Positions 1 to 64,000 of a DNA stretch of 64,000 bases are shown here, in pieces. The stretch lies in the NCBI RefSeq assembly GCF_002113885.1, contig NW_018408842.1, forward strand, positions 178,074 to 242,073. The letters run 5' to 3'. How positions within the stretch are numbered: position 1 is the stretch's first letter; each line of letters begins with the position of its first letter. A model generated the notes under the pieces. The model was not told the DNA's origin. It made no database searches and worked only from the letters and a program-made list of their open reading frames with translations. A program made the translations under genes and the position numbers. This DNA comes from Mizuhopecten yessoensis (lineage: Eukaryota).

Positions 1-249
1 AAAAAAAAAAAAAAAAAATGTAAAAAAATGTAATCCCAATATTTTACCGGCTTACGGTTTGAGAGCGCGTCGCATTACCTAAATATTTGGCGATTGTAGA
101 CAGAAGTAATTAACCATTTGTCAGCTGCTGTGAGTTGTGTTCCTCGTTGTGTGTATTTCAACTTAACGATCCGCATATACATGTTCAAGTGATCATTCTC
201 ATGTTGTACTCTCTCTCTCTATTAGAGGAAATATTTTGGTTTTGCAATC

Positions 250-660
250 TTGACTTATTTACAAAGTTTCATTTGAACAAACTTTGTAGCCCTTCATCTC
301 AGCATGATATTGGCCAAATATCATCACCCTGGACATTTTGGTTATTGAGAAGAAGTTGTTTAAAGTTTTTAACATATTTGACCCCTCTGACCTTGATTAT
401 GGGTGAAGGTCATTCATTTGAACAAACTTTGTAGACCTTCATCTCAGCAAGCTACTGGCCAAATATCATCATCCGGAGCATTTTGGTTATTCAGAAGAAG
501 TTGTTTAAGTTTTTAACATATTTGACCCCTGTGACCTTGAATATGGGTGATGGTCATTTATTTGAACAAACTTTGTAGACCTTCATCTCAGCATGCTACT
601 GGCCAACTATCATCACCCTGGGCATTTTGGTTATTCAGAAGAAGTTGTTTCAAGGTTTTT
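250..660 (+). repeat. About 3 units of a ~145-bp tandem repeat, remnant of a HINE-type array
   Basis: Repeats of GACCTTGA...GGTCATTCATTTGAACAAACTTTGTAG...CTTCATCTCAGCATG...TTTTGGTTATT; same unit as in 665-1779. Confidence 0.8.
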
Positions 661-664
661 TAAG

Positions 665-1779
665 ACAAGAGGCCCAATGGGCCTGCATCGCTCACCTGGT
701 ATCTCACATTTGTAATCTTAAAAGTGGACTAAAATACAGCTACAGGCAGAATATCAGTGTTTGATTCATAAGAACCTATTAAAAGATTTAAAAATATGAC
801 GCTTGTGACCTTGAATGTCGAACAAGGACATCAGGTTGAAAGTGGATCAAGGTCATTCATTTGAACAAACTTGGTAGTCCTTCATCCCAGCATGATACAG
901 GCCTAATTTCAGTACCCTGGGTCTTTTGGTTATTGAGAAGTTGTTTGAAGATTTTAAAACATTTGACCCCTGTGACCTTGAAAGCTGGTCAAGGTCATTC
1001 ATTTCAACAAAATTGGTGGCCCTTCATCCCAGCATGCTACAGGCCTAATATCAGTACCCTGGGCGTTTTGGTTTTTGAGAAGAAGGCGTTTGAACATTTT
1101 AAGACATCTGACCCCAGTGACCTTGAAAGTTGGTCAAGGCCAAACATTTTAACAAACATGTTAGCCCTTCATCCCAGCATGCTACAGGCCCAATATCAGT
1201 ACCCTGGGCCTTTTAGTTATTGAGAAGAAGTTGTTTGAAGAATTTAAGACATGACCCCTTTGACCTTGAAAGTGGGTCAAGATCGTTCATTTTACCAAAC
1301 TTGGTAACCCTTCATCCCAGCATGCTACAGGCCCAATATCAGTACCCTGGGCCTTTTGGTTATTGAGGAGAAGTCGTTTGAAGATTTTAAGACATCTGAC
1401 TCCAGTGACTTTGAAAGTGGGTCAAGGTCATTCATTTGAACAAACTTTGTAGACCTTCATCCCAGCATGCTACAGGCCCAATATAAGTACCCTGGGCTTT
1501 TCGGTTATTGAGAAGAAGTTGTTTGAAGATTTTAACATATTTGACCCCTGTGACCTTGAAAGTGGGTCAAGGTCATTTATTTGAACAAACTTTGTAGCCA
1601 TTCATCTCAGCATGCTACAGGTCTAATATCAGTACCCTGGGCCTTTTGGTAATTGAGAAGAAGTTGTTTAAAGTAAAAAGTTGACGCCGGACAGACGGAC
1701 GACGGACGGTCGGTCGGACGGACGGACGACGGACGCCGCACTATAACATAAGCTCACTTGCCCTTCGGGCATAAGCTCT
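665..1779 (+). mobile_element. Non-autonomous Helentron-type element (HINE/pearl-like) carrying about 6 x 145-bp satellite units
   Basis: 5' end ACAAGAGGCCCAATGGGCC...GCTCACCTG; unit starts at 972, 1117, 1260, 1405, 1550; GACG/GGAC microsatellite 1685-1738; 3' GCTCACTTG plus hairpin GCCCTTCGGGC (1760-1770). Confidence 0.8.
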
Positions 1780-1782
1780 AAT

Positions 1783-2408
1783 GAGGAGACCGGGGCAAGT
1801 TCGGCCCATTTTTATTAAAGTCCGTTCTGGGAAGTTTGGCAGCACGTCCGTTTTTTAACATTATTCAATTTTCCTTGTCGGAAGATCGGATGGCCGAACG
1901 AGCCCCGCCATGGGATAAGTTCGGAGAGGCATTCGGTTAAGTTCGGCCCCATTGGAATCAGCTTAATTATAACGTCATAAAACATACAACGTCAGATTTT
2001 ACCGCCAACTTTTCGACTTTTTATGTGTTACATTGGCCGAACTTGCCACGATATCATTGGCCGAACCTGTCCGGGCCCATATTGGTATTTCAATAAATTC
2101 TTACCGTACAACAATATTGTAGTGAGTGTTTGGCTTGGCTCTTATGTATATTATTTGAAGCTGTCGGTGTGTTATACGTTTGACCGTAAAAGATAGCAAT
2201 TCCGTTTACAGAAAGTTCGCATAACTAGAAGCGAGATCATGAGTTTCTTTCTACCCTCTCAAACGTAATTTGTTATTTTCCATTAGAGCTTTCCTCGACC
2301 TTTTTCGTGTGAATCCCCAGCCAACTAAGCTGCTAAGATCCTTAAAGTTGTAATTGTTAGCTCAAAAACAAAAATATCAGGGGTGGCTGAACTTGCCCCG
2401 GTTTCCCG
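1783..2408. mobile_element. MITE with ~24-bp terminal inverted repeats (Tc1/mariner-pogo-like)
   Basis: Left GGAGACCGGGGCAAGTTCGGCC, right GGCTGAACTTGCCCCGGTTTCCCG followed by TA; internal repeats of GGCCGAAC/GTTCGGCC. Confidence 0.65.
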
Positions 2409-2537
2409 TATGTAGATTTTTTGTATCGTTGATGATTGGTGAAAATGTATTCACAGCATAATTTTTGCATTAATGACGACATTTTCTTCCAGTCAAAGCT
2501 AAAGTAGATATTTGTTCTTGTGCGTAACGTATATGAT

Positions 2538-2720
2538 GGGTCGGGTGGCGCAGTGGATATCGCGCTCATCTCCACCAAGATGGCCGGATTCGATCCCGGT
2601 CACCTGCCCGACCACGCGGGTTTTCTCCAGATACTCCATCTTCCTCCCACATTAAGAATTAAATCCTCCGCGTACTTCCGTCAGTGCACAAAGAGAATGA
2701 TTGAGATAAGTTGGGGAAAA
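2538..2720 (+). mobile_element. tRNA-derived SINE with V-domain-like core
   Basis: A box TGGCGCAGTGG, B box GGATTCGATCC, then GGGTTTTCTCCAGATACTCCATCTTCCTCCCAC resembling the V-SINE core. Confidence 0.65.
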
Positions 2721-4264
2721 ACTGTTTGGTAATTGCTATAGAAAAAAGGCCATATTACATATTTGACGACAAAGCTAAGCAAATGTATAGAGATGTTATT
2801 TAGAAAAGTGAAACTAAAAAAAGAAAACATTGTAATACTTTGATGTAACTGAGATTGTTGTTATATCTATATGTAGTCTCAATTCCTATTACACCCTGAA
2901 ACACCGGATCTAATTTCAAATTCTGTAACTGACACCGAGTTTTGACAGGTAATGACGCCAAATAAATTTAAGTAATTTGTGTCTGTAACTAGTTATAAAT
3001 CGGCACGCGTTGTGAAAAAAGTAATACGTTACTGAAAAAAGGGCACTGAACTCGGGTTGGTTGTCTGGACTATTATTGTTGATTTCGACATAAATGAATT
3101 AATCATTGTTTCTTTTATGAGTGGTAATACTACATAAATTATGAAAAGACTATAACCAGATTTAAAAAAATGTTAATTATTTCGTTCATATTTTCAACAA
3201 AATGGAAATGAAAAGCTGATGAATTTTAGACGATGAAAAATAAATGTACACGCTGAACATTGGTTTAATGCGGCACTTCTTGAAAACATCTCCCAGTAGA
3301 AGTATTAACAGAACCTGGTTGATGACAAGAGGATCGTCAGAAAATAGCCGCATTTAAACTTTTTGTGCCTGTGGCAAAAACTGATTAATTTGTCATGAAG
3401 CACCGACAAAGAGATAAATGCAACGGACATCAGTTCCAAGATTTTCCAGTTATTTTTTTATCCTTCTGGAAATAACCGATGAAGGCCGAAGGAGTGTGAC
3501 GTGCTTGTGACGTCATAGTATGATGATCTCTGAACGAAGTTTCATACCTGCTAGTATCATAATTTATGTGATAGATTTGTTTTAAGTAATAAAACATGAG
3601 TATGGTTTCACTATATGAAGAGGTTCATATATGGGTTTAAACACAATTGTCTTTGCTTCGATGATACACTTCCGGTTTCCCCACTGGACGTGTACTTCCG
3701 GACGAAAAAAAGGCAATGTGTATCAAGGGGAAGCAACTCTGTTTACGCACGCATGTGTTACCATTAAAGAGCTACGCTCGGGCGTCTATGGCGCCCGAGA
3801 GCTAAGCTCTTATAATATTCTGTCGCTTTCCACATAAACAGCATAAAGCACAAAGCATATAGAAAATTTGATATAAACAAGTATATAATAATATCGTAGA
3901 ATTATAAATAAATACTTTCAACGTAAACAACCACATCATACTATATCACCGTTTCACGTATTAAGGGTTCAGTTAGATTCATAAGGGTTCATGCTTTAGA
4001 CATCCTTTTTTAAAATCTGTTCTCAACAATTTTTATAAAAACTGAATCTGACGTGATTGGCATCCTTAAAATATTTTCGTCATAAGTGGAACGCCGCCGT
4101 ATACTTATCATTTATATTAATTAATACTTATATTAGTGAGACAAAATAACTGACATACTCAAAAAAGTGATTTAAGAACGAAGGATCCCTTTTTATAATA
4201 TTCTTTGGATAACGCGAACATTAATAAATACAGCAGTTTCAATAAAGATACATGTACAATGTAC

Positions 4265-5732
4265 CTACACAGTAAAGATGCAGTGTTGCTAAAAGAGTTG
4301 ACGTATTGGCGGACGTCATATTGACCACGACACGAGATTAAGAGGAATCGGAGATAGTCTAGAAGTAGCTCGTGTTTAGTAAGATTACCCCGGTCAGGTT
4401 GATGTTGAAGTACTACCGAACTAACATGGAGTCGGAAAGTTCAAGCGATCTCTTTGTCACATAACCGATAGTAGCACAATTGTGTACGATCATAAATTGC
4501 TCAAAGATATTTTGCGATACGTTTTTTTTTCTTAGTTTCACTTACTTTGTCTTTGAAATAAAGATTATTTTCCAAATTTCCCTGGTCATAATGCCGCACC
4601 ACAATGTTGATATCCGGAGCCACAGACGACACCTCACACTTGACACTGTCCAAAGCTTCCTTTATCCTCGCTATGAGTACTATGAGTTAAAGTAAGAAGA
4701 AGAAGTTAAGGTAGTCACGAGTGAGTTTATTGCAATAAGAAATAAGCGAGATTCTCTGAAGGACACCGTTTTAGATTTACAGTGTAGATCAATGAAATTT
4801 TCGCGATAACGAATTAGGATTAGGAGAAAACATACTATTCGGAAATGTGCATAGATTCGGGAAATGGATAGAAGGGAAAGCGAGACCAATAGTGGCACAT
4901 TTTATCTCCCAGACAAAACGTTCTCTAAAGAGCTAGGTGACCGAAAGGGAAGAACTATAGCATTTGAGAACAGTTTCCCTTGACTGTTGAGACAAGCAGT
5001 AGAAAGTGATACCCTGTCATGAAAGTAAATAGGCAGGAAGGAAGTACAACACAATGCTCTGTATTTGCTACATAGATAAACAGTGTTTTTGCAAATGCAA
5101 GTGAAACATGGGGTCATCATAAAGCTCCACATGTAAACCTGTTTATTCAGAGTACAGCAAATGTTTACATGTATCAAGTATAAGACTATAATCTCATGAT
5201 CTTAACATAGAGAAAGGTAGACATGATAATATTTCGAGACAAGACAGAATGTGTACATGCTGCAATTAAGCCGAAATTGAGTTGAATTCCATTTTTTACT
5301 TAAATGTCCATTTGATTCAGATTTACGTCAAAATTATATTAAGATTTTTTTTTTTTTTATCGAAAACCTAGTATATTCAAGCTAGTTCACTTATTAAGTG
5401 TAAACAATGTTAAAGAATAAAATAAACCGGGAAAATTTGTACATTTGACATTCAAGGAAAAAAATAATATATTGAAGGGTTGATTATGATATTGTTTAAT
5501 CTAAGCATGAAAACACTCCGTTATGACTCTCTCTCTCCGCTTGTTTATATTATTGTACATATTTATGTTTGTAGTTGCAACTTATGGGCCGCAAGGCCTA
5601 AGGAATAATGAACATTGAGTTAGGGGGAAGCTTAGCCCCAAACTGTAGTGCTATAGATCTCCCAATAAATATGCTGGCACCTGTAATGGCTAAAAAGTTT
5701 TTTTTTAGAAACATGTTTGGTTGTGCCGCAAA
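4265..5732 (-). pseudogene. SPR-like pseudogene A (exon 1 only; Ala-Arg class), split by a LINE insertion
   Basis: 4265-4689 and 5616-5732 align with exon 1 of the intact paralogs (LIARIKEALDSVK, IVHNCATIG, VVNMTSA); start codon mutated, stops and frameshifts present. Confidence 0.85.
4690..5622 (+). mobile_element. Internally deleted CR1/L2-group LINE (ORF1 fragment plus ORF2 C-terminus and 3' tail)
   Basis: Decayed peptides LDLQCRSMK, FGNVHRFGKWIEGKARPIVAHF, EQFPLTVE..YPVMK (ORF1-like); SHDLNIEKGRH..RMCTCC..EFHFLLKCP..RKPSIFKLVHLLSVNN (ORF2 C-terminal zinc-finger region); 3' hairpin GGCCGCAAGGCC; TGAGTTA at both junctions. Confidence 0.75.
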
Positions 5733-8700
5733 TCTGCTATTTTATGCACCTGCAAACATATGTGATGTTATTCGGCTGTGATATATAACAGCATATCTAA
5801 TATGTGCCTTTATCAACGTTTATAGTAATATATCTATATTTTATATATATAAAAGCTCCCCGACAGTTGGGAACCAACGTGAGATATGAAGTGCAGAGAG
5901 AAGTGGTCCTACCTTTGCTATTGACAGTCATATCATACACTGTCACGTGTTCAAAGTCCAAAGGAGAAGTTCAAAAGAGTTGAAATAAAGGCAGTAGGTC
6001 AATGTTGTTCTCTGTATTGACCCTTAAATAGAATTATACAGGGCCTCACATAAGCCGGCTATTACCCTACATGTATATGTACAGTGGGATACGGCAACTC
6101 TTTGTGTTTCGATTTTCCGATGTCCCATGAAAAGAAGACATGGACAAACACACACACCTCTCCCATTGTGAAGGAAAGACCCATATGAGTCGCCTTTTAC
6201 GACTACTATATTCAGATTGTTTCATCGTTAGTTCGTACATCTTATGTATTGTACACCTTGATAAGCTTAACGTATTTAAACAAAGTCATGTTTATCCATA
6301 AACCGATCTGACATGATATATTATACTTCACTCTTCTAAGACGTGTCATTGAATTAACCAGATCCCACGTAGTTGGCCCGGGAGGATATTGGTCGGTCCG
6401 AGATATGGCCTATATACAGCTTGAAGTATCGTAATGGCAAACATATCCATTTCCCTGACAAGTATACGATGAATATGTATGTTTGTATAAAGACATACGT
6501 GTAGGTATGGTTGTATATACATGTACATTTCTATTGTTTAATGAAACATGCTTACGATATTCACTTTACATACAAGTTTACATCTACATTATGGTCATGG
6601 ACCTAATGGAATGAATTTTACTTAACAGATAGTTTATGCAGATATAAAGGCTGAAAGGTTGTCTCGTTCTCCTAAACGTTGACTCCATGTATTCCTCAAT
6701 GAAATGAAATAATTTCACGACGTCGGAAGGAAGATATCGATCGCAATGGGCACCTATTTTTGTAGCGTAATTATACATTCTCAACCTTATCTGATTGCCA
6801 TATCCATGCAAGGTACACATAGCATGTAAATGTATCCTAAATAACTAATTTGTTTGCAATTTAAATGTATTTCAACATTCTGGAACAGAAATGCGGATAT
6901 GTTCTACTGTAGTTTAAGGTTTCTTGGTTAAAAGAATGTCACTAGATTTTACGAGAACATACCTAAATTCCCTTATAAATACTTAGTCCAAAGCTCCTAT
7001 AGCAGATATTTGTATGAAAAGTTACAGTTAAAACAAAAAACATCAAAATGGGAAATTGTGACACCACCCAAAAGGAATGGGTGCACCAGGTTCTTTTCCT
7101 TTGGATTTTATTTTTTGGAAGAAACTAAGTTGTCTCCTGTCACACTCTATCCCATGTGGCTGTTGGTTATCGTATTGTGGAACATGCTTGTTTAAGTGGC
7201 TGTCTAATGGTTCATTAGTGTGTAAACTGGAAGTGTTCCTTATGGTTCCCACAGTGCGCAAGGCAGTTTTCCGCTCTTGAGTTTATACTCTAAACCAAAG
7301 TAGGACAAACTATGCAGTTGCAAACACCGCTTGAACAATGGTCGGTCGTGGTGACGTAACCATGTAAAGATTGCGACAAACCAGTACCGATTCGGTTACC
7401 AATTTTAGAATCTAGGCGCCATTTGTTACTGCATACGGTTCATGTGCTGATGGATTGGGGATGTACTTTTAGGACAACCATACTTGATTTGTCAGTCCCC
7501 AATCCATGCAGACATATGTGGCAGTAATTAGTCTAACTAACAGGTACAATTTACCAACAGTAACTGGCCTTACCTGGTATAGAATCATAATTAATATAAC
7601 ATATCAGCATGCTGTAATCAGCATCGGTGATTGTTTACATTTCAATATGCTGAAATCTGGACTGTATACCAGCATCTTGTTTACTGAAGTATAGGGATTC
7701 GCTATCTACTCATTCAGTTATATCATACAAACACATACGGATTGTATAGACGTTGCAATTTTACCACTTTACTATCCCATATCATATATATTTCATTTAC
7801 AGTATATATCTATTTTGTAACACTATTTAACAATAACATGAATTCTTTGTAACCAACTGATTACTTCCGGTTCATGTACACATATCCGGTTCAACACGTA
7901 AATTGGAATAACAACAGATGGTGGGACTTGATCTCATTAAGTGACGTACTGGATTGTGTCACGCAATTCAAAATGTTAGACCAGCAGTATACTAGTACTT
8001 AATACTGACAAGACTTACTCCAGTTCTCTGCCTAACAAAATTATTGTATGGGAAGCTTTCATTCAGTGAATTGAAAAGCCTCCAATGTTTTTATGGTATT
8101 AAGTGAAGTCTCTGTTGATATACATCTATTTGATGAAAAGAATCCATACCGTAGACAGGGAGAGGAGCATCAGACGAGACTGCTAAGCACTGCTGCTCCA
8201 TATAGATAAAATGATTGTATGGACTATGCAGTATCGTTGTTTAGTCCAGGGTGCAGTCATGTTAATTTGATGCTTTTGTTTACTCCTCAAAGGAGGCGTA
8301 AACGTAAAAATGGTCAATTGGATACAATGTAGCACTCGAAGACCTGACGGAAAGCCTGAAGAAACCGTTTGATAAACACTGTATTCAATTTGTAAAAACA
8401 AACAAAACATAACCAATGATCGAATATTGAACTTTCATTAACAAGGAGTGAGTGGAGGGATGTAAAAAAGCACAATTGCATTACTTTTGTTGATGAACAC
8501 CTAACAATATATATTTGATATTATTTCAAGGCAAATTGAGCTGTTTCGTTTGTACGACATATCATTTGATACGTTATACCATGGAATGCTTCACCAGCGA
8601 ATATTTACTAGGGAATATCTATCAACACAATTGTTTTGCCGAATTATAATACATTTTGAGCAGTAAACCCTCAGCCCATTCGATGTTTACATAATATGTA

Positions 8701-9439
8701 TTATTACACCGTTTCTCCGGTAAAACGACATAGCATTTCTGCATACATATCACAACTAAAAAATGGAGGGGGTATGAAATTAAAAACAAATTCCAGCTGA
8801 TGACCTGATGTATCAATATTGCAAAGGAATAGATTATGTTAGCTTTATAAAGATTACATGATTTTGAAAGTATTAAACACTTGAAAAATTAAGTTTTTCT
8901 TATTTTTCTATTAGTTCAGGAGTTCACATTGCATTCTGCAACATTCTGTTCTTGATTTCTAAAGCCATGGAGTTCTTTCATATACAACTAACAATGGGCA
9001 TTTAATAACATTTAGCAGGTATGTAAGTATAAAAACAGATAGGTGTTCCCTTATTTGCACAATGTTAAAACAAAGAATGTTAATAGATAAATGCTTTTCC
9101 ATATACTACGGTGGCCCTTACATATTCTCTTGTCTTTTGCTTAGTTTAGTCATGTAACTGAATATTTGGTAAGATATTTGTCAGTCCGACGTTGACTTAC
9201 AGCTATCTTGTATTGATTGATTATAAGCTTTTCCATGTTATGTTTTGTGTCTGTGCTAGGTAGCAGGTAATGTATGCCATTACATGACATTTTACTTGAC
9301 ACCGGTGATGGTATATCAAGTTTCATGTGCGTGTATTAGTGACGCATGTGCCGAGTTTGATCACCTGAGTCTAGAACACCGATGCATACATTTTAACAAA
9401 ATGCATGCCACTTCAAATGTATAAAGCCTAAAGTCTTAT

Positions 9440-9841
9440 CAGTGACAAGTTTTCCTCCAGTATTTCGGCAAGCATAGCGGTTGGGGTATCTAGTTACCAT
9501 CAGTTCAAAGTTCTGAAAAAAACCAGAATGAATTTGGTCCTATTTACTTAAAATGTTACTTAAAAATTAAATTGAAATCAAGGATTAAGTAACGAGTTTG
9601 CAAAAGTTAAGTAAATATGTCTTTGAATAACCGGCGTTCGCATCAGAATGTTTATTTTCGGAGACAGAGAAAACACTACAGATCCGACCTTTTCCAACGC
9701 CAAAATCTCCATGAGTACCATGAGGGAGTGACGAGTAAACTTGGCCCCGAACTGTACTGCCATAGACTTCCCTAGTCCTCTACTCGCACCTATGAGGACT
9801 TCGAAGGTTTCCTTCAGAAAAAGATGCCGATGTTCTGCCAT
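9440..9841 (-). pseudogene. SPR-like pseudogene B (5' part of exon 1 plus decayed exon 3; acidic class)
   Basis: ORF 9578-9841 MAEHRHLFLKETF..GASRGLGKS..VLMEIL; homology lost after ~65 codons; 9445-9515 TTTCCTCCAGTAT..TTGGGGTATCT..CCATCAG..TTCTGAAAA matches exon 3 of the paralogs. Confidence 0.8.
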
Positions 9842-11787
9842 GCTGCTTTTTGGAGCTCCAAACGTTTATATTAATGACCTAAATCACTGTATTACACGAC
9901 AACAATAGGACTGAATTGCTTCAGAAAACTGTACATTTATTTGATACTATTAAAAAATGATTCGTAAATAAGACAACACAGCAGTTTTATCAGGTAAGGA
10001 CTGTCTCATATAGAGTTAATCTAATGTACAATACTAAATATAAACATGTACTATATTTATCATTAACAGGTTAAACTTTTTTCTCTTTAACTCTATATTA
10101 ATCATCTGATGATGTGATAATTAAACTATTTACTTAATTTATTTTACTATCTATAGATTCTAGACTCTAGAAACAGTTACACGTTTGTGTTTTCCTTGTA
10201 GTCGAATTAAGACATATAGTACCGAATTGTCAATATAAAGGTAATTTGAAGTAATTTGTTAATGGTTTATTTCATTACTATCATTGGGTAGTTGAAATGT
10301 TGAATTCTCCTAAACGAATGTTAAGAGGTATTAGTGTTTTTTTGTAGAGAAAACGCAGGTTCCCACAGAAAACGCAGTCTTCAATCTGAGCAACGTGATT
10401 TCCTGATTCGTTCGTTATAACATAGCAAATGTATACATTGATGAAACTGAATGCCAACACCAAATACCGACATTTTCCCGAATTGTTGGGGTGTTGGGTC
10501 AAAATAAAATCGTCTTGTCAATATAATCAGGATGTCATTAGTATCTACCGTGTTGATATGATTATAAGGTACGCTAAATTGAGCAATGACCATAGGGGGT
10601 ATGGTAGCACGATAATAGCAGTCATGTTAATCAAGATATTTCATTACATACAGAAATAAGAAATGATTAACATTAGTGTAATAACATCGGTACTGCCTTT
10701 GTTTGAGACATTTTGTTGAGCTATGTAATATAAAAATATGTCACATGGGTAGGTTTATCTCTAATCGGTGTTATATGTGCCTTGTTTAAACTGAATTTCT
10801 TATCTACGTATAGAGGAGTGCATCTGTCAAGGTCAATGGGTGGGTAAACAGTCTGCCTGTCGTCTGATAAATTGTGTACTTTGATGTACCTGTCCATTAT
10901 AAGTCTACTACTTGCTCGTCGATATTGCTGTATTTTGTGCGTTAACTTATGTCTCACCACACTATTATAATTACAATAATTCAAATTCAAAGTCAAATGA
11001 ATGTTCGTTTACAGGACATTACATTTTTGAGAATAGTTTACGCATCACCGTACCAAAATAAATAGTTAGACATTTTGCCAATTGGTTTGTGTATTGCAGT
11101 ATGAAGAAGAAAATTGTGAACGAAATATCTTCACAAATACGCATTGAACATTTACTATCTAATGGGGTACCTCATATGCAATACAACGTCTTCAAGATGA
11201 AATCAATTTCCATTTCATGTTGTGTAGATGTACCGTATTGGGTCCGAAACGGCCATCCATACTGGTGTGTGTGACGATTTAGGTATTTTCAAGCCTGTTA
11301 CGGAAGTCATGCTAAGAGAGACTTTAACTTAGAAATGACTTTGATCGATATGAATAATGCTATGGGACATTTTACATGCGTTAAACTTGATGGCATTGCT
11401 TAGCTCTTGGGTAGATGCACGGTTTATAATAAACACTCATCATCAATTAGAAAACTAAGCAGTACACCTCTTATGTTAAGCATGAACAAAACCCAATGTT
11501 CAATGGTGTATAATTTAAGGATTACAGGGAAAGGCGAAACAATTAGCTATCAGACATATTTCAGATTTGGTCGATTTTGATTCTGATACAGCCATACTGT
11601 AGTTTGTAAAATGTTTATCTTTTGTGGGGGCACCGTCTGTCTTTATCTGTTCATATTGTGAAATAGAAAAAGAATATGTTTGCGTTACTGCTTAGTTCGA
11701 TTTTTCCCTAACTGTCCATGTTATATATTTAACTTGTCATTTTTTTCGAATTGGCTTTTTCAAGCAATGTCTTTACAATACCCAGAA

Positions 11788-14468
11788 TTAAAATAATTTG
11801 ACACTCTCTACATAAACAGCGTTTTCAAATGTGTTTTCTTCCAGAATCTGAACAAGCGTAGATATTGGAACATCTGGAGACGTCATTGTTCCATCAGCTC
11901 TAAATTCTGAAAATATAAAATATACCATTTTTTATTTTAGATAATTGTATTCGTAACTAAAGTTTAAAAGTTTTATCTAACACACCTTGCATTTTTATGG
12001 AACATATATGAATATTTACTCAACGCCTATACAAATTGCTCGCATTGTATTCAGATATAGAAACCGGTCATTATATATTGTCAATACACGACAGTAATCT
12101 ACTTTATACTTTATTTAAGTGTGATATTAAGTGTTACTGTGAATTTATATTTAACAAATTTAACATAAAACTATTTAATGAAATCTGTAGCAACTGAATA
12201 AAAATAGTCTGTCGCCACATCACAAATGCAATAAAATATGAAGTAGCATGTTAAAAAAATTGGTTAGTTAATATGACAAACCGGAATCATTGCATCAGCT
12301 GATTCATACTAGACAACAGTCATTGCACCGCATCAGGGTTAAATATTATATAATACAGAAACGATTTTGTTACTACTTAACACATCTTTCAAAGACTACT
12401 TAAACATTTGTTAGCATTGGTAATAGCATGAACACACGTACTTTGTAACATTTCAACAACAGACTTATCCATACACGTTTTCTCAACTTGTTTTGCCATG
12501 TCGGTGTCGGAGCAACCCGGTGAGAAAATCAGTATCCTTAGAGACGGTTCCTCCACGGCCAGTACACGCATATACATGTCACGGGCAGCCTTACCTATAC
12601 GAAGTATGTAGATAAAAGTTGAACGTTAACAAATGCCCAAACATCTTAGCTCAAAAAGTGTATACTGTACAATGGACATTTACATAATATAAAGTAGGCC
12701 CAATCAACATTTTACGATGATATAACTACTGTCAAAAACTGAAACGACCTCACGTAATATATTTTAATAATGCAATTAATATATATCATACTATTTTATA
12801 ATAATGTTTTTTTTAACAGATATTATGATATATTTAATACATATTATAATGATAAATCATTACTTATAATTCGTTATCAAGGTCATTAAGATTCATAAAT
12901 TTCATTTATCATCACAAGTTTTAAAAAGAGACTCATTGGTTGTTACAGTCGCATGAGTTGTAAAAAAGTTAATTATCTGTTTTGATGTAACAAATAACAT
13001 AAAAGCATGCACATTATCAAACAGTGGCTTTTTGATTCCCCGATAAAATGATGCTAGGAAGTGACCGACATTTATCAAAATCATAATATAATAGCATCGC
13101 CGTGGAATCTTTGAATGATGAAACAGCTGTATGATGCAGTGTGATAGATTTTAAAGATAAGATTCTATTATGTCTGTGTCTAAAGATGAAGATTGTTGGA
13201 ATTTTAGCCAGTTTGGCCCTTTTGCCACTAGTCCCTCAGGGCGCGGAAAGAGAATATGTTCATACCCTCAAACTACATGTACAATAACACGATGGTTATT
13301 TCTGCTATCATTTATGAAACTGGAGAGGGAAACCGTGGCAACTTTAGCATTTTTTACCCTTTTCGGCCGTGCCCTTAAGTCCTGGAGGTGCGTTAGGTAT
13401 TGATGCTCATTCCATTAAAATGCAAGTATATGATTATCAGTCCAAGCAAAATCGAAATAAATCTCACATTATACTTCAAAGTGTTTTTTCCATATCAAAA
13501 GTATATCCAAATGTATCCCCTCCCAAGAGGAGAATTGATGACCCGGGGGTAACGAAATCCACGTCTTTGACAAAGCATCTTAGGACCATACCATTTCTGA
13601 AAAAGATTTGATTCACAACCCGGGGTATGGTTCATATAATATAATGTCTGGTTTGCCTTTGACCATGGTACTTTCCTGATTTGTTTTTACTTATATCAGT
13701 TCATCGGTTTTTTAGAACTCACTAATATGATTTGTTAACGATAGGACGACCACTGGTAATTGCGATTGGTCAAATGAAACTTCATCAAAGGTGTCCTATA
13801 ATTCAATCCAACCGGAAACTTGGTTTGCTCTAATTGTATATTTTGATTTATTGACAATTAGTAAGAATCACAGACGTGTATTTACATGAAATATGGCGAG
13901 GCATTTAGAATGTTTTAAAAAAGTTGTACTAACCTGCACAGTAAAGATGATATGATGCCAAAGGAACTGAGGTATGTGCTGACGACATATTGACAACGAC
14001 ACGAGATTTTGAAGAATCTGAGAAAGTCTGGAAGAAACTAGTGTTAAGTAAGATCATTCCGGTCACGTTGATGTCGAAGTACTTCCGCACAAACGTGGAG
14101 TCGGAAAGTTCCAGCGACCTCTTTGATAAATCACCCATAGTAGCACAGTCGTGAACGATCATATATTGCTCAAAGTCATTTTGTGAAAAGTTGTTGTCTT
14201 GTAAAAGTCTTGAAAAAATGCCTTTGAAATAATTTTTGTCCTCTGAGTTTCCCTGGTCAAAATGCCTCACCAAAACGTCGATATTCGGAGCCACAGACAA
14301 CACTTCTGACTTGACACTTTCCAAAGGCAAAATATCCATGAGTACCATGACGGAGTTAGGGGGAAACTTGGCCCCAAACTGAAGTGCAATTGATCTCCCC
14401 AGTCCTCTGCAGGCACCTGTAATGGCTACAAAGGTTTTCTTTAAAAATATATTATGGGGTTCCGCCAT
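11788..14468 (-). CDS. SPR: Sepiapterin reductase-like SDR, copy C, 268 aa; exons 14468-13934, 12594-12442, 11906-11788
   Basis: TGACRGLG Rossmann motif, VVNMSS, YCAG|KAARDM..VLAVEEP..PG..DTDM matching SPR; GT/AG introns both phase 1; 535+153+119 nt, open to TAA. Confidence 0.92.
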
Positions 14469-16945
14469 TCTGCTGTTGAAGTAGCCACCTAACGTGTATG
14501 TAACTAGTTACTGTTATAATACGACTGAATTAGGTAGTAAAGGTCCGTCTTGTATGTGCCGTTATCATGGTTTATCGTACATGTATCTCCCTGGGTAGTT
14601 GTTAGTTCCTGTGTGATATAAAGGTAATGATTAGGTGATCACAGCAAAGCTGTGTTCGATCCTGTCCTATTATAAGGACAACAACGCAGTTTATTTTGTG
14701 CATTTTAATAGTTTTGGTCAACTTGAATGTGTTAAAGAATGTTAGGTATTACAACCATTTCCAGAGATAATTAAGAGACACATGTTTATTCATCACTTTT
14801 ATATTTCGGATTAAATTCAAAGTTGACAAAGTTCCATTTTTTTTTTATCCCGAATGATATCCGTAGCATAAAATGTTTTATAATTCAGACTTATGGTAAA
14901 TCATAATAGGCTGAACGCTCGAATGTTGTAATGAAATGGTGATATTGTCGTTACCTGCAATTTTTGACAATACGGTTTTTTACAATCATAACATATACTG
15001 TGTACCTCATAAAGTGTAATGTACCACATGGATTTGTAAAAATTGTCTGTTCATTCTATCTAAGCTCTATTATACCTCAAGCCTATAGGGTACATGTATG
15101 TCACTGAATTAAAAAGATCGACTATATCTAACTCCTTTAAATTCAGTAGGACACTGTTAATGATATATATTTATTATATTTGTTTTATATATTCACTTCT
15201 ATCAATGGATTTTGCCGTTGTTTTTCTTCAGAAATTTAGTTTGTCGTGACCCTGGATAAATTTAACACTTATCTATACAAGATCAATGTTTGTCTGTGAA
15301 ACAATGTGACAAATGTAATATAAATGTGTTTATATACATGAAGCTTTGCATTCATTCTTAAATGTTATTGATTACTGATATATATTGAAAATGTTTATTC
15401 TTTTTTCCATCTTATGAAAAAGTCGTTATTCTAGTATAGAATTTGTCTTAAATAAATCTTTGAAATTCATTATTGATTCAGTGGTATTATGTATGATGTA
15501 TCAGACTGTAATTGCATGTATATACTTTATAGTATCGGTACTTAAGTGTGTGCTTAAAACCCACATCCCACAAGGTGTGTTAAAAATAGGTCAAAAGGTA
15601 GTTTCGAATGATAACAGCTTGAAATATTGCGGTAAATAGCATGTACCAATGCATGCGTGCCAGTAAGGAAGTTCATAAAAATTGTATTCACTTGGACAAG
15701 GTTTGATGTTTCTTCACAATGGAAAATAGGAATATCGATGCTTTTGTATAATACACAGCCTATAAATAGATATCAGCACACTATTCATCAACACAATGTA
15801 TAATCATTTCAATAGCTACCTTAAGAGAAATAATATCATAAAAGTTATCACTGTCGTTTGGCAAAATATGATACAACAAGGAAGTTCAAACTTCAATGTA
15901 TATCTTCATCATAAAACGGCGTTTACAAGCACCCTACTAGTTGGTCAACCCAGTTGAGTTGAGACCATTCAATTGGGAAAGGCATCTCAATTTAATAATT
16001 CTTCTATCTACAATTTTAAACGGATATTTTCTTCAAAATCTGAAAAATCGGGGAAAAATAACTAATGTCTCCCATTGATCAGTTTTGTAATCTGATACTT
16101 TGTATTCATCATAATACTTCATGTATACAATTCATTGTATAATGTAATTAAGATTTCATCAGAATCCATTGTGTTCATGTAATGTTATTGCATATTATTG
16201 TAAGTAAAGGAAACAACAGTTTACCATTATCCAAATAAGAATTTTCATTTTTTCCTGAAAGGCCGTCATATATCTAGCAAGTTATCATTTGGGATTCTGG
16301 CCTTTAGGTACATGTAATGGGCTTTCACTCTTGAGAATCTCAGGTTGCCCTATCCAATAAAGGTATCTACAACAGGGAGATGGTTATGCAGTTCTTATCA
16401 ATCTTGGACAGTATCAATGTCAATGCAGCCTAGGCGCCCCAGATTAGTTATTACATGTATCATCTACAATGTACTTTATACCACCTAACGGTAACACGAT
16501 ACATTTATTATCATTTGTTGTCAGTATAAGAAGAAGTTAAGAACGATTTGGGAACAACTTGAGAAGAACCTGAGAACGGTTTTCCCATTCCCTAGCCCTT
16601 GGGAACGTAATTTCTCAAAAAAGAACGTCTGTTCGCGCCAGATGACGTCCGAAACCGTAAATAGTGTCCACACAAAAGTGATCCGCGTATGAAAATAGTT
16701 CGTCATAAACATATCAATACAGAGTTAAGGAAAATATTGTGAGAAGAAAAACACCATAATGGTGTAATGTGCATATGGACAAGCTAATGACGATAGGATT
16801 GTTTTAAAAGTATTATTTTCTACGTAGTTTAAAGGTTCATTGTATTCCTTCGCGCAAAACTTCTATTTTTTTAAAACATGGTGTTCAGTTGAGTTTTTTA
16901 AATGAAGAAATATATAAGGTAGAAGTAGATAGATGATTAAAAGTT

Positions 16946-17112
16946 TATCATACAGTATTTTCAGTGTTTGTCGTTCGAACAATTTTCTCAACGCTCGCAC
17001 GTACAATGTAGATAAAATCTCGAGGCCACCTGCCGTGGCATCTCGATTTTATCCACATGCTCGTGATGAAAAAAATATTCTCACGACAAACCCTAAAAAT
17101 TCAGTGTGATAA
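16946..17112. repeat. Long imperfect palindrome (~80-bp arms), probable end of a non-autonomous DNA element
   Basis: TATCATAC..TTTGTCGT..GATAAAATCTCGAGGCCAC-loop-GTGGCATCTCGATTTTATC..ACGACAAA..GTGTGATA. Confidence 0.6.
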
Positions 17113-17302
17113 TCTATAAATATCTTTCGCATGACGATGTCTGTTACCTGCTCGTTAATATCGGTACATCTTGTAAGTGCGCTTTACCTTTTAGTAGGTC
17201 GGTGATCGTAAGTAATGCTTAGTATAGTATCCACTCTTGTAATCGCAATAGACAGGAAATGCTTAACGAGTCATGCATCTTAGAAACGTCCTTTATCGAG
17301 AT

Positions 17303-20294
17303 TGTGACGTAACCCCCCTATCGGTCACGGCCCTGCCCTTGACCTCAGGGATCGACGGAAGTCTAGACTGCGTTATACGTCAGTTGTCCGTCCATGGTCA
17401 TTAGTGGTTGATCAATCAAAGTCTGTAACTCTGTAATGTGAGAAGTAGTACCGCTGCCACCATATGTGCGTGACGACTAATTAACTAAACTATACCTGTC
17501 TTGTAAAATGGCTATTGACCCAGCCTCAAATATACATGTGTTAATATATGAGACTAGTACAATGAGCCAAAGGCTCGATTTGACAGGCCGTCACTAAAGT
17601 GTTATCAAGGCCTTACTGGTCTCGAGGTTCGAAAAATGTGTTACGAGCCCAGATTTGTAAGCGATTCCGGTAACTTACTTAAATGAAAACCATGATTCAT
17701 TAAATACAAATATGTACATTTATTGTGTGCCGACTATTTACATAAAATATGAAGTCTTGGTCTTGATCCTGATCCCTAGTTTCCGTAATCGAAGGTATTG
17801 ACAAAAGGTGATATCCAAGTTCGTAGTCTCCACAAAGGTGGGTTCCGTAATGGTTAAGACGTACGATCCTCGAGATGTGTCCTCTCCGTTGGGGCCTCCG
17901 CGCAGCTGGCGGTTAATCAGCTCCCCCCGACAGTGCCTGGGAGAGAACGTGTGCCACCCCAGTCTGTGATAACCAATGGTTACTCCCTTTGCTGAAATCT
18001 AATCCACTGGTCGAGTGTAAACACTATAACAACACGTACTCTTATAATTGCTAATGAAATATGATTGAATTTGATTATAGGCTGACTATCCAAAATATGA
18101 GGGGAAAACTTAACGTTGAAAGTAAGCTCGAAGTAAAATTCCTCTAGGAGTACTAATAGCGGAAATTTGGTAAGGCAACGCAATGACATAATATGACGAT
18201 AAATCCCTATCTCCTGGTCGGGTAATATTCCAACAACGACAGAATAATAATAATCCCTTCACCAATAGCACAAAATACTTGATCACTAGTAACTAATTAA
18301 ACTACACAACTCATTATACCGTCAACACTTTGGTTGTACTGACCTCCCAATACCACTGCACATTCACCACATATATTCCTTATGAATGCAACACAATATA
18401 AATCCAGTCACTTCCTAAATCCCTCATAACTAACACTGTGCAATAACCTTGTCAATCCTGTATGAATACAACTTAATACTAATACACAGTGATTACATAA
18501 ACGCCTTATGACTGAAACACAATATACTGCAAAGTGATCACATACATCCCTTGTGAATATAACACACTAGAACAGCATAGTAATCCCATAAATCCCTTAT
18601 GCACATAACACAATATAACTACACAGTAGTCACATAAATCCCTTATGAATCTAACACAATATACTGCACAGTAGTCCCGTAAATCCCTTATGAATCTAAC
18701 ACAATATACTGCACAGTAGTCACATAAATCCCTTATGAATCTTACACAATATACTGCACAGTAGTCACATAAATCCCTTATGAATCTTACACAATATACG
18801 GCACAGTAGTCACATAAAGCCCTTAGGAATCTAACACAATATACTGCACAGTAGGCACATAAATCCCTTATGAATCTAACACAATATACTGCACAGTAGG
18901 CACATAAATCCCTTATGAATCTAACACAATATCACTGCACAGTGATCATGTAAATCCCTTATGCATATAACACAATATGACTGCACAGTGATCACATAAA
19001 TGCCCTATGCATTTAACACAATACACTGCACAGTAGTCACGTAAATCCCTTATGAATCTAACACAATATCACTGCACAGTGATCACGTAAATCCCTTATG
19101 CATATAACACAATATAACTGCACAGTGATCACATAAATGCCCTATGCATTTAACACAATATACTGCACAGTAGTCACGTAAATCCCTTATGAATCTAACA
19201 CAATATACTGCACAGTGAGCACATAAATCCCTTATGCATATAACACAATATAACTGCACAGTAACACAAGTTCTTTATAAACGGTATCCAGTTCCAGGGT
19301 TACACGATAATCCAGTGGAATACACAAAACACATCCAGAGGCACTGTTGACACTTCTCTATTCTCCACGCAAGTTATAAGAATTACCCTATTCCAGACTG
19401 ACACTTCACATTTACACGTTAAACCAAATCTGGTGGTAATTCTAAGTGGTTTCTGCCTAACACTTTTATGGGATGAATCTCTACAGGTTGTCGTTCTAGT
19501 AATCAGGCATGACTAAGTGGTGATTTTATGATCGCTGCCGTCACTCCTGTGACCACTGACACTACAGCTAAAAATCACCCCCTCCATGCCTGAGGATGAG
19601 ATAAGGAGTTAATAAGGTCTAAACAAATAATTTAGTTGATTAATAAAGTTGGGAAATTAGTAACTATACACAGTTAGTTAAGACCCAAGATAACGAAGAA
19701 AGATATAAATCTTCAAGGTAGGAAAATCCCCCGAAATTATGAAACACTTATATAAGGTAATATTACAGTAATAAACACTTATCTAAACAAATGGCAAGAC
19801 ATATTATGTATTTACCCAACTGCCTGATAGTCCTGCTTGAGTCATCTTCGTTTAACAAGCCGCTATCTATAATAGGTAATGATGTGTATAATCCAATCTA
19901 TCTCGTGCGAAATTCCTTATCTCAACAAGCCCTAGGGAGCCGCGCACCCCTTTTTATACGACCCTCATTAACACCTATTGACTAATTGACCAATCAAATT
20001 GGGCTCCATCGGCCAGGGTCCCGGATGAAAGGAGGGGGTTTCTTCACTATTGAGTGGCTACTCTGCCCACCCCCCCTACTCATGACGTAGAGATCCCTAT
20101 TTTTAACAGAGAGTGGTCAGTCTAGGGTTAATGGCTCCTATACTATCTCAACTGTGTGGCTGGGAGGACTCGATGAACCCCAGTAAATTACACATGAATT
20201 GTGAAACAAAATTCTGGTGGGCTGGAAGCTTACGTCAGCTAGGAAATAAAGACGGGGTATAACTTTGTTACAATATGAAAGAAATGAAGTCACA
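17303..20294 (-). mobile_element. Putative long solo LTR or LTR-like insertion containing a minisatellite
   Basis: TGTGAC...GTCACA inverted termini; minus-strand TATAAAAAGGGG near 19950 and AATAAA near 17720; no ORF; flanks GAGAT/GAGGG give only a partial target-site match. Confidence 0.4.
18400..19265 (+). repeat. 45-bp minisatellite, about 19 copies
   Basis: Unit CACAGTAGTCACATAAATCCCTTATGAATCTAACACAATATACTG; starts at 18667, 18712 etc.; degenerate toward the left edge. Confidence 0.95.
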
Positions 20295-21425
20295 GAGGGT
20301 ATACATGCTACCTTTATGGAATATGTATTGTTATACCATTTCAACACTGGTAGTTGATCGTAACACAACCTTACCAAATTAGTTCTGGATATTTTTGAAG
20401 ACTTGAAAAATACGAGGCAAACAGATTTTGTTTAATCCGGATGTTTCAACGAAAGAATGCGTTAGATATGGTCTTTTCATCCTGATTGCAATGAACTTAG
20501 AAATACTAGAGATTTGTTTGTTAAATGAAAGTTTCAGTATCAAATGTTTCAAGAAACAAATATAGGTGTAGCACAAATTAAGTTTTTGGACATTGCAACT
20601 AACGTTGGTTGACTGCTGGAGCTTTAGGCTTTCTCAATATATCATCAAACCTGCAGACAATGAACATATTTACCCAGATTTGTGGCGTGTGTTTTAAAAT
20701 GCAAATATTTAAGTTAGCAGCTTTAACGTTATTTGCCTGTGGTCTTATAACCCTCACCTCATATCACATATCCTGTTATTACACTCCTATTGACTACAGC
20801 TGCTGAGACATGTATCCGAATACTGTTAGGAAGTTAACAAGTCTGGCATCGGTTAAACACACGTGTTATAGTCTGGATAAAGAGATGATTCTAGGATCGG
20901 TTTTAGACTTGTTGACGTAAAGTTATGTGACTGTACTAAGTAAAAGATCATAATATCCATAGATGAAAAGACAGAAATTCTTCTAAACAATTTACCTTGC
21001 ATACCTGTTGCATTAAAGTGTCTCATTTATGTTACACTGCTGTATCATGACTTCTATACCAGGTTTTAACACTGAACTTAAGAGTTAGGATGCCTCAATA
21101 GTAACTGATAGAGCTGATGCAGATTTAAATATATATTTAAAAACCCTCTACCTACATGCAGAATATAAAAATTGAATAATAAAAACGTAATAAAAGATTA
21201 AACATTTGTCTATGCAAAATTGTGTAACTTTACCAGGCAAAGGGTAATTGATGTATATTTGTTACAATATATGAGTTCTACTTAACAATATACATTGTCT
21301 ATTGCGTGATATCTTACTTGTGTTGTAATACGTGAATCCATAATCCTCAACCCGCTAGTATCTATAATAAAGATATCAGAGAGTTGATGTAAAACAACCC
21401 TAGAAGTTCGTATTATGTAATAACT

Positions 21426-23105
21426 TTACATATATCTATTTATTGTTTCAGATATGTCGTCACTCTCTACGTAAACGGCATTTTCAAATTTGTTTTCTTC
21501 CAGTATCTGGACAAGCTTTCCGACTGGGGTATCTGGAAGCGTCATCTTTCCATTAGCCCGAGTTTCTGAAAATAAGTAAGTGGCCTTATAAATATTAATT
21601 TTCACTGTCGGCTACGCGTTTATCTAACATACTATGAACCTTTAAGCCGACGAACCTTGACTCAAAGGGTTTACAAATGGCATACACAATCGTTTTAAGA
21701 TAGAAGGAAATAAACCTTTGTTATCAATGCACAAAGTGAGTTCGGAGATTAATGATAAGATACTGGGTATAATGTACGAATAACACAACGAATCATTAAA
21801 TCTCTTAAATCATGCGAGACTAGTTATTTAACCGCATTAGAGTAAAATACTACAGATCACTTAAATAAGTGAACGTCTAAATACTGACATTGTTTACAAC
21901 GGGAAACAAACTCCAAAGAATTCCCAAACCTTTCTCTGCATGGGTAGTACTATGAAACACTTACTTTTTATCATATCTACATTAGTCTTATTAAAACACA
22001 ATTGTTCAGCTTGTTTTGTCATGTCAGTGTCGGAGATGCCTGGTGCGAACGTCAGTATCCTCAGAGAGGGTTCCTCTACGGCAAGAACACGCATATAAAT
22101 GTCACGGGCAGCTTTAGCTAAAGGTAGGAATAAACAAAGTATACATACATTGTAATTAAATATCGAACAACAACGGTAAAAACAATGTCATCGTCAATAA
22201 CGTAAACAATGTATTAAAAAAATGTACAATAATGAAATTACCACCTTCAATTATAAAAACAACTTCAAAATATTGTACCATTTTACTGATTAAGTTAGTT
22301 ATTGAAATTGATATTGAGATCCAAGACCATTTTTTTCAACACTAATCCTTCCTAATCAAACTGCATTTAACCAGAAATACATTTGTTCTATAAAGTCGAG
22401 TTATTAGAAAATAAATCAGTGAAATCTAAATTTTATCAATGTATCAAAATAACCAATATGTCAATGGTGAAGGCAAATGTCATGAAAATATTAATTGCCT
22501 AACTTAATTATAGCAAAAGCTGAGTGAAATATGACATGGGTTTTAAAGTGATTTGAATGTCGTAACTAACCTGCGCAGTAAAGGTGAACTGATGCCATGG
22601 GAGTGGAGGTAACTGCTGACGTCATATTGACGATGACACGAGACTTTGTAGAATCGGAGAAAGTCTGGAAGAAACTCGAGTTAAGAAGAATCATCCCGGT
22701 CAGGTTGATGTCGAAGTACTTCCGGACTGACGTGGAATCGGAAAGTTCGAGCGATTTCTTTGACACATCACAAAGGGTAGCACAGTTGTGAACGATCATA
22801 TATTGCTCAAAGTTATTTTGTGAAAAATTGTATTCTTGTAAAAGTTTTGTAAATATGCCTTTGAAATAATATTTGTCTTCCAAGTTTCCCTGGTCAAAAT
22901 GCCTCACCAAAACGTCCATATTCCGAGACCCAGACAACAATTCTGACTTGACACTGTCCAAAGGCAAAACATCCATGAGAACCATGACAGAGTTGTTGGG
23001 AAACTTGGCCCCAAACTGAAGTGCAATTGATCTCCCCAGTCCTCTGCTGGCGCCGGTAATGGCTACAAAGGTTTTCTTTAGAAATATGTTCGGGTGTTCC
23101 GCCAT
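21426..23105 (-). CDS. SPR: Sepiapterin reductase-like SDR, copy D, 275 aa; exons 23105-22571, 22117-21965, 21565-21426
   Basis: TGASRGLG, VLMDVL, VNMTSA, YCAA|KAARD; 535+153+140 nt in frame; C-terminus extended to VESDDISETINRYM*. Confidence 0.92.
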
Positions 23106-25529
23106 TCTGCTGTTGAATTTACCACCTAACGTATAATTATGTTACCAGTGACTGATATAACACGACTGTGCTAGGTATTCAAAGTTCGTCTTATATGTGC
23201 CGTTATCTATCATGGTTTAGCATACATCTATCTCCCTTCATAGTTGTTGAACAGGTGGTCACAGCTGTTTTCGATCCCGTCCTACTTTTTGGACGCGTTC
23301 AGAGTTAATCTAGGTATATTGTTCGTTGTTTGCTATCAGGTATGTGATATGAAGATGTACTTATATAAACAATGAAAACATATCAATATATAGAACATGT
23401 AGGTAGAATAGCAACTGTGTTGATGCTAATATGTATTAAAGAGGAAACCTTTCCAGCACAAACTGCCCTCTAGTACTTTATACCTCTATTATGTAAACTG
23501 AAACATTGTATATCATTTCTTCTTTTTGATGATTCAACTAGGATTCGTCGTCAAATTAGAAATATTTTAGAAGAACTTGATAATGAATTGACAAAGGTCT
23601 ATTAAGCACCTTTATACATTTGATTGATTTCAAACTTTACATTTGCAAAAAAATATCATTTTAAAAGTAGATCTGTTTGCTGCACCCTTATGTTTGTCTA
23701 TGCATAATCAAGCCTTGATAGAGAGCGTTTTATCTGTTAAAATACCGACGTCTTCCCGTGCTTGTGTTGATATGTCGTACCTTTGACTTAAATGCCTCAA
23801 AATGTTACATTGTATCAAGAGAGTGCGCTAAGGACCTACTTCCCACAAGGTTTGTTAAAATAGGTCAAAAAGCAGTTTCAAATTATAATAGCGTGACACC
23901 TGTCGATGTACCAACTAATTCAAATGTTTGAGTTCGTGATATCTGAAAATAATACATTAAAACCTCCATATGTAAGTATTCTCGGATTTCAGGTAAAGTT
24001 CATAAGTAAAAACAGTCACCTTTCACAAGTTCAAGCTTTTATTAATATATTTTTTTCCTAGAGAAAATTAGAAATGTCGATGTGCAATTACGATTCTCTG
24101 TTTTACTTATAGGTATATTAGCACAATATTCACCTTTTCAATATAAAATGATTACGAAAAAATGTCTCATTTAATAAACCACAAATCATTACTGTTGTTA
24201 ATATGTTTCGTAAGTTTCGATTAATAATTAAAATGACATTAGTAGAATTATTGTTTGTTTATAGTTAAGTATAAAAAAAATCCGAATTGTTCGAACCGGA
24301 TTCAGGTTAATTCTGTTACTAATTCAGACAGAAAATACCCTACTGTTTAATGTATATATATACTTCCTAAAATGTAGCAATATATGTACACGCATATTCG
24401 TTGAAAACAAAAGAAGCTTTTCCTTTTTCATTACAATTAAGGTATCCCATTGACAAATAGAAAATGTTGATATTGAATTTTAACCTAAAATGAAATTCGG
24501 AATAAGGTTTATAAGTTTGGTATGGATACGTCTGTTTCCTTTGTATCCATGATTTTTGACTTTACTGATTCGGCACACAGTAGCTTAATGAATTGTTTTC
24601 GTCGGTTTAGAGTCAAGACACCGGTCATATAAAGTGTTTACACACTTTGTTTGACCAAGGAAACACACGTTTTCGAATGCTCGCAAAATAAGTTCTCAAT
24701 TCCTGTTCGTATTCAACACATGCTTAGTCTTTACTTATACGAAAACCTACTGGAAATCTTTCATTGTCTGTTACTGTATTAAATATTTAGGTTAAGCAGA
24801 GGTTGAACATCCACTGGATATGATTTGCTCGTGTTCGGGGCCGCTTAATTTCGATGAAAACATAATTAATACGTCCTTTGTATGCTATTGTTTAGCTAAC
24901 GACATTGATACTTCAGTGTTAATGCTTACTGTTTCATTTGATAGTGATATGATAATTGCATCCACAATTTAGAATGGCAAATAATTCATTTAAATGCCGG
25001 TTCATTTGTCTCCAAAATACCTTTATGATGATTCATTTATTTATTATTTATATACTTCGATATTTGACAGTTTGGGGAGCAATATCTGTTAAAAGCTACA
25101 TCTCGCATGAATCAAAGCAAACACCCCAGACAAAGCTTAATTCTACACTGATACAGTCAGAACTACAGTTTGTATTCACAGGTTAAATTACATGTGTATG
25201 TGACTCAGTCGACTGTTTTTGTAGCGAAACGCATCGTCTCACTGTCTACCGTTTTAATATCTGTTTGGTTAAACTATATATAGCTTATCTACCTCAACTT
25301 CTCTGACTCTAACCGTATATAGTCTGTCTTTTTTAAAATTAGAGCTAAGTCAGAGCTCGTAAACGTACCAGTAGGGATGTTGCGCTTCAGTTGAATTGGT
25401 TAGGAATCGCAATGAAAACGATCTGGGAAATTCGCCATGTACGTTTTAAGGAGTTAAAGGAATATGACTTAGTGGAGTTTACTTAACGTTAAGAAACGCT
25501 GTAAGCGTTTGTACATACACTGTTATATA

Positions 25530-27018
25530 TACTGAACAAAAAAAGAAACGCGCGAAGTTCCCCCCTGCAGTACACCTTAGCTGTAAGGAAATAATGGAAT
25601 ATTTGGTCAGGTATTACATCAAGAACGATCTCCCTTCTCAACAATCTACCCTTAAATCAGCCAAGCGTGACGTTGTCATTGTGTGACTCTGTGAGCTTCT
25701 TTAGTCCAAATCACGCGGCGTGATCAAGCCAAGCTGGCGTTTTTCAAACAAATAATCTCAACGGATACTCTAAGTTCAGCCACATTAATTTTCCACGTTG
25801 GCATTTTGATTTCGCCATTGTCGGAGATGCCACGCTTAAGGCAAATTCAGAGGGGTAGACCATTTGCGATGTTGATGGGTGGTCATAGCCAAACTACTTT
25901 CGCACGGCAATTTGGTGTTGGCCCGTGTACAATTAACCGTTTCTGTACACGTTTCCGTGCTACTGGGTTAGTTTCCGATCGTCCCAGGAGGGGTCGTCCG
26001 CGTGTAACGACCGCACGACAAGACAGGGCGATTCGATTATCGCACTTGCGCAACAGATTCAAGACTGCTGTAGAGACTGCGTCGCATACCTTAGGTACTC
26101 ATGGCAGACCCATTAGTCCTCAAACTGCCAGAAATTGCTTGTGTGCCGAGAAAATCATTGCGCGCCGACCTTATGTAGGGCCACCTCTGACACCACGGAG
26201 ACGGCAAGTGCGTCTTGACTGGATGCGCAGACATGGCCCGAATAGGTTTGGGATGCATCGATGGAGGCGTCTGTCTGTATCGTTCAGACGGAAGAAAAAG
26301 GCTATATCGCAGACGCGGTGAGCGTTTCGCCGAGCTGCGTGGTTGAACGCGATAGATTCGGTGGGGCTTCTGTAATGGTTTGGGGAAGCATCTCCCATGG
26401 AGTAAAATTCCCCTTAGTGGTCCTGGATCAAAACCTCAATGCCGTTTGATACAGAGACCAGATCCTCCAACCACTTGTCCTTTCACTTCTCGACGTCATA
26501 ACTTAATTTTCCAGCAAGACCATGCTCGACCGCATGTTGCCAGAGTCTGTCGTGATTTTCTCACGGCAAACAACGTTCAGCCTCTGGAATGGCCCCCATA
26601 TAGCCCCGACATGTCTCCCATTGAGCATCTGTGGGATTAGCTGGACATGCGTATTAGGAAACGTCAAACCCCCCCAACTAACCGTGCCCAGTTGATCGCA
26701 GCATTAACACAAGAATGGAACAACATTCCCTTAAGGCGAATAAATGTTCTCATGAATTCAATACATAGGAGAATCCGTGCAGGGATTCGTGCAAAAGGTG
26801 CCCACACCAGGTACTTAAGTGTCGTTTTGTTTTTCGCGGGTATCCCACTTTGAGTAACTACTGCTTACACGAGTGACGTCACACAGACTTTTCTTCTACA
26901 GTATTGTAAAGAGTAGACTTGTCCTTTCATATTGATATAAAATTTTGTACAAATTTCCCAAAATATCATAGGCTTTTGATTGCATAATTTAATTGTGCGT
27001 TTCTTTTTTTGTTCAGTA
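25530..27018 (+). mobile_element. Tc1 (DD34E) DNA transposon, near full length with inactivated transposase
   Basis: TIRs TACTGAACAAAAAAAGAAACGC / GCGTTTCTTTTTTTGTTCAGTA flanked by TA; ATG 25827, HTH region, GRPR, VMVWG, FQQDHARPH...WPPYSPDMSPIEHLWD (34 aa between D and E); first catalytic Asp region deleted, frameshifts and stops. Confidence 0.95.
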
Positions 27019-28194
27019 TATGTAACGAAATGACTCGATTAAGCTACACTTTGTTTTATACTTGGTCATAGTTGTGCGAGAGTCTATGAGTTCCCTCATC
27101 TCGATTTAGCACTGACTCACTGCGGCGTATCAACATGACTTCCTTTATCTGCCGTTTGAACAGATTGTTCTCTAGAGCTACGTGTATTCCCGGCATTCAC
27201 ATGATTTATCTGCGTGGCATGGTATGTGTTTGCCGATTTATTTATCTGGGACTCCGACTGCTTCCTTTCTGATCGGGTGAATTTCTTTCCTTCTTGGGTT
27301 TCCGTAGCTTTCCGGTGTTCACCAAGGCGGACCCCGAATCGCCTTCCAGTCTCTCCAATATACGATACGTCGCATTTTTTGCATCCAATTTTGTATACGC
27401 ATTCGGCGACGTTTATATTAGGTTTTTTATCCTAAGTGTGAACTAGGACAATACAAAGCGTTTTGTGGGGCGTCATGCTTACGGCTACTGTATGCCGGAT
27501 GACCACCTGACGTTTGGTTTTGTTCTTAACCTTGATTGACCTTTTCTTGTTCTTTCCCTTATTTTGACACTGTTTTTGTGCCCGATTTAGGGCCCGTTCT
27601 GAATATGCACAGGTTGTTATTGACCTAGCGATGTGATATGTGATCTTGTATTTTGTCCTGTTGTTCTGTGACTATTGTATCACATCTGTTGGGCAATGTG
27701 CGTATGACGCCTCACGTCTGGTGCAAATGATGGTGAGATTTAAAGTTCAGGTATTAGTCCGTCTGGGTCTTTTCTCTATAGACCAATACCTTCATAATCC
27801 ATTCTAACCTTCATATTCCATACTTACCAACCTGAAAAAAATTGTTTAGAAATATCTTATCTTGTTGTTACAGTATACTGTAAATGATAAACCGTTCCGG
27901 TGATTGCATTAGATCTAAATATATATATATTTAATTCAGTGTTATTGAATTTTAGAAAAAAAATCACACTACAAAATAAAGTCATCAATATGTATTGCTT
28001 TATTTCTTCCATCTTTTGAATTCATACAAGCATGGAAACTATTATACCACTAGAATTTTCATTTAGATGAATATTTGATATTTTAAATTATAATGTTTAC
28101 ATAATTCCGGAGTGCACATACTTCCCTAACTGTATACATAATCCAGTGATGTTACCATTTTTGAATCGGCTATTCTCAGACTCAACAAGCACAA

Positions 28195-29990
<1,796 letters not shown>

Positions 29991-31725
29991 ACTGCTGAAC
30001 AAGTCACCGCCTTACCTGTAAGCTGTTAGTGACTGACATAGTAAGGTTGTATCGCATAACAGTACATATTATCCGTGATGTTATCAAGGTGAGTAACCCA
30101 TGCAGGGTCAGGATGTGTTGGCTGTGTCATTGAAAATTGAGAATCCTCTCTTATCAATATCACGTAACATATATTTATGGTTCGTAATTCGCTATTCATC
30201 AATCACGAAGGAAGTGTATATGATGAATTAAAACCATTCTCGTTAGAAAAGTGATTATATAAAAGTAGAATACGCATGTTGTATATGTACTGTGTCGATG
30301 CGAGTTGTATGGAAATATGTCCCGAACATAGTAATGTTGTATCGTATTACAATATATATGATCTGTGAGGTTATCAACACACGCAGGGTCAGAATGTGGT
30401 GGTTGTGTAGTAGAGGTGGTTTCGTTGTAAAATTAAAACTCCTTTGTGTTTTGTTAACTGTCAGTTTATTCATCGAGTGTATGGAAAGCTTTGTAAAACC
30501 AAAAGAACCCTGCAACAAGTACAAAGTACAAGTTACAGTCATAGATATAAAACAGACATACATAATCCCATTTAACGTTTACAAATGTAAGGGAAATAAC
30601 TCTTACACGATTACATAACCTTTACCCTTACAAATCTAGTATCAACTGCGATACAATTCACAGTTACAACTTTTACGAAATACAATCAAACTCAAGCTTT
30701 GACTCCACACAAAATGACTGGACAATATATTAAATTCACAGATAGCAGTCTTCACAAACCAATGTTATTTATACTTTTTACATAAAAAACGCTATAACAT
30801 ACCTGAGTGTGGCACCAGGCCTTGGCTAAAACCTATATGTACGATGCCTTCTTAAAGCATATGCGATACACTGTAGTTTAAATAAAAGCCATCTAAACAC
30901 ATTTATCGAACCTTGGGCAAATGAGCACACGTATTAACGCCTCTTACAAAATATCAAATTACCTGACCTTCATTATTACGTTTTAATATAAAAAAATACT
31001 CTAATCATATATGATTTCTTATTAAACAAATCATAAATCATCTATACTTAGATTAGATCCAAATAGATTTGTCACTCTTATAAAACACATAATACATAAC
31101 ATTGGATATTACACAAAGACAAAGAAACACTTACATTACATCTCTCCGTCCGTCACCTATGAGTCCTAAAAAAGTACTGACGTGAGTTATTAGCCCTAAA
31201 AAACTTGCCAAAACTGACAACCCAGAACGAAGCAATGAAAACGTGATCAATGAACTACTATATGGTATACAAACGTATCAACATACGTAGAGTCCAAATA
31301 CCACAATACACCTGTAGACATAACATCACAGCATAAAATACAACACGCGGACGCGGTAGTTTCATTATTTGGAGTACGAAATATAAACATGGACGATCGG
31401 CGCGCTATGGACGGACTTGGTAATCAAACATACATAAAAACAGAGACATTTATTGAAAAAAAATGATAATCCTCTCTAATCAATATCACTTGACAGATAC
31501 TTATTGCTCGTAATGTGTTATCTATCAATCACTAAGGTTGTGAGTATAATGAATACAAAAAAAGCCATCTCCGTTAGAAAAGTGAATTATCAGACAACGT
31601 AGAATACGCATTCTGTATGTTTACTGTGTCGATGCGAATTGAAGGGAAATCTTTTCAGGACAAACTTAGTCTGATAAAAGAAAGGAAAGTGTTATCTATA
31701 AGAAAAAAAAATATTGTCACATTTA

Positions 31726-32505
31726 TACTGGCCCCAATAATATTATTTAAAATATGTATAACATCTGAAATATAACGACGTCATAGCTTTGTAAAATTGT
31801 CCCTGGGTATTGGCTTGCCATGGCTTAATAGCGTTAATCATTAAAGAATCATTGAAGAGGCTGAATAACGAGGAATCGACGTCAGCATCCTCAAACGTTA
31901 GACCAGTTTAGAACGGCCTTACAGGAAGAGTGACGGAAAATATCGATGCCTTTTTGAATCGACTCATCGCTTCCATGCGACGTCGTTGTCAGGCTGTGGT
32001 CGACACAAGGGATGTTATTCCATGCGACGTCGTTGTCAGGCTGTGGTCACCACAAGAGATGTTATTCCATGCGACGTCGTTGTCAGGTTGTGGTCGACAC
32101 AATGGATGTTATTCCATACGACGTCGTTGTCAGGCTGTGGTCGACACAAGGGATGTTATTCCATGCGACGTCGTTGTCAGGCTGTGGTCGACACAATTGA
32201 TTTTTATCCATGCGACGTCGTTGTCAGGCTGTGGTCGACACAATGGATTTGTATCCATGCGACGTCGTTGTCAGGCTGTGGTCGACACAATGGATGTTTT
32301 TCCACGCGATGTTAATTCTGTGATTTGTACCTACTCTGGATAAACACACGTGACGTCATTTTATAGAGCATTTTTAATGAAATTGAGGTCAATGTATTGA
32401 TACAACATATTTCTATCGAGTTCGACAGTGTTAATTTACAAAATGTTTGATAGATTAATGACATATTATCAATACAATAATCTACCGTTTCTTTGTGGGC
32501 CAGTA
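31726..32505 (+). mobile_element. Internally deleted Tc1-family element with transposase C-terminal remnant
   Basis: TA-TACTGGCCC...GGGCCAGTA-TA ends; decayed RQHPQTLDQ..ALQEE..FLNRLIASMRRRCQAVV typical of the Tc1 transposase C-terminus. Confidence 0.75.
31973..32310 (+). repeat. 47-bp minisatellite, 7 copies plus a partial copy
   Basis: Unit CCATGCGACGTCGTTGTCAGGCTGTGGTCGACACAAGGGATGTTATT at 31973, 32020, 32067, 32114, 32161, 32208, 32255. Confidence 0.95.
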
Positions 32506-33704
32506 TATATCGACGAATTCATAATATAAGATGGATATTATTCTAAATTATCTCTGACGCAACTTATATTTTACAAGTAAATATAAATCAGTGTTACGTA
32601 TAAGCCATTTGATGATGGAAAATCCTGAAAAAAGAAATAGTGAAACAACCTTAAAATGTATATAATGTAATTTTGGTGTATGCACTCGTCATTGTAATAC
32701 AATACATTGTATTGTATCTTATCGTTTACTGTATATCTGTAAGATGAACTGACATTACTTTGGCAAAGTTTTATAGTCGATCATTATTTGCTGTATGTCT
32801 CATATTATCGTTGCTACCTGTGATTGCTGCGTCCAGTTCAGTCCAATTTACTCTAATTATACACAGTGTAAATTATGGTTGTGAAATGACTAATTCTTTC
32901 CGACTTTTCTCCTTTCAGTTATAACATTCAACAAGATGCTCACGTAAATGAAGTATCGGTGTAAACATTGATAATATGTAAGCCGGCTTTATATGTCAAT
33001 AACATCATTGATACTCTCGCACAGATTTATAATGGTATCATTTCTTCTTTTTCTGAAATATTCTGGTGGTTTTGAATTGAACCTAATGCCTTTTCTTAAG
33101 GGATTCATTTTGTCGGGATCTTGAATAAATAAAACAGTTCTTATGTTTGCAGGACAATTGTTCTTTATATACAGTAGCAATATTACGAGTGGAATATAAT
33201 TTGATTCGTGAAGCCATGCATGCATCGTATGTTTGATACAGATACTCCAATGCGATGTACAGTGTTACATTGGATTGACAGCGTGTTAATTGTCTGAAAC
33301 ATACTCATGAACTTAGTCATATTCATAATATACAAAAATTGAATTTAAGCAGCACATTTTCTTTTTTTATACAAAAAGTGAAGTAATCTGAAAATGTTGT
33401 GCTATCATGACAAGAAAAAAAGATATATTCAAAAAGTATTCCAAAAAGAGAGTAAATTGGATAACAATCTGAACGAGTAGTGCAATTGTTGCACACCATG
33501 TTGTACTTACATGACAAGTAAAAAAAATCAAAATGTATTCCAAAAAGAGAGTAAATTTTAACACTTTAACACGCAATTAAAATTTAAACTAACACAAAAA
33601 GGCGACTCTTACAAAACACAAAAGATATAAGATTACTAGCGGTTTTGAAGTTAGCACACTTATATCTGAGCAGTTGGTACACAGGCCTCTTGGTAGCTGG
33701 TAAA

Positions 33705-33912
33705 CTACAGTTGTGGCATCGCACAATGTTCCACGATGCGCGGTGTGTGATTGATGTGCGCACGGTATGTGAACGATGTGTGCACGATGTGCAAACGATA
33801 ACGACGATTAGTGCAATTGTTAAATCGTACAGTTGTGCGCACCATGTGTGGACGATATGCGAACGGTGTGTTAAAGCTCTTTTCGGTGCGTTGTGCGGTC
33901 ACACAACTGTAG
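33705..33912. mobile_element. Small MITE (~200 bp)
   Basis: CTACAGTTGTGGCATCGCACAATG versus CGTTGTGCGGTCACACAACTGTAG terminal inverted repeats; interrupts a GTTGGTACAC repeat tract. Confidence 0.6.
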
Positions 33913-33924
33913 CCTGTCTGTTGG

Positions 33925-34243
33925 TTCACTAGCCTCTGATCAGTTGGTACACATTTGTCTGTTTAGTTGGTACATCAACCACTGAGTTGCTTGCACACAA
34001 CTCTGGCCAGTTGGTACACTTGCCTCTGGTCTGTTCTAAAAGTAGCTTATGGTCAACTGGTTTTACTGGTTTCTGGTTAGCTAGAACATAAGCTTCTAGT
34101 CAGTTGGTACACAGGCGTCTAGTCGTTGGTACACTATCGTCTGGTCTTTGGTACACTAGCGTCTGGTCGTTGGTACACTAGCGTCTGGTCGTTGGTACAC
34201 TAGCGTCTGGTCGTTGGTACACTAGCGTCTGGTCTTTGGTACA
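33925..34243 (+). repeat. 22-bp tandem repeat (GTTGGTACACTAGCGTCTGGTC)
   Basis: Near-perfect copies 34124-34243, degenerate copies to the left. Confidence 0.85.
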
Positions 34244-34646
34244 TTTCGCAAAGATCAAATGCAATACTGAACATATCATACGTTTTGGTTGAGAATAAAA
34301 TCAATAACCAAAAAATAATACACATATTGAAATTCAAATTAAAAATCGATGAATCGATGACATCCATGACTATTTGAGGTTTATAACTGTTGTTTTACTG
34401 TTTCCTCACATAAAACATATCGCATTTATTTTTATGTGAATGTACCTTGGATATTGCATAACAGATTCTTGCTTGTGTTGTAATAAATAAGTCCATAGTC
34501 TTCTACTCACTAGTATCTGTAACAAAGATAACAAAATGTGATGCTTAAACAAAATTGATGTTAAAATATACCCTAAATGTCCGTATAATGAGATATGTTT
34601 GGCATTTTTGTATGTTTTCAGTCGATGTTTTCTTCAACACGCAGAT

Positions 34647-36296
34647 TTAAAATATTTTGTCACTCTCTACGTAAACGGCATTTTCAAATTTGTTTTCCTC
34701 CAGAATTTGGACAAGCTTAGCGACTGGGGTATCTGGAAGCGTCATCTTTCCATTAGCACGAGTTTCTGAAAATAAGTAAGTGGCCTTATAAATATTAATT
34801 GACCTCAGTTTTAACTGTAGGCTACGCATTCATCTAACACACTATGAACCTTTAAGCCGATGAAACTTTACTCAAAAAGTATACAAATGGCAAACCATAT
34901 ATTCAAATATAGAAGTAAATAAAATTACGCTTAACACAATGAATCATTAAATCAGTTGAATCATGCGAGACAACAGTTATTGAACCGCATGAGAGTAAAA
35001 TACTACATATCATTTAAATGAACGTCTTACTACTGACATTGTTAAAAACAGGAAATGAACTCCAAAGAATTCCCAAATCTTTCTCTGCATTGGTAATACT
35101 ATGAAACACTTACTTTTTATCCTGTCTACAATAGACTTATTAAAAGACAATCGTTCAGCTTGTTTTGGCATTTCGGTGTCGGCAGAACCTGGTGCGAACG
35201 TCAGTATCCTCAGAGAGGGCTCCTCTTCGGCCAGTACACGCATATACATGTCACGGGCAGCCTTACCTTTAGGTAGGAATAAATAAATGTTGCATCCATC
35301 GTAATTAAATATCAAACAACAAAGTGGAAAAAAGTATTTGTCAATAACGTTACAATAATAAAAATACTACCTTAAACGGGAACAATGACGTCACAACATT
35401 GTACCATTTTACTGATTAAGTTAGTAATTGAAATTCCATGGAAACATTCATGTAACGGGTACGATGCTAAAGGTTGAGATCGAAGACCATTTTTCTCAAC
35501 ACAAGTCCTTCCTAATCAAACTGCATGCAACCAGAAAGAACTCTGTTATACATTATATAAAGTCGACGATTTGGAATATAAGTCGGAGAAATCCATGTTT
35601 GAAAAATGTATCAAAAATATTAAACGTGATACATGTACCTTAACCAATATATCAATGATAAAGTCAAATGCTATGCAAATATTAATTGATTAACTTAATT
35701 ATAACAATAACTGAGTGAAATATGATATGGTTTTTAAAGTGATTTGAATGTCGTAACTAACCTGCACAGTAAAGATGAACTGATGCCGTGGGAGTTGAGG
35801 TGTGTGCTGACGTCATATTGACGATGACCCGAGATTTTGTAGAATCGGAGAAAGTCTGGAAGAAACTCGAGTTAAGAAGGATCATCCCGGTCAGGTTGAT
35901 GTCGAAGTACTTCCGAACTGACGTGGAATCGGAAAGTTCCAGCGATCTTTTTGACACATCACAAAGAGTAGCACAATTGTGTATGACCATATATTGCTCA
36001 AAGTCATTTTGAGAAAAAGTGTTTTCTTGTAAAAGTCTTGTAAATATGCCTTTGAAATAATATTTGTCTTCCAAGATTCCCTGGTCAAAATGCCGCACCA
36101 AAACGTTGATAGTCGGTGCCACAGACAACACTTCTGACTTGACACTGTCCATAGGCAAAACATCCATGAGAACCATGGCGGAGTTAGGGGGAAACTTGGC
36201 CCCAAACTGAAGTGCAATTGATTTCCCCAGTCCTCTGCTGGCGCCGGTAATGGCTACAAAGGTTTTCTTTAGAAATATGTTCGGGTGTTCCGCCAT
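34647..36296 (-). CDS. SPR: Sepiapterin reductase-like SDR, copy F, 268 aa; exons 36296-35762, 35266-35114, 34765-34647
   Basis: TGASRGLG, VLMDVL, VNMTSA, YCAG|KAARDM; 535+153+119 nt in frame; ends NAVYVESDKIF*. Confidence 0.92.
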
Positions 36297-37507
36297 TCTG
36301 CTATTGAAGTTACCACCTAACGTATAATTATGTTACCAGTGACTGATATAACACGACTGCACTAGGTAGTCAAAGTTCGTCATATATGTGCCGTTATCTA
36401 TCATAGTTTAGCATACATTTATCTCCCTTCATAATTGTTGAATAGATGGTTACAGCTGTTTTCGATCCCGTCCTACGTTTTTGATATGTTCAGAGCTAAT
36501 CTAGATTTATTGTTCGTTTTTTGTTATCATGAATGTTATATGAAGATGTACTTATATAAACAATCAATATATAAATATATATAATACGTAGATAGAATAG
36601 CAACTGTGTTGATGCTAATTTGGGTAAAAAAGGAAACCTTTCCAGCACAAACCGTCCTCTCGTACTATAAACCTCTATTAGGTAAACTGAAACATTGTAT
36701 ATCATTTCTTCTATTTGATGATTCAGAACAAGGATCCGTCGTCAAAAAAGATATATTTTAGAAGAACTTGAAAATGAATTAACAAAAGTCTATTAAGCCC
36801 ATTTATATATCTGATTGAATTCAACCTTTACATTTGCAAAATATTATTATTTTAACAATAGATCTGTTTTCTAAACCCTTGTGCTTGTCTATGCATAATC
36901 AAGCCTTGATAAAGAGCGTTTTATCTGTTAAAATATCGACGTCTTCCCGTGCGTGTGTTGATAGGTTGTACCTTTGACTTTAATGCCCCTAAAGGTTACA
37001 TTGTATCTAGAGATTGCGCTAAGGACCTGCATCCCACAAGGTGTGTTAAAATAGGTCAAAAAGCAGGTTAAATGATAACAGTGTGACACCTGGCGATGTA
37101 CCAACTAATTTTGAATTCATGATATCTGAAGATAAATTAAAACCTCCCGATGTTATAATTGTCGGATCTCAGGAAAACATTCACAAACTAAATATAATAA
37201 TCTTACGCAAGTTCAAACTTGTATTATCATTTTCTGTTGTATTAGGGGGAATTAGACTTATCGATGTCCGATTTTCTGTTTTATTTATAGTTATATATGT
37301 CATCACAGTATTCATCTCCACAATGTAAATAATTACAAAAAATGTCGTAAAATACACTACAAACTACAATGTATTACTGTTGACAATATAATTCATAAGT
37401 TTCAATTTATTATTGATATAAAATGAATGCAGTTATTGTATTTCACATAATTAATCATAAAACCCAAAATTGTTCGAACCGGATTCAGGTTAATCTATTC
37501 TGTTAAA

Positions 37508-38477
37508 TATGTTTATAAAGGAACTGACACGAGTGTTCATGAAATATTGAATTAATAAACAAGTTTAATAAATTCAATAGTACATGAACACGAGTGTTAG
37601 ATGCTATGTATTATATAATTCGAGAAACATCCCTACATACTTATTCTCAATACCCCTCCTCTATATAGCGACAGCTGACGAAAGGACGCATTACAGGCAT
37701 TATGTTTGGAGCTCGCTGCGCCTTAAATAAAGTTCCAGAAACTTCTCCCTGATAACCTTTTAAATTAACAAACAACCATTTCGGTTTCCTTTCATCAATC
37801 AATGCTTTAATAATTATCATAACAACATCAACAATGGTTTGTATTCTTAAACCATTCAACGGATTGGCGATTACGAAAATGTCAGTGACGTCACATATTT
37901 GGCACAAGGCTCGTGCACTGTCAAAGTAAAGGTCATCACAATACACATCGAAGTCGGCATGTTTAAAAAGTGTACAGCGACGGATTGTCATTGTCTATAA
38001 GCCGATCGCGTTTATTAATAGAGAGGGTTCTTAATGAATATGGACATCGATGTGTCCTCCTGTTACTGAGCTGCGGAATCCGCCATAGAACCAGAACACT
38101 GATGAAGACGGCTGGTTATAAGTGGTCATCATTGATTGTGTGTGTGTCGAAGAAATTGAAATGGAATTTGAGCATGCAGCTCTAGAATTTGTGCGCGAAT
38201 TTAACACTTGTGTTCATATAAAATCGAATTTATGAAACACGTTTATTAATTTTATTAGTTCACAGTGCCCTTCAGCAGCTAGCAATGCAAACATAATCTC
38301 CTCTCCAGTAATAAAGTCAGCCATTTTGTTTACAAATGTAGAAGTTGTAGTGCATAGGAATATGACCTGATTTCCACGATGACAAGACTCATTTGCATGT
38401 TTATTGTACGTGTGCTATATCATGTGAATTGACCGTTTAGATTGCACGGAAATAACCTGTATTATATAATAAACATG
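37508..38477. mobile_element. ~1-kb non-autonomous DNA element (Crypton-like layout) upstream of copy F
   Basis: Absent from the paralogous flank of copy D (24320-24360); ATGTTTAT...ATAAACAT ends; hairpin CACGAGTGTTCATG..ATTGAATT..AATTCAAT..CATGAACACGAGTG at 37528-37596. Confidence 0.6.
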
Positions 38478-39506
38478 TATATAGAATACTGCTACCTATA
38501 CTTTCTAAAATGTAGCAATATAGATACATGTATATTCGTGCAAAACAAATAGAAGCGTTCCCTTTCCATTAAATATTTAGGTATCCCATCGATAATAGGG
38601 AATTTCGATACTGAACTCAGTATCATCCATTTTGCTAATTTATTAATGGAGCATCTTGAGCACTCTGTTGGAGTGTCGCCCTAAAATTTGTAAAATATAT
38701 GTAAACTAGGTGGGTGATACGGGCTCCATACCATTTACATCACAGGAAGAGGTAGGCTGAAAAAATCCTTTCCATGATACCCATGTCGTAAAAAAAGTCA
38801 CCAAACTAAACTACGCTCGTTTTTCGTACGTGCAGGATTAATCTGTGTCAAAGATATAAATTAAGAAATTGAAAGGAATTAAATATTATAAATATTATTT
38901 TTGACGTGCCTATCAGCACATTTATTGTTATTATCACATATTATACTTGACATTAATAAAAGTTATTGGAATTTTAAATCGTTTCCTCCCATTATACTTA
39001 TAACAGCAATGGCATTCTATGACTTCAATTTTAAGCATTTTATCGACTTATTGCGTCACAGTACATTAAACACCAACTATGCCATTGTTCGATTGATGTC
39101 TATCTATCCTTATAATTTCTACTCAGTTTATCAAGATACATCTAATCTTGTATACAGTATAATGTAAATGATTAACTTTTCTGATGCTTACATTATAACT
39201 ATGTATACATATTGAATTCAATAAAACTGGGGTGTTGTCGAATTTTAAAAAACAAAAATCACATTAAAAAATGCTATATTTCCTCCATCTTTTGACTTCA
39301 CACCCTTCCTTTTTTTTTCATTCAATAAAACGAATTATGTTTCATTTCAGAAGTAAAAATCAACACTCTAAATTAAAGTCATAAATAAGAGATAGTTTAT
39401 TTCCTCTATCTTTTGACATCAAACAAGTGTGAAAAAAAAATGATGCAGTGGAGTTAACATTTTTGAATTGGCTATTCTCATGCGATTTTTCACATTCTGC
39501 AGACTT

Positions 39507-42176
39507 CTAAAGTATTTTGTCACTTTCTACGTAAACAGCATTTTCAAACGTGTTTTCCTCCAGTATCTGGACAAGCTTAAAGATTGGGGTATCTGGATGT
39601 TTCGTCTTTCCATTTGCTCTTAATTCTGAAAGACAAGTATCCTTATTTAATTTGATTTCACGTGTACCCACTAAACATATTGACTGACCATCAACATTTA
39701 CTCAGTTGCTTTACAGTGTGCACACATTGTATTCATTTATTGAAACACTTTATTATGTATTGTCAATTCAAGATTACTGATCTTGTGTGTTTAAGTTTAA
39801 TATTAAATTTGCAATAACTAGAACATTTGTGGAAAATGAACAAAAGTAGAGTGCATTAACATAAAAAATGCAATATAAGATGAAGTCGCAAGATCAAATT
39901 TAGGTTCCTAACTACATGTTGTAATTACGTATAAAACATTGTCGAATCAATGACTAGTTGATTCATACGGTACCAGAGTTATTAACCTGTATCTAACACA
40001 AACATGTTTATCTTGGTACTGCTATTGTAACGACTTAAAATAATCTCCAAAAGAAAACTAATTATTTCTTAGCATATGACCCAGTATTACAATGAGCACA
40101 CGTACCTTTTATTTTTCCAACAAAATACTTATTCATAGAAAATCTTTCAACTTCTTTTGCCATTTCGGTGTCGGCGGAGCCCGGTGCGAACGTCAGTATC
40201 CTCATAGACGGTTCCTCTACGGCCAATACACGGATGTACATATCACGGGCAGCCTTACCTATAGGTAGGAGTACATTTTGCATACATCGTAATTAAATAT
40301 GAACAGCAAAGTTAAAAAAAAAGTAATAGTCAATAACGTTACAATAATAAAAATACTACCTTCAACGGGAACAACATTGCCTTACCTAAAAGTTAACGTT
40401 AACAACAAGGTACATAACATAAATAACTATCAATTACGTTATAAGGATCTAAGCAAAAATTACGAAAAAATCTACAACCTTCAACCCAAGCAACAACTAC
40501 ACATAATAATATTTTATTTAGTACAATGTAAGTCAATTATTTAATTTCTGTGTCAACAAAAAAGGGCCTGTATGATTCCCTTACTCCAAACCTGCCGGCA
40601 ACAAATTGTATCAAACTAAAAGTTGCTATCATTATTAAATAATTCATTATAAGTGAAACGCCATCGCATAACGGTGTTGTCGGTTAATACGAAATAATAT
40701 TAACGAGACAATAATAACTGCTAAAGTTATTAAATACATCATATGAGGCCACAGTCATACATTCAGGATTTTTACTGCTGACCTTGATACAAGGACCATT
40801 CCCGATTAAAATTTGTCAAAAGTCTGATCATGATCCTGTGATTCGTGGCGAGACACCAATTTGTAAAAACATTTATTTAATCACGACAACAATCAGATAT
40901 TGTACAGGAAGCGTCCCGATTCAGTCGTTTCAAGCCGAATTCGTCTTGATTCTCCCGTTCTCAATCCGAATCTGATCCAATTTGTATCTTCTGCATAGTA
41001 AAAAAACCGACCGAATCTGCCTCGACAGCGTCTCGATTCTCCCGAACGTGATCCGACAGAGATCAAACAGTGACCGGACAGTGAACCGACGCGTTCGGCA
41101 AGATCTGGACGCAATCTGGACTCAATCGGCAAGAAACGGCAATGAAACGTTTCTCCAAATCATGCCTGTTCATCACAACAGCGTCTCCATCCACAGGACA
41201 CCGTCCAGACACCGTCCAGACCACACAGAACATTGTTAGGATTTTGATCCGATACAGCAGATTCTATCACGACATCATCATGATTGTTTTTCCCGAATGT
41301 TTTCGGAACGCACCTTACTGTCGAGAGTGCTTGGCCGACCTCTCTGGACCTTTCCCGATCAGTAGGACTCTGTAACGAGCGTATACGACTGCGTTCAGAC
41401 AATGATCGGTTATTCCAGATCATTGAGGATAGTAATCCGACTTTTTCGCTTTTCGTGACGTAGCGCTGTCTGATCTCAAACGGGAGCCATACTCGGCACT
41501 GTGTGAACGCCGCATACGGAGTTATGAATACTTAATGGTCAAAGTTTTAATCAATTAAATGAAACTATTGATCAAATAATTGAACTGATGGCATTAGATT
41601 AATGAATTATGCTATGTCATTTAAGTGGTCATTACCTGCACAGTAAAGATGCAATGATGCAATGGGAATTGAGGTAGCTGCCGACGTCATATTGACGACG
41701 ACACGAGACTTTGTAGAATCCATGAAAGTCTGAAAGAAGCTCGTGTTCAGGAGGATCATCCCGGTGAGGTTAATGTCGAAGTACTTCCGAACTGACGTAG
41801 AGTCGGAAAGTTCCAATGATCTCTTTGTTACATCACCGATAGTAGCACAGTTGTGAACGATCATGTATTGCTCAAAGTCATCTTCCGATATCTCATTTTC
41901 CAATAACAGTTCATTAAATATGTCTTTGAAATAATCCGTGTTTTCTAAGTTTCCCTGGTCATAATACCGCACCAAAACTTTGATATTTGGCGCAACAGAC
42001 ATCACTTCAAATTTGACACTCCCCAAAGCTCGACTATTCCTGGCCATGAGAACTATGACGGAGTTAGAGGGAAGCTTGGCACTCAATTGCAGTGCTATAG
42101 ATCTCCCCAGTCCTCTGCTGGCCCCGGCTATGGCTACAAAGGTTTTCTTTAGAAGTATGTTCGGGTGCTCCGCCAT
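39507..42176 (-). CDS. SPR: Sepiapterin reductase-like SDR, copy G, 270 aa; exons 42176-41636, 40258-40106, 39625-39507
   Basis: AGASRGLG, VLMARNSRAL, VNMTSA, YCAG|KAARDM; 541+153+119 nt in frame; ends NAVYVESDKIL*. Confidence 0.92.
40744..41514. mobile_element. GC-rich ~770-bp insertion in intron 1 of copy G (MITE-like, possibly PIF/Harbinger)
   Basis: Absent from the paralogous intron of copy E (flanks AATAACTGCTAAAGTTA and GGA(G/A)TTATGA join there); weak inverted ends TGAGGCCACAG / CTGTGTGAACGCCGCA; many CCGA/TCGG motifs. Confidence 0.55.
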
Positions 42177-44320
42177 ACTGTTGTTGTTGAAGTCACCTTT
42201 TAACACATATGTTACTACTGACTGTTGTAAAAAGACTGTGTGATATACATGTACATGTAACAGTATATCTTATCTGTGTTGTTATGCATAGTTGTAATCT
42301 AACGTGGGGTATATATTAGGGGTTAAGTGGTCTAAGCGTTGTCCTTGACCTTCCTACTATACATGTTACATTGTCACGTGTGTCACAAGTAGTGTCAGTT
42401 TATCTCATATGTTCGCCACAAGTAGTGTCAGTTTATCTCCTATATAATAACTATGAGCACTAAGCAGTCAGGCATGGCGTACATCATGTAGCACCTGACG
42501 CTGTCTGCGTCCGTAGAACAGCTACCTATGGAATAGCAACGGCAATATCCAACAATTGGGACGGTCCGCACGAGAAGACAAAAAACACTGAAATGGGTGG
42601 TGTGAGTTATAATTCGGAACCCCTAAGATTTTTTTTCATTCCACTCCGTTGTTGGCCAAAAGGAACGAACCCCTGTGGTTCAGACGATGCATTTACATAC
42701 ATTGGAACACTAATTGGAGTAGTCATTAGTCTATGTACTGTCCAAAAGTCCATTGTCAGCTTTTATTAATTATATAACCACGGACTCAGATCCTGTAATG
42801 TAACAAATTGATGTTTTTGCACCCTGTGCAGTACACGGCTCCAAGTCTAGGTTAAAACCATAACTAAAGGGTAAGCATGTTATACACACATTCTATCGGT
42901 ATAATGTTCAATGTGATTAAGGATTTTGTCAACAAAGTCCCTTATTTTAATTTTTGAAATTTTAATATGTATTATTAGAAACAAATCTTCATTATATGTA
43001 AATGTGAAAAGGATATTATGAAATACGAAAATTCTGCATTACCGTCGGGTCAATATGGTTTCTCCAGTATAACGGAATGAATCGTAAGGGTACACAGGTT
43101 GTGGCACATTTGAAAACATAATTCTTTCTTGTTTGCAATATTGAGGTTGGAATATTTTCAAAATATAAAAGTTTGTTTTAATTCGTGTGAGTATGATAAA
43201 ATTATTTTTACAACATCACAATTTAATCAATAAAATACGATAGTGTATAGTACCTTGCAATACCCTTTTGTATAATGGTTTCATCCATTATATAAGAGCA
43301 TGACCCCCGCTCCAAACGGTATGTCGTCTGCTGGATAACGGAGGTATTACATCAGTGCACATATGCGGACGTTTTAAACATAACATACGGACACCATCAA
43401 TAAGTACGTTATCTTATTTCATAATGTTCATATTTCAATGAAACTCAACAATGAGGTCATATCTATTTCATCCTTTTCAGTTACTGCAGCGTTCTTATTA
43501 TTTTTTTTCATAATGAATACTTCGAAACTACATTATAAAGATGGACATATTTCTCATCTTTCATTGAAAACAAACAACAAAAACATATAGTTGTCAGTGA
43601 TTAAACGTAGCACAGTATTTCGTATGGTTTTGTCCATGATGAGGATTTCAAAAGCAAAGATACACAATCCCAGTTAACAATTGAACATATGTCACTATTT
43701 CACAAAATCGTCATCGGATGAAGACCACTCCAAAAAAGAAGTAATTATGCGCTGTTTTCTTTACTAAACGATTACTTCTTGTTTTGTATCTAGGTGTAGA
43801 TGTTTTGTTCTTGTTGTGGGGTACTTTGTCACGATTTTCTTCTCTGATTCTACCGCAGGAACAAAATTCGTGGGGTGGCTTTTTTTTGCATACATCAAGT
43901 GTACGTAGGAGCTTCACTATTGGTGCTTGGCGCAGTTGGAGCAATGCGTGTTGTTCCATGGGCGGATGCTCTTTCAAACGTACATTTAGAAGTAGATGTC
44001 TGTTCCCCAGTGTTACCCGTTGCAATTTCACTAATTCCGATTTCATCGTCGGCCACGCTGTCAGCGTTACTTCTAATGATGGGAGTATTGCCATTCTTTT
44101 GAGATGACATTAACTAAGTGTTGAAGAGCGGGGTGGTATAGGTGAAGTTGAGTAAGGGTTCCAGTGTGAATATACTTTTTAACAAACGAAAAAACGCCTC
44201 AAACTAGTTGTCATTGGAAGTGTGTGTGGTTCCTCAAATTTATTTTAGTAGTCCCGTCCCTTTGAAATGACCTTCTGTGTGCTTCCATGCACCTTCTGTT
44301 GGGTTTGTGTCAACCTCCAT

Positions 44321-46505
44321 AATCTGACCAGTTTCAACATTTTTATACACTTTTTTTTCAATCGTATCGTGTGAATAAGGGAGAAATGACGATACCCTAG
44401 ATCGTTCAGAAGTGTGTGAAGAAATTCGTGTTATCTCTTATCTAAAATTTGGGATAGTCGTTGGACTATATATATGGCGACGAGGTAAAAAAAAATCGTT
44501 CCAAACTCAATGTATGTTACAGTTCATTCTTATCAATGCACACTTAAAGTATTCGTTTTGAATTATTCTCAAATGAAACTTGCCCAATCTACAGAAGACG
44601 TTTTATAGCTTTTACCGGAAAGTGAAGCACAATCGTGTAGAGTTTGACTGTCCAGAGATTCCCTAATAAATTCAAGAACGTCGCGTACGCCAAGTTTGGG
44701 ATTTTCAAATAATGACAATTTTCGACTTCTAAATTCGTGGGACGCATTTCCGGTATACCGCAATGTATATACTTCTGGTTTGTTGTAGCGACGGCCCTCG
44801 TTACAAGGTATTTAACATGTTGGACACTTTAAAGATTTTAGTAACAAACTCAGGACGACGGAATCCGGTTTCAGCAAAAGATCAAAAAAGTTTATAAACG
44901 AGTTTTTAAAATCTGCGAATTTAATGTTGTCGACGTCTGTTGATCGGCGCCGAAAGTTGTTAAATCCTCCACCTGTTCACGACTCATTGACTAAAACAAT
45001 AAACTTAACATGCAGTGAATGTTAGTAATTATTTGTGAGGTATTACTTACGATACCCGTTTTAAATGATATTTGGCGTTACATTCAGTACTGAAAACATA
45101 CATAGTAACTTCTAAATACATCCATGCTTCCCTTTTAATGAAAACTTTATTTCAGGATAAATTGCATGCTCAGGTGTTATCATTGACAATGTACATAATG
45201 ACATAAAATCGGTTCATATACATTTATGGTTTTACATGTATGTTTTACTTCTCATCTTTTTAAAACTTTTTACTAACTTAAAACAATTATTGTTTAATTT
45301 TTCAAATTTTGACCTGCTTTGTTTTTCTTTTCAAACATTTAACTTTTTAAAAAAAAAATTATTATTCTATTTTTCTTCTTCTAACATTTCAATTTACAAA
45401 TTCCATTTTTTCACTTTTTTTTTAATGTTCACATGTTCACATGTACCTGCTTTAGTTCTTCGTTTCTAGTCTACACAATGACAAGTACTTAATCATATTG
45501 TAAATAGATAGGGATATTAAACGAAATCTTACTTTATATTTTGGTATCTATCGGTTGCAAATCTTCGGATGCCGTCCAAATATTCAAAATATCCGTTAGT
45601 TACGATGCACGTAAACAATCCCTTTCTGTTACGTCCTTCCTCAAATAATTTAAAAGCGCAGTTCAGATGTCTCTTGGCCACATCATCTTTACACAAATTC
45701 ATCAAATTTGTCTATTCCAAAATGACGCATGGGTTTAAACCATTTACGTACACGAATGTGCAAAAATCATAATTCTGTCCCAATGCTTTTTTAAAAGTGT
45801 GAGATACAAAATAGGCTCATATTTCATGTTTTGTTATTCAGTATATATGCTCACCTATCGGATGTTCATAACGATTAATTCCGGTTACGTGCAGTAACAC
45901 GAATTTCTGAAGTTTAAAAAAAACCACATTTTTTTGAGTGTACATAAACTAGAATGAACTATAACATACATGGATATAGGAACGATTTCTTACCTCGTCG
46001 CCATATATATAGTCCAACGACTGTCCCAAAGTTTAGACAATAAATAACACGAATTTCCTTACTTTTCCCCAAAAAGGATTCCAAGCCCCTTTTTTCATAA
46101 TATTGTCCCCAAAATAAATACTTTTAGTGTACATTAATAAGAATGAGCTATAACATACATGGATATAGGAACGATTGATTACGTCGTCGCCTTATAGTTT
46201 AGATAATAAATAACACGAATTTCTTCACTTTTCCCCCAAAAGAAATATTCCATGCCCCTTTTTTCATAATATTGTTCCCAAAATTTACCGCTTTAGTGTG
46301 CTTCAATTAGAATGAACTATAACATACATGGATTTAGGAACGTTTTCATACCTCTTCTATATAGTCCAACGACTGTCCCAAAGTTTAGATACTAAATAAC
46401 ACGAATTTCTATACAAATATCTGAACGATCTAAGATATCGTCATTTCTCCCTTATTCGCAAGACACAATTCAAAAAACTGTATAAAAATGTTGAAACTTG
46501 TCAAT
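44321..46505. repeat. Long inverted-repeat structure (~240-bp arms) with ~3 tandem ~185-bp units on the right arm; foldback-like element
   Basis: 44325-44560 is the reverse complement of ~46290-46503 (AATAAGGGAGAAATGACGATA, GAAATTCGTGTTAT, GTCGTTGGACTATATA); unit AATGAACTATAACATACATGGATATAGGAACG at ~45953, 46142, 46311. Confidence 0.75.
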
Positions 46506-48153
46506 TTGGTAATGGTCTTTGGTTACAATCTGTTAACCGAACAAGAAACCAATTATTATACCGGCACCGGTCTGTCGTTGACTCAAGCTCAAAATATATC
46601 GCAAATCCTTGTTTTAATTATCAGGCCGCATTATATGAGAACGACAATGTGCCTGTCAAGTATTGTTAATTTCAAGCCAGATGAATTGTTCGTTAAAATG
46701 GTATTTCGTTTGATACAATATATTAAGTATAAGTGTACCACGATAGCTTTGAGAAGCGAGAATGTCTAGCGATACAGAAGTTTCGACAACTGGTTCCAGT
46801 AATGCAATCTGAAAGAAGTCTTTTGTAACGGTTAATATTTAGCAATACCCGTTAATTAGATAATATGTAATAGTAAATATGTAAAGGATAACTTAGGTAC
46901 AATTTACGATACTACTTTTAAACATATAATCAGTAACCATGGGTCCAAATCAGCTAACCATAGTTTAGTGGATGATGATTTGTCTTCTCAAGCCTGTTGC
47001 AAAATGCAGGCAATGCTTAGAGAGTCTTTATCTTTAATGATATTAATATTAAATTATGGACTTTGTGTACAAATATGCTTCAACAATAATTTTTTGTATA
47101 GATCACTTCACTGCAGCGAGCCTCCATGTAAAGTTTAACAAGAGTTGAATCCAACAATTCGGAATCGTAGTTTTCGAAAACATCGTCAAGGTTCTTTTTC
47201 TTCAGATAAGCATGGAGGACATGCACTGCGTGTTCGGTGGCCTTTATTTTTGTTTTAACATCATCTTAATATTTTAGTATTTTTGCGAAAAATGTCCATC
47301 AAAATTATCTTTAGAAAATCGATATTCACCGGATTACTAGTTTATATGATTTAAAGGACTGGTCACGTGTATAGGATCCTGCCAATGTGATTGCGAGAAA
47401 TGTCCAAGCATATAATAACGATAAACAGGTTACATGTTTTAATTGTACCTGCCATAACCCTAATATTAGTGGTAAAGTTATTAATAAACACACTTTACTC
47501 GTAATCGTAATTGATTTGTAAATAAGCATTTTTCTAATCTTTTCGCTTTCAGCTTAAAAAAACTCCACTTGCAACAGTATCCTATATTGCTTATTTTTAC
47601 ATAGTGAATGGAGCGTGAGCTGAAATCAAAAATAAGCTTGTCATAGCTTGACAAAGGGACCAGTCGGTTTTGCAACGTTGCAACACGGCTAATTAGTACA
47701 TTGTTTGCGTATGAAGTAAAACTTTCCTATTACTTAAGATCAGTTTGCATGCACTCTTCTAACTCCGTAGATTGTATCGGTCGGTCGATCCAACCTCTGT
47801 TTGGTCAAACTCCAGGTCATCGACCTTGATGTGTTGAGTAATGACACAGTTAATAATAAACACATTCACTTGTAATTGATTTGTAATTATCAGTACTCTT
47901 CCTGGTTTTCAACATAAACTTCAATGGACTCGATACTGTCTCCCGTATCGTAAATGTTAGCAGGTCAATCGTGCGTGACCTGATATTAAAGTTTACCTCA
48001 TACACTAACAATGCACGTATTAAACGTGTTGCAACGTTTCAAATCTGACTCATCCTTCTATCACACTATGACAATCTTTAATGTAGTCCTGGATATCTAC
48101 AAAAAATAATAACTCTGGAGATATTTCAACATTGGCATGAGTTATTTTGAAGG

Positions 48154-48472
48154 CGAACACCACAATTTAACCCAGGTTTTTGTAAGAAGCTTGTTTGTTA
48201 ATTGAACTTTTCTTTAATAAACATTCGAAAATAGATATATGCATATACAGTATATAACACTTTAGATATTTGTGGACAGATTCACATTAGCGTTATGAGT
48301 CCCGACGTTGACTCGTCTCGAACACCACAATTTAACCCAGGTTTTTGTTAGAAGCTTGTTTGTTAATTGAACTTTTCTTTAATAAACATTCGAAAATAGA
48401 AATATGCATATATACCACTTTAGATATGTGTGGACAGATTCACTTGCCCGTTATGTGTCTTTGCTCGTCTCG
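48154..48472 (+). repeat. 165-bp tandem duplication
   Basis: CGAACACCACAATTTAACCCAGGTTTTTGT..AGAAGCTTGTTTGTTAATTGAAC at 48154 and 48319. Confidence 0.9.
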
Positions 48473-48888
48473 ATCTCTTGATCTTTATATTTATTACATT
48501 ACCATCAAACTTATACACAATGTCATGTACAGCTTGTTACAGGTATACAAATAATGTATGTATGTATGATTGCAAATAAATGGCATTAATTAATTATTTG
48601 TTTTTTTTGCTTATTTTTCAGTTGACTACAACTGTACAGTCGTGTACCCGTATACTAGCTGGATATTTATCATTCTGGCTTTGGTATGACGCAATATTTA
48701 GAGCTTGGATCAAGAGATGACTCAAGTATTGTTAATATATATGTCAATGTAACGCTTTGTGACTTTACTAGGTACATGTTTCGGATACTTATAATACAAA
48801 GTTTGAACACCTCAAACTAGAGAAACGATATATATAAATTAACAAACAATCTTCAATCTGATGCAGATTCAGATTTATTTACCGTTAC

Positions 48889-49230
48889 GAGGCACGGTAG
48901 TCTAGAGGTAGGACGCCGGGTTTGTGACCTAAGGGTTGCGGGTTAGAGTCACGTCACGGCGCCGTGTTGTATCTTTGAACAAGATACTTTACTTCGCTTT
49001 TTCCAGTCTACTCAGCTGTAAATGAGTACGTGGTTGGGCAGTGCTAAAATTGTTGAATGCTAGCTGTGAGCGCCGAAATGGCAGCTTCGGCTGTATGCTA
49101 CCCAGGGAGTTGAGAAAGAGTTTGGCTGGTTGCAAAGGCCCTATAATCATGGATAATAATATGTGAACCACTTTGAGACGATCTACGAACTAGGTTGTGA
49201 TAAAGCGGTTATCGAATTATAATTATATAA
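48889..49230 (+). mobile_element. tRNA-derived CORE-type SINE
   Basis: Decayed A/B boxes (GGTAGTCTAGAGG, GGGTTAGAGTC), CORE-like TGTATCTTTGAACAAGATACTT..CTCAGCTGTAAATGAGTAC, AT-rich tail. Confidence 0.65.
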
Positions 49231-49439
49231 ACTATCATTTAGTCAATATGAATCAAGTAGCAATAACAAAGAGTTAATGTAAGATTAAGATTTGTTCTAG
49301 CACAACTGCGATGTAACTATATTATGTGTGACTCGTGTTATCTGAATGAACTTTGACAAATGAGGACACACGCACGATTGATCATTTTACACGTTTCCGC
49401 ATTCACGCAGTTTACTTCAGAGGCAGTGATTGTTAACAA

Positions 49440-50086
49440 GAAAATAAGTTTTCGCTAGGTGACTTATAGCAATACATGATCGTTCACAACTGTGCTGGCA
49501 AAGGCATCGTTGGAACTTCGTCCGATTCCTTGTCAGTCCGGAAGTTCTTCCACGTCAACTTGACCTAAATAATATTATTTAACACGAGCTTCTTCTAGAC
49601 TTTTGCCGATTGCTAATAATCTCTGGTTGTGTTTCATATGACGTCAGGCGCCACATCCACTCCTTTTCCAACACTAAATATTTACCTTGCAGGCTACGTA
49701 CGATAATTAAAACACTCTCTGCTTACTTAGTAACTGAGCTGTTATTTTAAACAAATTTGCCAAAAACAAGAACGTTGTATGTTGTGAAGTAGCTGTTTCT
49801 TATAAGACTGTAGGCTTATTATTGCAACATGTTGTTTTTGCCTTGTGTACGCTATTGATTGTATTCAATGTTTGAACAATGTTGTTTATTACTTGTAAAC
49901 GTCAGATATGTTATACATACTACGTATAGGTAAGGCTGACCGTGACGTGTATATGCGTGTATTGGCCATAGATGGTCCTCGCTGAGTGTACTAACATTCC
50001 CATTGCGTTTCTTCGACGCGGGTATTGTAAAAACCAACTGAGACGACGTCAATGAACAAGTCTCTCATTTCTATTGAAGGGATAAT
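49440..50086 (+). pseudogene. SPR-like pseudogene H, inverted relative to the array (3' part of exon 1 and exon 2)
   Basis: QYMIVHNCA at 49470, VRKFFHVNLT*, NTSFF*TF, HMTS; donor mutated at 49693; exon 2 remnant AG|GTAAGGCTGACCGTGACGTGTATATGCGTGTATTGGCC from 49930; intron-2 motif conserved at 50108-50175. Confidence 0.85.
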
Positions 50087-50374
50087 GTACGTGTATCTTT
50101 AGTATTGCATTTGTATTGACAATAAATATATGTCTGAGTACAATAGAAAAAATTATACAGAAATTGAGTCAGTATTTACAGGTCATGAAAAATCGAAGTG
50201 TATAAAACTCGTAGTCTGTTGTTACCAGTGAGATCCATTACGACAATTTAGTGTTTTTATTTCCCGAAAGTACAAAGTAACATCAAACTTACGGTGAGAT
50301 AACCAGCAATAAAAACGTATTTTTATTTCTATTAATATGGTATTAGAGTTTAGAATATAGTAAGATCAAACGAC

Positions 50375-51524
50375 TTTCTAGGTCACCTGAGACAAAGTCT
50401 CAAGAGACTTAATGCGATCGCCTTTTGTCCGGCGTCGTCCGTCGTCCATCGTGCATCGTGCGTCCGTAAACAATTTACATTTTCGACTTCTTCTCCAAAA
50501 CCCCTGAACCAATTTCAATGAAATTTCGCAGAAACCTTTTATGGCCAAAGGTTGGAATTGTGAATTATATGGTCCCCAGCTCCCAGGGGCCTGAGGGGTG
50601 GGGCCAAAAAGGGTCAAATTGACTGAAATTTAAAAAAAAATCTTCTCAAGATCCAGATATGTTAGAATCAAATACTCTTCATAGATGGAAGGGTCTTCAA
50701 GTACTTTATCTAAATTGTGAATTTCATGACCCTAGGGTCTCACGTTTCCCACTTGGGGAGGGGGTAAACTTTACTATAGTTAAATAGGGAAATCACATTT
50801 TGGACCAACATTTGTTTAATTTCCATTGGAAGTAATTCAATTTGGGTTAGCATTATCAGTATTGGATAGCAGTTTGATGGTATGCACATATCAGCCCTGA
50901 CTGACCTCCAGGGGCTGAAGGGTGGGGTAAAAAACGATTGAATTTACAGAAATTACAAAAATCTTTTTCTCAAGACCCAGAAATGGTAGAATCAAATACT
51001 CTTTATAAATGGAAGGGTTTTAAAGTGCTTTACCAAAATTGTGAATTTCATGACCCTGGGGTCTCACGTTTCCCCCTGGGGAGGGGGTAAACTTTACTAT
51101 AGTTTATATAGGGAAATCACATTTTGGACCAACATTTGTTGGGGGTGGCAAAATGTATTATGGTTCATATTGGCAAATGATGCTTTGGATATTACATGTT
51201 GATAACTTGATTGGAATTATAACCCTGAGTTGACAGTTTGATACTTTAAACATTTTGAGTCAGCCCTACTCCTAAGGAATGTAGGGCGGGGCCCAAAGGA
51301 GTCAGTGTGCTAAGATTTCTTCATTTTCCTTGTTTAGAATCAGAGGTGCTAGTTTCAAATACTTTTCAGTCTTAAATCTGTATGCTAGATATTGAATAAG
51401 GTGGTTTTATTGTTTTTTGATGACTTTGAATAATATTTCTGTTCATGTTTTAAAAACAAAAATCAACTCTTTGTATAAATATATCAAAACTCGGGTGACC
51501 CCTAAGGCCTATGGGCCTCTTGTT
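50375..51524 (-). mobile_element. Second HINE/Helentron-type non-autonomous element
   Basis: Minus-strand 5' end AACAAGAGGCCCATAGGCC..GGTCACC; internal duplicated ~330-bp block (50635-50815 vs 50960-51140); CGTC microsatellite 50430-50466; hairpin TGAGACAAAGTCTCA. Confidence 0.8.
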
Positions 51525-52793
51525 TAAAGTCCATGCAGGTATGTACGGAGGTCAGGTACATATATATCCCACTAGGCCACAGCTGATATCAAACGGAGTA
51601 CACTGAACCCGACATGGTATTATATGAGATGTCTGTAAAAGGTGAAATATACAAAAGAAGCTTAACAAGAAATGACATGAGGTGAGCGTTAATCACCTGG
51701 TTAGTTGATTAAATTAGTTACATACGTACACGTGCTCGTAAGCAAATACAGATTGTATATCCGGTAGTCAGTGATATGGAAATAGCAAGTCTTTACTAAA
51801 TTCTTTCCAGTCCTTTGATAAATCTTTAAATGCAGATATCGGTTGCATGTGTACACAACTAATGCAAGACCAGGTTAGTTAAATATTTTCACATTTTGTT
51901 CACAGTATACTCTATCAGGTACACGTAACTGATTCACTACTGTATATTGACATGCTTCACGATTCAATAACACACCCTTTTCATCGTACATTGACATTGC
52001 GAAGTAACACACTATTCCATTGATGAGTTAATATAATCATTGTTCATGTAGGAATACCAATTCAACTATCTTCATATTATTTATCTAGCATAATTTAAGC
52101 ATGATTTGTTTCAGTATGAAAATGTAAATATTACCTCAGACATATAGTTCTAGTGTAAACAGTATGTTGCGTATGTTAAGTAATTGTATATTTGTAAGTA
52201 GTCTTTACCATACATTGCTTTAGTATACAATTCATCTCAGTCCTTTGTAATAATGTAAATGTATTTAGAATTGCAAAGACCAAATATGCCTTCTACAATG
52301 GTGCACAGGAAAAGTAAATATTAAATTGAGTGGAGCGTCTGCAACTGTAATTTGTATGCTTTTTCATGTCATCGTTAAACATCGTGTATTTTTTAATCAG
52401 TTAGAATATTGTATTATTATATTCAATACATTATTAAAATTTTGCTAAAATCACAGGTAACTTTTAAAATCCTTTGTCAAATGAATCATATATTGATACG
52501 CATATACAATAATTCTGACAGCATATGTCAGTCTTACAAATTAAACTGACAAATAGCAGCAAGCAGTGTGTGAGACTGACACACGCTGTCAGATTTAGTG
52601 GACGAAATGCCTGTCTCTCTGTGTGTCTTTTCCACACTTGCTTGTACACTGTTTTTTCTTAAATTTTGATGATACATCTCTATCGCAAAAACACATATTT
52701 ATTTCATAGTTACCCATCAACAAAATATTTCAAGAGTTTTTACTCTGTATCCCATGTTACAGTTCCTGTCACGAATCTACATAAACAAATAGC

Positions 52794-54269
52794 TTACAAG
52801 ATAGTCATGCTGTAGGATTCAGGGTTGTTAAGAATGGTCATGAAGTCGCGACGGAGTTCTTGGGATGATGTGTAACCCACTGGAAGCTCCAGCGTGTTGC
52901 TACAGGTGTGCGCCACAGGATGCATGGCCAGACCCTCCACACGGCTGAAAAGCACCTTTATAGGGCTATCCTGTGGAAGGGCGTCTGAACCTGTGAGGAA
53001 TACCAAGAAGTGCGATAGGTCCTCAGGACACAGGACGGAAATAAAGTCTTTCAAGAAATAAAAGACACGATCTTCCTCTTCACGCAAGTGTTCTACATCA
53101 GTCTCAATACGGTCAATCACTCTCTGCGGTGTTGGTTCGAGCACTCTGTATATACGATTTAATTCTTCTATGTTCAGTCGATTCCAAAAGAGTTCTAAAT
53201 GAGAAGGTGGAATGCCGGACTTCATCCAAGTTGTAAACATCATGCAAGTTCCACAGAGCTGTGTTTTGCCTAAGTTCAAAATATTCTGTCGAAAGTTTTC
53301 CTTTTTAGGTTGACCTGTGAGTGAATACCTGGTGAACATATCCAGCAATGAGCTGACATTTCCTTGTGTAAGGTTATCGAAATCAGCCAGCCCTTTCCTG
53401 GTTAACATTCTCTCATTTGGAGTGAGAAACAAAAGAACGTCCTTCAAAATTGACTCTTCATCTTCAACAACAGCACTGTGAATCATTGTGTACAGCATGC
53501 ATCTGAAAAACAACAACATGATTCATTATGTGTTCAACGCAAAACATATCTTATGCACCTGGAATAACTAGAACGGTGCATTTTCCTTTTAAAACGATGT
53601 TTGCTTTATACAGGAATTGCTCTACATAGTAGCTAATGACGGATGCGGATTCAGATTTCAACAAAGTTAAGGTGTGAAAATATATTTATTAAAATAAATA
53701 AATCTATTTATTATTGAATGGTTTAATATTGATAGGTGTTTGTATAAAATTATTACACACGAAAACTCGTAGCCAAACAAGTTATAAACATTTATTGCAG
53801 CCTAAATTTTACATCCTGTGGTTTTTTTTTTACGTTTCCTACATCTATAAATGAATAATAATACAGATTTACATAAAGATGTTTAAATGAGCAGATATTT
53901 AAAATAGATGTAAATACCTTGAGAGTCGGACAGGAAATGTACCAGTTAGAGCCACGCTGTGACTGAGAATCCTTCCTAGAATCGGGTACACACGCTGGGC
54001 CTCTGCAAATTTACTGGCCCCTAAATATGGAACAAGGGAGTTCTCTCCCCTGAAATATTCTCTGAAGGCTCTGTCCCAAAAGGTCGAGAACGCATCCTTT
54101 GTTAGACCACCTGTGTCCATTCCGATTTCCCCTACAAACCTTACATACAAGCGTTTGGTAACAATCGTCTCGTCATTATACAAATCCAGTAAATTAGCAA
54201 GGATAGACTGTCGGTTCAGGTCCACGTGTTGTATCTCGTCACCAATACTTCCTTGTAGAGCTTCCATAC
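52794..54269 (-). CDS. HECT E3 ubiquitin ligase domain (G2E3-like); last two exons 54269-53918 and 53502-52794
   Basis: VRFVGEIGMDTGGLTKDAF, GRILSHS, FLVFLTGSD, HPVAHTCSNTLELP with catalytic Cys; phase-2 GT/AG intron joins LSR|CML in frame. Confidence 0.9.
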
Positions 54270-57200
54270 CTGAAATTAGTGTTTATTGTTTTTATAATGT
54301 CATCACAAAATGACCGTAATTTTTATCATTAAGTTTGATTAAAATGGTAATTCTGAGTTGAAATTATATAAACTGTACATACAAAATGTACACATTTGAA
54401 GGAAGCGTGATCAATCACTGTTATATATAATAACACATAGTCTATAAAACAGCATAATTGATAGCATGGATACCTGATGTGAAATACGACAGAAATCATT
54501 ATTTCGTATAGTTATAAACTATGTATACATGTATATATGTTAATTGATATGTCCTGTGGTGTTTTTTTTTACAGTACTGAGTATTGGCTCAATATGCCTA
54601 TCACATGGTTGTTTGGTAGAAATCGTTAAAATAGTTATTGATACAGTAGTGCATTGTGACGTTTACAATATTTAATTAATATATATAAAAGAAGCTTCAT
54701 TTGAAAAAAATGTACATTCCTTTTGTAATGTTAGTCAAAAACGGTACATCGTATAATAACAAACAGTTAACCTTGTTTAATATCAGTCATACATGATACA
54801 CAATAAATGATAAAACGTTTGTTACGAAAAATAGAATTCATTAAATCTGTTAAATATTGATTGTTCATGAAAAAAAGTACAATAAAAAAAATGAATATTG
54901 ATAAATAATTAACATTTGTTTTAAATATCAGTTTTGAATGAAAATTATTGTGTAAGACTTAATTCTTTGTAATACATAGGAGTTATAAATGACATCAGAT
55001 AAATCATATATAATATACACTTACATTGTGCTATGTTCGGAGAAAACTGCTCCACCCTGTTAGCATCATCCGTGTCCAACTGGTTAACAACCTCAGCTAT
55101 TAAATCGAGCAATTAGTGCAAAATTAATCAAATAACACTAACAAAAGGAATAGCAAACTACACAAGAAGGGCAAAACTTTATTTTTTCATGTAAAGACCA
55201 TTGAAATCTGGTAAAAATATCTTAAAGCAGGTACAATCTAACTTTTATGTAATAACTCTGAATCAACAACGAAAGTTACTCACTAACTTACTTCCGAAAT
55301 AATTACATAATTAAACGAAGTATCATTTTGTACCTAACAGTGATTTGTTTCTTATAAAAAATTATGTACTTATATTTGAACGTCACATTACAATGCAACA
55401 TACCTTATTCAATTACAGTGTATTTGATATAAAATTTCACTTCTTATATAATGTTAATTTTTGAATTAGTATACAAAGTGCTGTTTGCTTTTTGAGGTTG
55501 TCTACAGTTCCAATAGAAACTTTGAAGTTCACTTATTGGTAGATTTTTACCTTGACCCCTGCGTAATTCTTGAATTTGTCCTTCTGGTTCAGCGTCTGCA
55601 CCAGGAACTAAAATTAAAGGATGTCTCCATATTAAAATATTAAATTGTACCTGTAAGATAATGTACCGAGTCACTATTATATTTCTTATAATGAATCATA
55701 GTTTATGTCCCCAATGCTGAAGAGAAATTCTGATAATAACGCATCTTATGACGATCAAGTGCGTATGTGTTGTGGAACCAATAAGACCCCTAAACATTTC
55801 TTATTTGGGGATTATCAATTTTAAAGTCTGTTTGTTTGTTGTCTGCTGTTTTATTGTGTGTGAGTGTGTGTGTGTTTGTTGTTATTTTTTGTTTTTGTTC
55901 CTATGAGTTTGGCTTTCCACATGCCTACTTTTTTGTTATTTTTTGTTATTGTTCCTTTGAGTTTGGCTTTCCACATGCCTACCTTTTTGTTAATTTTTGT
56001 TTTTGTTCCTTTGAGTTTGGCTCTCCACATGCCTACTTTTTTGTTATTTTTTGTTTTTGTTCCTTTGAGTTTGGCTTTCCACATGCCTACCTTTTTAAAT
56101 ATATGGTTCTGTCAGTATATTTACCTAATCACTATTGTCTATGTCATTATCAACAGTCAAATGTTTCGATGTCTTTTTGAAGTACAAGGTAACAGTACTA
56201 CAGTTACCATCCGCGAAAGTGACATTAACACTAAATCTGTCAGTGGCTTCCTCTAAAATAACTTTTTATGAACTGTTTTGTAAGTGTCCTCCCGTCTCTT
56301 CTGAATGTTTCTTTGTTCATAAGTATCGATGTCACTTTGGCTGCAAGTGGCGTCCTTAAACCTACCATCAGTGTCTTCAATAGTAAAGCTATTAATCTTT
56401 AACTTAATTTAATAATAAAAAGAAATTGAACAAATATTATACAGAATATATATAACATATCAACAAAGTTATATACAAAATATCCTATAAATGTCACTAG
56501 AGTTCTACATATAGAATATCAATAACATATCAAAATTATTCTTTATATTAAAAATGTGTATAAAGAAAATATATTACACATTAACATAAACTTATATACA
56601 TAACATGCATTCTAAATCAACATAGTTCTTGATACAGAACGTGTTATACATATCGGCGTGAGTATATGTATATAATATATATTTTTCCTATCGATAATTT
56701 CAAACATAAAATATATAATACATAATTCGATATATAAAATATCTAATTCATATCTATACATTAAATATAGCATATCTACATAGTTCTTTATATCGAAAAT
56801 GTATAACATATCAATATAATGATATTAAATAAATTTAGAATATAAATTATGTGTGCAATGAAATAAATCGGGTACATTGTATATGTTATGACCAACCCAC
56901 ACACAAAATCTTAACAAAATTAAGAAATGAAGCAAAACGCGAAAATGTGTTCAGGAACATGATATGCATATAAGATACCTTGAATAAAAGGCGGAACAGC
57001 TCCATCTCTTTGGTACACTGGTTCCGGTACATCAATAAAGCCATCAACTGAAACGTGATAAAAACATATCTACTCAACAGATGTACTCGGATAACATAAA
57101 ATAGTCCCACGAGAACAAGGGCAGGGCAAGGAGTTGAAATTGTGTTTGTCATGTTATTTATTAAGGGGGTAGTTGTACCTAAACAAAAAAGGTTTTATTC

Positions 57201-60200
57201 TGATTAGATTGTATCTTAACCTTAAAACTTTTACAACAAGCGCTCTACAAACCTATTCTAAATACTCTTCTTGGTCCGGAAGGCAGTGTGTAAGGGGGTT
57301 ATAACATGAAAGTGAACCGGAGTACCACGAGAAAGCTCAAGTAATTGTCCTGGTAGGTAACATCCAATGTTCAATGTTAACTGAGCGTTAAAATATCAAG
57401 GCTACTTGCCTTATACCTTACGGCAACTAATTTAGGATAAAAGGAATCTACTAATTGTTATTACCTTCCTGGAATAAACGACGATCTGTTTCAGGCTGGT
57501 AATCAAAATATGCTGCAATGATAATTTACAATAAAATACATACGTACAGAAGATGGGAGATCCTCCGATTGAATATCAAATCGATATAAATTCCCATGCT
57601 TCTGATACATGTAGTTACAATTCCGGTCTGATGACCGATTCCCTTCTCTTATCAAAACTATTTACGTGCGCTACTCATAAACTCATTCCCTTACTTACTG
57701 ATAACTAATTACCTTCTCTACTGATAACTAATTACCTTATCTGCTTATAACTAATTCCCTTCTCTACTGATAACTAATTCCCTTATCTACTGTAACTAAT
57801 TCCCTTCTCTACTGATAACTAATTCCCTTATCTACTGATAACTAATTCCCTTCTCTACTGATAACTAATTCCAATCTCTACTGATAACAATTACCCTTCT
57901 CCACTAATAACTAAATTCCTTCTTTACTTATTAATAATTAATTACCTTATCTACTGATAACTTATAACCTTCTCTACTGATAACTAATCCCCCTTTCTAC
58001 TGATAACTAATGCGCTTCTCTACTGATAGCTTTTTACCGTCTACTGATAACTTATTCCCTTCTGTACTGATAACTTATTACCTTCCCTACTAATAACTAA
58101 TTCCCTTCTCTACTGATAACTAATTCCATTCTCTACTGATAACTAATTCCATACTCTACTGATAACTTTTTACCGTCTACTGATAACTTATTCCCCTCTG
58201 TACTGATAACTAATTACCTTCCCTAATAATACCTTATTACCTTCTCTATTGATAACTAATTCCATTCTCTACTGATAACTAATTACCTTTCCTACCCATG
58301 AATAATAGCTTCTCTACTCAAAACTAATTCCCTTCTTTCCTCATAATATTAATAACCTTATCTACTGATACCTAATTCCTTCTCTACTGGTATTGAATTA
58401 CCTTCTCTACTATAACTAATTATATAAGCACCTTCCCTACTGATAACTAATTACCTTCTCTACTCATAACTAAAAACACTCTCTACTGCTAACTTATTCC
58501 CTGTTTTACTGATACTTAATTACTTACTCTTCTCATAAATAATTTTCTTTTCTACTTATAATTAATTTCCATCTCTACTGATAACTATTACTTACTCAAC
58601 TGATAATTAATTACCTTCTTTCCTCATAACTAATTCCCTCTCTACTCATAACTATTTTCCTGCTCTACTGATAACAAAGTATCTTCTCTTCCGATAACTA
58701 ATTGCCTTCTCAACTGATAACGTATTACATTCTCTTCTCATTAGTTATTGCTGCTCTACTGATAACTAATTACCTTCTCGACTGATAACTTATTACTTTC
58801 TCTACTCATAACTAATTATCCTTTCTACTGATAACATATTCCCTTCTCGACTGTAAACTAGTGACCTTCTCTACTCATAACTAATTACCGTGTCTACTTA
58901 TAACTAATTCCCTTCTCTGCTGATAACTAATTCCCTTCTCTGCTGATAACTAATTCCCTTCTCTGCTGATAACTAATTACCTTCTCTGCTGATAACTAGT
59001 TACAAAGCATTGAATTGGCCGCTCAACTGAAGATTTTCTCTGAAATACGTGACACGCAGAACGATTAATCTTTTTGTCTACCCTGGTTGACTTTTTATCT
59101 CTGCTTCAAGATTTCAGAAACATAAAGATAAATCTCTGTCTGGTAAAGTATACCTGTATTTCCTCTATTGATGGATAAAACGTACAGATAAATCTCTGTC
59201 TGGTAAAGTATACCTGTATTTCCTCTATTGAGTAGATATAACGTACAGATAAATCTCTGTCTGGTAAAGTATACCTGTATTTCCTCTATTGAGTAGATAT
59301 AACGTACAGATAAATCTCTGTCTGGTAAAGTATACCTGTATTTCCTCTATTGAGTAGATATAACGTACAGATAAATCTCTGTCTGGTAAAGTATACCTGT
59401 ATTTCCTCTATTGAGTAGATATAACGTACAGATAAATCTCTGTCTGGTAAAGTATACCTGTATTTCCTCTATTGAGTAGATATAACGTACAGATAAATCT
59501 CTGTCTGGTAAAGTATACCTGTATTTCCTCTATTGAGTAGATATAACGTACAGATAAATCTCTGTCTGGTAAAGTATACCTGTATTTCCTCTATTGAGTA
59601 GATATAACGTACAGATAAATCTCTGTCTGGTAAAGTATACCTGTATTTCCTCTATTGAGTAGATATAACGTACAGATAAATCTCTGTCTGGTAAAGTATA
59701 CCTGTATTTCCTCCATTGAGTAGACATAACGTACCTCCTCCTCCAAAGATTGGGATTGGATCAGGCATTCCTTGTGGTTCCACTGGGTGAGTAGCTTGTG
59801 TTTGCTGGACTTGCCCTTCGAGTAAAATGTAAATATATAAAACAATACGTTCATCATATCAATTCAAGGTACTCTGTATACTGTCCATAATTCTAGATAG
59901 GCTGTACATTTTCAATACCGAATTCTATGTTTACTGTTTGCCTTTCACAGCTTAGTATTGGTGCACTAGATACCCTACAAAACAAATAGAGTTGTGTTAC
60001 ATTGGTATGTAACTCCCTGGTATCACAGAAAAGCAACTGCCTGTCCTACTGATAAAAAATGACGTTCTATTCAAAACTATTCAAAACTATTCAAAATTGA
60101 TCCCCGATCATGTTGAACACCACGTGAATACAGAATCTGGCCGCTTTGTTTTACTGGAGTTGAAAGCGAGTATCATTATTTGTTTATATGTTCAAATGCT

Positions 60201-63200
60201 TATGTAAGTCAAATCCGCAGAAAATATATACCTATTTATTACCTCTAATCCATCTGTTCATAAAATGAAAGGGTTAATATCAATATGCAATGTTAGATTA
60301 TTATCAAATCTATCGCTGTTCATACAATAACTAGAAAGACAATTAAAAAATAATATGTGAATTTCACACATCAAACTGTAAACTTTTGTATACATATAGA
60401 TATTACTGACAAACCTAACATAATTGCATTGTATAATGAGTGTGGTTATAGCTTGTTTATCATGGTTTGTTTGTTATATCCCTGATTGAAGGTATTTGTA
60501 TCTGTCTATTACAGTATTGCATGATAGGATTGTAACACTGTCTTTTATACCTTTGTAATAGTATATGGTATGATGAGTATGATAGTGACTATTATGCCAT
60601 GGTATGATTGCACTGTATGGTGTGGAATACTATCTATAATACATGTATCATGTAGTGCGAGTAATATATGTGTGACACTGTAATAATATTATTGTAGGAT
60701 TGTACTGTAAGATGGATACACCAGTGCCTGCTATACCACTGTGTGAACGCACGGTATGGGTAGATGAAATGCTATGTATTATACCATCGTAACAGTATTG
60801 TAAAATGAGTGTAATACTGTATATCACTGTATGATGAGTGTCATTGTATGCGCAGTGCGTTATATTGTCTATTATAACAAGGTATGATAGTTCGTATGAA
60901 CAGTGTAATAGTGTGTTTATCATTGTATGAGGAGTGTAATAATTTCCACTATATTATTGTTCGCTTGCATAGTAAGATGAATGCTTTACGGTCAACCATA
61001 TCATTGTTATATTGTACTTTTTGTTGCGCACAATAGTGTGTCTGAGTGATAATAAAAATCTCTGAAAATCTCTGAATCTCTGACACCTAATCCCGGTCCT
61101 ACTTAACAGATAACGAACCCCCGTTCAGACGGATAACCTACTCCCGTCCAACTGATACTGTAGCTTATCCCCTGTCCTGTTCAAAACTAATCCCATATCC
61201 TAATGATAACTAATCCCCCGTCCTATTGACAACTAACCCCTGTCCTGTTCAAAACTAATCCCATATCCTATTGACAACTAACCCCTCGTCCTATTGACAA
61301 CTAACCCCTCGTCCTATTGACACCTAACCCCTCGTCCTATTGACAACTACCCCCTGTCCTATTGACAACTAACCCCTGTCCTATTGACAACTTACCCTGT
61401 CCTATTGACAACTAACCCATGTCCTATTGACAACTAACCCCTGTCCTATTGACAACTAACCCCTGTCCTATTGACAACTAACCCCTGTCCTATTGACAAC
61501 TAACCCCTGTCCTGCTAGTAATCCCCGCCCACTGTTTACTAATCCCCGTCGTACTGATAACTATTCTCCGTTCTTCTGACCAACTGATAAACTAAATTGA
61601 TAATTAAATGATAACCCAAAATGACTAATACATTACAATCATCCCTATATTCATTTTATGTCAATTCATTCACTGTAGATGTGCAGCAAGCTAGTCATTT
61701 TCAATTTTATCTTCACTAAAAAAACTATTAATTAAATATGATTACACAGTAAACGTCTACTGATAATCTATAGAGATACAATAAACCTCTACTGATGATC
61801 TATAGATACACAGTAAACCTCTACTGATGATCTAAAGAGACACAGTAAACCTCTACTGATGATCTATAGATACACAGTAAACCTCTACTGATGATCTATA
61901 GATACACAGTAAACCTCTACTGATGATCTAAAGAGACACAGTAAACATCTACTGATAATCTATAGATACACAATTAACCTCTACTGATGATCTATAGAGA
62001 CACAATAAACCTCTACTGATAATCTATAGATACACAATTAACCTCTACTGATGATCTATAGATACACAATAAACCTCTACTGATAATCTATAGATACACA
62101 ATTAACCTCTACTGATGATCTATAGATACACAATAAACCTCTACTGATAATCTATAGAGACACAATAAACCTCTACTGATGATCTATAGATACACAATAA
62201 ACCTCTACTGATAATCTATAGATACACAATTAACCTCTACTGATGATCTATAGATACACAATAAACCTCTACTGATAATCTATAGAGACACAATAAACCT
62301 CTACTGATGATCTATAGATACACAATAAACCTCTACTGATAATCTATAGATACACAATTAACCTCTACTGATGATCTATAGATACACAATAAACCTCTAC
62401 TGATAATCTATAGAGACACAATAAACCTCTACTGATGATCTATAGAGACACAATAAACCTCTACTGATAATCTATAGATACACAATTAACCTCTACTGAT
62501 GATCTATAGATACACAATAAACCTCTACTGATAATCTATAGAGACACAATAAACCTCTACTGATGATCTATAGAGACACAATAAACCTCTACTGATAATC
62601 TATAGATACACAATTAACCTCTACTGATGATCTATAGATACACAATAAACCTCTACTGATAATCTATAGAGACACAATAAACCTCTACTGATGATCTATA
62701 GAGACACAATAAACCTCTACTGATAATCTATAGATACACAATTAACCTCTACTGATGATCTATAGATACACAATAAACCTCTACTGATAATCTATAGAGA
62801 CACAATAAACCTCTACTGATGATCTATAGAGACACAATAAACCTCTACTGATAATCTATAGATACACAATTAACCTCTACTGATGATCTATAGAGACACA
62901 ATAAACCTCTACTGATGATCTATAGAGACACAATAAACCTCTACTGATAATCTATAGATACACAATTAACCTCTACTGATGATCTATAGAGACACAATAA
63001 ACCTCTACTGATGATCTATAGAGACACAATAAACCTCTACTGATAATCTATAGATACACAATTAACCTCTACTGATGATCTATAGAGACACAATAAACCT
63101 CTACTGATAATCTATAGATACACAATTAACCTCTACTGATGATCTATAGATACACAATTAACCTGTACTGATGATTATAGAGACACAATTAACCTCTACT

Positions 63201-63915
63201 GATGATCTATAGAGACACAATATACCTCTACTGATGATCTATAGATACACAATAAACCTCTACTGATGTTCTATAGAGACACAATAAACCTCTGTTAATC
63301 TACTTAAACCTCAACAAACCTGGCACTCCTTGCTCCTGTATAGGATGGGAAGTGTGTATCTCGTGGGGAGGGGGAACTGTTACGTTGGCTCTCACTTCAG
63401 AAATCTGCCTGGTGAAATTGTCAATGATGCGTGCAGCCTCGATGTGAATGTCTTTGACCATGTCTCGCAATGCGCTGTATTCCCCAACCCTGATTATATG
63501 TTTTTCTTCCAGAACCTAATATTGTTCAACAAAAAATAGAACGAGAAATCGAGTAAATAACGACAAACAGCAAAACATACTAATGATGATAATACAAATA
63601 TTGACCCGAATTAGCTCTTTCTAGGTATAGTGTTAATTGATGGCGTCACAACAATACTAACCAGAAATACATTTTGTGCAACACAGTAATTCAATCCAGC
63701 GGTTTATCAAAACAAGTATAATTTACCTGCATTGCCGTTAAGATGCTCCTGCTAGCCTGCTGCACAAACCTTGGTGTAAGATATATTGATAACTGAAATT
63801 TGAAAACTTCCCAGCTATCTTGCAGTGAGGGATGAATGTATCCATGTAAGGCTTTACACATTTCAGAATGAAGTTGGCGGACCCTGAGCTCGGCTTCCTC
63901 GGCAGTGTAAGCCAT
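52794..63915 (-). CDS. Proposed full gene: DED-like domain, linker, HECT ligase, ~605 aa; exons 63915-63727, 63515-63320, 59815-59735, 57512-57465, 57047-56979, 56252-56208, 55607-55551, 55096-55025, 54269-53918, 53502-52794
   Basis: All junctions GT/AG and phase-compatible (0,1,1,1,1,1,1,1,2); total 1818 nt without internal stop; small exons were identified by eye, so the set may be incomplete. Confidence 0.6.
55880..56096 (+). repeat. 54-bp minisatellite, 4 copies (intronic)
   Basis: GAGTTTGGCTTTCCACATGCCTAC at 55905, 55959, 56013, 56067. Confidence 0.95.
57685..59002 (+). repeat. 23-bp minisatellite, roughly 55 copies (intronic)
   Basis: Unit CTACTGATAACTAATTCCCTTCT; most degenerate in the centre. 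Confidence 0.95.
59125..59734 (+). repeat. 61-bp minisatellite, 10 nearly identical copies (intronic)
   Basis: Unit AGATAAATCTCTGTCTGGTAAAGTATACCTGTATTTCCTCTATTGAGTAGATATAACGTAC. Confidence 0.97.
61080..61600 (+). repeat. 22-bp minisatellite (intronic)
   Basis: Unit CTATTGACAACTAACCCCTGTC. Confidence 0.92.
61744..63300 (+). repeat. 32-bp minisatellite, about 48 copies, with 128-bp higher-order structure (intronic)
   Basis: Unit CACAATAAACCTCTACTGATGATCTATAGATA with three variable positions. Confidence 0.97.
63320..63915 (-). CDS. Two exons encoding a death-effector-domain-like (death-fold) module
   Basis: Spliced peptide MAYTAEEAELRVRQLHSEMCKALHGYIHPSLQDSWEVFKFQLSIYLTPRFVQQASRSILTAMQ|VLEEKHIIRVGEYSALRDMVKDIHIEAARIIDNF; FKF and LEEKHIIRVGEYSAL resemble the DED patterns LKFL and LExxxxIxxxNxxxL. 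Confidence 0.6.
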
Positions 63916-64000
63916 ATAGCTGTTTAGGTATAAACTGTAAAGAGATAACTCATACTTAGACGATAATTATAACTTGACAATCTAATTTAAACGCAGATTT

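Follow-up and report, generated by a model that had tools for sequence, protein, structure and literature searches.

Here we describe a cluster of tandem sepiapterin reductase (SPR)-like short-chain dehydrogenase/reductase (SDR) genes that makes up the content of a 64,000-nucleotide stretch of DNA from the Yesso scallop, Mizuhopecten yessoensis (hereafter referred to as the window), and in which three genes appear to have changed cofactor class. Copies C, D and F carry an aspartate at the end of β-strand 2 and probably prefer NAD(H), as predicted from their sequences, from structural models and by analogy with an engineered human SPR. On the reading that we favour, to which we assign a probability of about 0.7, they form an Asp-type clade born of a small deletion, standing beside the NADP(H)-type copies E and G.

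Gene models of copies C–G were rebuilt from the window. All five lie on the minus strand, have three exons each with GT–AG introns, and give proteins identical to the database entries of Table 1. NCBI also holds a 179-residue model of copy F that comprises exon 1 only. Asp-class and Arg-class sister genes lie side by side at ~70–75% identity. A sequence-only reading of the window had divided the copies into two classes by the motif that follows β2, and the rebuilt models bear this out: the motif is M-D-[IV]-L-P in C, D and F and M-A-R-N in E and G, the Asp class being two residues shorter, with an exon 1 of 535 nt as against 541 nt, the lengths already given by that reading. Its M-E-I-L for pseudogene B also holds (MEILAL, in the short register of C, D and F). 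Pseudogene A does contain the reported I-A-R-I (within IARIKEAL), but at 5738–4261 it falls outside the 9700–42070 interval in which it had been placed.

Table 1 Positions of SPR-like genes and remnants within the window
Feature	Type	Position	Strand	Length	Details	Database protein
Copy C	intact Asp-class gene	11788..14468	-	268 aa	exons 14468-13934, 12594-12442, 11906-11788; Asp45 codon 14336-14334	P0003 (XP_021375765.1)
Copy D	intact Asp-class gene	21426..23105	-	275 aa	exons 23105-22571, 22117-21965, 21565-21426; Asp45 codon 22973-22971	P0002
Copy F	intact Asp-class gene	34647..36296	-	268 aa	exons 36296-35762, 35266-35114, 34765-34647; Asp45 codon 36164-36162	P0253 (OWF39688.1)
Copy E	intact Arg-class gene	28195..29990	-	269 aa	exons 29990-29450, 28946-28794, 28310-28195; A45-R46-N47 at 29858-29850	P0007
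Copy G	intact Arg-class gene	39507..42176	-	270 aa	exons 42176-41636, 40258-40106, 39625-39507; A45-R46-N47 at 42044-42036	P0004
Pseudogene B	pseudogene	9449..9841	-		first 68 codons of exon 1 (9841-9638), Glu45 (9709-9707) in short register; exon-3 remnant 9490-9449; remainder absent	
Pseudogene A	Arg-class pseudogene	4261..5738	-		I-A-R-I at 4674-4663; exon 1 only; contains stop codons and frameshifts; interrupted by ~930-bp insertion at about 4689-5616	
Fragment	decayed SPR-like fragment	49413..50070	+		3' part of exon 1 and exon 2; lacks the β2 region, class unreadable	

That an acidic or a basic residue at β2 marks NAD or NADP preference, respectively, is a textbook rule. In this region the alignment of copy E with human SPR is gap-free, A45, R46 and N47 of E corresponding to A41, R42 and N43, and Ala45 of G likewise corresponds to Ala41. 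The NADP-binding A/S-R-x signature, A-R-N in animal SPR, is kept in E and G, whereas C, D and F have Asp in place of Ala41 and lack both Arg42 and Asn43; their residue 46 is Ile or Val, leaving no basic residue directly after β2. In the AlphaFold models, β2 spans residues 40–45 in both D and G and ends on Asp45 in the former and Ala45 in the latter. The next helix takes up the lost residues (50–59 after a four-residue loop in D, 48–61 after a two-residue loop in G). The D model has a pLDDT of 95.7, and about 97 around Asp45, and it matches human and mouse SPR with a Z of 34.6 and an r.m.s.d. of 1.6–1.7 Å over 254–255 residues. As these models are ligand-free and lack side-chain coordinates, Asp45 is placed by secondary structure; at that level it does not lie away from the ribose site, in keeping with the sequence-only reading. 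Foldseek and VIA rankings confirmed the fold and do not distinguish between cofactors.

A precedent for such a change exists in human SPR A41D/R42W (NAD-Snifit; Sallin et al. 2018), which responds to NAD+ with a c50 of 63 µM and shows no response to NADP+ up to 1 mM, these being binding data only (PMC5990361). Like C, D and F, it has Asp at this site and then a hydrophobic residue that is not basic, and the underlying scaffold is shared. There, two substitutions were engineered with loop length intact, whereas the scallop change is natural and combines a 6-nt deletion with Leu47 and Pro48, which arose later in the Asp class. With Asp at the human Ala41 position and this variant as a parallel, the cofactor switch proposed by the earlier reading appears well supported. 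An Asp or Glu at β2 has also been described as excluding NADP (PMC4777477). The NAD(H)-preferring Rossmann enzymes 15-hydroxyprostaglandin dehydrogenase and malate dehydrogenase share with C, D and F an acidic β2 tip followed by a hydrophobic residue, and L-M-D-I-L-P of copy C aligns without gaps to L-Y-D-I-A-P of malate dehydrogenase (E 0.08; illustrative only). The Asp of those enzymes is described as ancient and as having disappeared where NADP use evolved (PMC4777477), whereas the scallop Asp, to judge from the sequences, was regained inside an NADP family and is therefore convergent with the ancient NAD-type Asp, not inherited from it.

The 6-nt gap is read as ATG G[CC AGG A]AT, and it removes Arg and Asn while creating the Asp codon. 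MAFFT and BLAST independently placed it as ATGG------AT, and the absent bases correspond to 29857–29852 in copy E (CDS 134–139). In P0006, which reads A-R-N-V, losing these six bases would yield D-V with no further change. Among about 25 distinct products of 6-nt deletions around the site, only one yields an acidic residue 45. The Asp motif would thus be explained most simply by one out-of-phase deletion rather than by a set of substitutions. An in-phase deletion of Ala-Arg combined with an Asn-to-Asp substitution would give an identical protein and is less parsimonious, because it needs two events.

In the tree, C, D and F form one clade (support 100/98). They are the only Asp-type members of the 252 SPR-like proteins retrieved, none of the other 249 having an acidic residue at the site, and Asp was absent there from all sampled Pecten, Argopecten and Ylistrum copies. 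The single clade and the lack of acidic residues in the other 249 proteins argue against a chance motif. No Asp-type SPR from elsewhere was seen among the top matches of homolog searches and of a profile search of 1.84 billion representatives, which covered clustered sequences within a length window and whose matches included no proteins labelled Chlamys or Azumapecten. A word search built on the Asp region matched C, D, F and E alone, and the unannotated DNA around the Pecten maximus, Argopecten irradians and Ylistrum balloti paralogs contained no Asp-type paralogs. These results point to a single, recent and derived Asp clade, seen only in M. yessoensis, and not to a deep split. Pseudogene B probably belongs to the same lineage: it shares the gap and is nearest to C in both dN and dS, although in the tree its long branch (0.64) leaves it no firm position relative to the Asp clade (p-AU 0.44). 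Our literature search found neither a natural NAD-type SPR nor a paper on this cluster.

Animal SPRs (human and mouse; PDB 1Z6Z, 1SEP) are NADPH-dependent classical SDRs with which the scallop copies share the fold, the Gly motif and the Ser/Tyr/Lys residues at 31–34% identity. The scallop SPR ortholog is P0036, on another scaffold; it scores 188 bits as against 126 for F, keeps the ISSL-type, APGP and HIDFFD motifs, and groups with Mytilus and Saccostrea SPR, the window copies falling in an expanded scallop-only clade. In both classes the pterin-anchoring Asp257 of the C-terminal HxDFYD motif is replaced, by Glu in C, D, F and G (human D257 being E263 of F) and by Gly in E. Because the ortholog lies elsewhere and this residue is replaced, neither class is the true SPR. 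Leu158 and Pro200 of human SPR are also replaced in both. TIGR01500 is the best family match, with 86 bits for F and 111 bits for E when exon 1 only was scanned, against a curated cut-off of 206.55. The earlier interpretation thus stands as to the cofactor switch and is refined in three respects: neither class is an SPR ortholog, the Asp copies make up one clade of recent, derived origin, and the change in them would be one 6-nt deletion.

Copies C, D and F fit the definition of a classical SDR: fold searches return a Rossmann fold, the Gly motif is TGA[SC]RGLG (classically TGxxxGxG), the adh_short score exceeds the gathering threshold, and the catalytic N134, S163, Y176 and K180 (YxxxK) are invariant, D71 also being kept. 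The Gly loop retains Arg21, a second phosphate-binding basic residue, in all three, and Ser20 in D and F. Copy C additionally carries S20C and N107D, the latter in the NxAG motif. All three are under purifying selection, with dN/dS of 0.33–0.43 within the class (95% CIs below 0.65) at a dS of about 0.3, and 0.32 for E–G. Variation among them is lower at family-conserved sites (3 of 24) than at others (69 of 237), though only at p = 0.06. As the three copies are recent, the fact that all of them keep the Asp is a weak sign of selection on that residue. Exons 2 and 3 of copy F are spliced in RNA, with F-specific spliced reads and contigs at very low depth; exon 1, including the Asp codon, was covered in none of four RNA runs, and other runs of the species contain 33–51% of F-region words. 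A loose end joining exons 1 and 2 and a contig of depth 51 were not counted as F transcripts, since many paralogs share an almost identical beginning of exon 2.

We propose that the window contains a portion of a tandem array of SPR-derived SDRs that expanded specifically in scallops, and that in one copy an out-of-phase 6-nt deletion would have converted ATG G[CN AGG A]AT into ATG GAT, joining the first base of the Ala45 codon (G) to the last two of the Asn47 codon (AT). Asp45 is predicted to bind the 2'/3'-hydroxyls of the NAD(H) adenosine and to repel the phosphate of NADP(H). The deleted copy would then have duplicated into C, D, F and probably B, the first three being kept by purifying selection as putative NAD(H)-preferring carbonyl/alcohol oxidoreductases beside NADP(H)-type E and G.

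It is unlikely, but deserves the most weight among the alternatives, that the deletion damaged the cofactor site without producing a good NAD site, leaving C, D and F as weak or dual-cofactor enzymes, or as low-turnover ligand-binding proteins, moderately constrained by folding or by some other role. The shortened loop with its added Pro would fit this, as would the two extra replacements in C, the very low expression of F with its uncovered exon 1 and shortened model, the decay of B, and the roughly 1000-fold weaker binding of NAD+ by A41D/R42W relative to native NADP binding (PMC5990361). However, over a dS of about 0.3 these copies show the same dN/dS as the Arg class, none of the three has lost a catalytic residue, two further duplications followed the deletion in this lineage, and the D-hydrophobic-x-P motif resembles natural NAD sites.

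Considerably less probable is a retained preference for NADPH, in which Ser20 and Arg21 would hold the 2'-phosphate while the short loop turned Asp45 away. Both Gly-loop residues do persist as described above, and side-chain orientation is not observable in the models; yet Ser20 is lost in C, Asp45 is the last residue of β2 in a region of high pLDDT, and in human SPR the A41D/R42W pair sufficed to eliminate the response to NADP+, no change of the Gly-loop Arg being reported (PMC5990361). That errors of assembly or annotation produced the motif, or that the copies are unexpressed relics, we regard as highly improbable. All Asp copies do lie on the single scaffold NEDP02005515.1 and the Asp codon itself went unseen in the four RNA runs, but the identical gap occurs in four copies that are 72–92% identical to one another and differ in their flanking codons, open reading frames and splice sites are intact, and both the F-specific spliced products and the F-region words in other runs count against this reading.

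If C, D and F do prefer NAD(H), cytosolic redox ratios make net oxidation in the cytosol somewhat the better guess; without that proviso its chances are slightly below even. We speculate that the substrate is a non-pterin small molecule, for example a dietary or xenobiotic carbonyl or alcohol. A list of genes that toxic algae induce in the gills of Chlamys farreri includes one SPR, its paralog unspecified (PMC9324277), a weak lead and the only scallop link in the literature searched. On a bolder reading, somewhat less likely than not, C, D and F could be the earliest known case of natural NAD dependence in the animal SPR family: a one-step deletion would have mirrored the engineered switch and changed a carbonyl reductase using NADPH into an active dehydrogenase linked to NAD+, and the cluster could comprise opposing reductase/dehydrogenase pairs that act on the same dietary or xenobiotic class.

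A switch between NADP and NAD is as a rule either engineered, with several substitutions, or inferred by comparing lineages that diverged very long ago. In the scallop, a single 6-nt deletion would both remove the phosphate-binding residues and write the Asp, and switched and unswitched sisters adjoin; a cofactor change by a single indel is therefore directly testable here, including its tuning by Leu47, Pro48 and S20C. The case concerns one species, and the sequence rule behind it is long established. A short deletion also reshapes the coenzyme pocket in the work of Toledo-Patino et al. (2022), in which a three-residue deletion made in the laboratory in β1-loop-α1 moved an NAD enzyme towards SAM (PMC9860332); the scallop deletion, by contrast, is natural and recent, removes two residues after β2, leads from NADP towards NAD, and has unswitched sister copies adjoining it. 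As NAD-binding SPR scaffolds, for use in sensors or biocatalysis, copies C, D and F may improve on A41D/R42W. In the scallop itself, the many genes annotated as 'sepiapterin reductase-like' emerge as a diversified oxidoreductase family and not as additional BH4 enzymes.

The window lies within scaffold NEDP02005515.1 of Mizuhopecten yessoensis (offset ~178,073) and contains no N runs. Five intact three-exon genes (C, D, E, F and G) occupy its minus strand, and it also holds two pseudogenes (A and B) and one opposite-strand fragment; the closest solved relatives of these genes are human and mouse sepiapterin reductase (SPR). Three further annotated Arg-class genes and more relics are found ~50–110 kb away on the same scaffold. 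Pseudogene A falls outside the interval 9700–42070 given by the sequence-only reading. The division into two classes drawn by that reading was recovered in the rebuilt gene models, which are identical to database proteins: exon 1 is 535 nt in C, D and F versus 541 nt in E and G, and the β2 motif is M-D-[IV]-L-P-[LM] in the former and M-A-R-N-S-[QR]-A-L in the latter. The pseudogenes likewise read as described (M-E-I-L-A-L in B and I-A-R-I in A). Among 252 SPR-like proteins retrieved, no Asp-type sequence was found apart from C, D and F; a few unrelated members have lost the Arg without gaining Asp. Another scallop SPR-like subfamily (P0035 from Ylistrum and P0038 from Pecten) has lost the β2 Arg differently (L-S-P-R-N and L-S-P-S-D), and its Gly loop has G in place of S.

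Features in the window and in other stretches (L001, L002 and L003) of the same scaffold
Feature	Location	Observation
59 nt upstream of C start	window 14527-14469	compared with P0005 in the text
59 nt upstream of P0005	L001:9942-10000	
Transposase fragment	window 25806-26321	Tc1/mariner (Pfam HTH_Tnp_Tc3_2), between D and E
F, NCBI models	window 36296-35760	one 179-aa exon-1-only, one full 268-aa
G exon 3 variant	window 39553-39557	1-nt deletion and substitution in one contig of sequencing run X2 (depth 17); possible frameshift allele near the C terminus
HECT-domain ORF pieces	window 52794-54267	minus strand
Tandem-repeat arrays	window 18348-19263, 31971-32312, 57628-59734, 61164-63302	units roughly 45-95 bp
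Decayed exon-1 fragment	L001:9374-9487	~100 kb from window; reads D-I-S-A-L-E-S-V-K-S-E; 87% identity to C over 90 nt, upstream part lost; possibly another Asp-class relic, older than the Pro
SPR-like pseudogene 5′ ends	L002:791-998, L002:15749-16001	near-identical; flank P0006 (Arg-class)
P0006, two occurrences	L002:10001, L003:21093	recent duplication or assembly duplicate

The E protein aligns with human SPR without gaps through the β2 region, such that A45-R46-N47 of E corresponds to human A41-R42-N43 (human chain offset anchored on Tyr170). AlphaFold predicts a β2 strand of residues 40–45 in both D (model pLDDT 95.7) and G (pLDDT 96.1), ending on Asp45 and Ala45, respectively. The models therefore place the Asp at the Ala41 position rather than at that of Asn43, and at the level of predicted secondary structure it sits at the β2 tip, not away from the adenosine ribose site. 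The two-residue loss is absorbed by the following helix: its first residue is 50 in D and 48 in G, and in D a four-residue loop containing Pro48 precedes it. The D model superposes on SPR with Z 34.6 and an r.m.s.d. of 1.6–1.7 Å. The D-I-L-P of C also lines up gaplessly with D-I-A-P of a malate dehydrogenase, the Asp of which binds the NAD ribose, although this match is not significant (E 0.08).

The Asp codon probably arose in one step, by a single out-of-phase 6-nt deletion in an Arg-class copy. In the Arg class, ten of ten intact scallop genes examined (three species) carry the codons ATG GCN AG[GA] AAT; the Asp class has ATG GAT RTT TTG CCT. Removal of CN AGG A, where both aligners used set the gap, joins the first base of the Ala codon to the last two of the Asn codon, forming GAT, and of ~25 distinct 6-nt deletion products across codons 38–56 this alone yields an acidic residue 45. 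A less parsimonious alternative is a two-step route combining an in-phase deletion with an N-to-D substitution. Scallop paralogs most often carry Val after R-N (12 of 26), so the one-step deletion in an A-R-N-V ancestor would give D-V directly. In pseudogene B position 48 is still Ala, suggesting a later origin for the Pro.

In all 200 bootstrap trees C, D and F group together as a single clade (support 100/98), and their sister group comprises E, G and the Arg-class P0005; the tree does not settle the position of B. This clade sits inside an expansion confined to scallops, in which the other members have no such Asp and almost all carry [AS]-R-N, so the Asp state is derived, with one origin, dated between dS ~0.5 (Asp versus Arg class) and ~0.3 (C versus D/F). 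Within the Asp class dN/dS is 0.33–0.43 (95% CIs 0.21–0.64), similar to E–G (0.32), so constraint persisted after the deletion. The differences among C, D and F are concentrated in the lid region (20 of 37 sites), as would be expected if substrate range were diverging. The 59 nt upstream of C are almost identical to those of P0005, against 82% identity between the coding regions, which suggests gene conversion between the classes.

We consider C, D and F to be NAD(H)-preferring oxidoreductases with a probability of about 0.72–0.75. Sallin et al. put A41D and R42W into human SPR and obtained an NAD+-specific sensor (c50 63 µM) with no NADP+ response up to 1 mM, the wild-type sensor responding to 29 nM NADP+ (PMC5990361). 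That precedent, which is binding evidence, shares its fold with C, D and F; these also keep the Gly-loop Arg, to which no change is reported in the engineered protein (PMC5990361). According to Laurino et al., a β2 Asp or Glu excludes NADP (PMC4777477). Retained NADPH use in C, D and F seems improbable. Impaired or dual-cofactor proteins are a likelier alternative, albeit still an unlikely one; the catalytic residues are intact in all three. We give very little weight to the Asp class being an artefact. The read search spanned 5,801 bases; the Asp codon of F has no RNA support, as exon 1 of this gene was covered in none of four runs, and depth on F is very low. One raw RNA run contains exon 2 sequence specific to F together with its exon 2–3 joint, the latter in a single read; both also occur in one contig set of guessed RNA origin, in which the exon 2–3 joint of G is present as well. 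The exon 2 acceptor of F is AAG instead of YAG, so intron retention is possible.

The true SPR ortholog of the scallop (P0036) is on another scaffold. Both classes of the cluster have Glu or Gly where human SPR has the pterin-anchoring Asp257, and the positions of Leu158 and Pro200 are altered too; neither class would thus seem to comprise BH4 enzymes. In human SPR, Asp257 hydrogen-bonds active-site ligands, and quinones, dicarbonyls, aldehydes and ketones are further substrates that the mammalian enzyme reduces (PMC7520308). With these residue changes, that breadth makes general carbonyl/alcohol oxidoreductases the likeliest role for the expansion. Because cytosolic NAD+/NADH is 100–600 and NADPH/NADP+ 10–100 (mammalian values; PMC5990361), C, D and F might tend to oxidise alcohols while E and G reduce carbonyls, a tentative proposal to which we give slightly less than an even chance. 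C, D and F could also use NADH to reduce favourable substrates, for example quinones.

The cofactor-specificity rule is textbook knowledge, and the same switch has already been engineered. In a literature search of incomplete coverage, no description turned up of either a natural NAD-type enzyme in the animal SPR family or this scallop cluster. The value of the case lies in a recent natural indel switch, probably made in one step, for which unswitched sister genes serve as controls.

What the first reader, a model, noticed from the sequence alone, without database searches (positions are those of the whole stretch)
52794..63915. Putative death-effector-domain plus HECT E3 ligase fusion gene
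Seen: an ATG exon and a second exon missed by the ORF track splice in frame to a ~100-aa helical module with DED-like motifs, and phase-compatible small exons link it over 9 kb to an intact G2E3-like HECT domain with its catalytic Cys. Established: DEDs mediate homotypic assembly of FADD/caspase-8/FLIP complexes; vertebrate G2E3 has N-terminal PHD/RING fingers, not a DED; death-fold proteins are expanded in bivalves. Inference: a ligase recruited directly to death-signalling complexes to ubiquitinate caspase or adaptor partners, an unusual domain architecture.
Basis: partly seen in the sequence, partly recalled or inferred. Interest (0 to 1): 0.8.

Follow-up and report, generated by a model that had tools for sequence, protein, structure and literature searches.

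The report
Scallop DED-plus-HECT ubiquitin ligase gene
This is a real, transcribed scallop gene that joins a divergent death-effector domain, the kind that assembles cell-death complexes, to a HECT ubiquitin-ligase domain; databases already list the gene model but no one has labelled the death domain.

Summary
On the minus strand, nine coding exons (63915 to 52794) give a 590-aa protein. It is identical to the public RefSeq model "uncharacterized protein LOC110464724" of Mizuhopecten yessoensis.

- **N-terminal module.** Exons 1-2 encode about 105 residues that Pfam does not recognise. A profile of 100 relatives hits caspase-8, cFLIP, FADD and PEA-15 DEDs (best E 5.5e-10). The AlphaFold model (pLDDT 94) is a six-helix bundle whose nine best structural matches are all DEDs.
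- **Linker.** Five small phase 1-1 exons encode a poorly conserved linker.
- **HECT domain.** Exons 8-9 encode a complete HECT domain with its catalytic Cys555.
- **RNA evidence.** Contigs from three studies show the exon 1-2 and exon 2-3 junctions. I did not see the exon 3-to-8 junctions myself.
- **Ortholog.** Pecten maximus has a collinear ortholog: DED 51%, HECT 72% identical.
- **Family.** The scallop genome holds over 100 such DED-like modules, fused to caspases, STAND NTPases, GTPases and Ig receptors. Only this gene pairs one with a HECT domain.

Recruitment to DED assemblies and ligase activity are inferred. "G2E3-like" is unverified. I rate it a new variant of a known kind, of moderate interest.

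The parts
63727..63935 (-). Exon carrying the start codon. The ATG is at 63915-63913 and the coding part is 63915-63727 (63 codons, phase-0 donor). In RNA the exon begins at 63935, after an AG acceptor. It encodes helices 1-3 of the DED.
   Evidence: P0136 residues 1-63 map exactly. RNA contigs in X2, X9 and X12 cover 63725/7-63935, then continue into a 5' non-coding exon outside the window. It scores 43.9 bits against the family profile.
63320..63515 (-). Coding exon 2 (196 nt, ends in phase 1). It encodes helices 4-6 of the DED (to about 63387) and the start of the linker.
   Evidence: Exact map of P0136 residues 64-129. The RNA joint skips the 211-nt intron 63516-63726 in three runs and is absent from the DNA run X15. 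It scores 39.6 bits against the family profile.
59735..59815 (-). Linker exon 3 (81 nt, phase 1-1).
   Evidence: Exact map. The 30-letter loose end of the RNA contigs downstream of exon 2 maps uniquely to 59785-59814.
57465..57512 (-). Linker exon 4 (48 nt, phase 1-1).
   Evidence: Exact map of P0136 with AG/GT sites. Not seen in RNA by me.
56979..57047 (-). Linker exon 5 (69 nt, phase 1-1).
   Evidence: Exact map of P0136 with AG/GT sites.
55551..55607 (-). Linker exon 6 (57 nt, phase 1-1).
   Evidence: Exact map. This is the only linker exon with detectable similarity to the Pecten maximus linker.
55025..55096 (-). Linker exon 7 (72 nt, phase 1-1, GTAAGT donor).
   Evidence: Exact map.
53918..54269 (-). 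HECT exon 8 (352 nt), the start of the HECT N-lobe.
   Evidence: Exact map. 72% identical to P. maximus. Aligns to E6AP HECT residues 33-68. Many RNA-like runs hold 0.69 of the sampled words of 52794-54269, close to the exon share of 0.72.
52794..53502 (-). HECT exon 9 (706 nt of coding sequence plus the TAA stop): the rest of the N-lobe and the C-lobe.
   Evidence: Pfam HECT E 8e-11 on this exon alone. Exact map of P0136 residues 356-590.
52902..52904 (-). Codon of the catalytic Cys555 (motif AHTCSN), 35 residues from the C-terminus.
   Evidence: Aligns with the active-site Cys of E6AP. Conserved in P. maximus and in all five sequences of alignment A4.
61743..63293 (.). Intronic satellite (32-mer, 48.5 copies) starting 27 nt after the exon 2 donor. 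Further intronic arrays lie at 61169-61513, 59119-59734, 57638-59003 and 55875-56096.
   Evidence: Tandem Repeats Finder.

Best explanation
The region is one expressed protein-coding gene of the Yesso scallop, RefSeq LOC110464724 (590 aa). It has nine coding exons in the window plus a non-coding 5' exon about 2.2 kb beyond the window end. The protein has three parts. (1) Residues about 5-106 form a divergent death effector domain. It belongs to a bivalve lineage-specific expansion with over 100 copies in this genome. (2) Residues about 107-238 form an acidic, Pro-rich, poorly conserved linker. It is built from five symmetrical phase-1 exons, each of which could be skipped without breaking the frame. 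(3) Residues 239-590 form a complete HECT domain with catalytic Cys555.

Most likely mechanism (inferred): the DED docks by homotypic death-fold contacts onto DED assemblies. Candidate partners are FADD-like and caspase-8-like proteins, or other members of the scallop's large DED-like family such as DED-caspases, DED-STAND NTPases and Roc-COR-DED proteins. Docking would bring the HECT ligase next to its substrates, and possibly concentrate it, so that it ubiquitinates the partners or itself and tunes death or immune signalling.

Shown: the gene structure, the DED fold and family membership, the intact HECT with its Cys, transcription and the exon 1-2-3 splicing, and conservation in Pecten maximus. 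Inferred: exons 3 to 8 being joined in the same mRNA (from two RefSeq models only), ligase activity, DED-DED recruitment, and the identity of the substrates. My confidence is about 0.9 in the architecture and about 0.45 in the mechanism.
For: Gene model: P0136 (XP model of LOC110464724) maps at 100% onto nine exons with canonical splice sites.

RNA: in three RNA-like runs from three studies, contigs cover only the exons. They skip intron 63516-63726 and continue from 63320 into sequence that maps uniquely to the start of exon 3. The DNA run covers the introns and shows no joint. The same runs hold the exon share of the words of HECT exons 8-9.

Ortholog: P. maximus XP_033761985 is collinear. 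The DED has 54 of 106 residues identical with no gaps, the linker 39 of 132 with indels, and the HECT 254 of 352 with no gaps.

DED: the family profile hits caspase-8 DED2 at 5.5e-10 and cFLIP at 4e-8. FADD and PEA-15 DEDs appear only weakly, at about 0.02-0.03, above the usual 0.001. 62 of 100 family members hit Pfam DED, best 2.8e-13. P0136 scores 90.4 bits against the profile built without it. The AF2 model of P0136:1-112 has pLDDT 94.4 and six helices. Its top nine structural matches are all DEDs: MC159 Z 12.0, PEA-15 Z 11.6 with rmsd 1.9 over 88 residues, and FADD Z 10.4 with rmsd 1.9 over 86. PYD scores 9.4-9.6 and DD/CARD 7.7 or less. The ortholog's model gives the same result.

HECT: Pfam 46.3 bits covering profile positions 38-305 of 306, with the Cys aligned to E6AP.

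Context: the same module sits on caspases, nSTAND3-ankyrin proteins, AIG1, Roc-COR, Ig receptors and trypsin-like proteases. This fits the adaptor-plus-variable-effector pattern described for bivalves (PMC8195603).

Precedent in trans: HECTD3 binds caspase-8 DEDs and ubiquitinates caspase-8 (PMC3847339).
Against: The protein itself does not reach Pfam's DED model. The RxDL charge-triad motif is absent: the sequence reads HIEA where caspase-8 DED1 has RLDL (alignments). The helix-2 Phe/Leu position is F40-Q41 here but T-K in the ortholog, so the canonical type-I surface is not conserved. Structural Z values of 10-12 fall in a range the tool warns can be generic for helical bundles, so the DED call rests on Z together with the sequence profile. 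I did not see the exon 3-to-8 junctions in RNA. The HECT domain is divergent, and a paper reports that the G2E3 HECT is non-functional in vitro (PMC3673628, citing Brooks 2008), so catalysis is not assured. No interaction or activity data exist.
Confidence: 0.6

Rival explanations
1. Merged gene model: the DED exons (plus some linker exons) and the HECT exons belong to two separate transcripts, which the annotation pipeline fused in both scallop species.
For: I did not observe the exon 3-to-8 junctions (limits). An in-frame ATG sits at 54267, two bases into exon 8, and exon 3 contains a Met. No other genomic copy places a DED-like module next to this HECT type.
Against: Exon 2 is spliced onward into exon 3, and the contigs run 221-225 nt further. 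Exons 4-7 contain no Met and keep the frame open into exon 8. Every linker exon is phase 1-1, and exon 8 starts in phase 1 behind a good acceptor. Two independent species models keep the same order, with both domains conserved and ungapped.
Confidence: 0.06
2. Pseudo-ligase or decoy: the HECT domain does not transfer ubiquitin, as reported for G2E3. The protein would act as a DED-only-type regulator, like FLIP or PEA-15, capping or blocking DED assemblies. The HECT fold would serve only as a binding scaffold.
For: The HECT domain is divergent: 46 bits on Pfam, and only short stretches align to E6AP. G2E3 and G2E3-like HECT domains are described as highly divergent, and the G2E3 HECT as non-functional (PMC3673628).
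Against: The catalytic Cys and the HTC...LELP...Y motif are conserved in both orthologs and in the paralogs. The HECT domain is 72% identical between species with no gaps, so it is the most constrained part of the protein.
Confidence: 0.2
3. The death fold does not act homotypically. It would bind a non-death-fold partner (as the PEA-15 DED binds ERK2), or fold back on the HECT domain as an autoinhibitory module, so the gene would have no direct link to death-signalling complexes.
For: The RxDL motif is absent and the helix-2 patch is not conserved. PEA-15 is among the best structural matches.
Against: The module family is found on caspases, STAND NTPases and receptor tails, the usual setting for homotypic adaptor use. 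The best sequence match is caspase-8 DED2, a filament-forming DED that also lacks RxDL.
Confidence: 0.14

Closest known systems
RefSeq LOC110464724 (Mizuhopecten yessoensis, 590 aa, P0136) and its ortholog XP_033761985 'E3 ubiquitin-protein ligase TOM1-like' (Pecten maximus, P0015)
   Same: P0136 is this gene, identical residue for residue. P0015 has the same DED-linker-HECT order.
   Different: The database entries carry only a HECT annotation (PF00632) and automatic names. The N-terminal DED is not annotated, and the names (uncharacterized, TOM1-like) do not reflect the architecture.
Death effector domains of caspase-8, cFLIP, FADD, PEA-15 and viral FLIP MC159
   Same: Six-helix death fold. 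The family profile matches them at E down to 5.5e-10, and the best structural matches have Z 10.4-12.0.
   Different: Only 8-15% identity. There is no RxDL motif. The domain is below Pfam's DED threshold on its own. It is attached to a HECT ligase rather than a caspase or a death domain.
Bivalve lineage-specific expansions of DED or death-like adaptors fused to variable effectors (Kaur et al. 2021, PMC8195603)
   Same: A constant DED-like adaptor is combined with variable effector domains: caspase, STAND NTPase, AIG1 GTPase, HEPN, ankyrin, Ig. There are over 100 copies in this genome.
   Different: HECT is not among the effector partners named in the passages I read (the search terms HECT, bivalve and DED; 12 of 21 places shown). 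I did not see a TRADD-N domain next to this DED, but I did not test for one.
HECTD3, a human HECT E3 that binds caspase-8 DEDs (PMC3847339)
   Same: A HECT ligase acting on a DED protein, regulating extrinsic apoptosis through ubiquitination of caspase-8.
   Different: HECTD3 recognises DEDs in trans through its DOC domain and has no DED of its own. Here the DED is built into the ligase, and the function is untested.
G2E3 and the 'GL-Metazoa' divergent HECT families (class IV of Grau-Bove et al. 2013, PMC3673628)
   Same: A short, divergent HECT domain with variable N-terminal arrangements.
   Different: There are no PHD/RING fingers. Clade membership was not tested here. Structural similarity to the G2E3 cluster (TM 0.68) equals that to HERC3 and SMURF1.

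Membership tests
Death effector domain (DED, death-fold superfamily) | Six antiparallel amphipathic helices in a death fold | tested here: met
   AF2 model of P0136:1-112 has pLDDT 94.4 and six helices. The top nine structural matches are DEDs, Z 9.8-12.0.
Death effector domain (DED, death-fold superfamily) | Sequence-profile membership (Pfam PF01335 at its gathering score) | tested here: not met
   The window's exons, P0136 and P0015:1-110 give no DED hit. At family level the link is significant: the profile matches caspase-8 DED at 5.5e-10, and 62 of 100 members hit PF01335, best 2.8e-13.
Death effector domain (DED, death-fold superfamily) | E/D-RxDL charge triad in helix 6 | tested here: not met
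   By the alignments, the window has HIEA at the RxDL position, much as caspase-8 DED2 has KSLL.
Death effector domain (DED, death-fold superfamily) | Helix-2/helix-5 hydrophobic patch (FADD F25, caspase-8 F122/L123) | tested here: inconclusive
   F40-Q41 aligns with caspase-8 F122-L123, but the ortholog has T-K there.
Death effector domain (DED, death-fold superfamily) | Homotypic DED-DED binding or filament formation | not testable with these tools
   Needs pull-down, two-hybrid or imaging experiments.
HECT E3 ubiquitin ligases | C-terminal bilobal HECT domain of about 350 aa above the Pfam threshold | tested here: met
   PF00632 scores 46.3 bits against a cut-off of 23.9, covering profile positions 38-305 of 306.
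HECT E3 ubiquitin ligases | Catalytic Cys about 35 residues from the C-terminus | tested here: met
   Cys555 in the motif AHTCSN aligns with the E6AP active-site Cys. It is invariant in alignment A4.
HECT E3 ubiquitin ligases | Ubiquitin thioester formation and transfer | not testable with these tools
   Needs a biochemical assay.
G2E3 | N-terminal PHD/RING-like zinc fingers | tested here: not met
   Pfam finds only HECT in P0136. The N-terminus is a DED followed by a linker.
G2E3 | HECT domain falling in the G2E3/GL-Metazoa clade | tested here: inconclusive
   Atlas TM 0.68 to the G2E3 cluster, against 0.67-0.70 to HERC3, NEDD4-type and SMURF1. Named relatives are called TOM1-like and E3A-like. 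No phylogeny with reference sequences was possible.

The most novel reading that the evidence does not exclude
A scallop-lineage E3 ligase carries its own DED. It would co-polymerise with DED filaments, either FADD/caspase-8-like or one of the more than 100 DED-like immune proteins, and be switched on by induced proximity much as caspase-8 is. Ubiquitination of the death or immune signalosome would then be hard-wired in cis. The fusion would be a natural Rosetta-stone link, showing that HECT ligases are core regulators of DED assemblies.
Probability: 0.3. Interest if true: 0.65.

Novelty: new variant of a known kind. Interest (0 to 1): 0.5.

Why it matters
DED assemblies control extrinsic apoptosis, necroptosis and inflammation, and in mammals they are regulated by ubiquitin ligases that bind them in trans (HECTD3, CUL3, TRAF2, ITCH). 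A ligase with a built-in DED would be a natural experiment showing which enzymatic activity evolution couples directly to DED platforms. It would also give a simple handle, a two-domain 590-aa protein, for studying how ubiquitination tunes death-fold signalosomes in an animal with a hugely expanded death-fold repertoire. The finding also shows that over 100 DED-like domains in scallop genomes escape Pfam, so bivalve death-fold counts are underestimated. Expectations should stay modest. Bivalves shuffle death-fold adaptors onto many effectors. This combination was found only in two scallop species, and its function is untested.

Tried and rejected
- **Pfam on exons and paralogs.** Scans of the single exons and of ten paralogous single-exon modules gave no DED hit. 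A family profile was needed.
- **Foldseek against PDB.** It ranked only DEDs at the top, but at E 0.2 or worse, so I relied on VIA-align plus the sequence profile.
- **The look-up of encoding contigs for the P. maximus protein.** Nothing was returned, so I made no exon comparison or dN/dS with the ortholog.
- **Word searches with the HECT part.** Alone, and as a five-sequence profile, they returned few relatives and no G2E3-named protein.
- **PF26054 (PHD_G2E3).** This family is not in the genome-search library.
- **A 637-aa ORF on C5106.** I checked it as a possible true G2E3, but it has only a HECT hit. G2E3-likeness therefore stays open.
- **Search for a second DED-HECT locus in the genome.** No contig carries both a DED-like module and this HECT type apart from this one.
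- **Findings search by words.** It returned nothing.
- **Direct exon 2-to-exon 8 splicing.** It is phase-compatible, but RNA shows exon 2 joined to exon 3 in the three runs laid.
- Exons were searched one by one by reference. Whole-protein work used the public protein P0136, which a tool returned and which is identical to the spliced product. I did not lay reads on stretches containing the long intronic satellites, because the tool forbids long repeats; this is why I did not examine the exon 3-to-8 junctions. An N run in locus L017 was left untouched.


Full report
**What is there**

The window is AT-rich eukaryotic DNA. Its assembly has 987.6 Mb in 82,659 contigs. A public protein of Mizuhopecten yessoensis maps onto it at 100%, so the organism is the Yesso scallop.

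On the minus strand I first worked out four exons by eye:
- an ATG exon, 63915-63727;
- a second exon, 63515-63320;
- two HECT exons, 54269-53918 and 53502-52797.

Pfam recognised HECT only in the last exon (E 8e-11) and found nothing in the two upstream exons.

**The N-terminal module is a divergent DED**

Exon 1 found 15 weak paralogs in the same genome. In most of them the whole module lies in a single open frame of 120-150 aa.

Aligned with these paralogs, the window's two exons cover the two halves of one domain. The predicted splice restores the paralogs' continuous sequence to within one residue.

A profile of that alignment finds at least 104 copies in the genome. It finds 133 representative proteins among 1.84 billion. 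The ten I looked up come from M. yessoensis, Pecten maximus, Pinctada and Tegillarca, which are all bivalves.

No paralog reaches Pfam's DED model on its own. Three further results place the family among the DEDs:
- A 100-sequence profile hits solved caspase-8 DEDs at E 5.5e-10 and cFLIP at 4e-8. FADD and PEA-15 DEDs appear only weakly, at about 0.02-0.03, with no other coherent family in the list.
- 62 of the 100 members hit PF01335 at E 0.1 or better, best 2.8e-13. No other Pfam family is hit by more than two members.
- A profile that excludes this gene and its ortholog scores exon 1 at 43.9 bits (profile positions 4-48) and exon 2 at 39.6 bits (positions 58-97). Shuffles reach at most 5.8 bits. 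The public full-length protein scores 90.4 bits over residues 11-104.

The structure models agree. AlphaFold2 with the family alignment gives a six-helix bundle for the ortholog's residues 1-110 (pLDDT 96.1). It gives the same for this gene's own residues 1-112, taken from the public protein P0136 (pLDDT 94.4).

Against 48,161 PDB representatives, the nine best matches of this gene's model are all DEDs:

| Match | Z | rmsd / aligned residues |
|---|---|---|
| MC159 vFLIP | 12.0 | 4.0 / 95 |
| PEA-15 | 11.6 | 1.9 / 88 |
| caspase-8 (five entries) | 10.4-11.5 | 4.0-4.5 / 93-98 |
| FADD | 10.4 | 1.9 / 86 |
| PYD | 9.4-9.6 | – |
| DD and CARD | 7.7 or less | – |

The ortholog's model gives the same ranking. 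Foldseek also ranks only DEDs first, but with weak E-values.

The tool warns that Z below about 13 can be generic for helical bundles. The DED call therefore rests on the fold together with the independent sequence-profile link.

Two canonical DED features are missing or uncertain. The RxDL motif is absent: the sequence reads HIEA, much as caspase-8 DED2 has KSLL. The helix-2 Phe/Leu position is F40-Q41 here but T-K in the ortholog (features as described in PMC4558505).

**One gene with the HECT domain**

Among the long family members, one protein has the module at residues 3-106 and HECT at its C-terminus. It is P0015, XP_033761985, 'E3 ubiquitin-protein ligase TOM1-like isoform X2' of Pecten maximus. 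It is collinear with the window's exons.

A word search with P0015 returned P0136, 'uncharacterized protein LOC110464724 [Mizuhopecten yessoensis]', 590 aa. P0136 maps residue for residue onto nine exons of the window:

| Exon | Coordinates | Length (nt) |
|---|---|---|
| E1 | 63915-63727 | 189 |
| E2 | 63515-63320 | 196 |
| E3 | 59815-59735 | 81 |
| E4 | 57512-57465 | 48 |
| E5 | 57047-56979 | 69 |
| E6 | 55607-55551 | 57 |
| E7 | 55096-55025 | 72 |
| E8 | 54269-53918 | 352 |
| E9 | 53502-52797 (stop 52796-52794) | 706 |

All splice sites are AG/GT. Every intron after E2 is phase 1. The five linker exons are multiples of three, so each can be skipped in frame. This fits the three linker isoforms annotated in P. 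maximus. The rest of the 9-kb gap is intronic satellite DNA.

**RNA evidence**

Fourteen small runs from eight studies hold exactly 0.69 of the sampled words of 52794-54269. The exon share of that stretch is 0.72, as expected for spliced RNA.

I laid three such runs (three studies) and one DNA-like run on window 63294-65415. I chose this satellite-free stretch because the tool forbids long repeats. Four things follow:
- The three RNA-like runs cover only E2 and E1.
- They skip exactly the 211-nt intron 63516-63726, with GT..AG on the minus strand.
- The DNA run covers everything and shows no joint.
- Downstream of 63320 the contigs run on for 221-225 letters.

The first 30 of those letters map uniquely and exactly to 59785-59814, the start of E3.

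Upstream, the contigs leave the genome at 63935, behind an AG. They continue into sequence that maps once, at contig position 244276. That corresponds to window coordinate 66203, about 2.2 kb beyond the window end, so there is a non-coding first exon outside the window.

The DED exons are therefore transcribed and spliced onward into the linker. I did not see the junctions from E3 to E8. They rest on the two RefSeq models, on the open frame with no Met in E4-E7, and on the conserved order.

**Conservation**

Between the two scallops:
- the DED is 54/106 identical with no gap;
- the linker is 39/132 identical with indels;
- the HECT domain is 254/352 identical with no gap.

This is the pattern of two constrained domains joined by a free linker.

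**The HECT domain**

Pfam HECT scores 46.3 bits over profile positions 38-305 of 306. Cys555 (52904-52902), 35 residues from the end, aligns with the E6AP catalytic Cys. It is invariant among the orthologs and paralogs.

The nearest paralogs are about 40% identical. They are single-exon HECT units on other contigs, with no DED-like module nearby.

Among all HECT relatives recovered, only P0136 and P0015 carry the DED module. The Argopecten relative P0138 has a different, low-complexity N-terminus.

Whether the domain is 'G2E3-like' stays open:
- Database names are inconsistent: TOM1-like, E3A-like.
- The Atlas structural score to the G2E3 cluster (0.68) equals that to HERC3 and SMURF1.
- I could not obtain reference G2E3 sequences.

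The literature describes G2E3 and 'GL-Metazoa' HECT domains as highly divergent, and the G2E3 HECT as non-functional (PMC3673628). This is a caveat for catalysis.

**Context and mechanism**

The same DED-like module sits in several settings:
- N-terminal to caspase domains;
- N-terminal to nSTAND3 NTPases with ankyrin repeats;
- N-terminal to an AIG1 GTPase and to trypsin-like proteases;
- C-terminal to Roc-COR proteins;
- on the cytoplasmic tails of Ig-domain receptors;
- next to HEPN domains.

The closest genomic paralog of this gene's DED lies 3' of Roc/COR-like exons.

This is the adaptor-plus-variable-effector pattern described for bivalve death-like domains (PMC8195603). The passages of that paper I searched do not list HECT among the effectors.

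The most likely mechanism is therefore homotypic recruitment of a HECT ligase to DED assemblies. It would be a cis-encoded counterpart of HECTD3, which binds caspase-8 DEDs and ubiquitinates caspase-8 in trans (PMC3847339). This is inference.

The rivals are:
- a catalytically dead HECT acting as a decoy or scaffold;
- a DED used for a non-homotypic or autoinhibitory role;
- a merged gene model, which is now unlikely.

**Verdict**

The gene model is already public. What is new is the recognition of its DED and of the DED-HECT combination, found only in two scallops within the reach of these searches. The overlapping first-stage note s1-570333 describes the same two DED exons seen from a neighbouring window. 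They are the 5' part of this gene, not a separate unannotated gene.

**Procedural statement**

Exons were searched by reference one at a time, and whole-protein analyses used the tool-returned public protein P0136. N runs were left alone.

Noticed in passing
window 13929-14468, 22566-23105, 29418-30002, 35757-36296, 41607-42206 (minus strand): Five tandem paralogous first exons of about 180-200 aa ([24 protein letters not shown]...), a short-chain dehydrogenase family. Pfam adh_short scores E 4e-11 on the first copy. This is a local gene cluster next to the DED-HECT gene.
   Followed up: partly
window 25806-26321 (+): An ORF with Tc3/mariner-type transposase HTH domains (PF01498 E 2.5e-8). It is probably a transposon remnant between the dehydrogenase copies.
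   Followed up: partly
window 59119-59734 and 61743-63293: Two intronic satellites abut splice donors. The 61-mer array (10 copies, 98% matches) starts at the first base after the exon 3 donor G, and each of its units repeats a GTACGT-like string. The 32-mer array (48.5 copies) starts 27 nt after the exon 2 donor. Whether they affect splicing is unknown.
   Followed up: no
L001:2536-2697 (window-equivalent 64762-64923, beyond the window end): A very high-copy repeat in the first intron. Its summed contig depth is about 27,000 in the DNA run, and it is also present in the RNA-like runs.
   Followed up: no
G000 contigs C5228 (308717, 312682), C4077 (276732, 277415, 279467), C572, C5456, C4690, C5353, C5436 and others: At least 104 DED-like modules that Pfam mostly misses, often in tandem clusters a few kb apart. 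P0001 and others carry two modules in tandem, as caspase-8 does.
   Followed up: partly
L014 (G000:C796:114500-120500), 2089-3318 minus strand: The closest HECT paralog on C796 is split by an in-frame TAA into open frames of 210 and 199 aa. Its near-identical copy on C2252 is an intact 412-aa frame. The C796 copy may be a young pseudogene or an assembly error.
   Followed up: no
G000:C5515:244276-244301 (window-equivalent about 66203): The non-coding 5' exon of the DED-HECT gene, identified from the RNA loose end. The gene therefore starts outside the window.
   Followed up: partly
P0136 residues 160-166 and 218-224 (linker exons 4 and 7): The linker contains PETD|R and LDTD|D, which resemble caspase-8-type cleavage motifs. 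The P. maximus linker has AEID|F. I noticed this by eye only, and cleavage separating the DED from the HECT domain is speculation.
   Followed up: no
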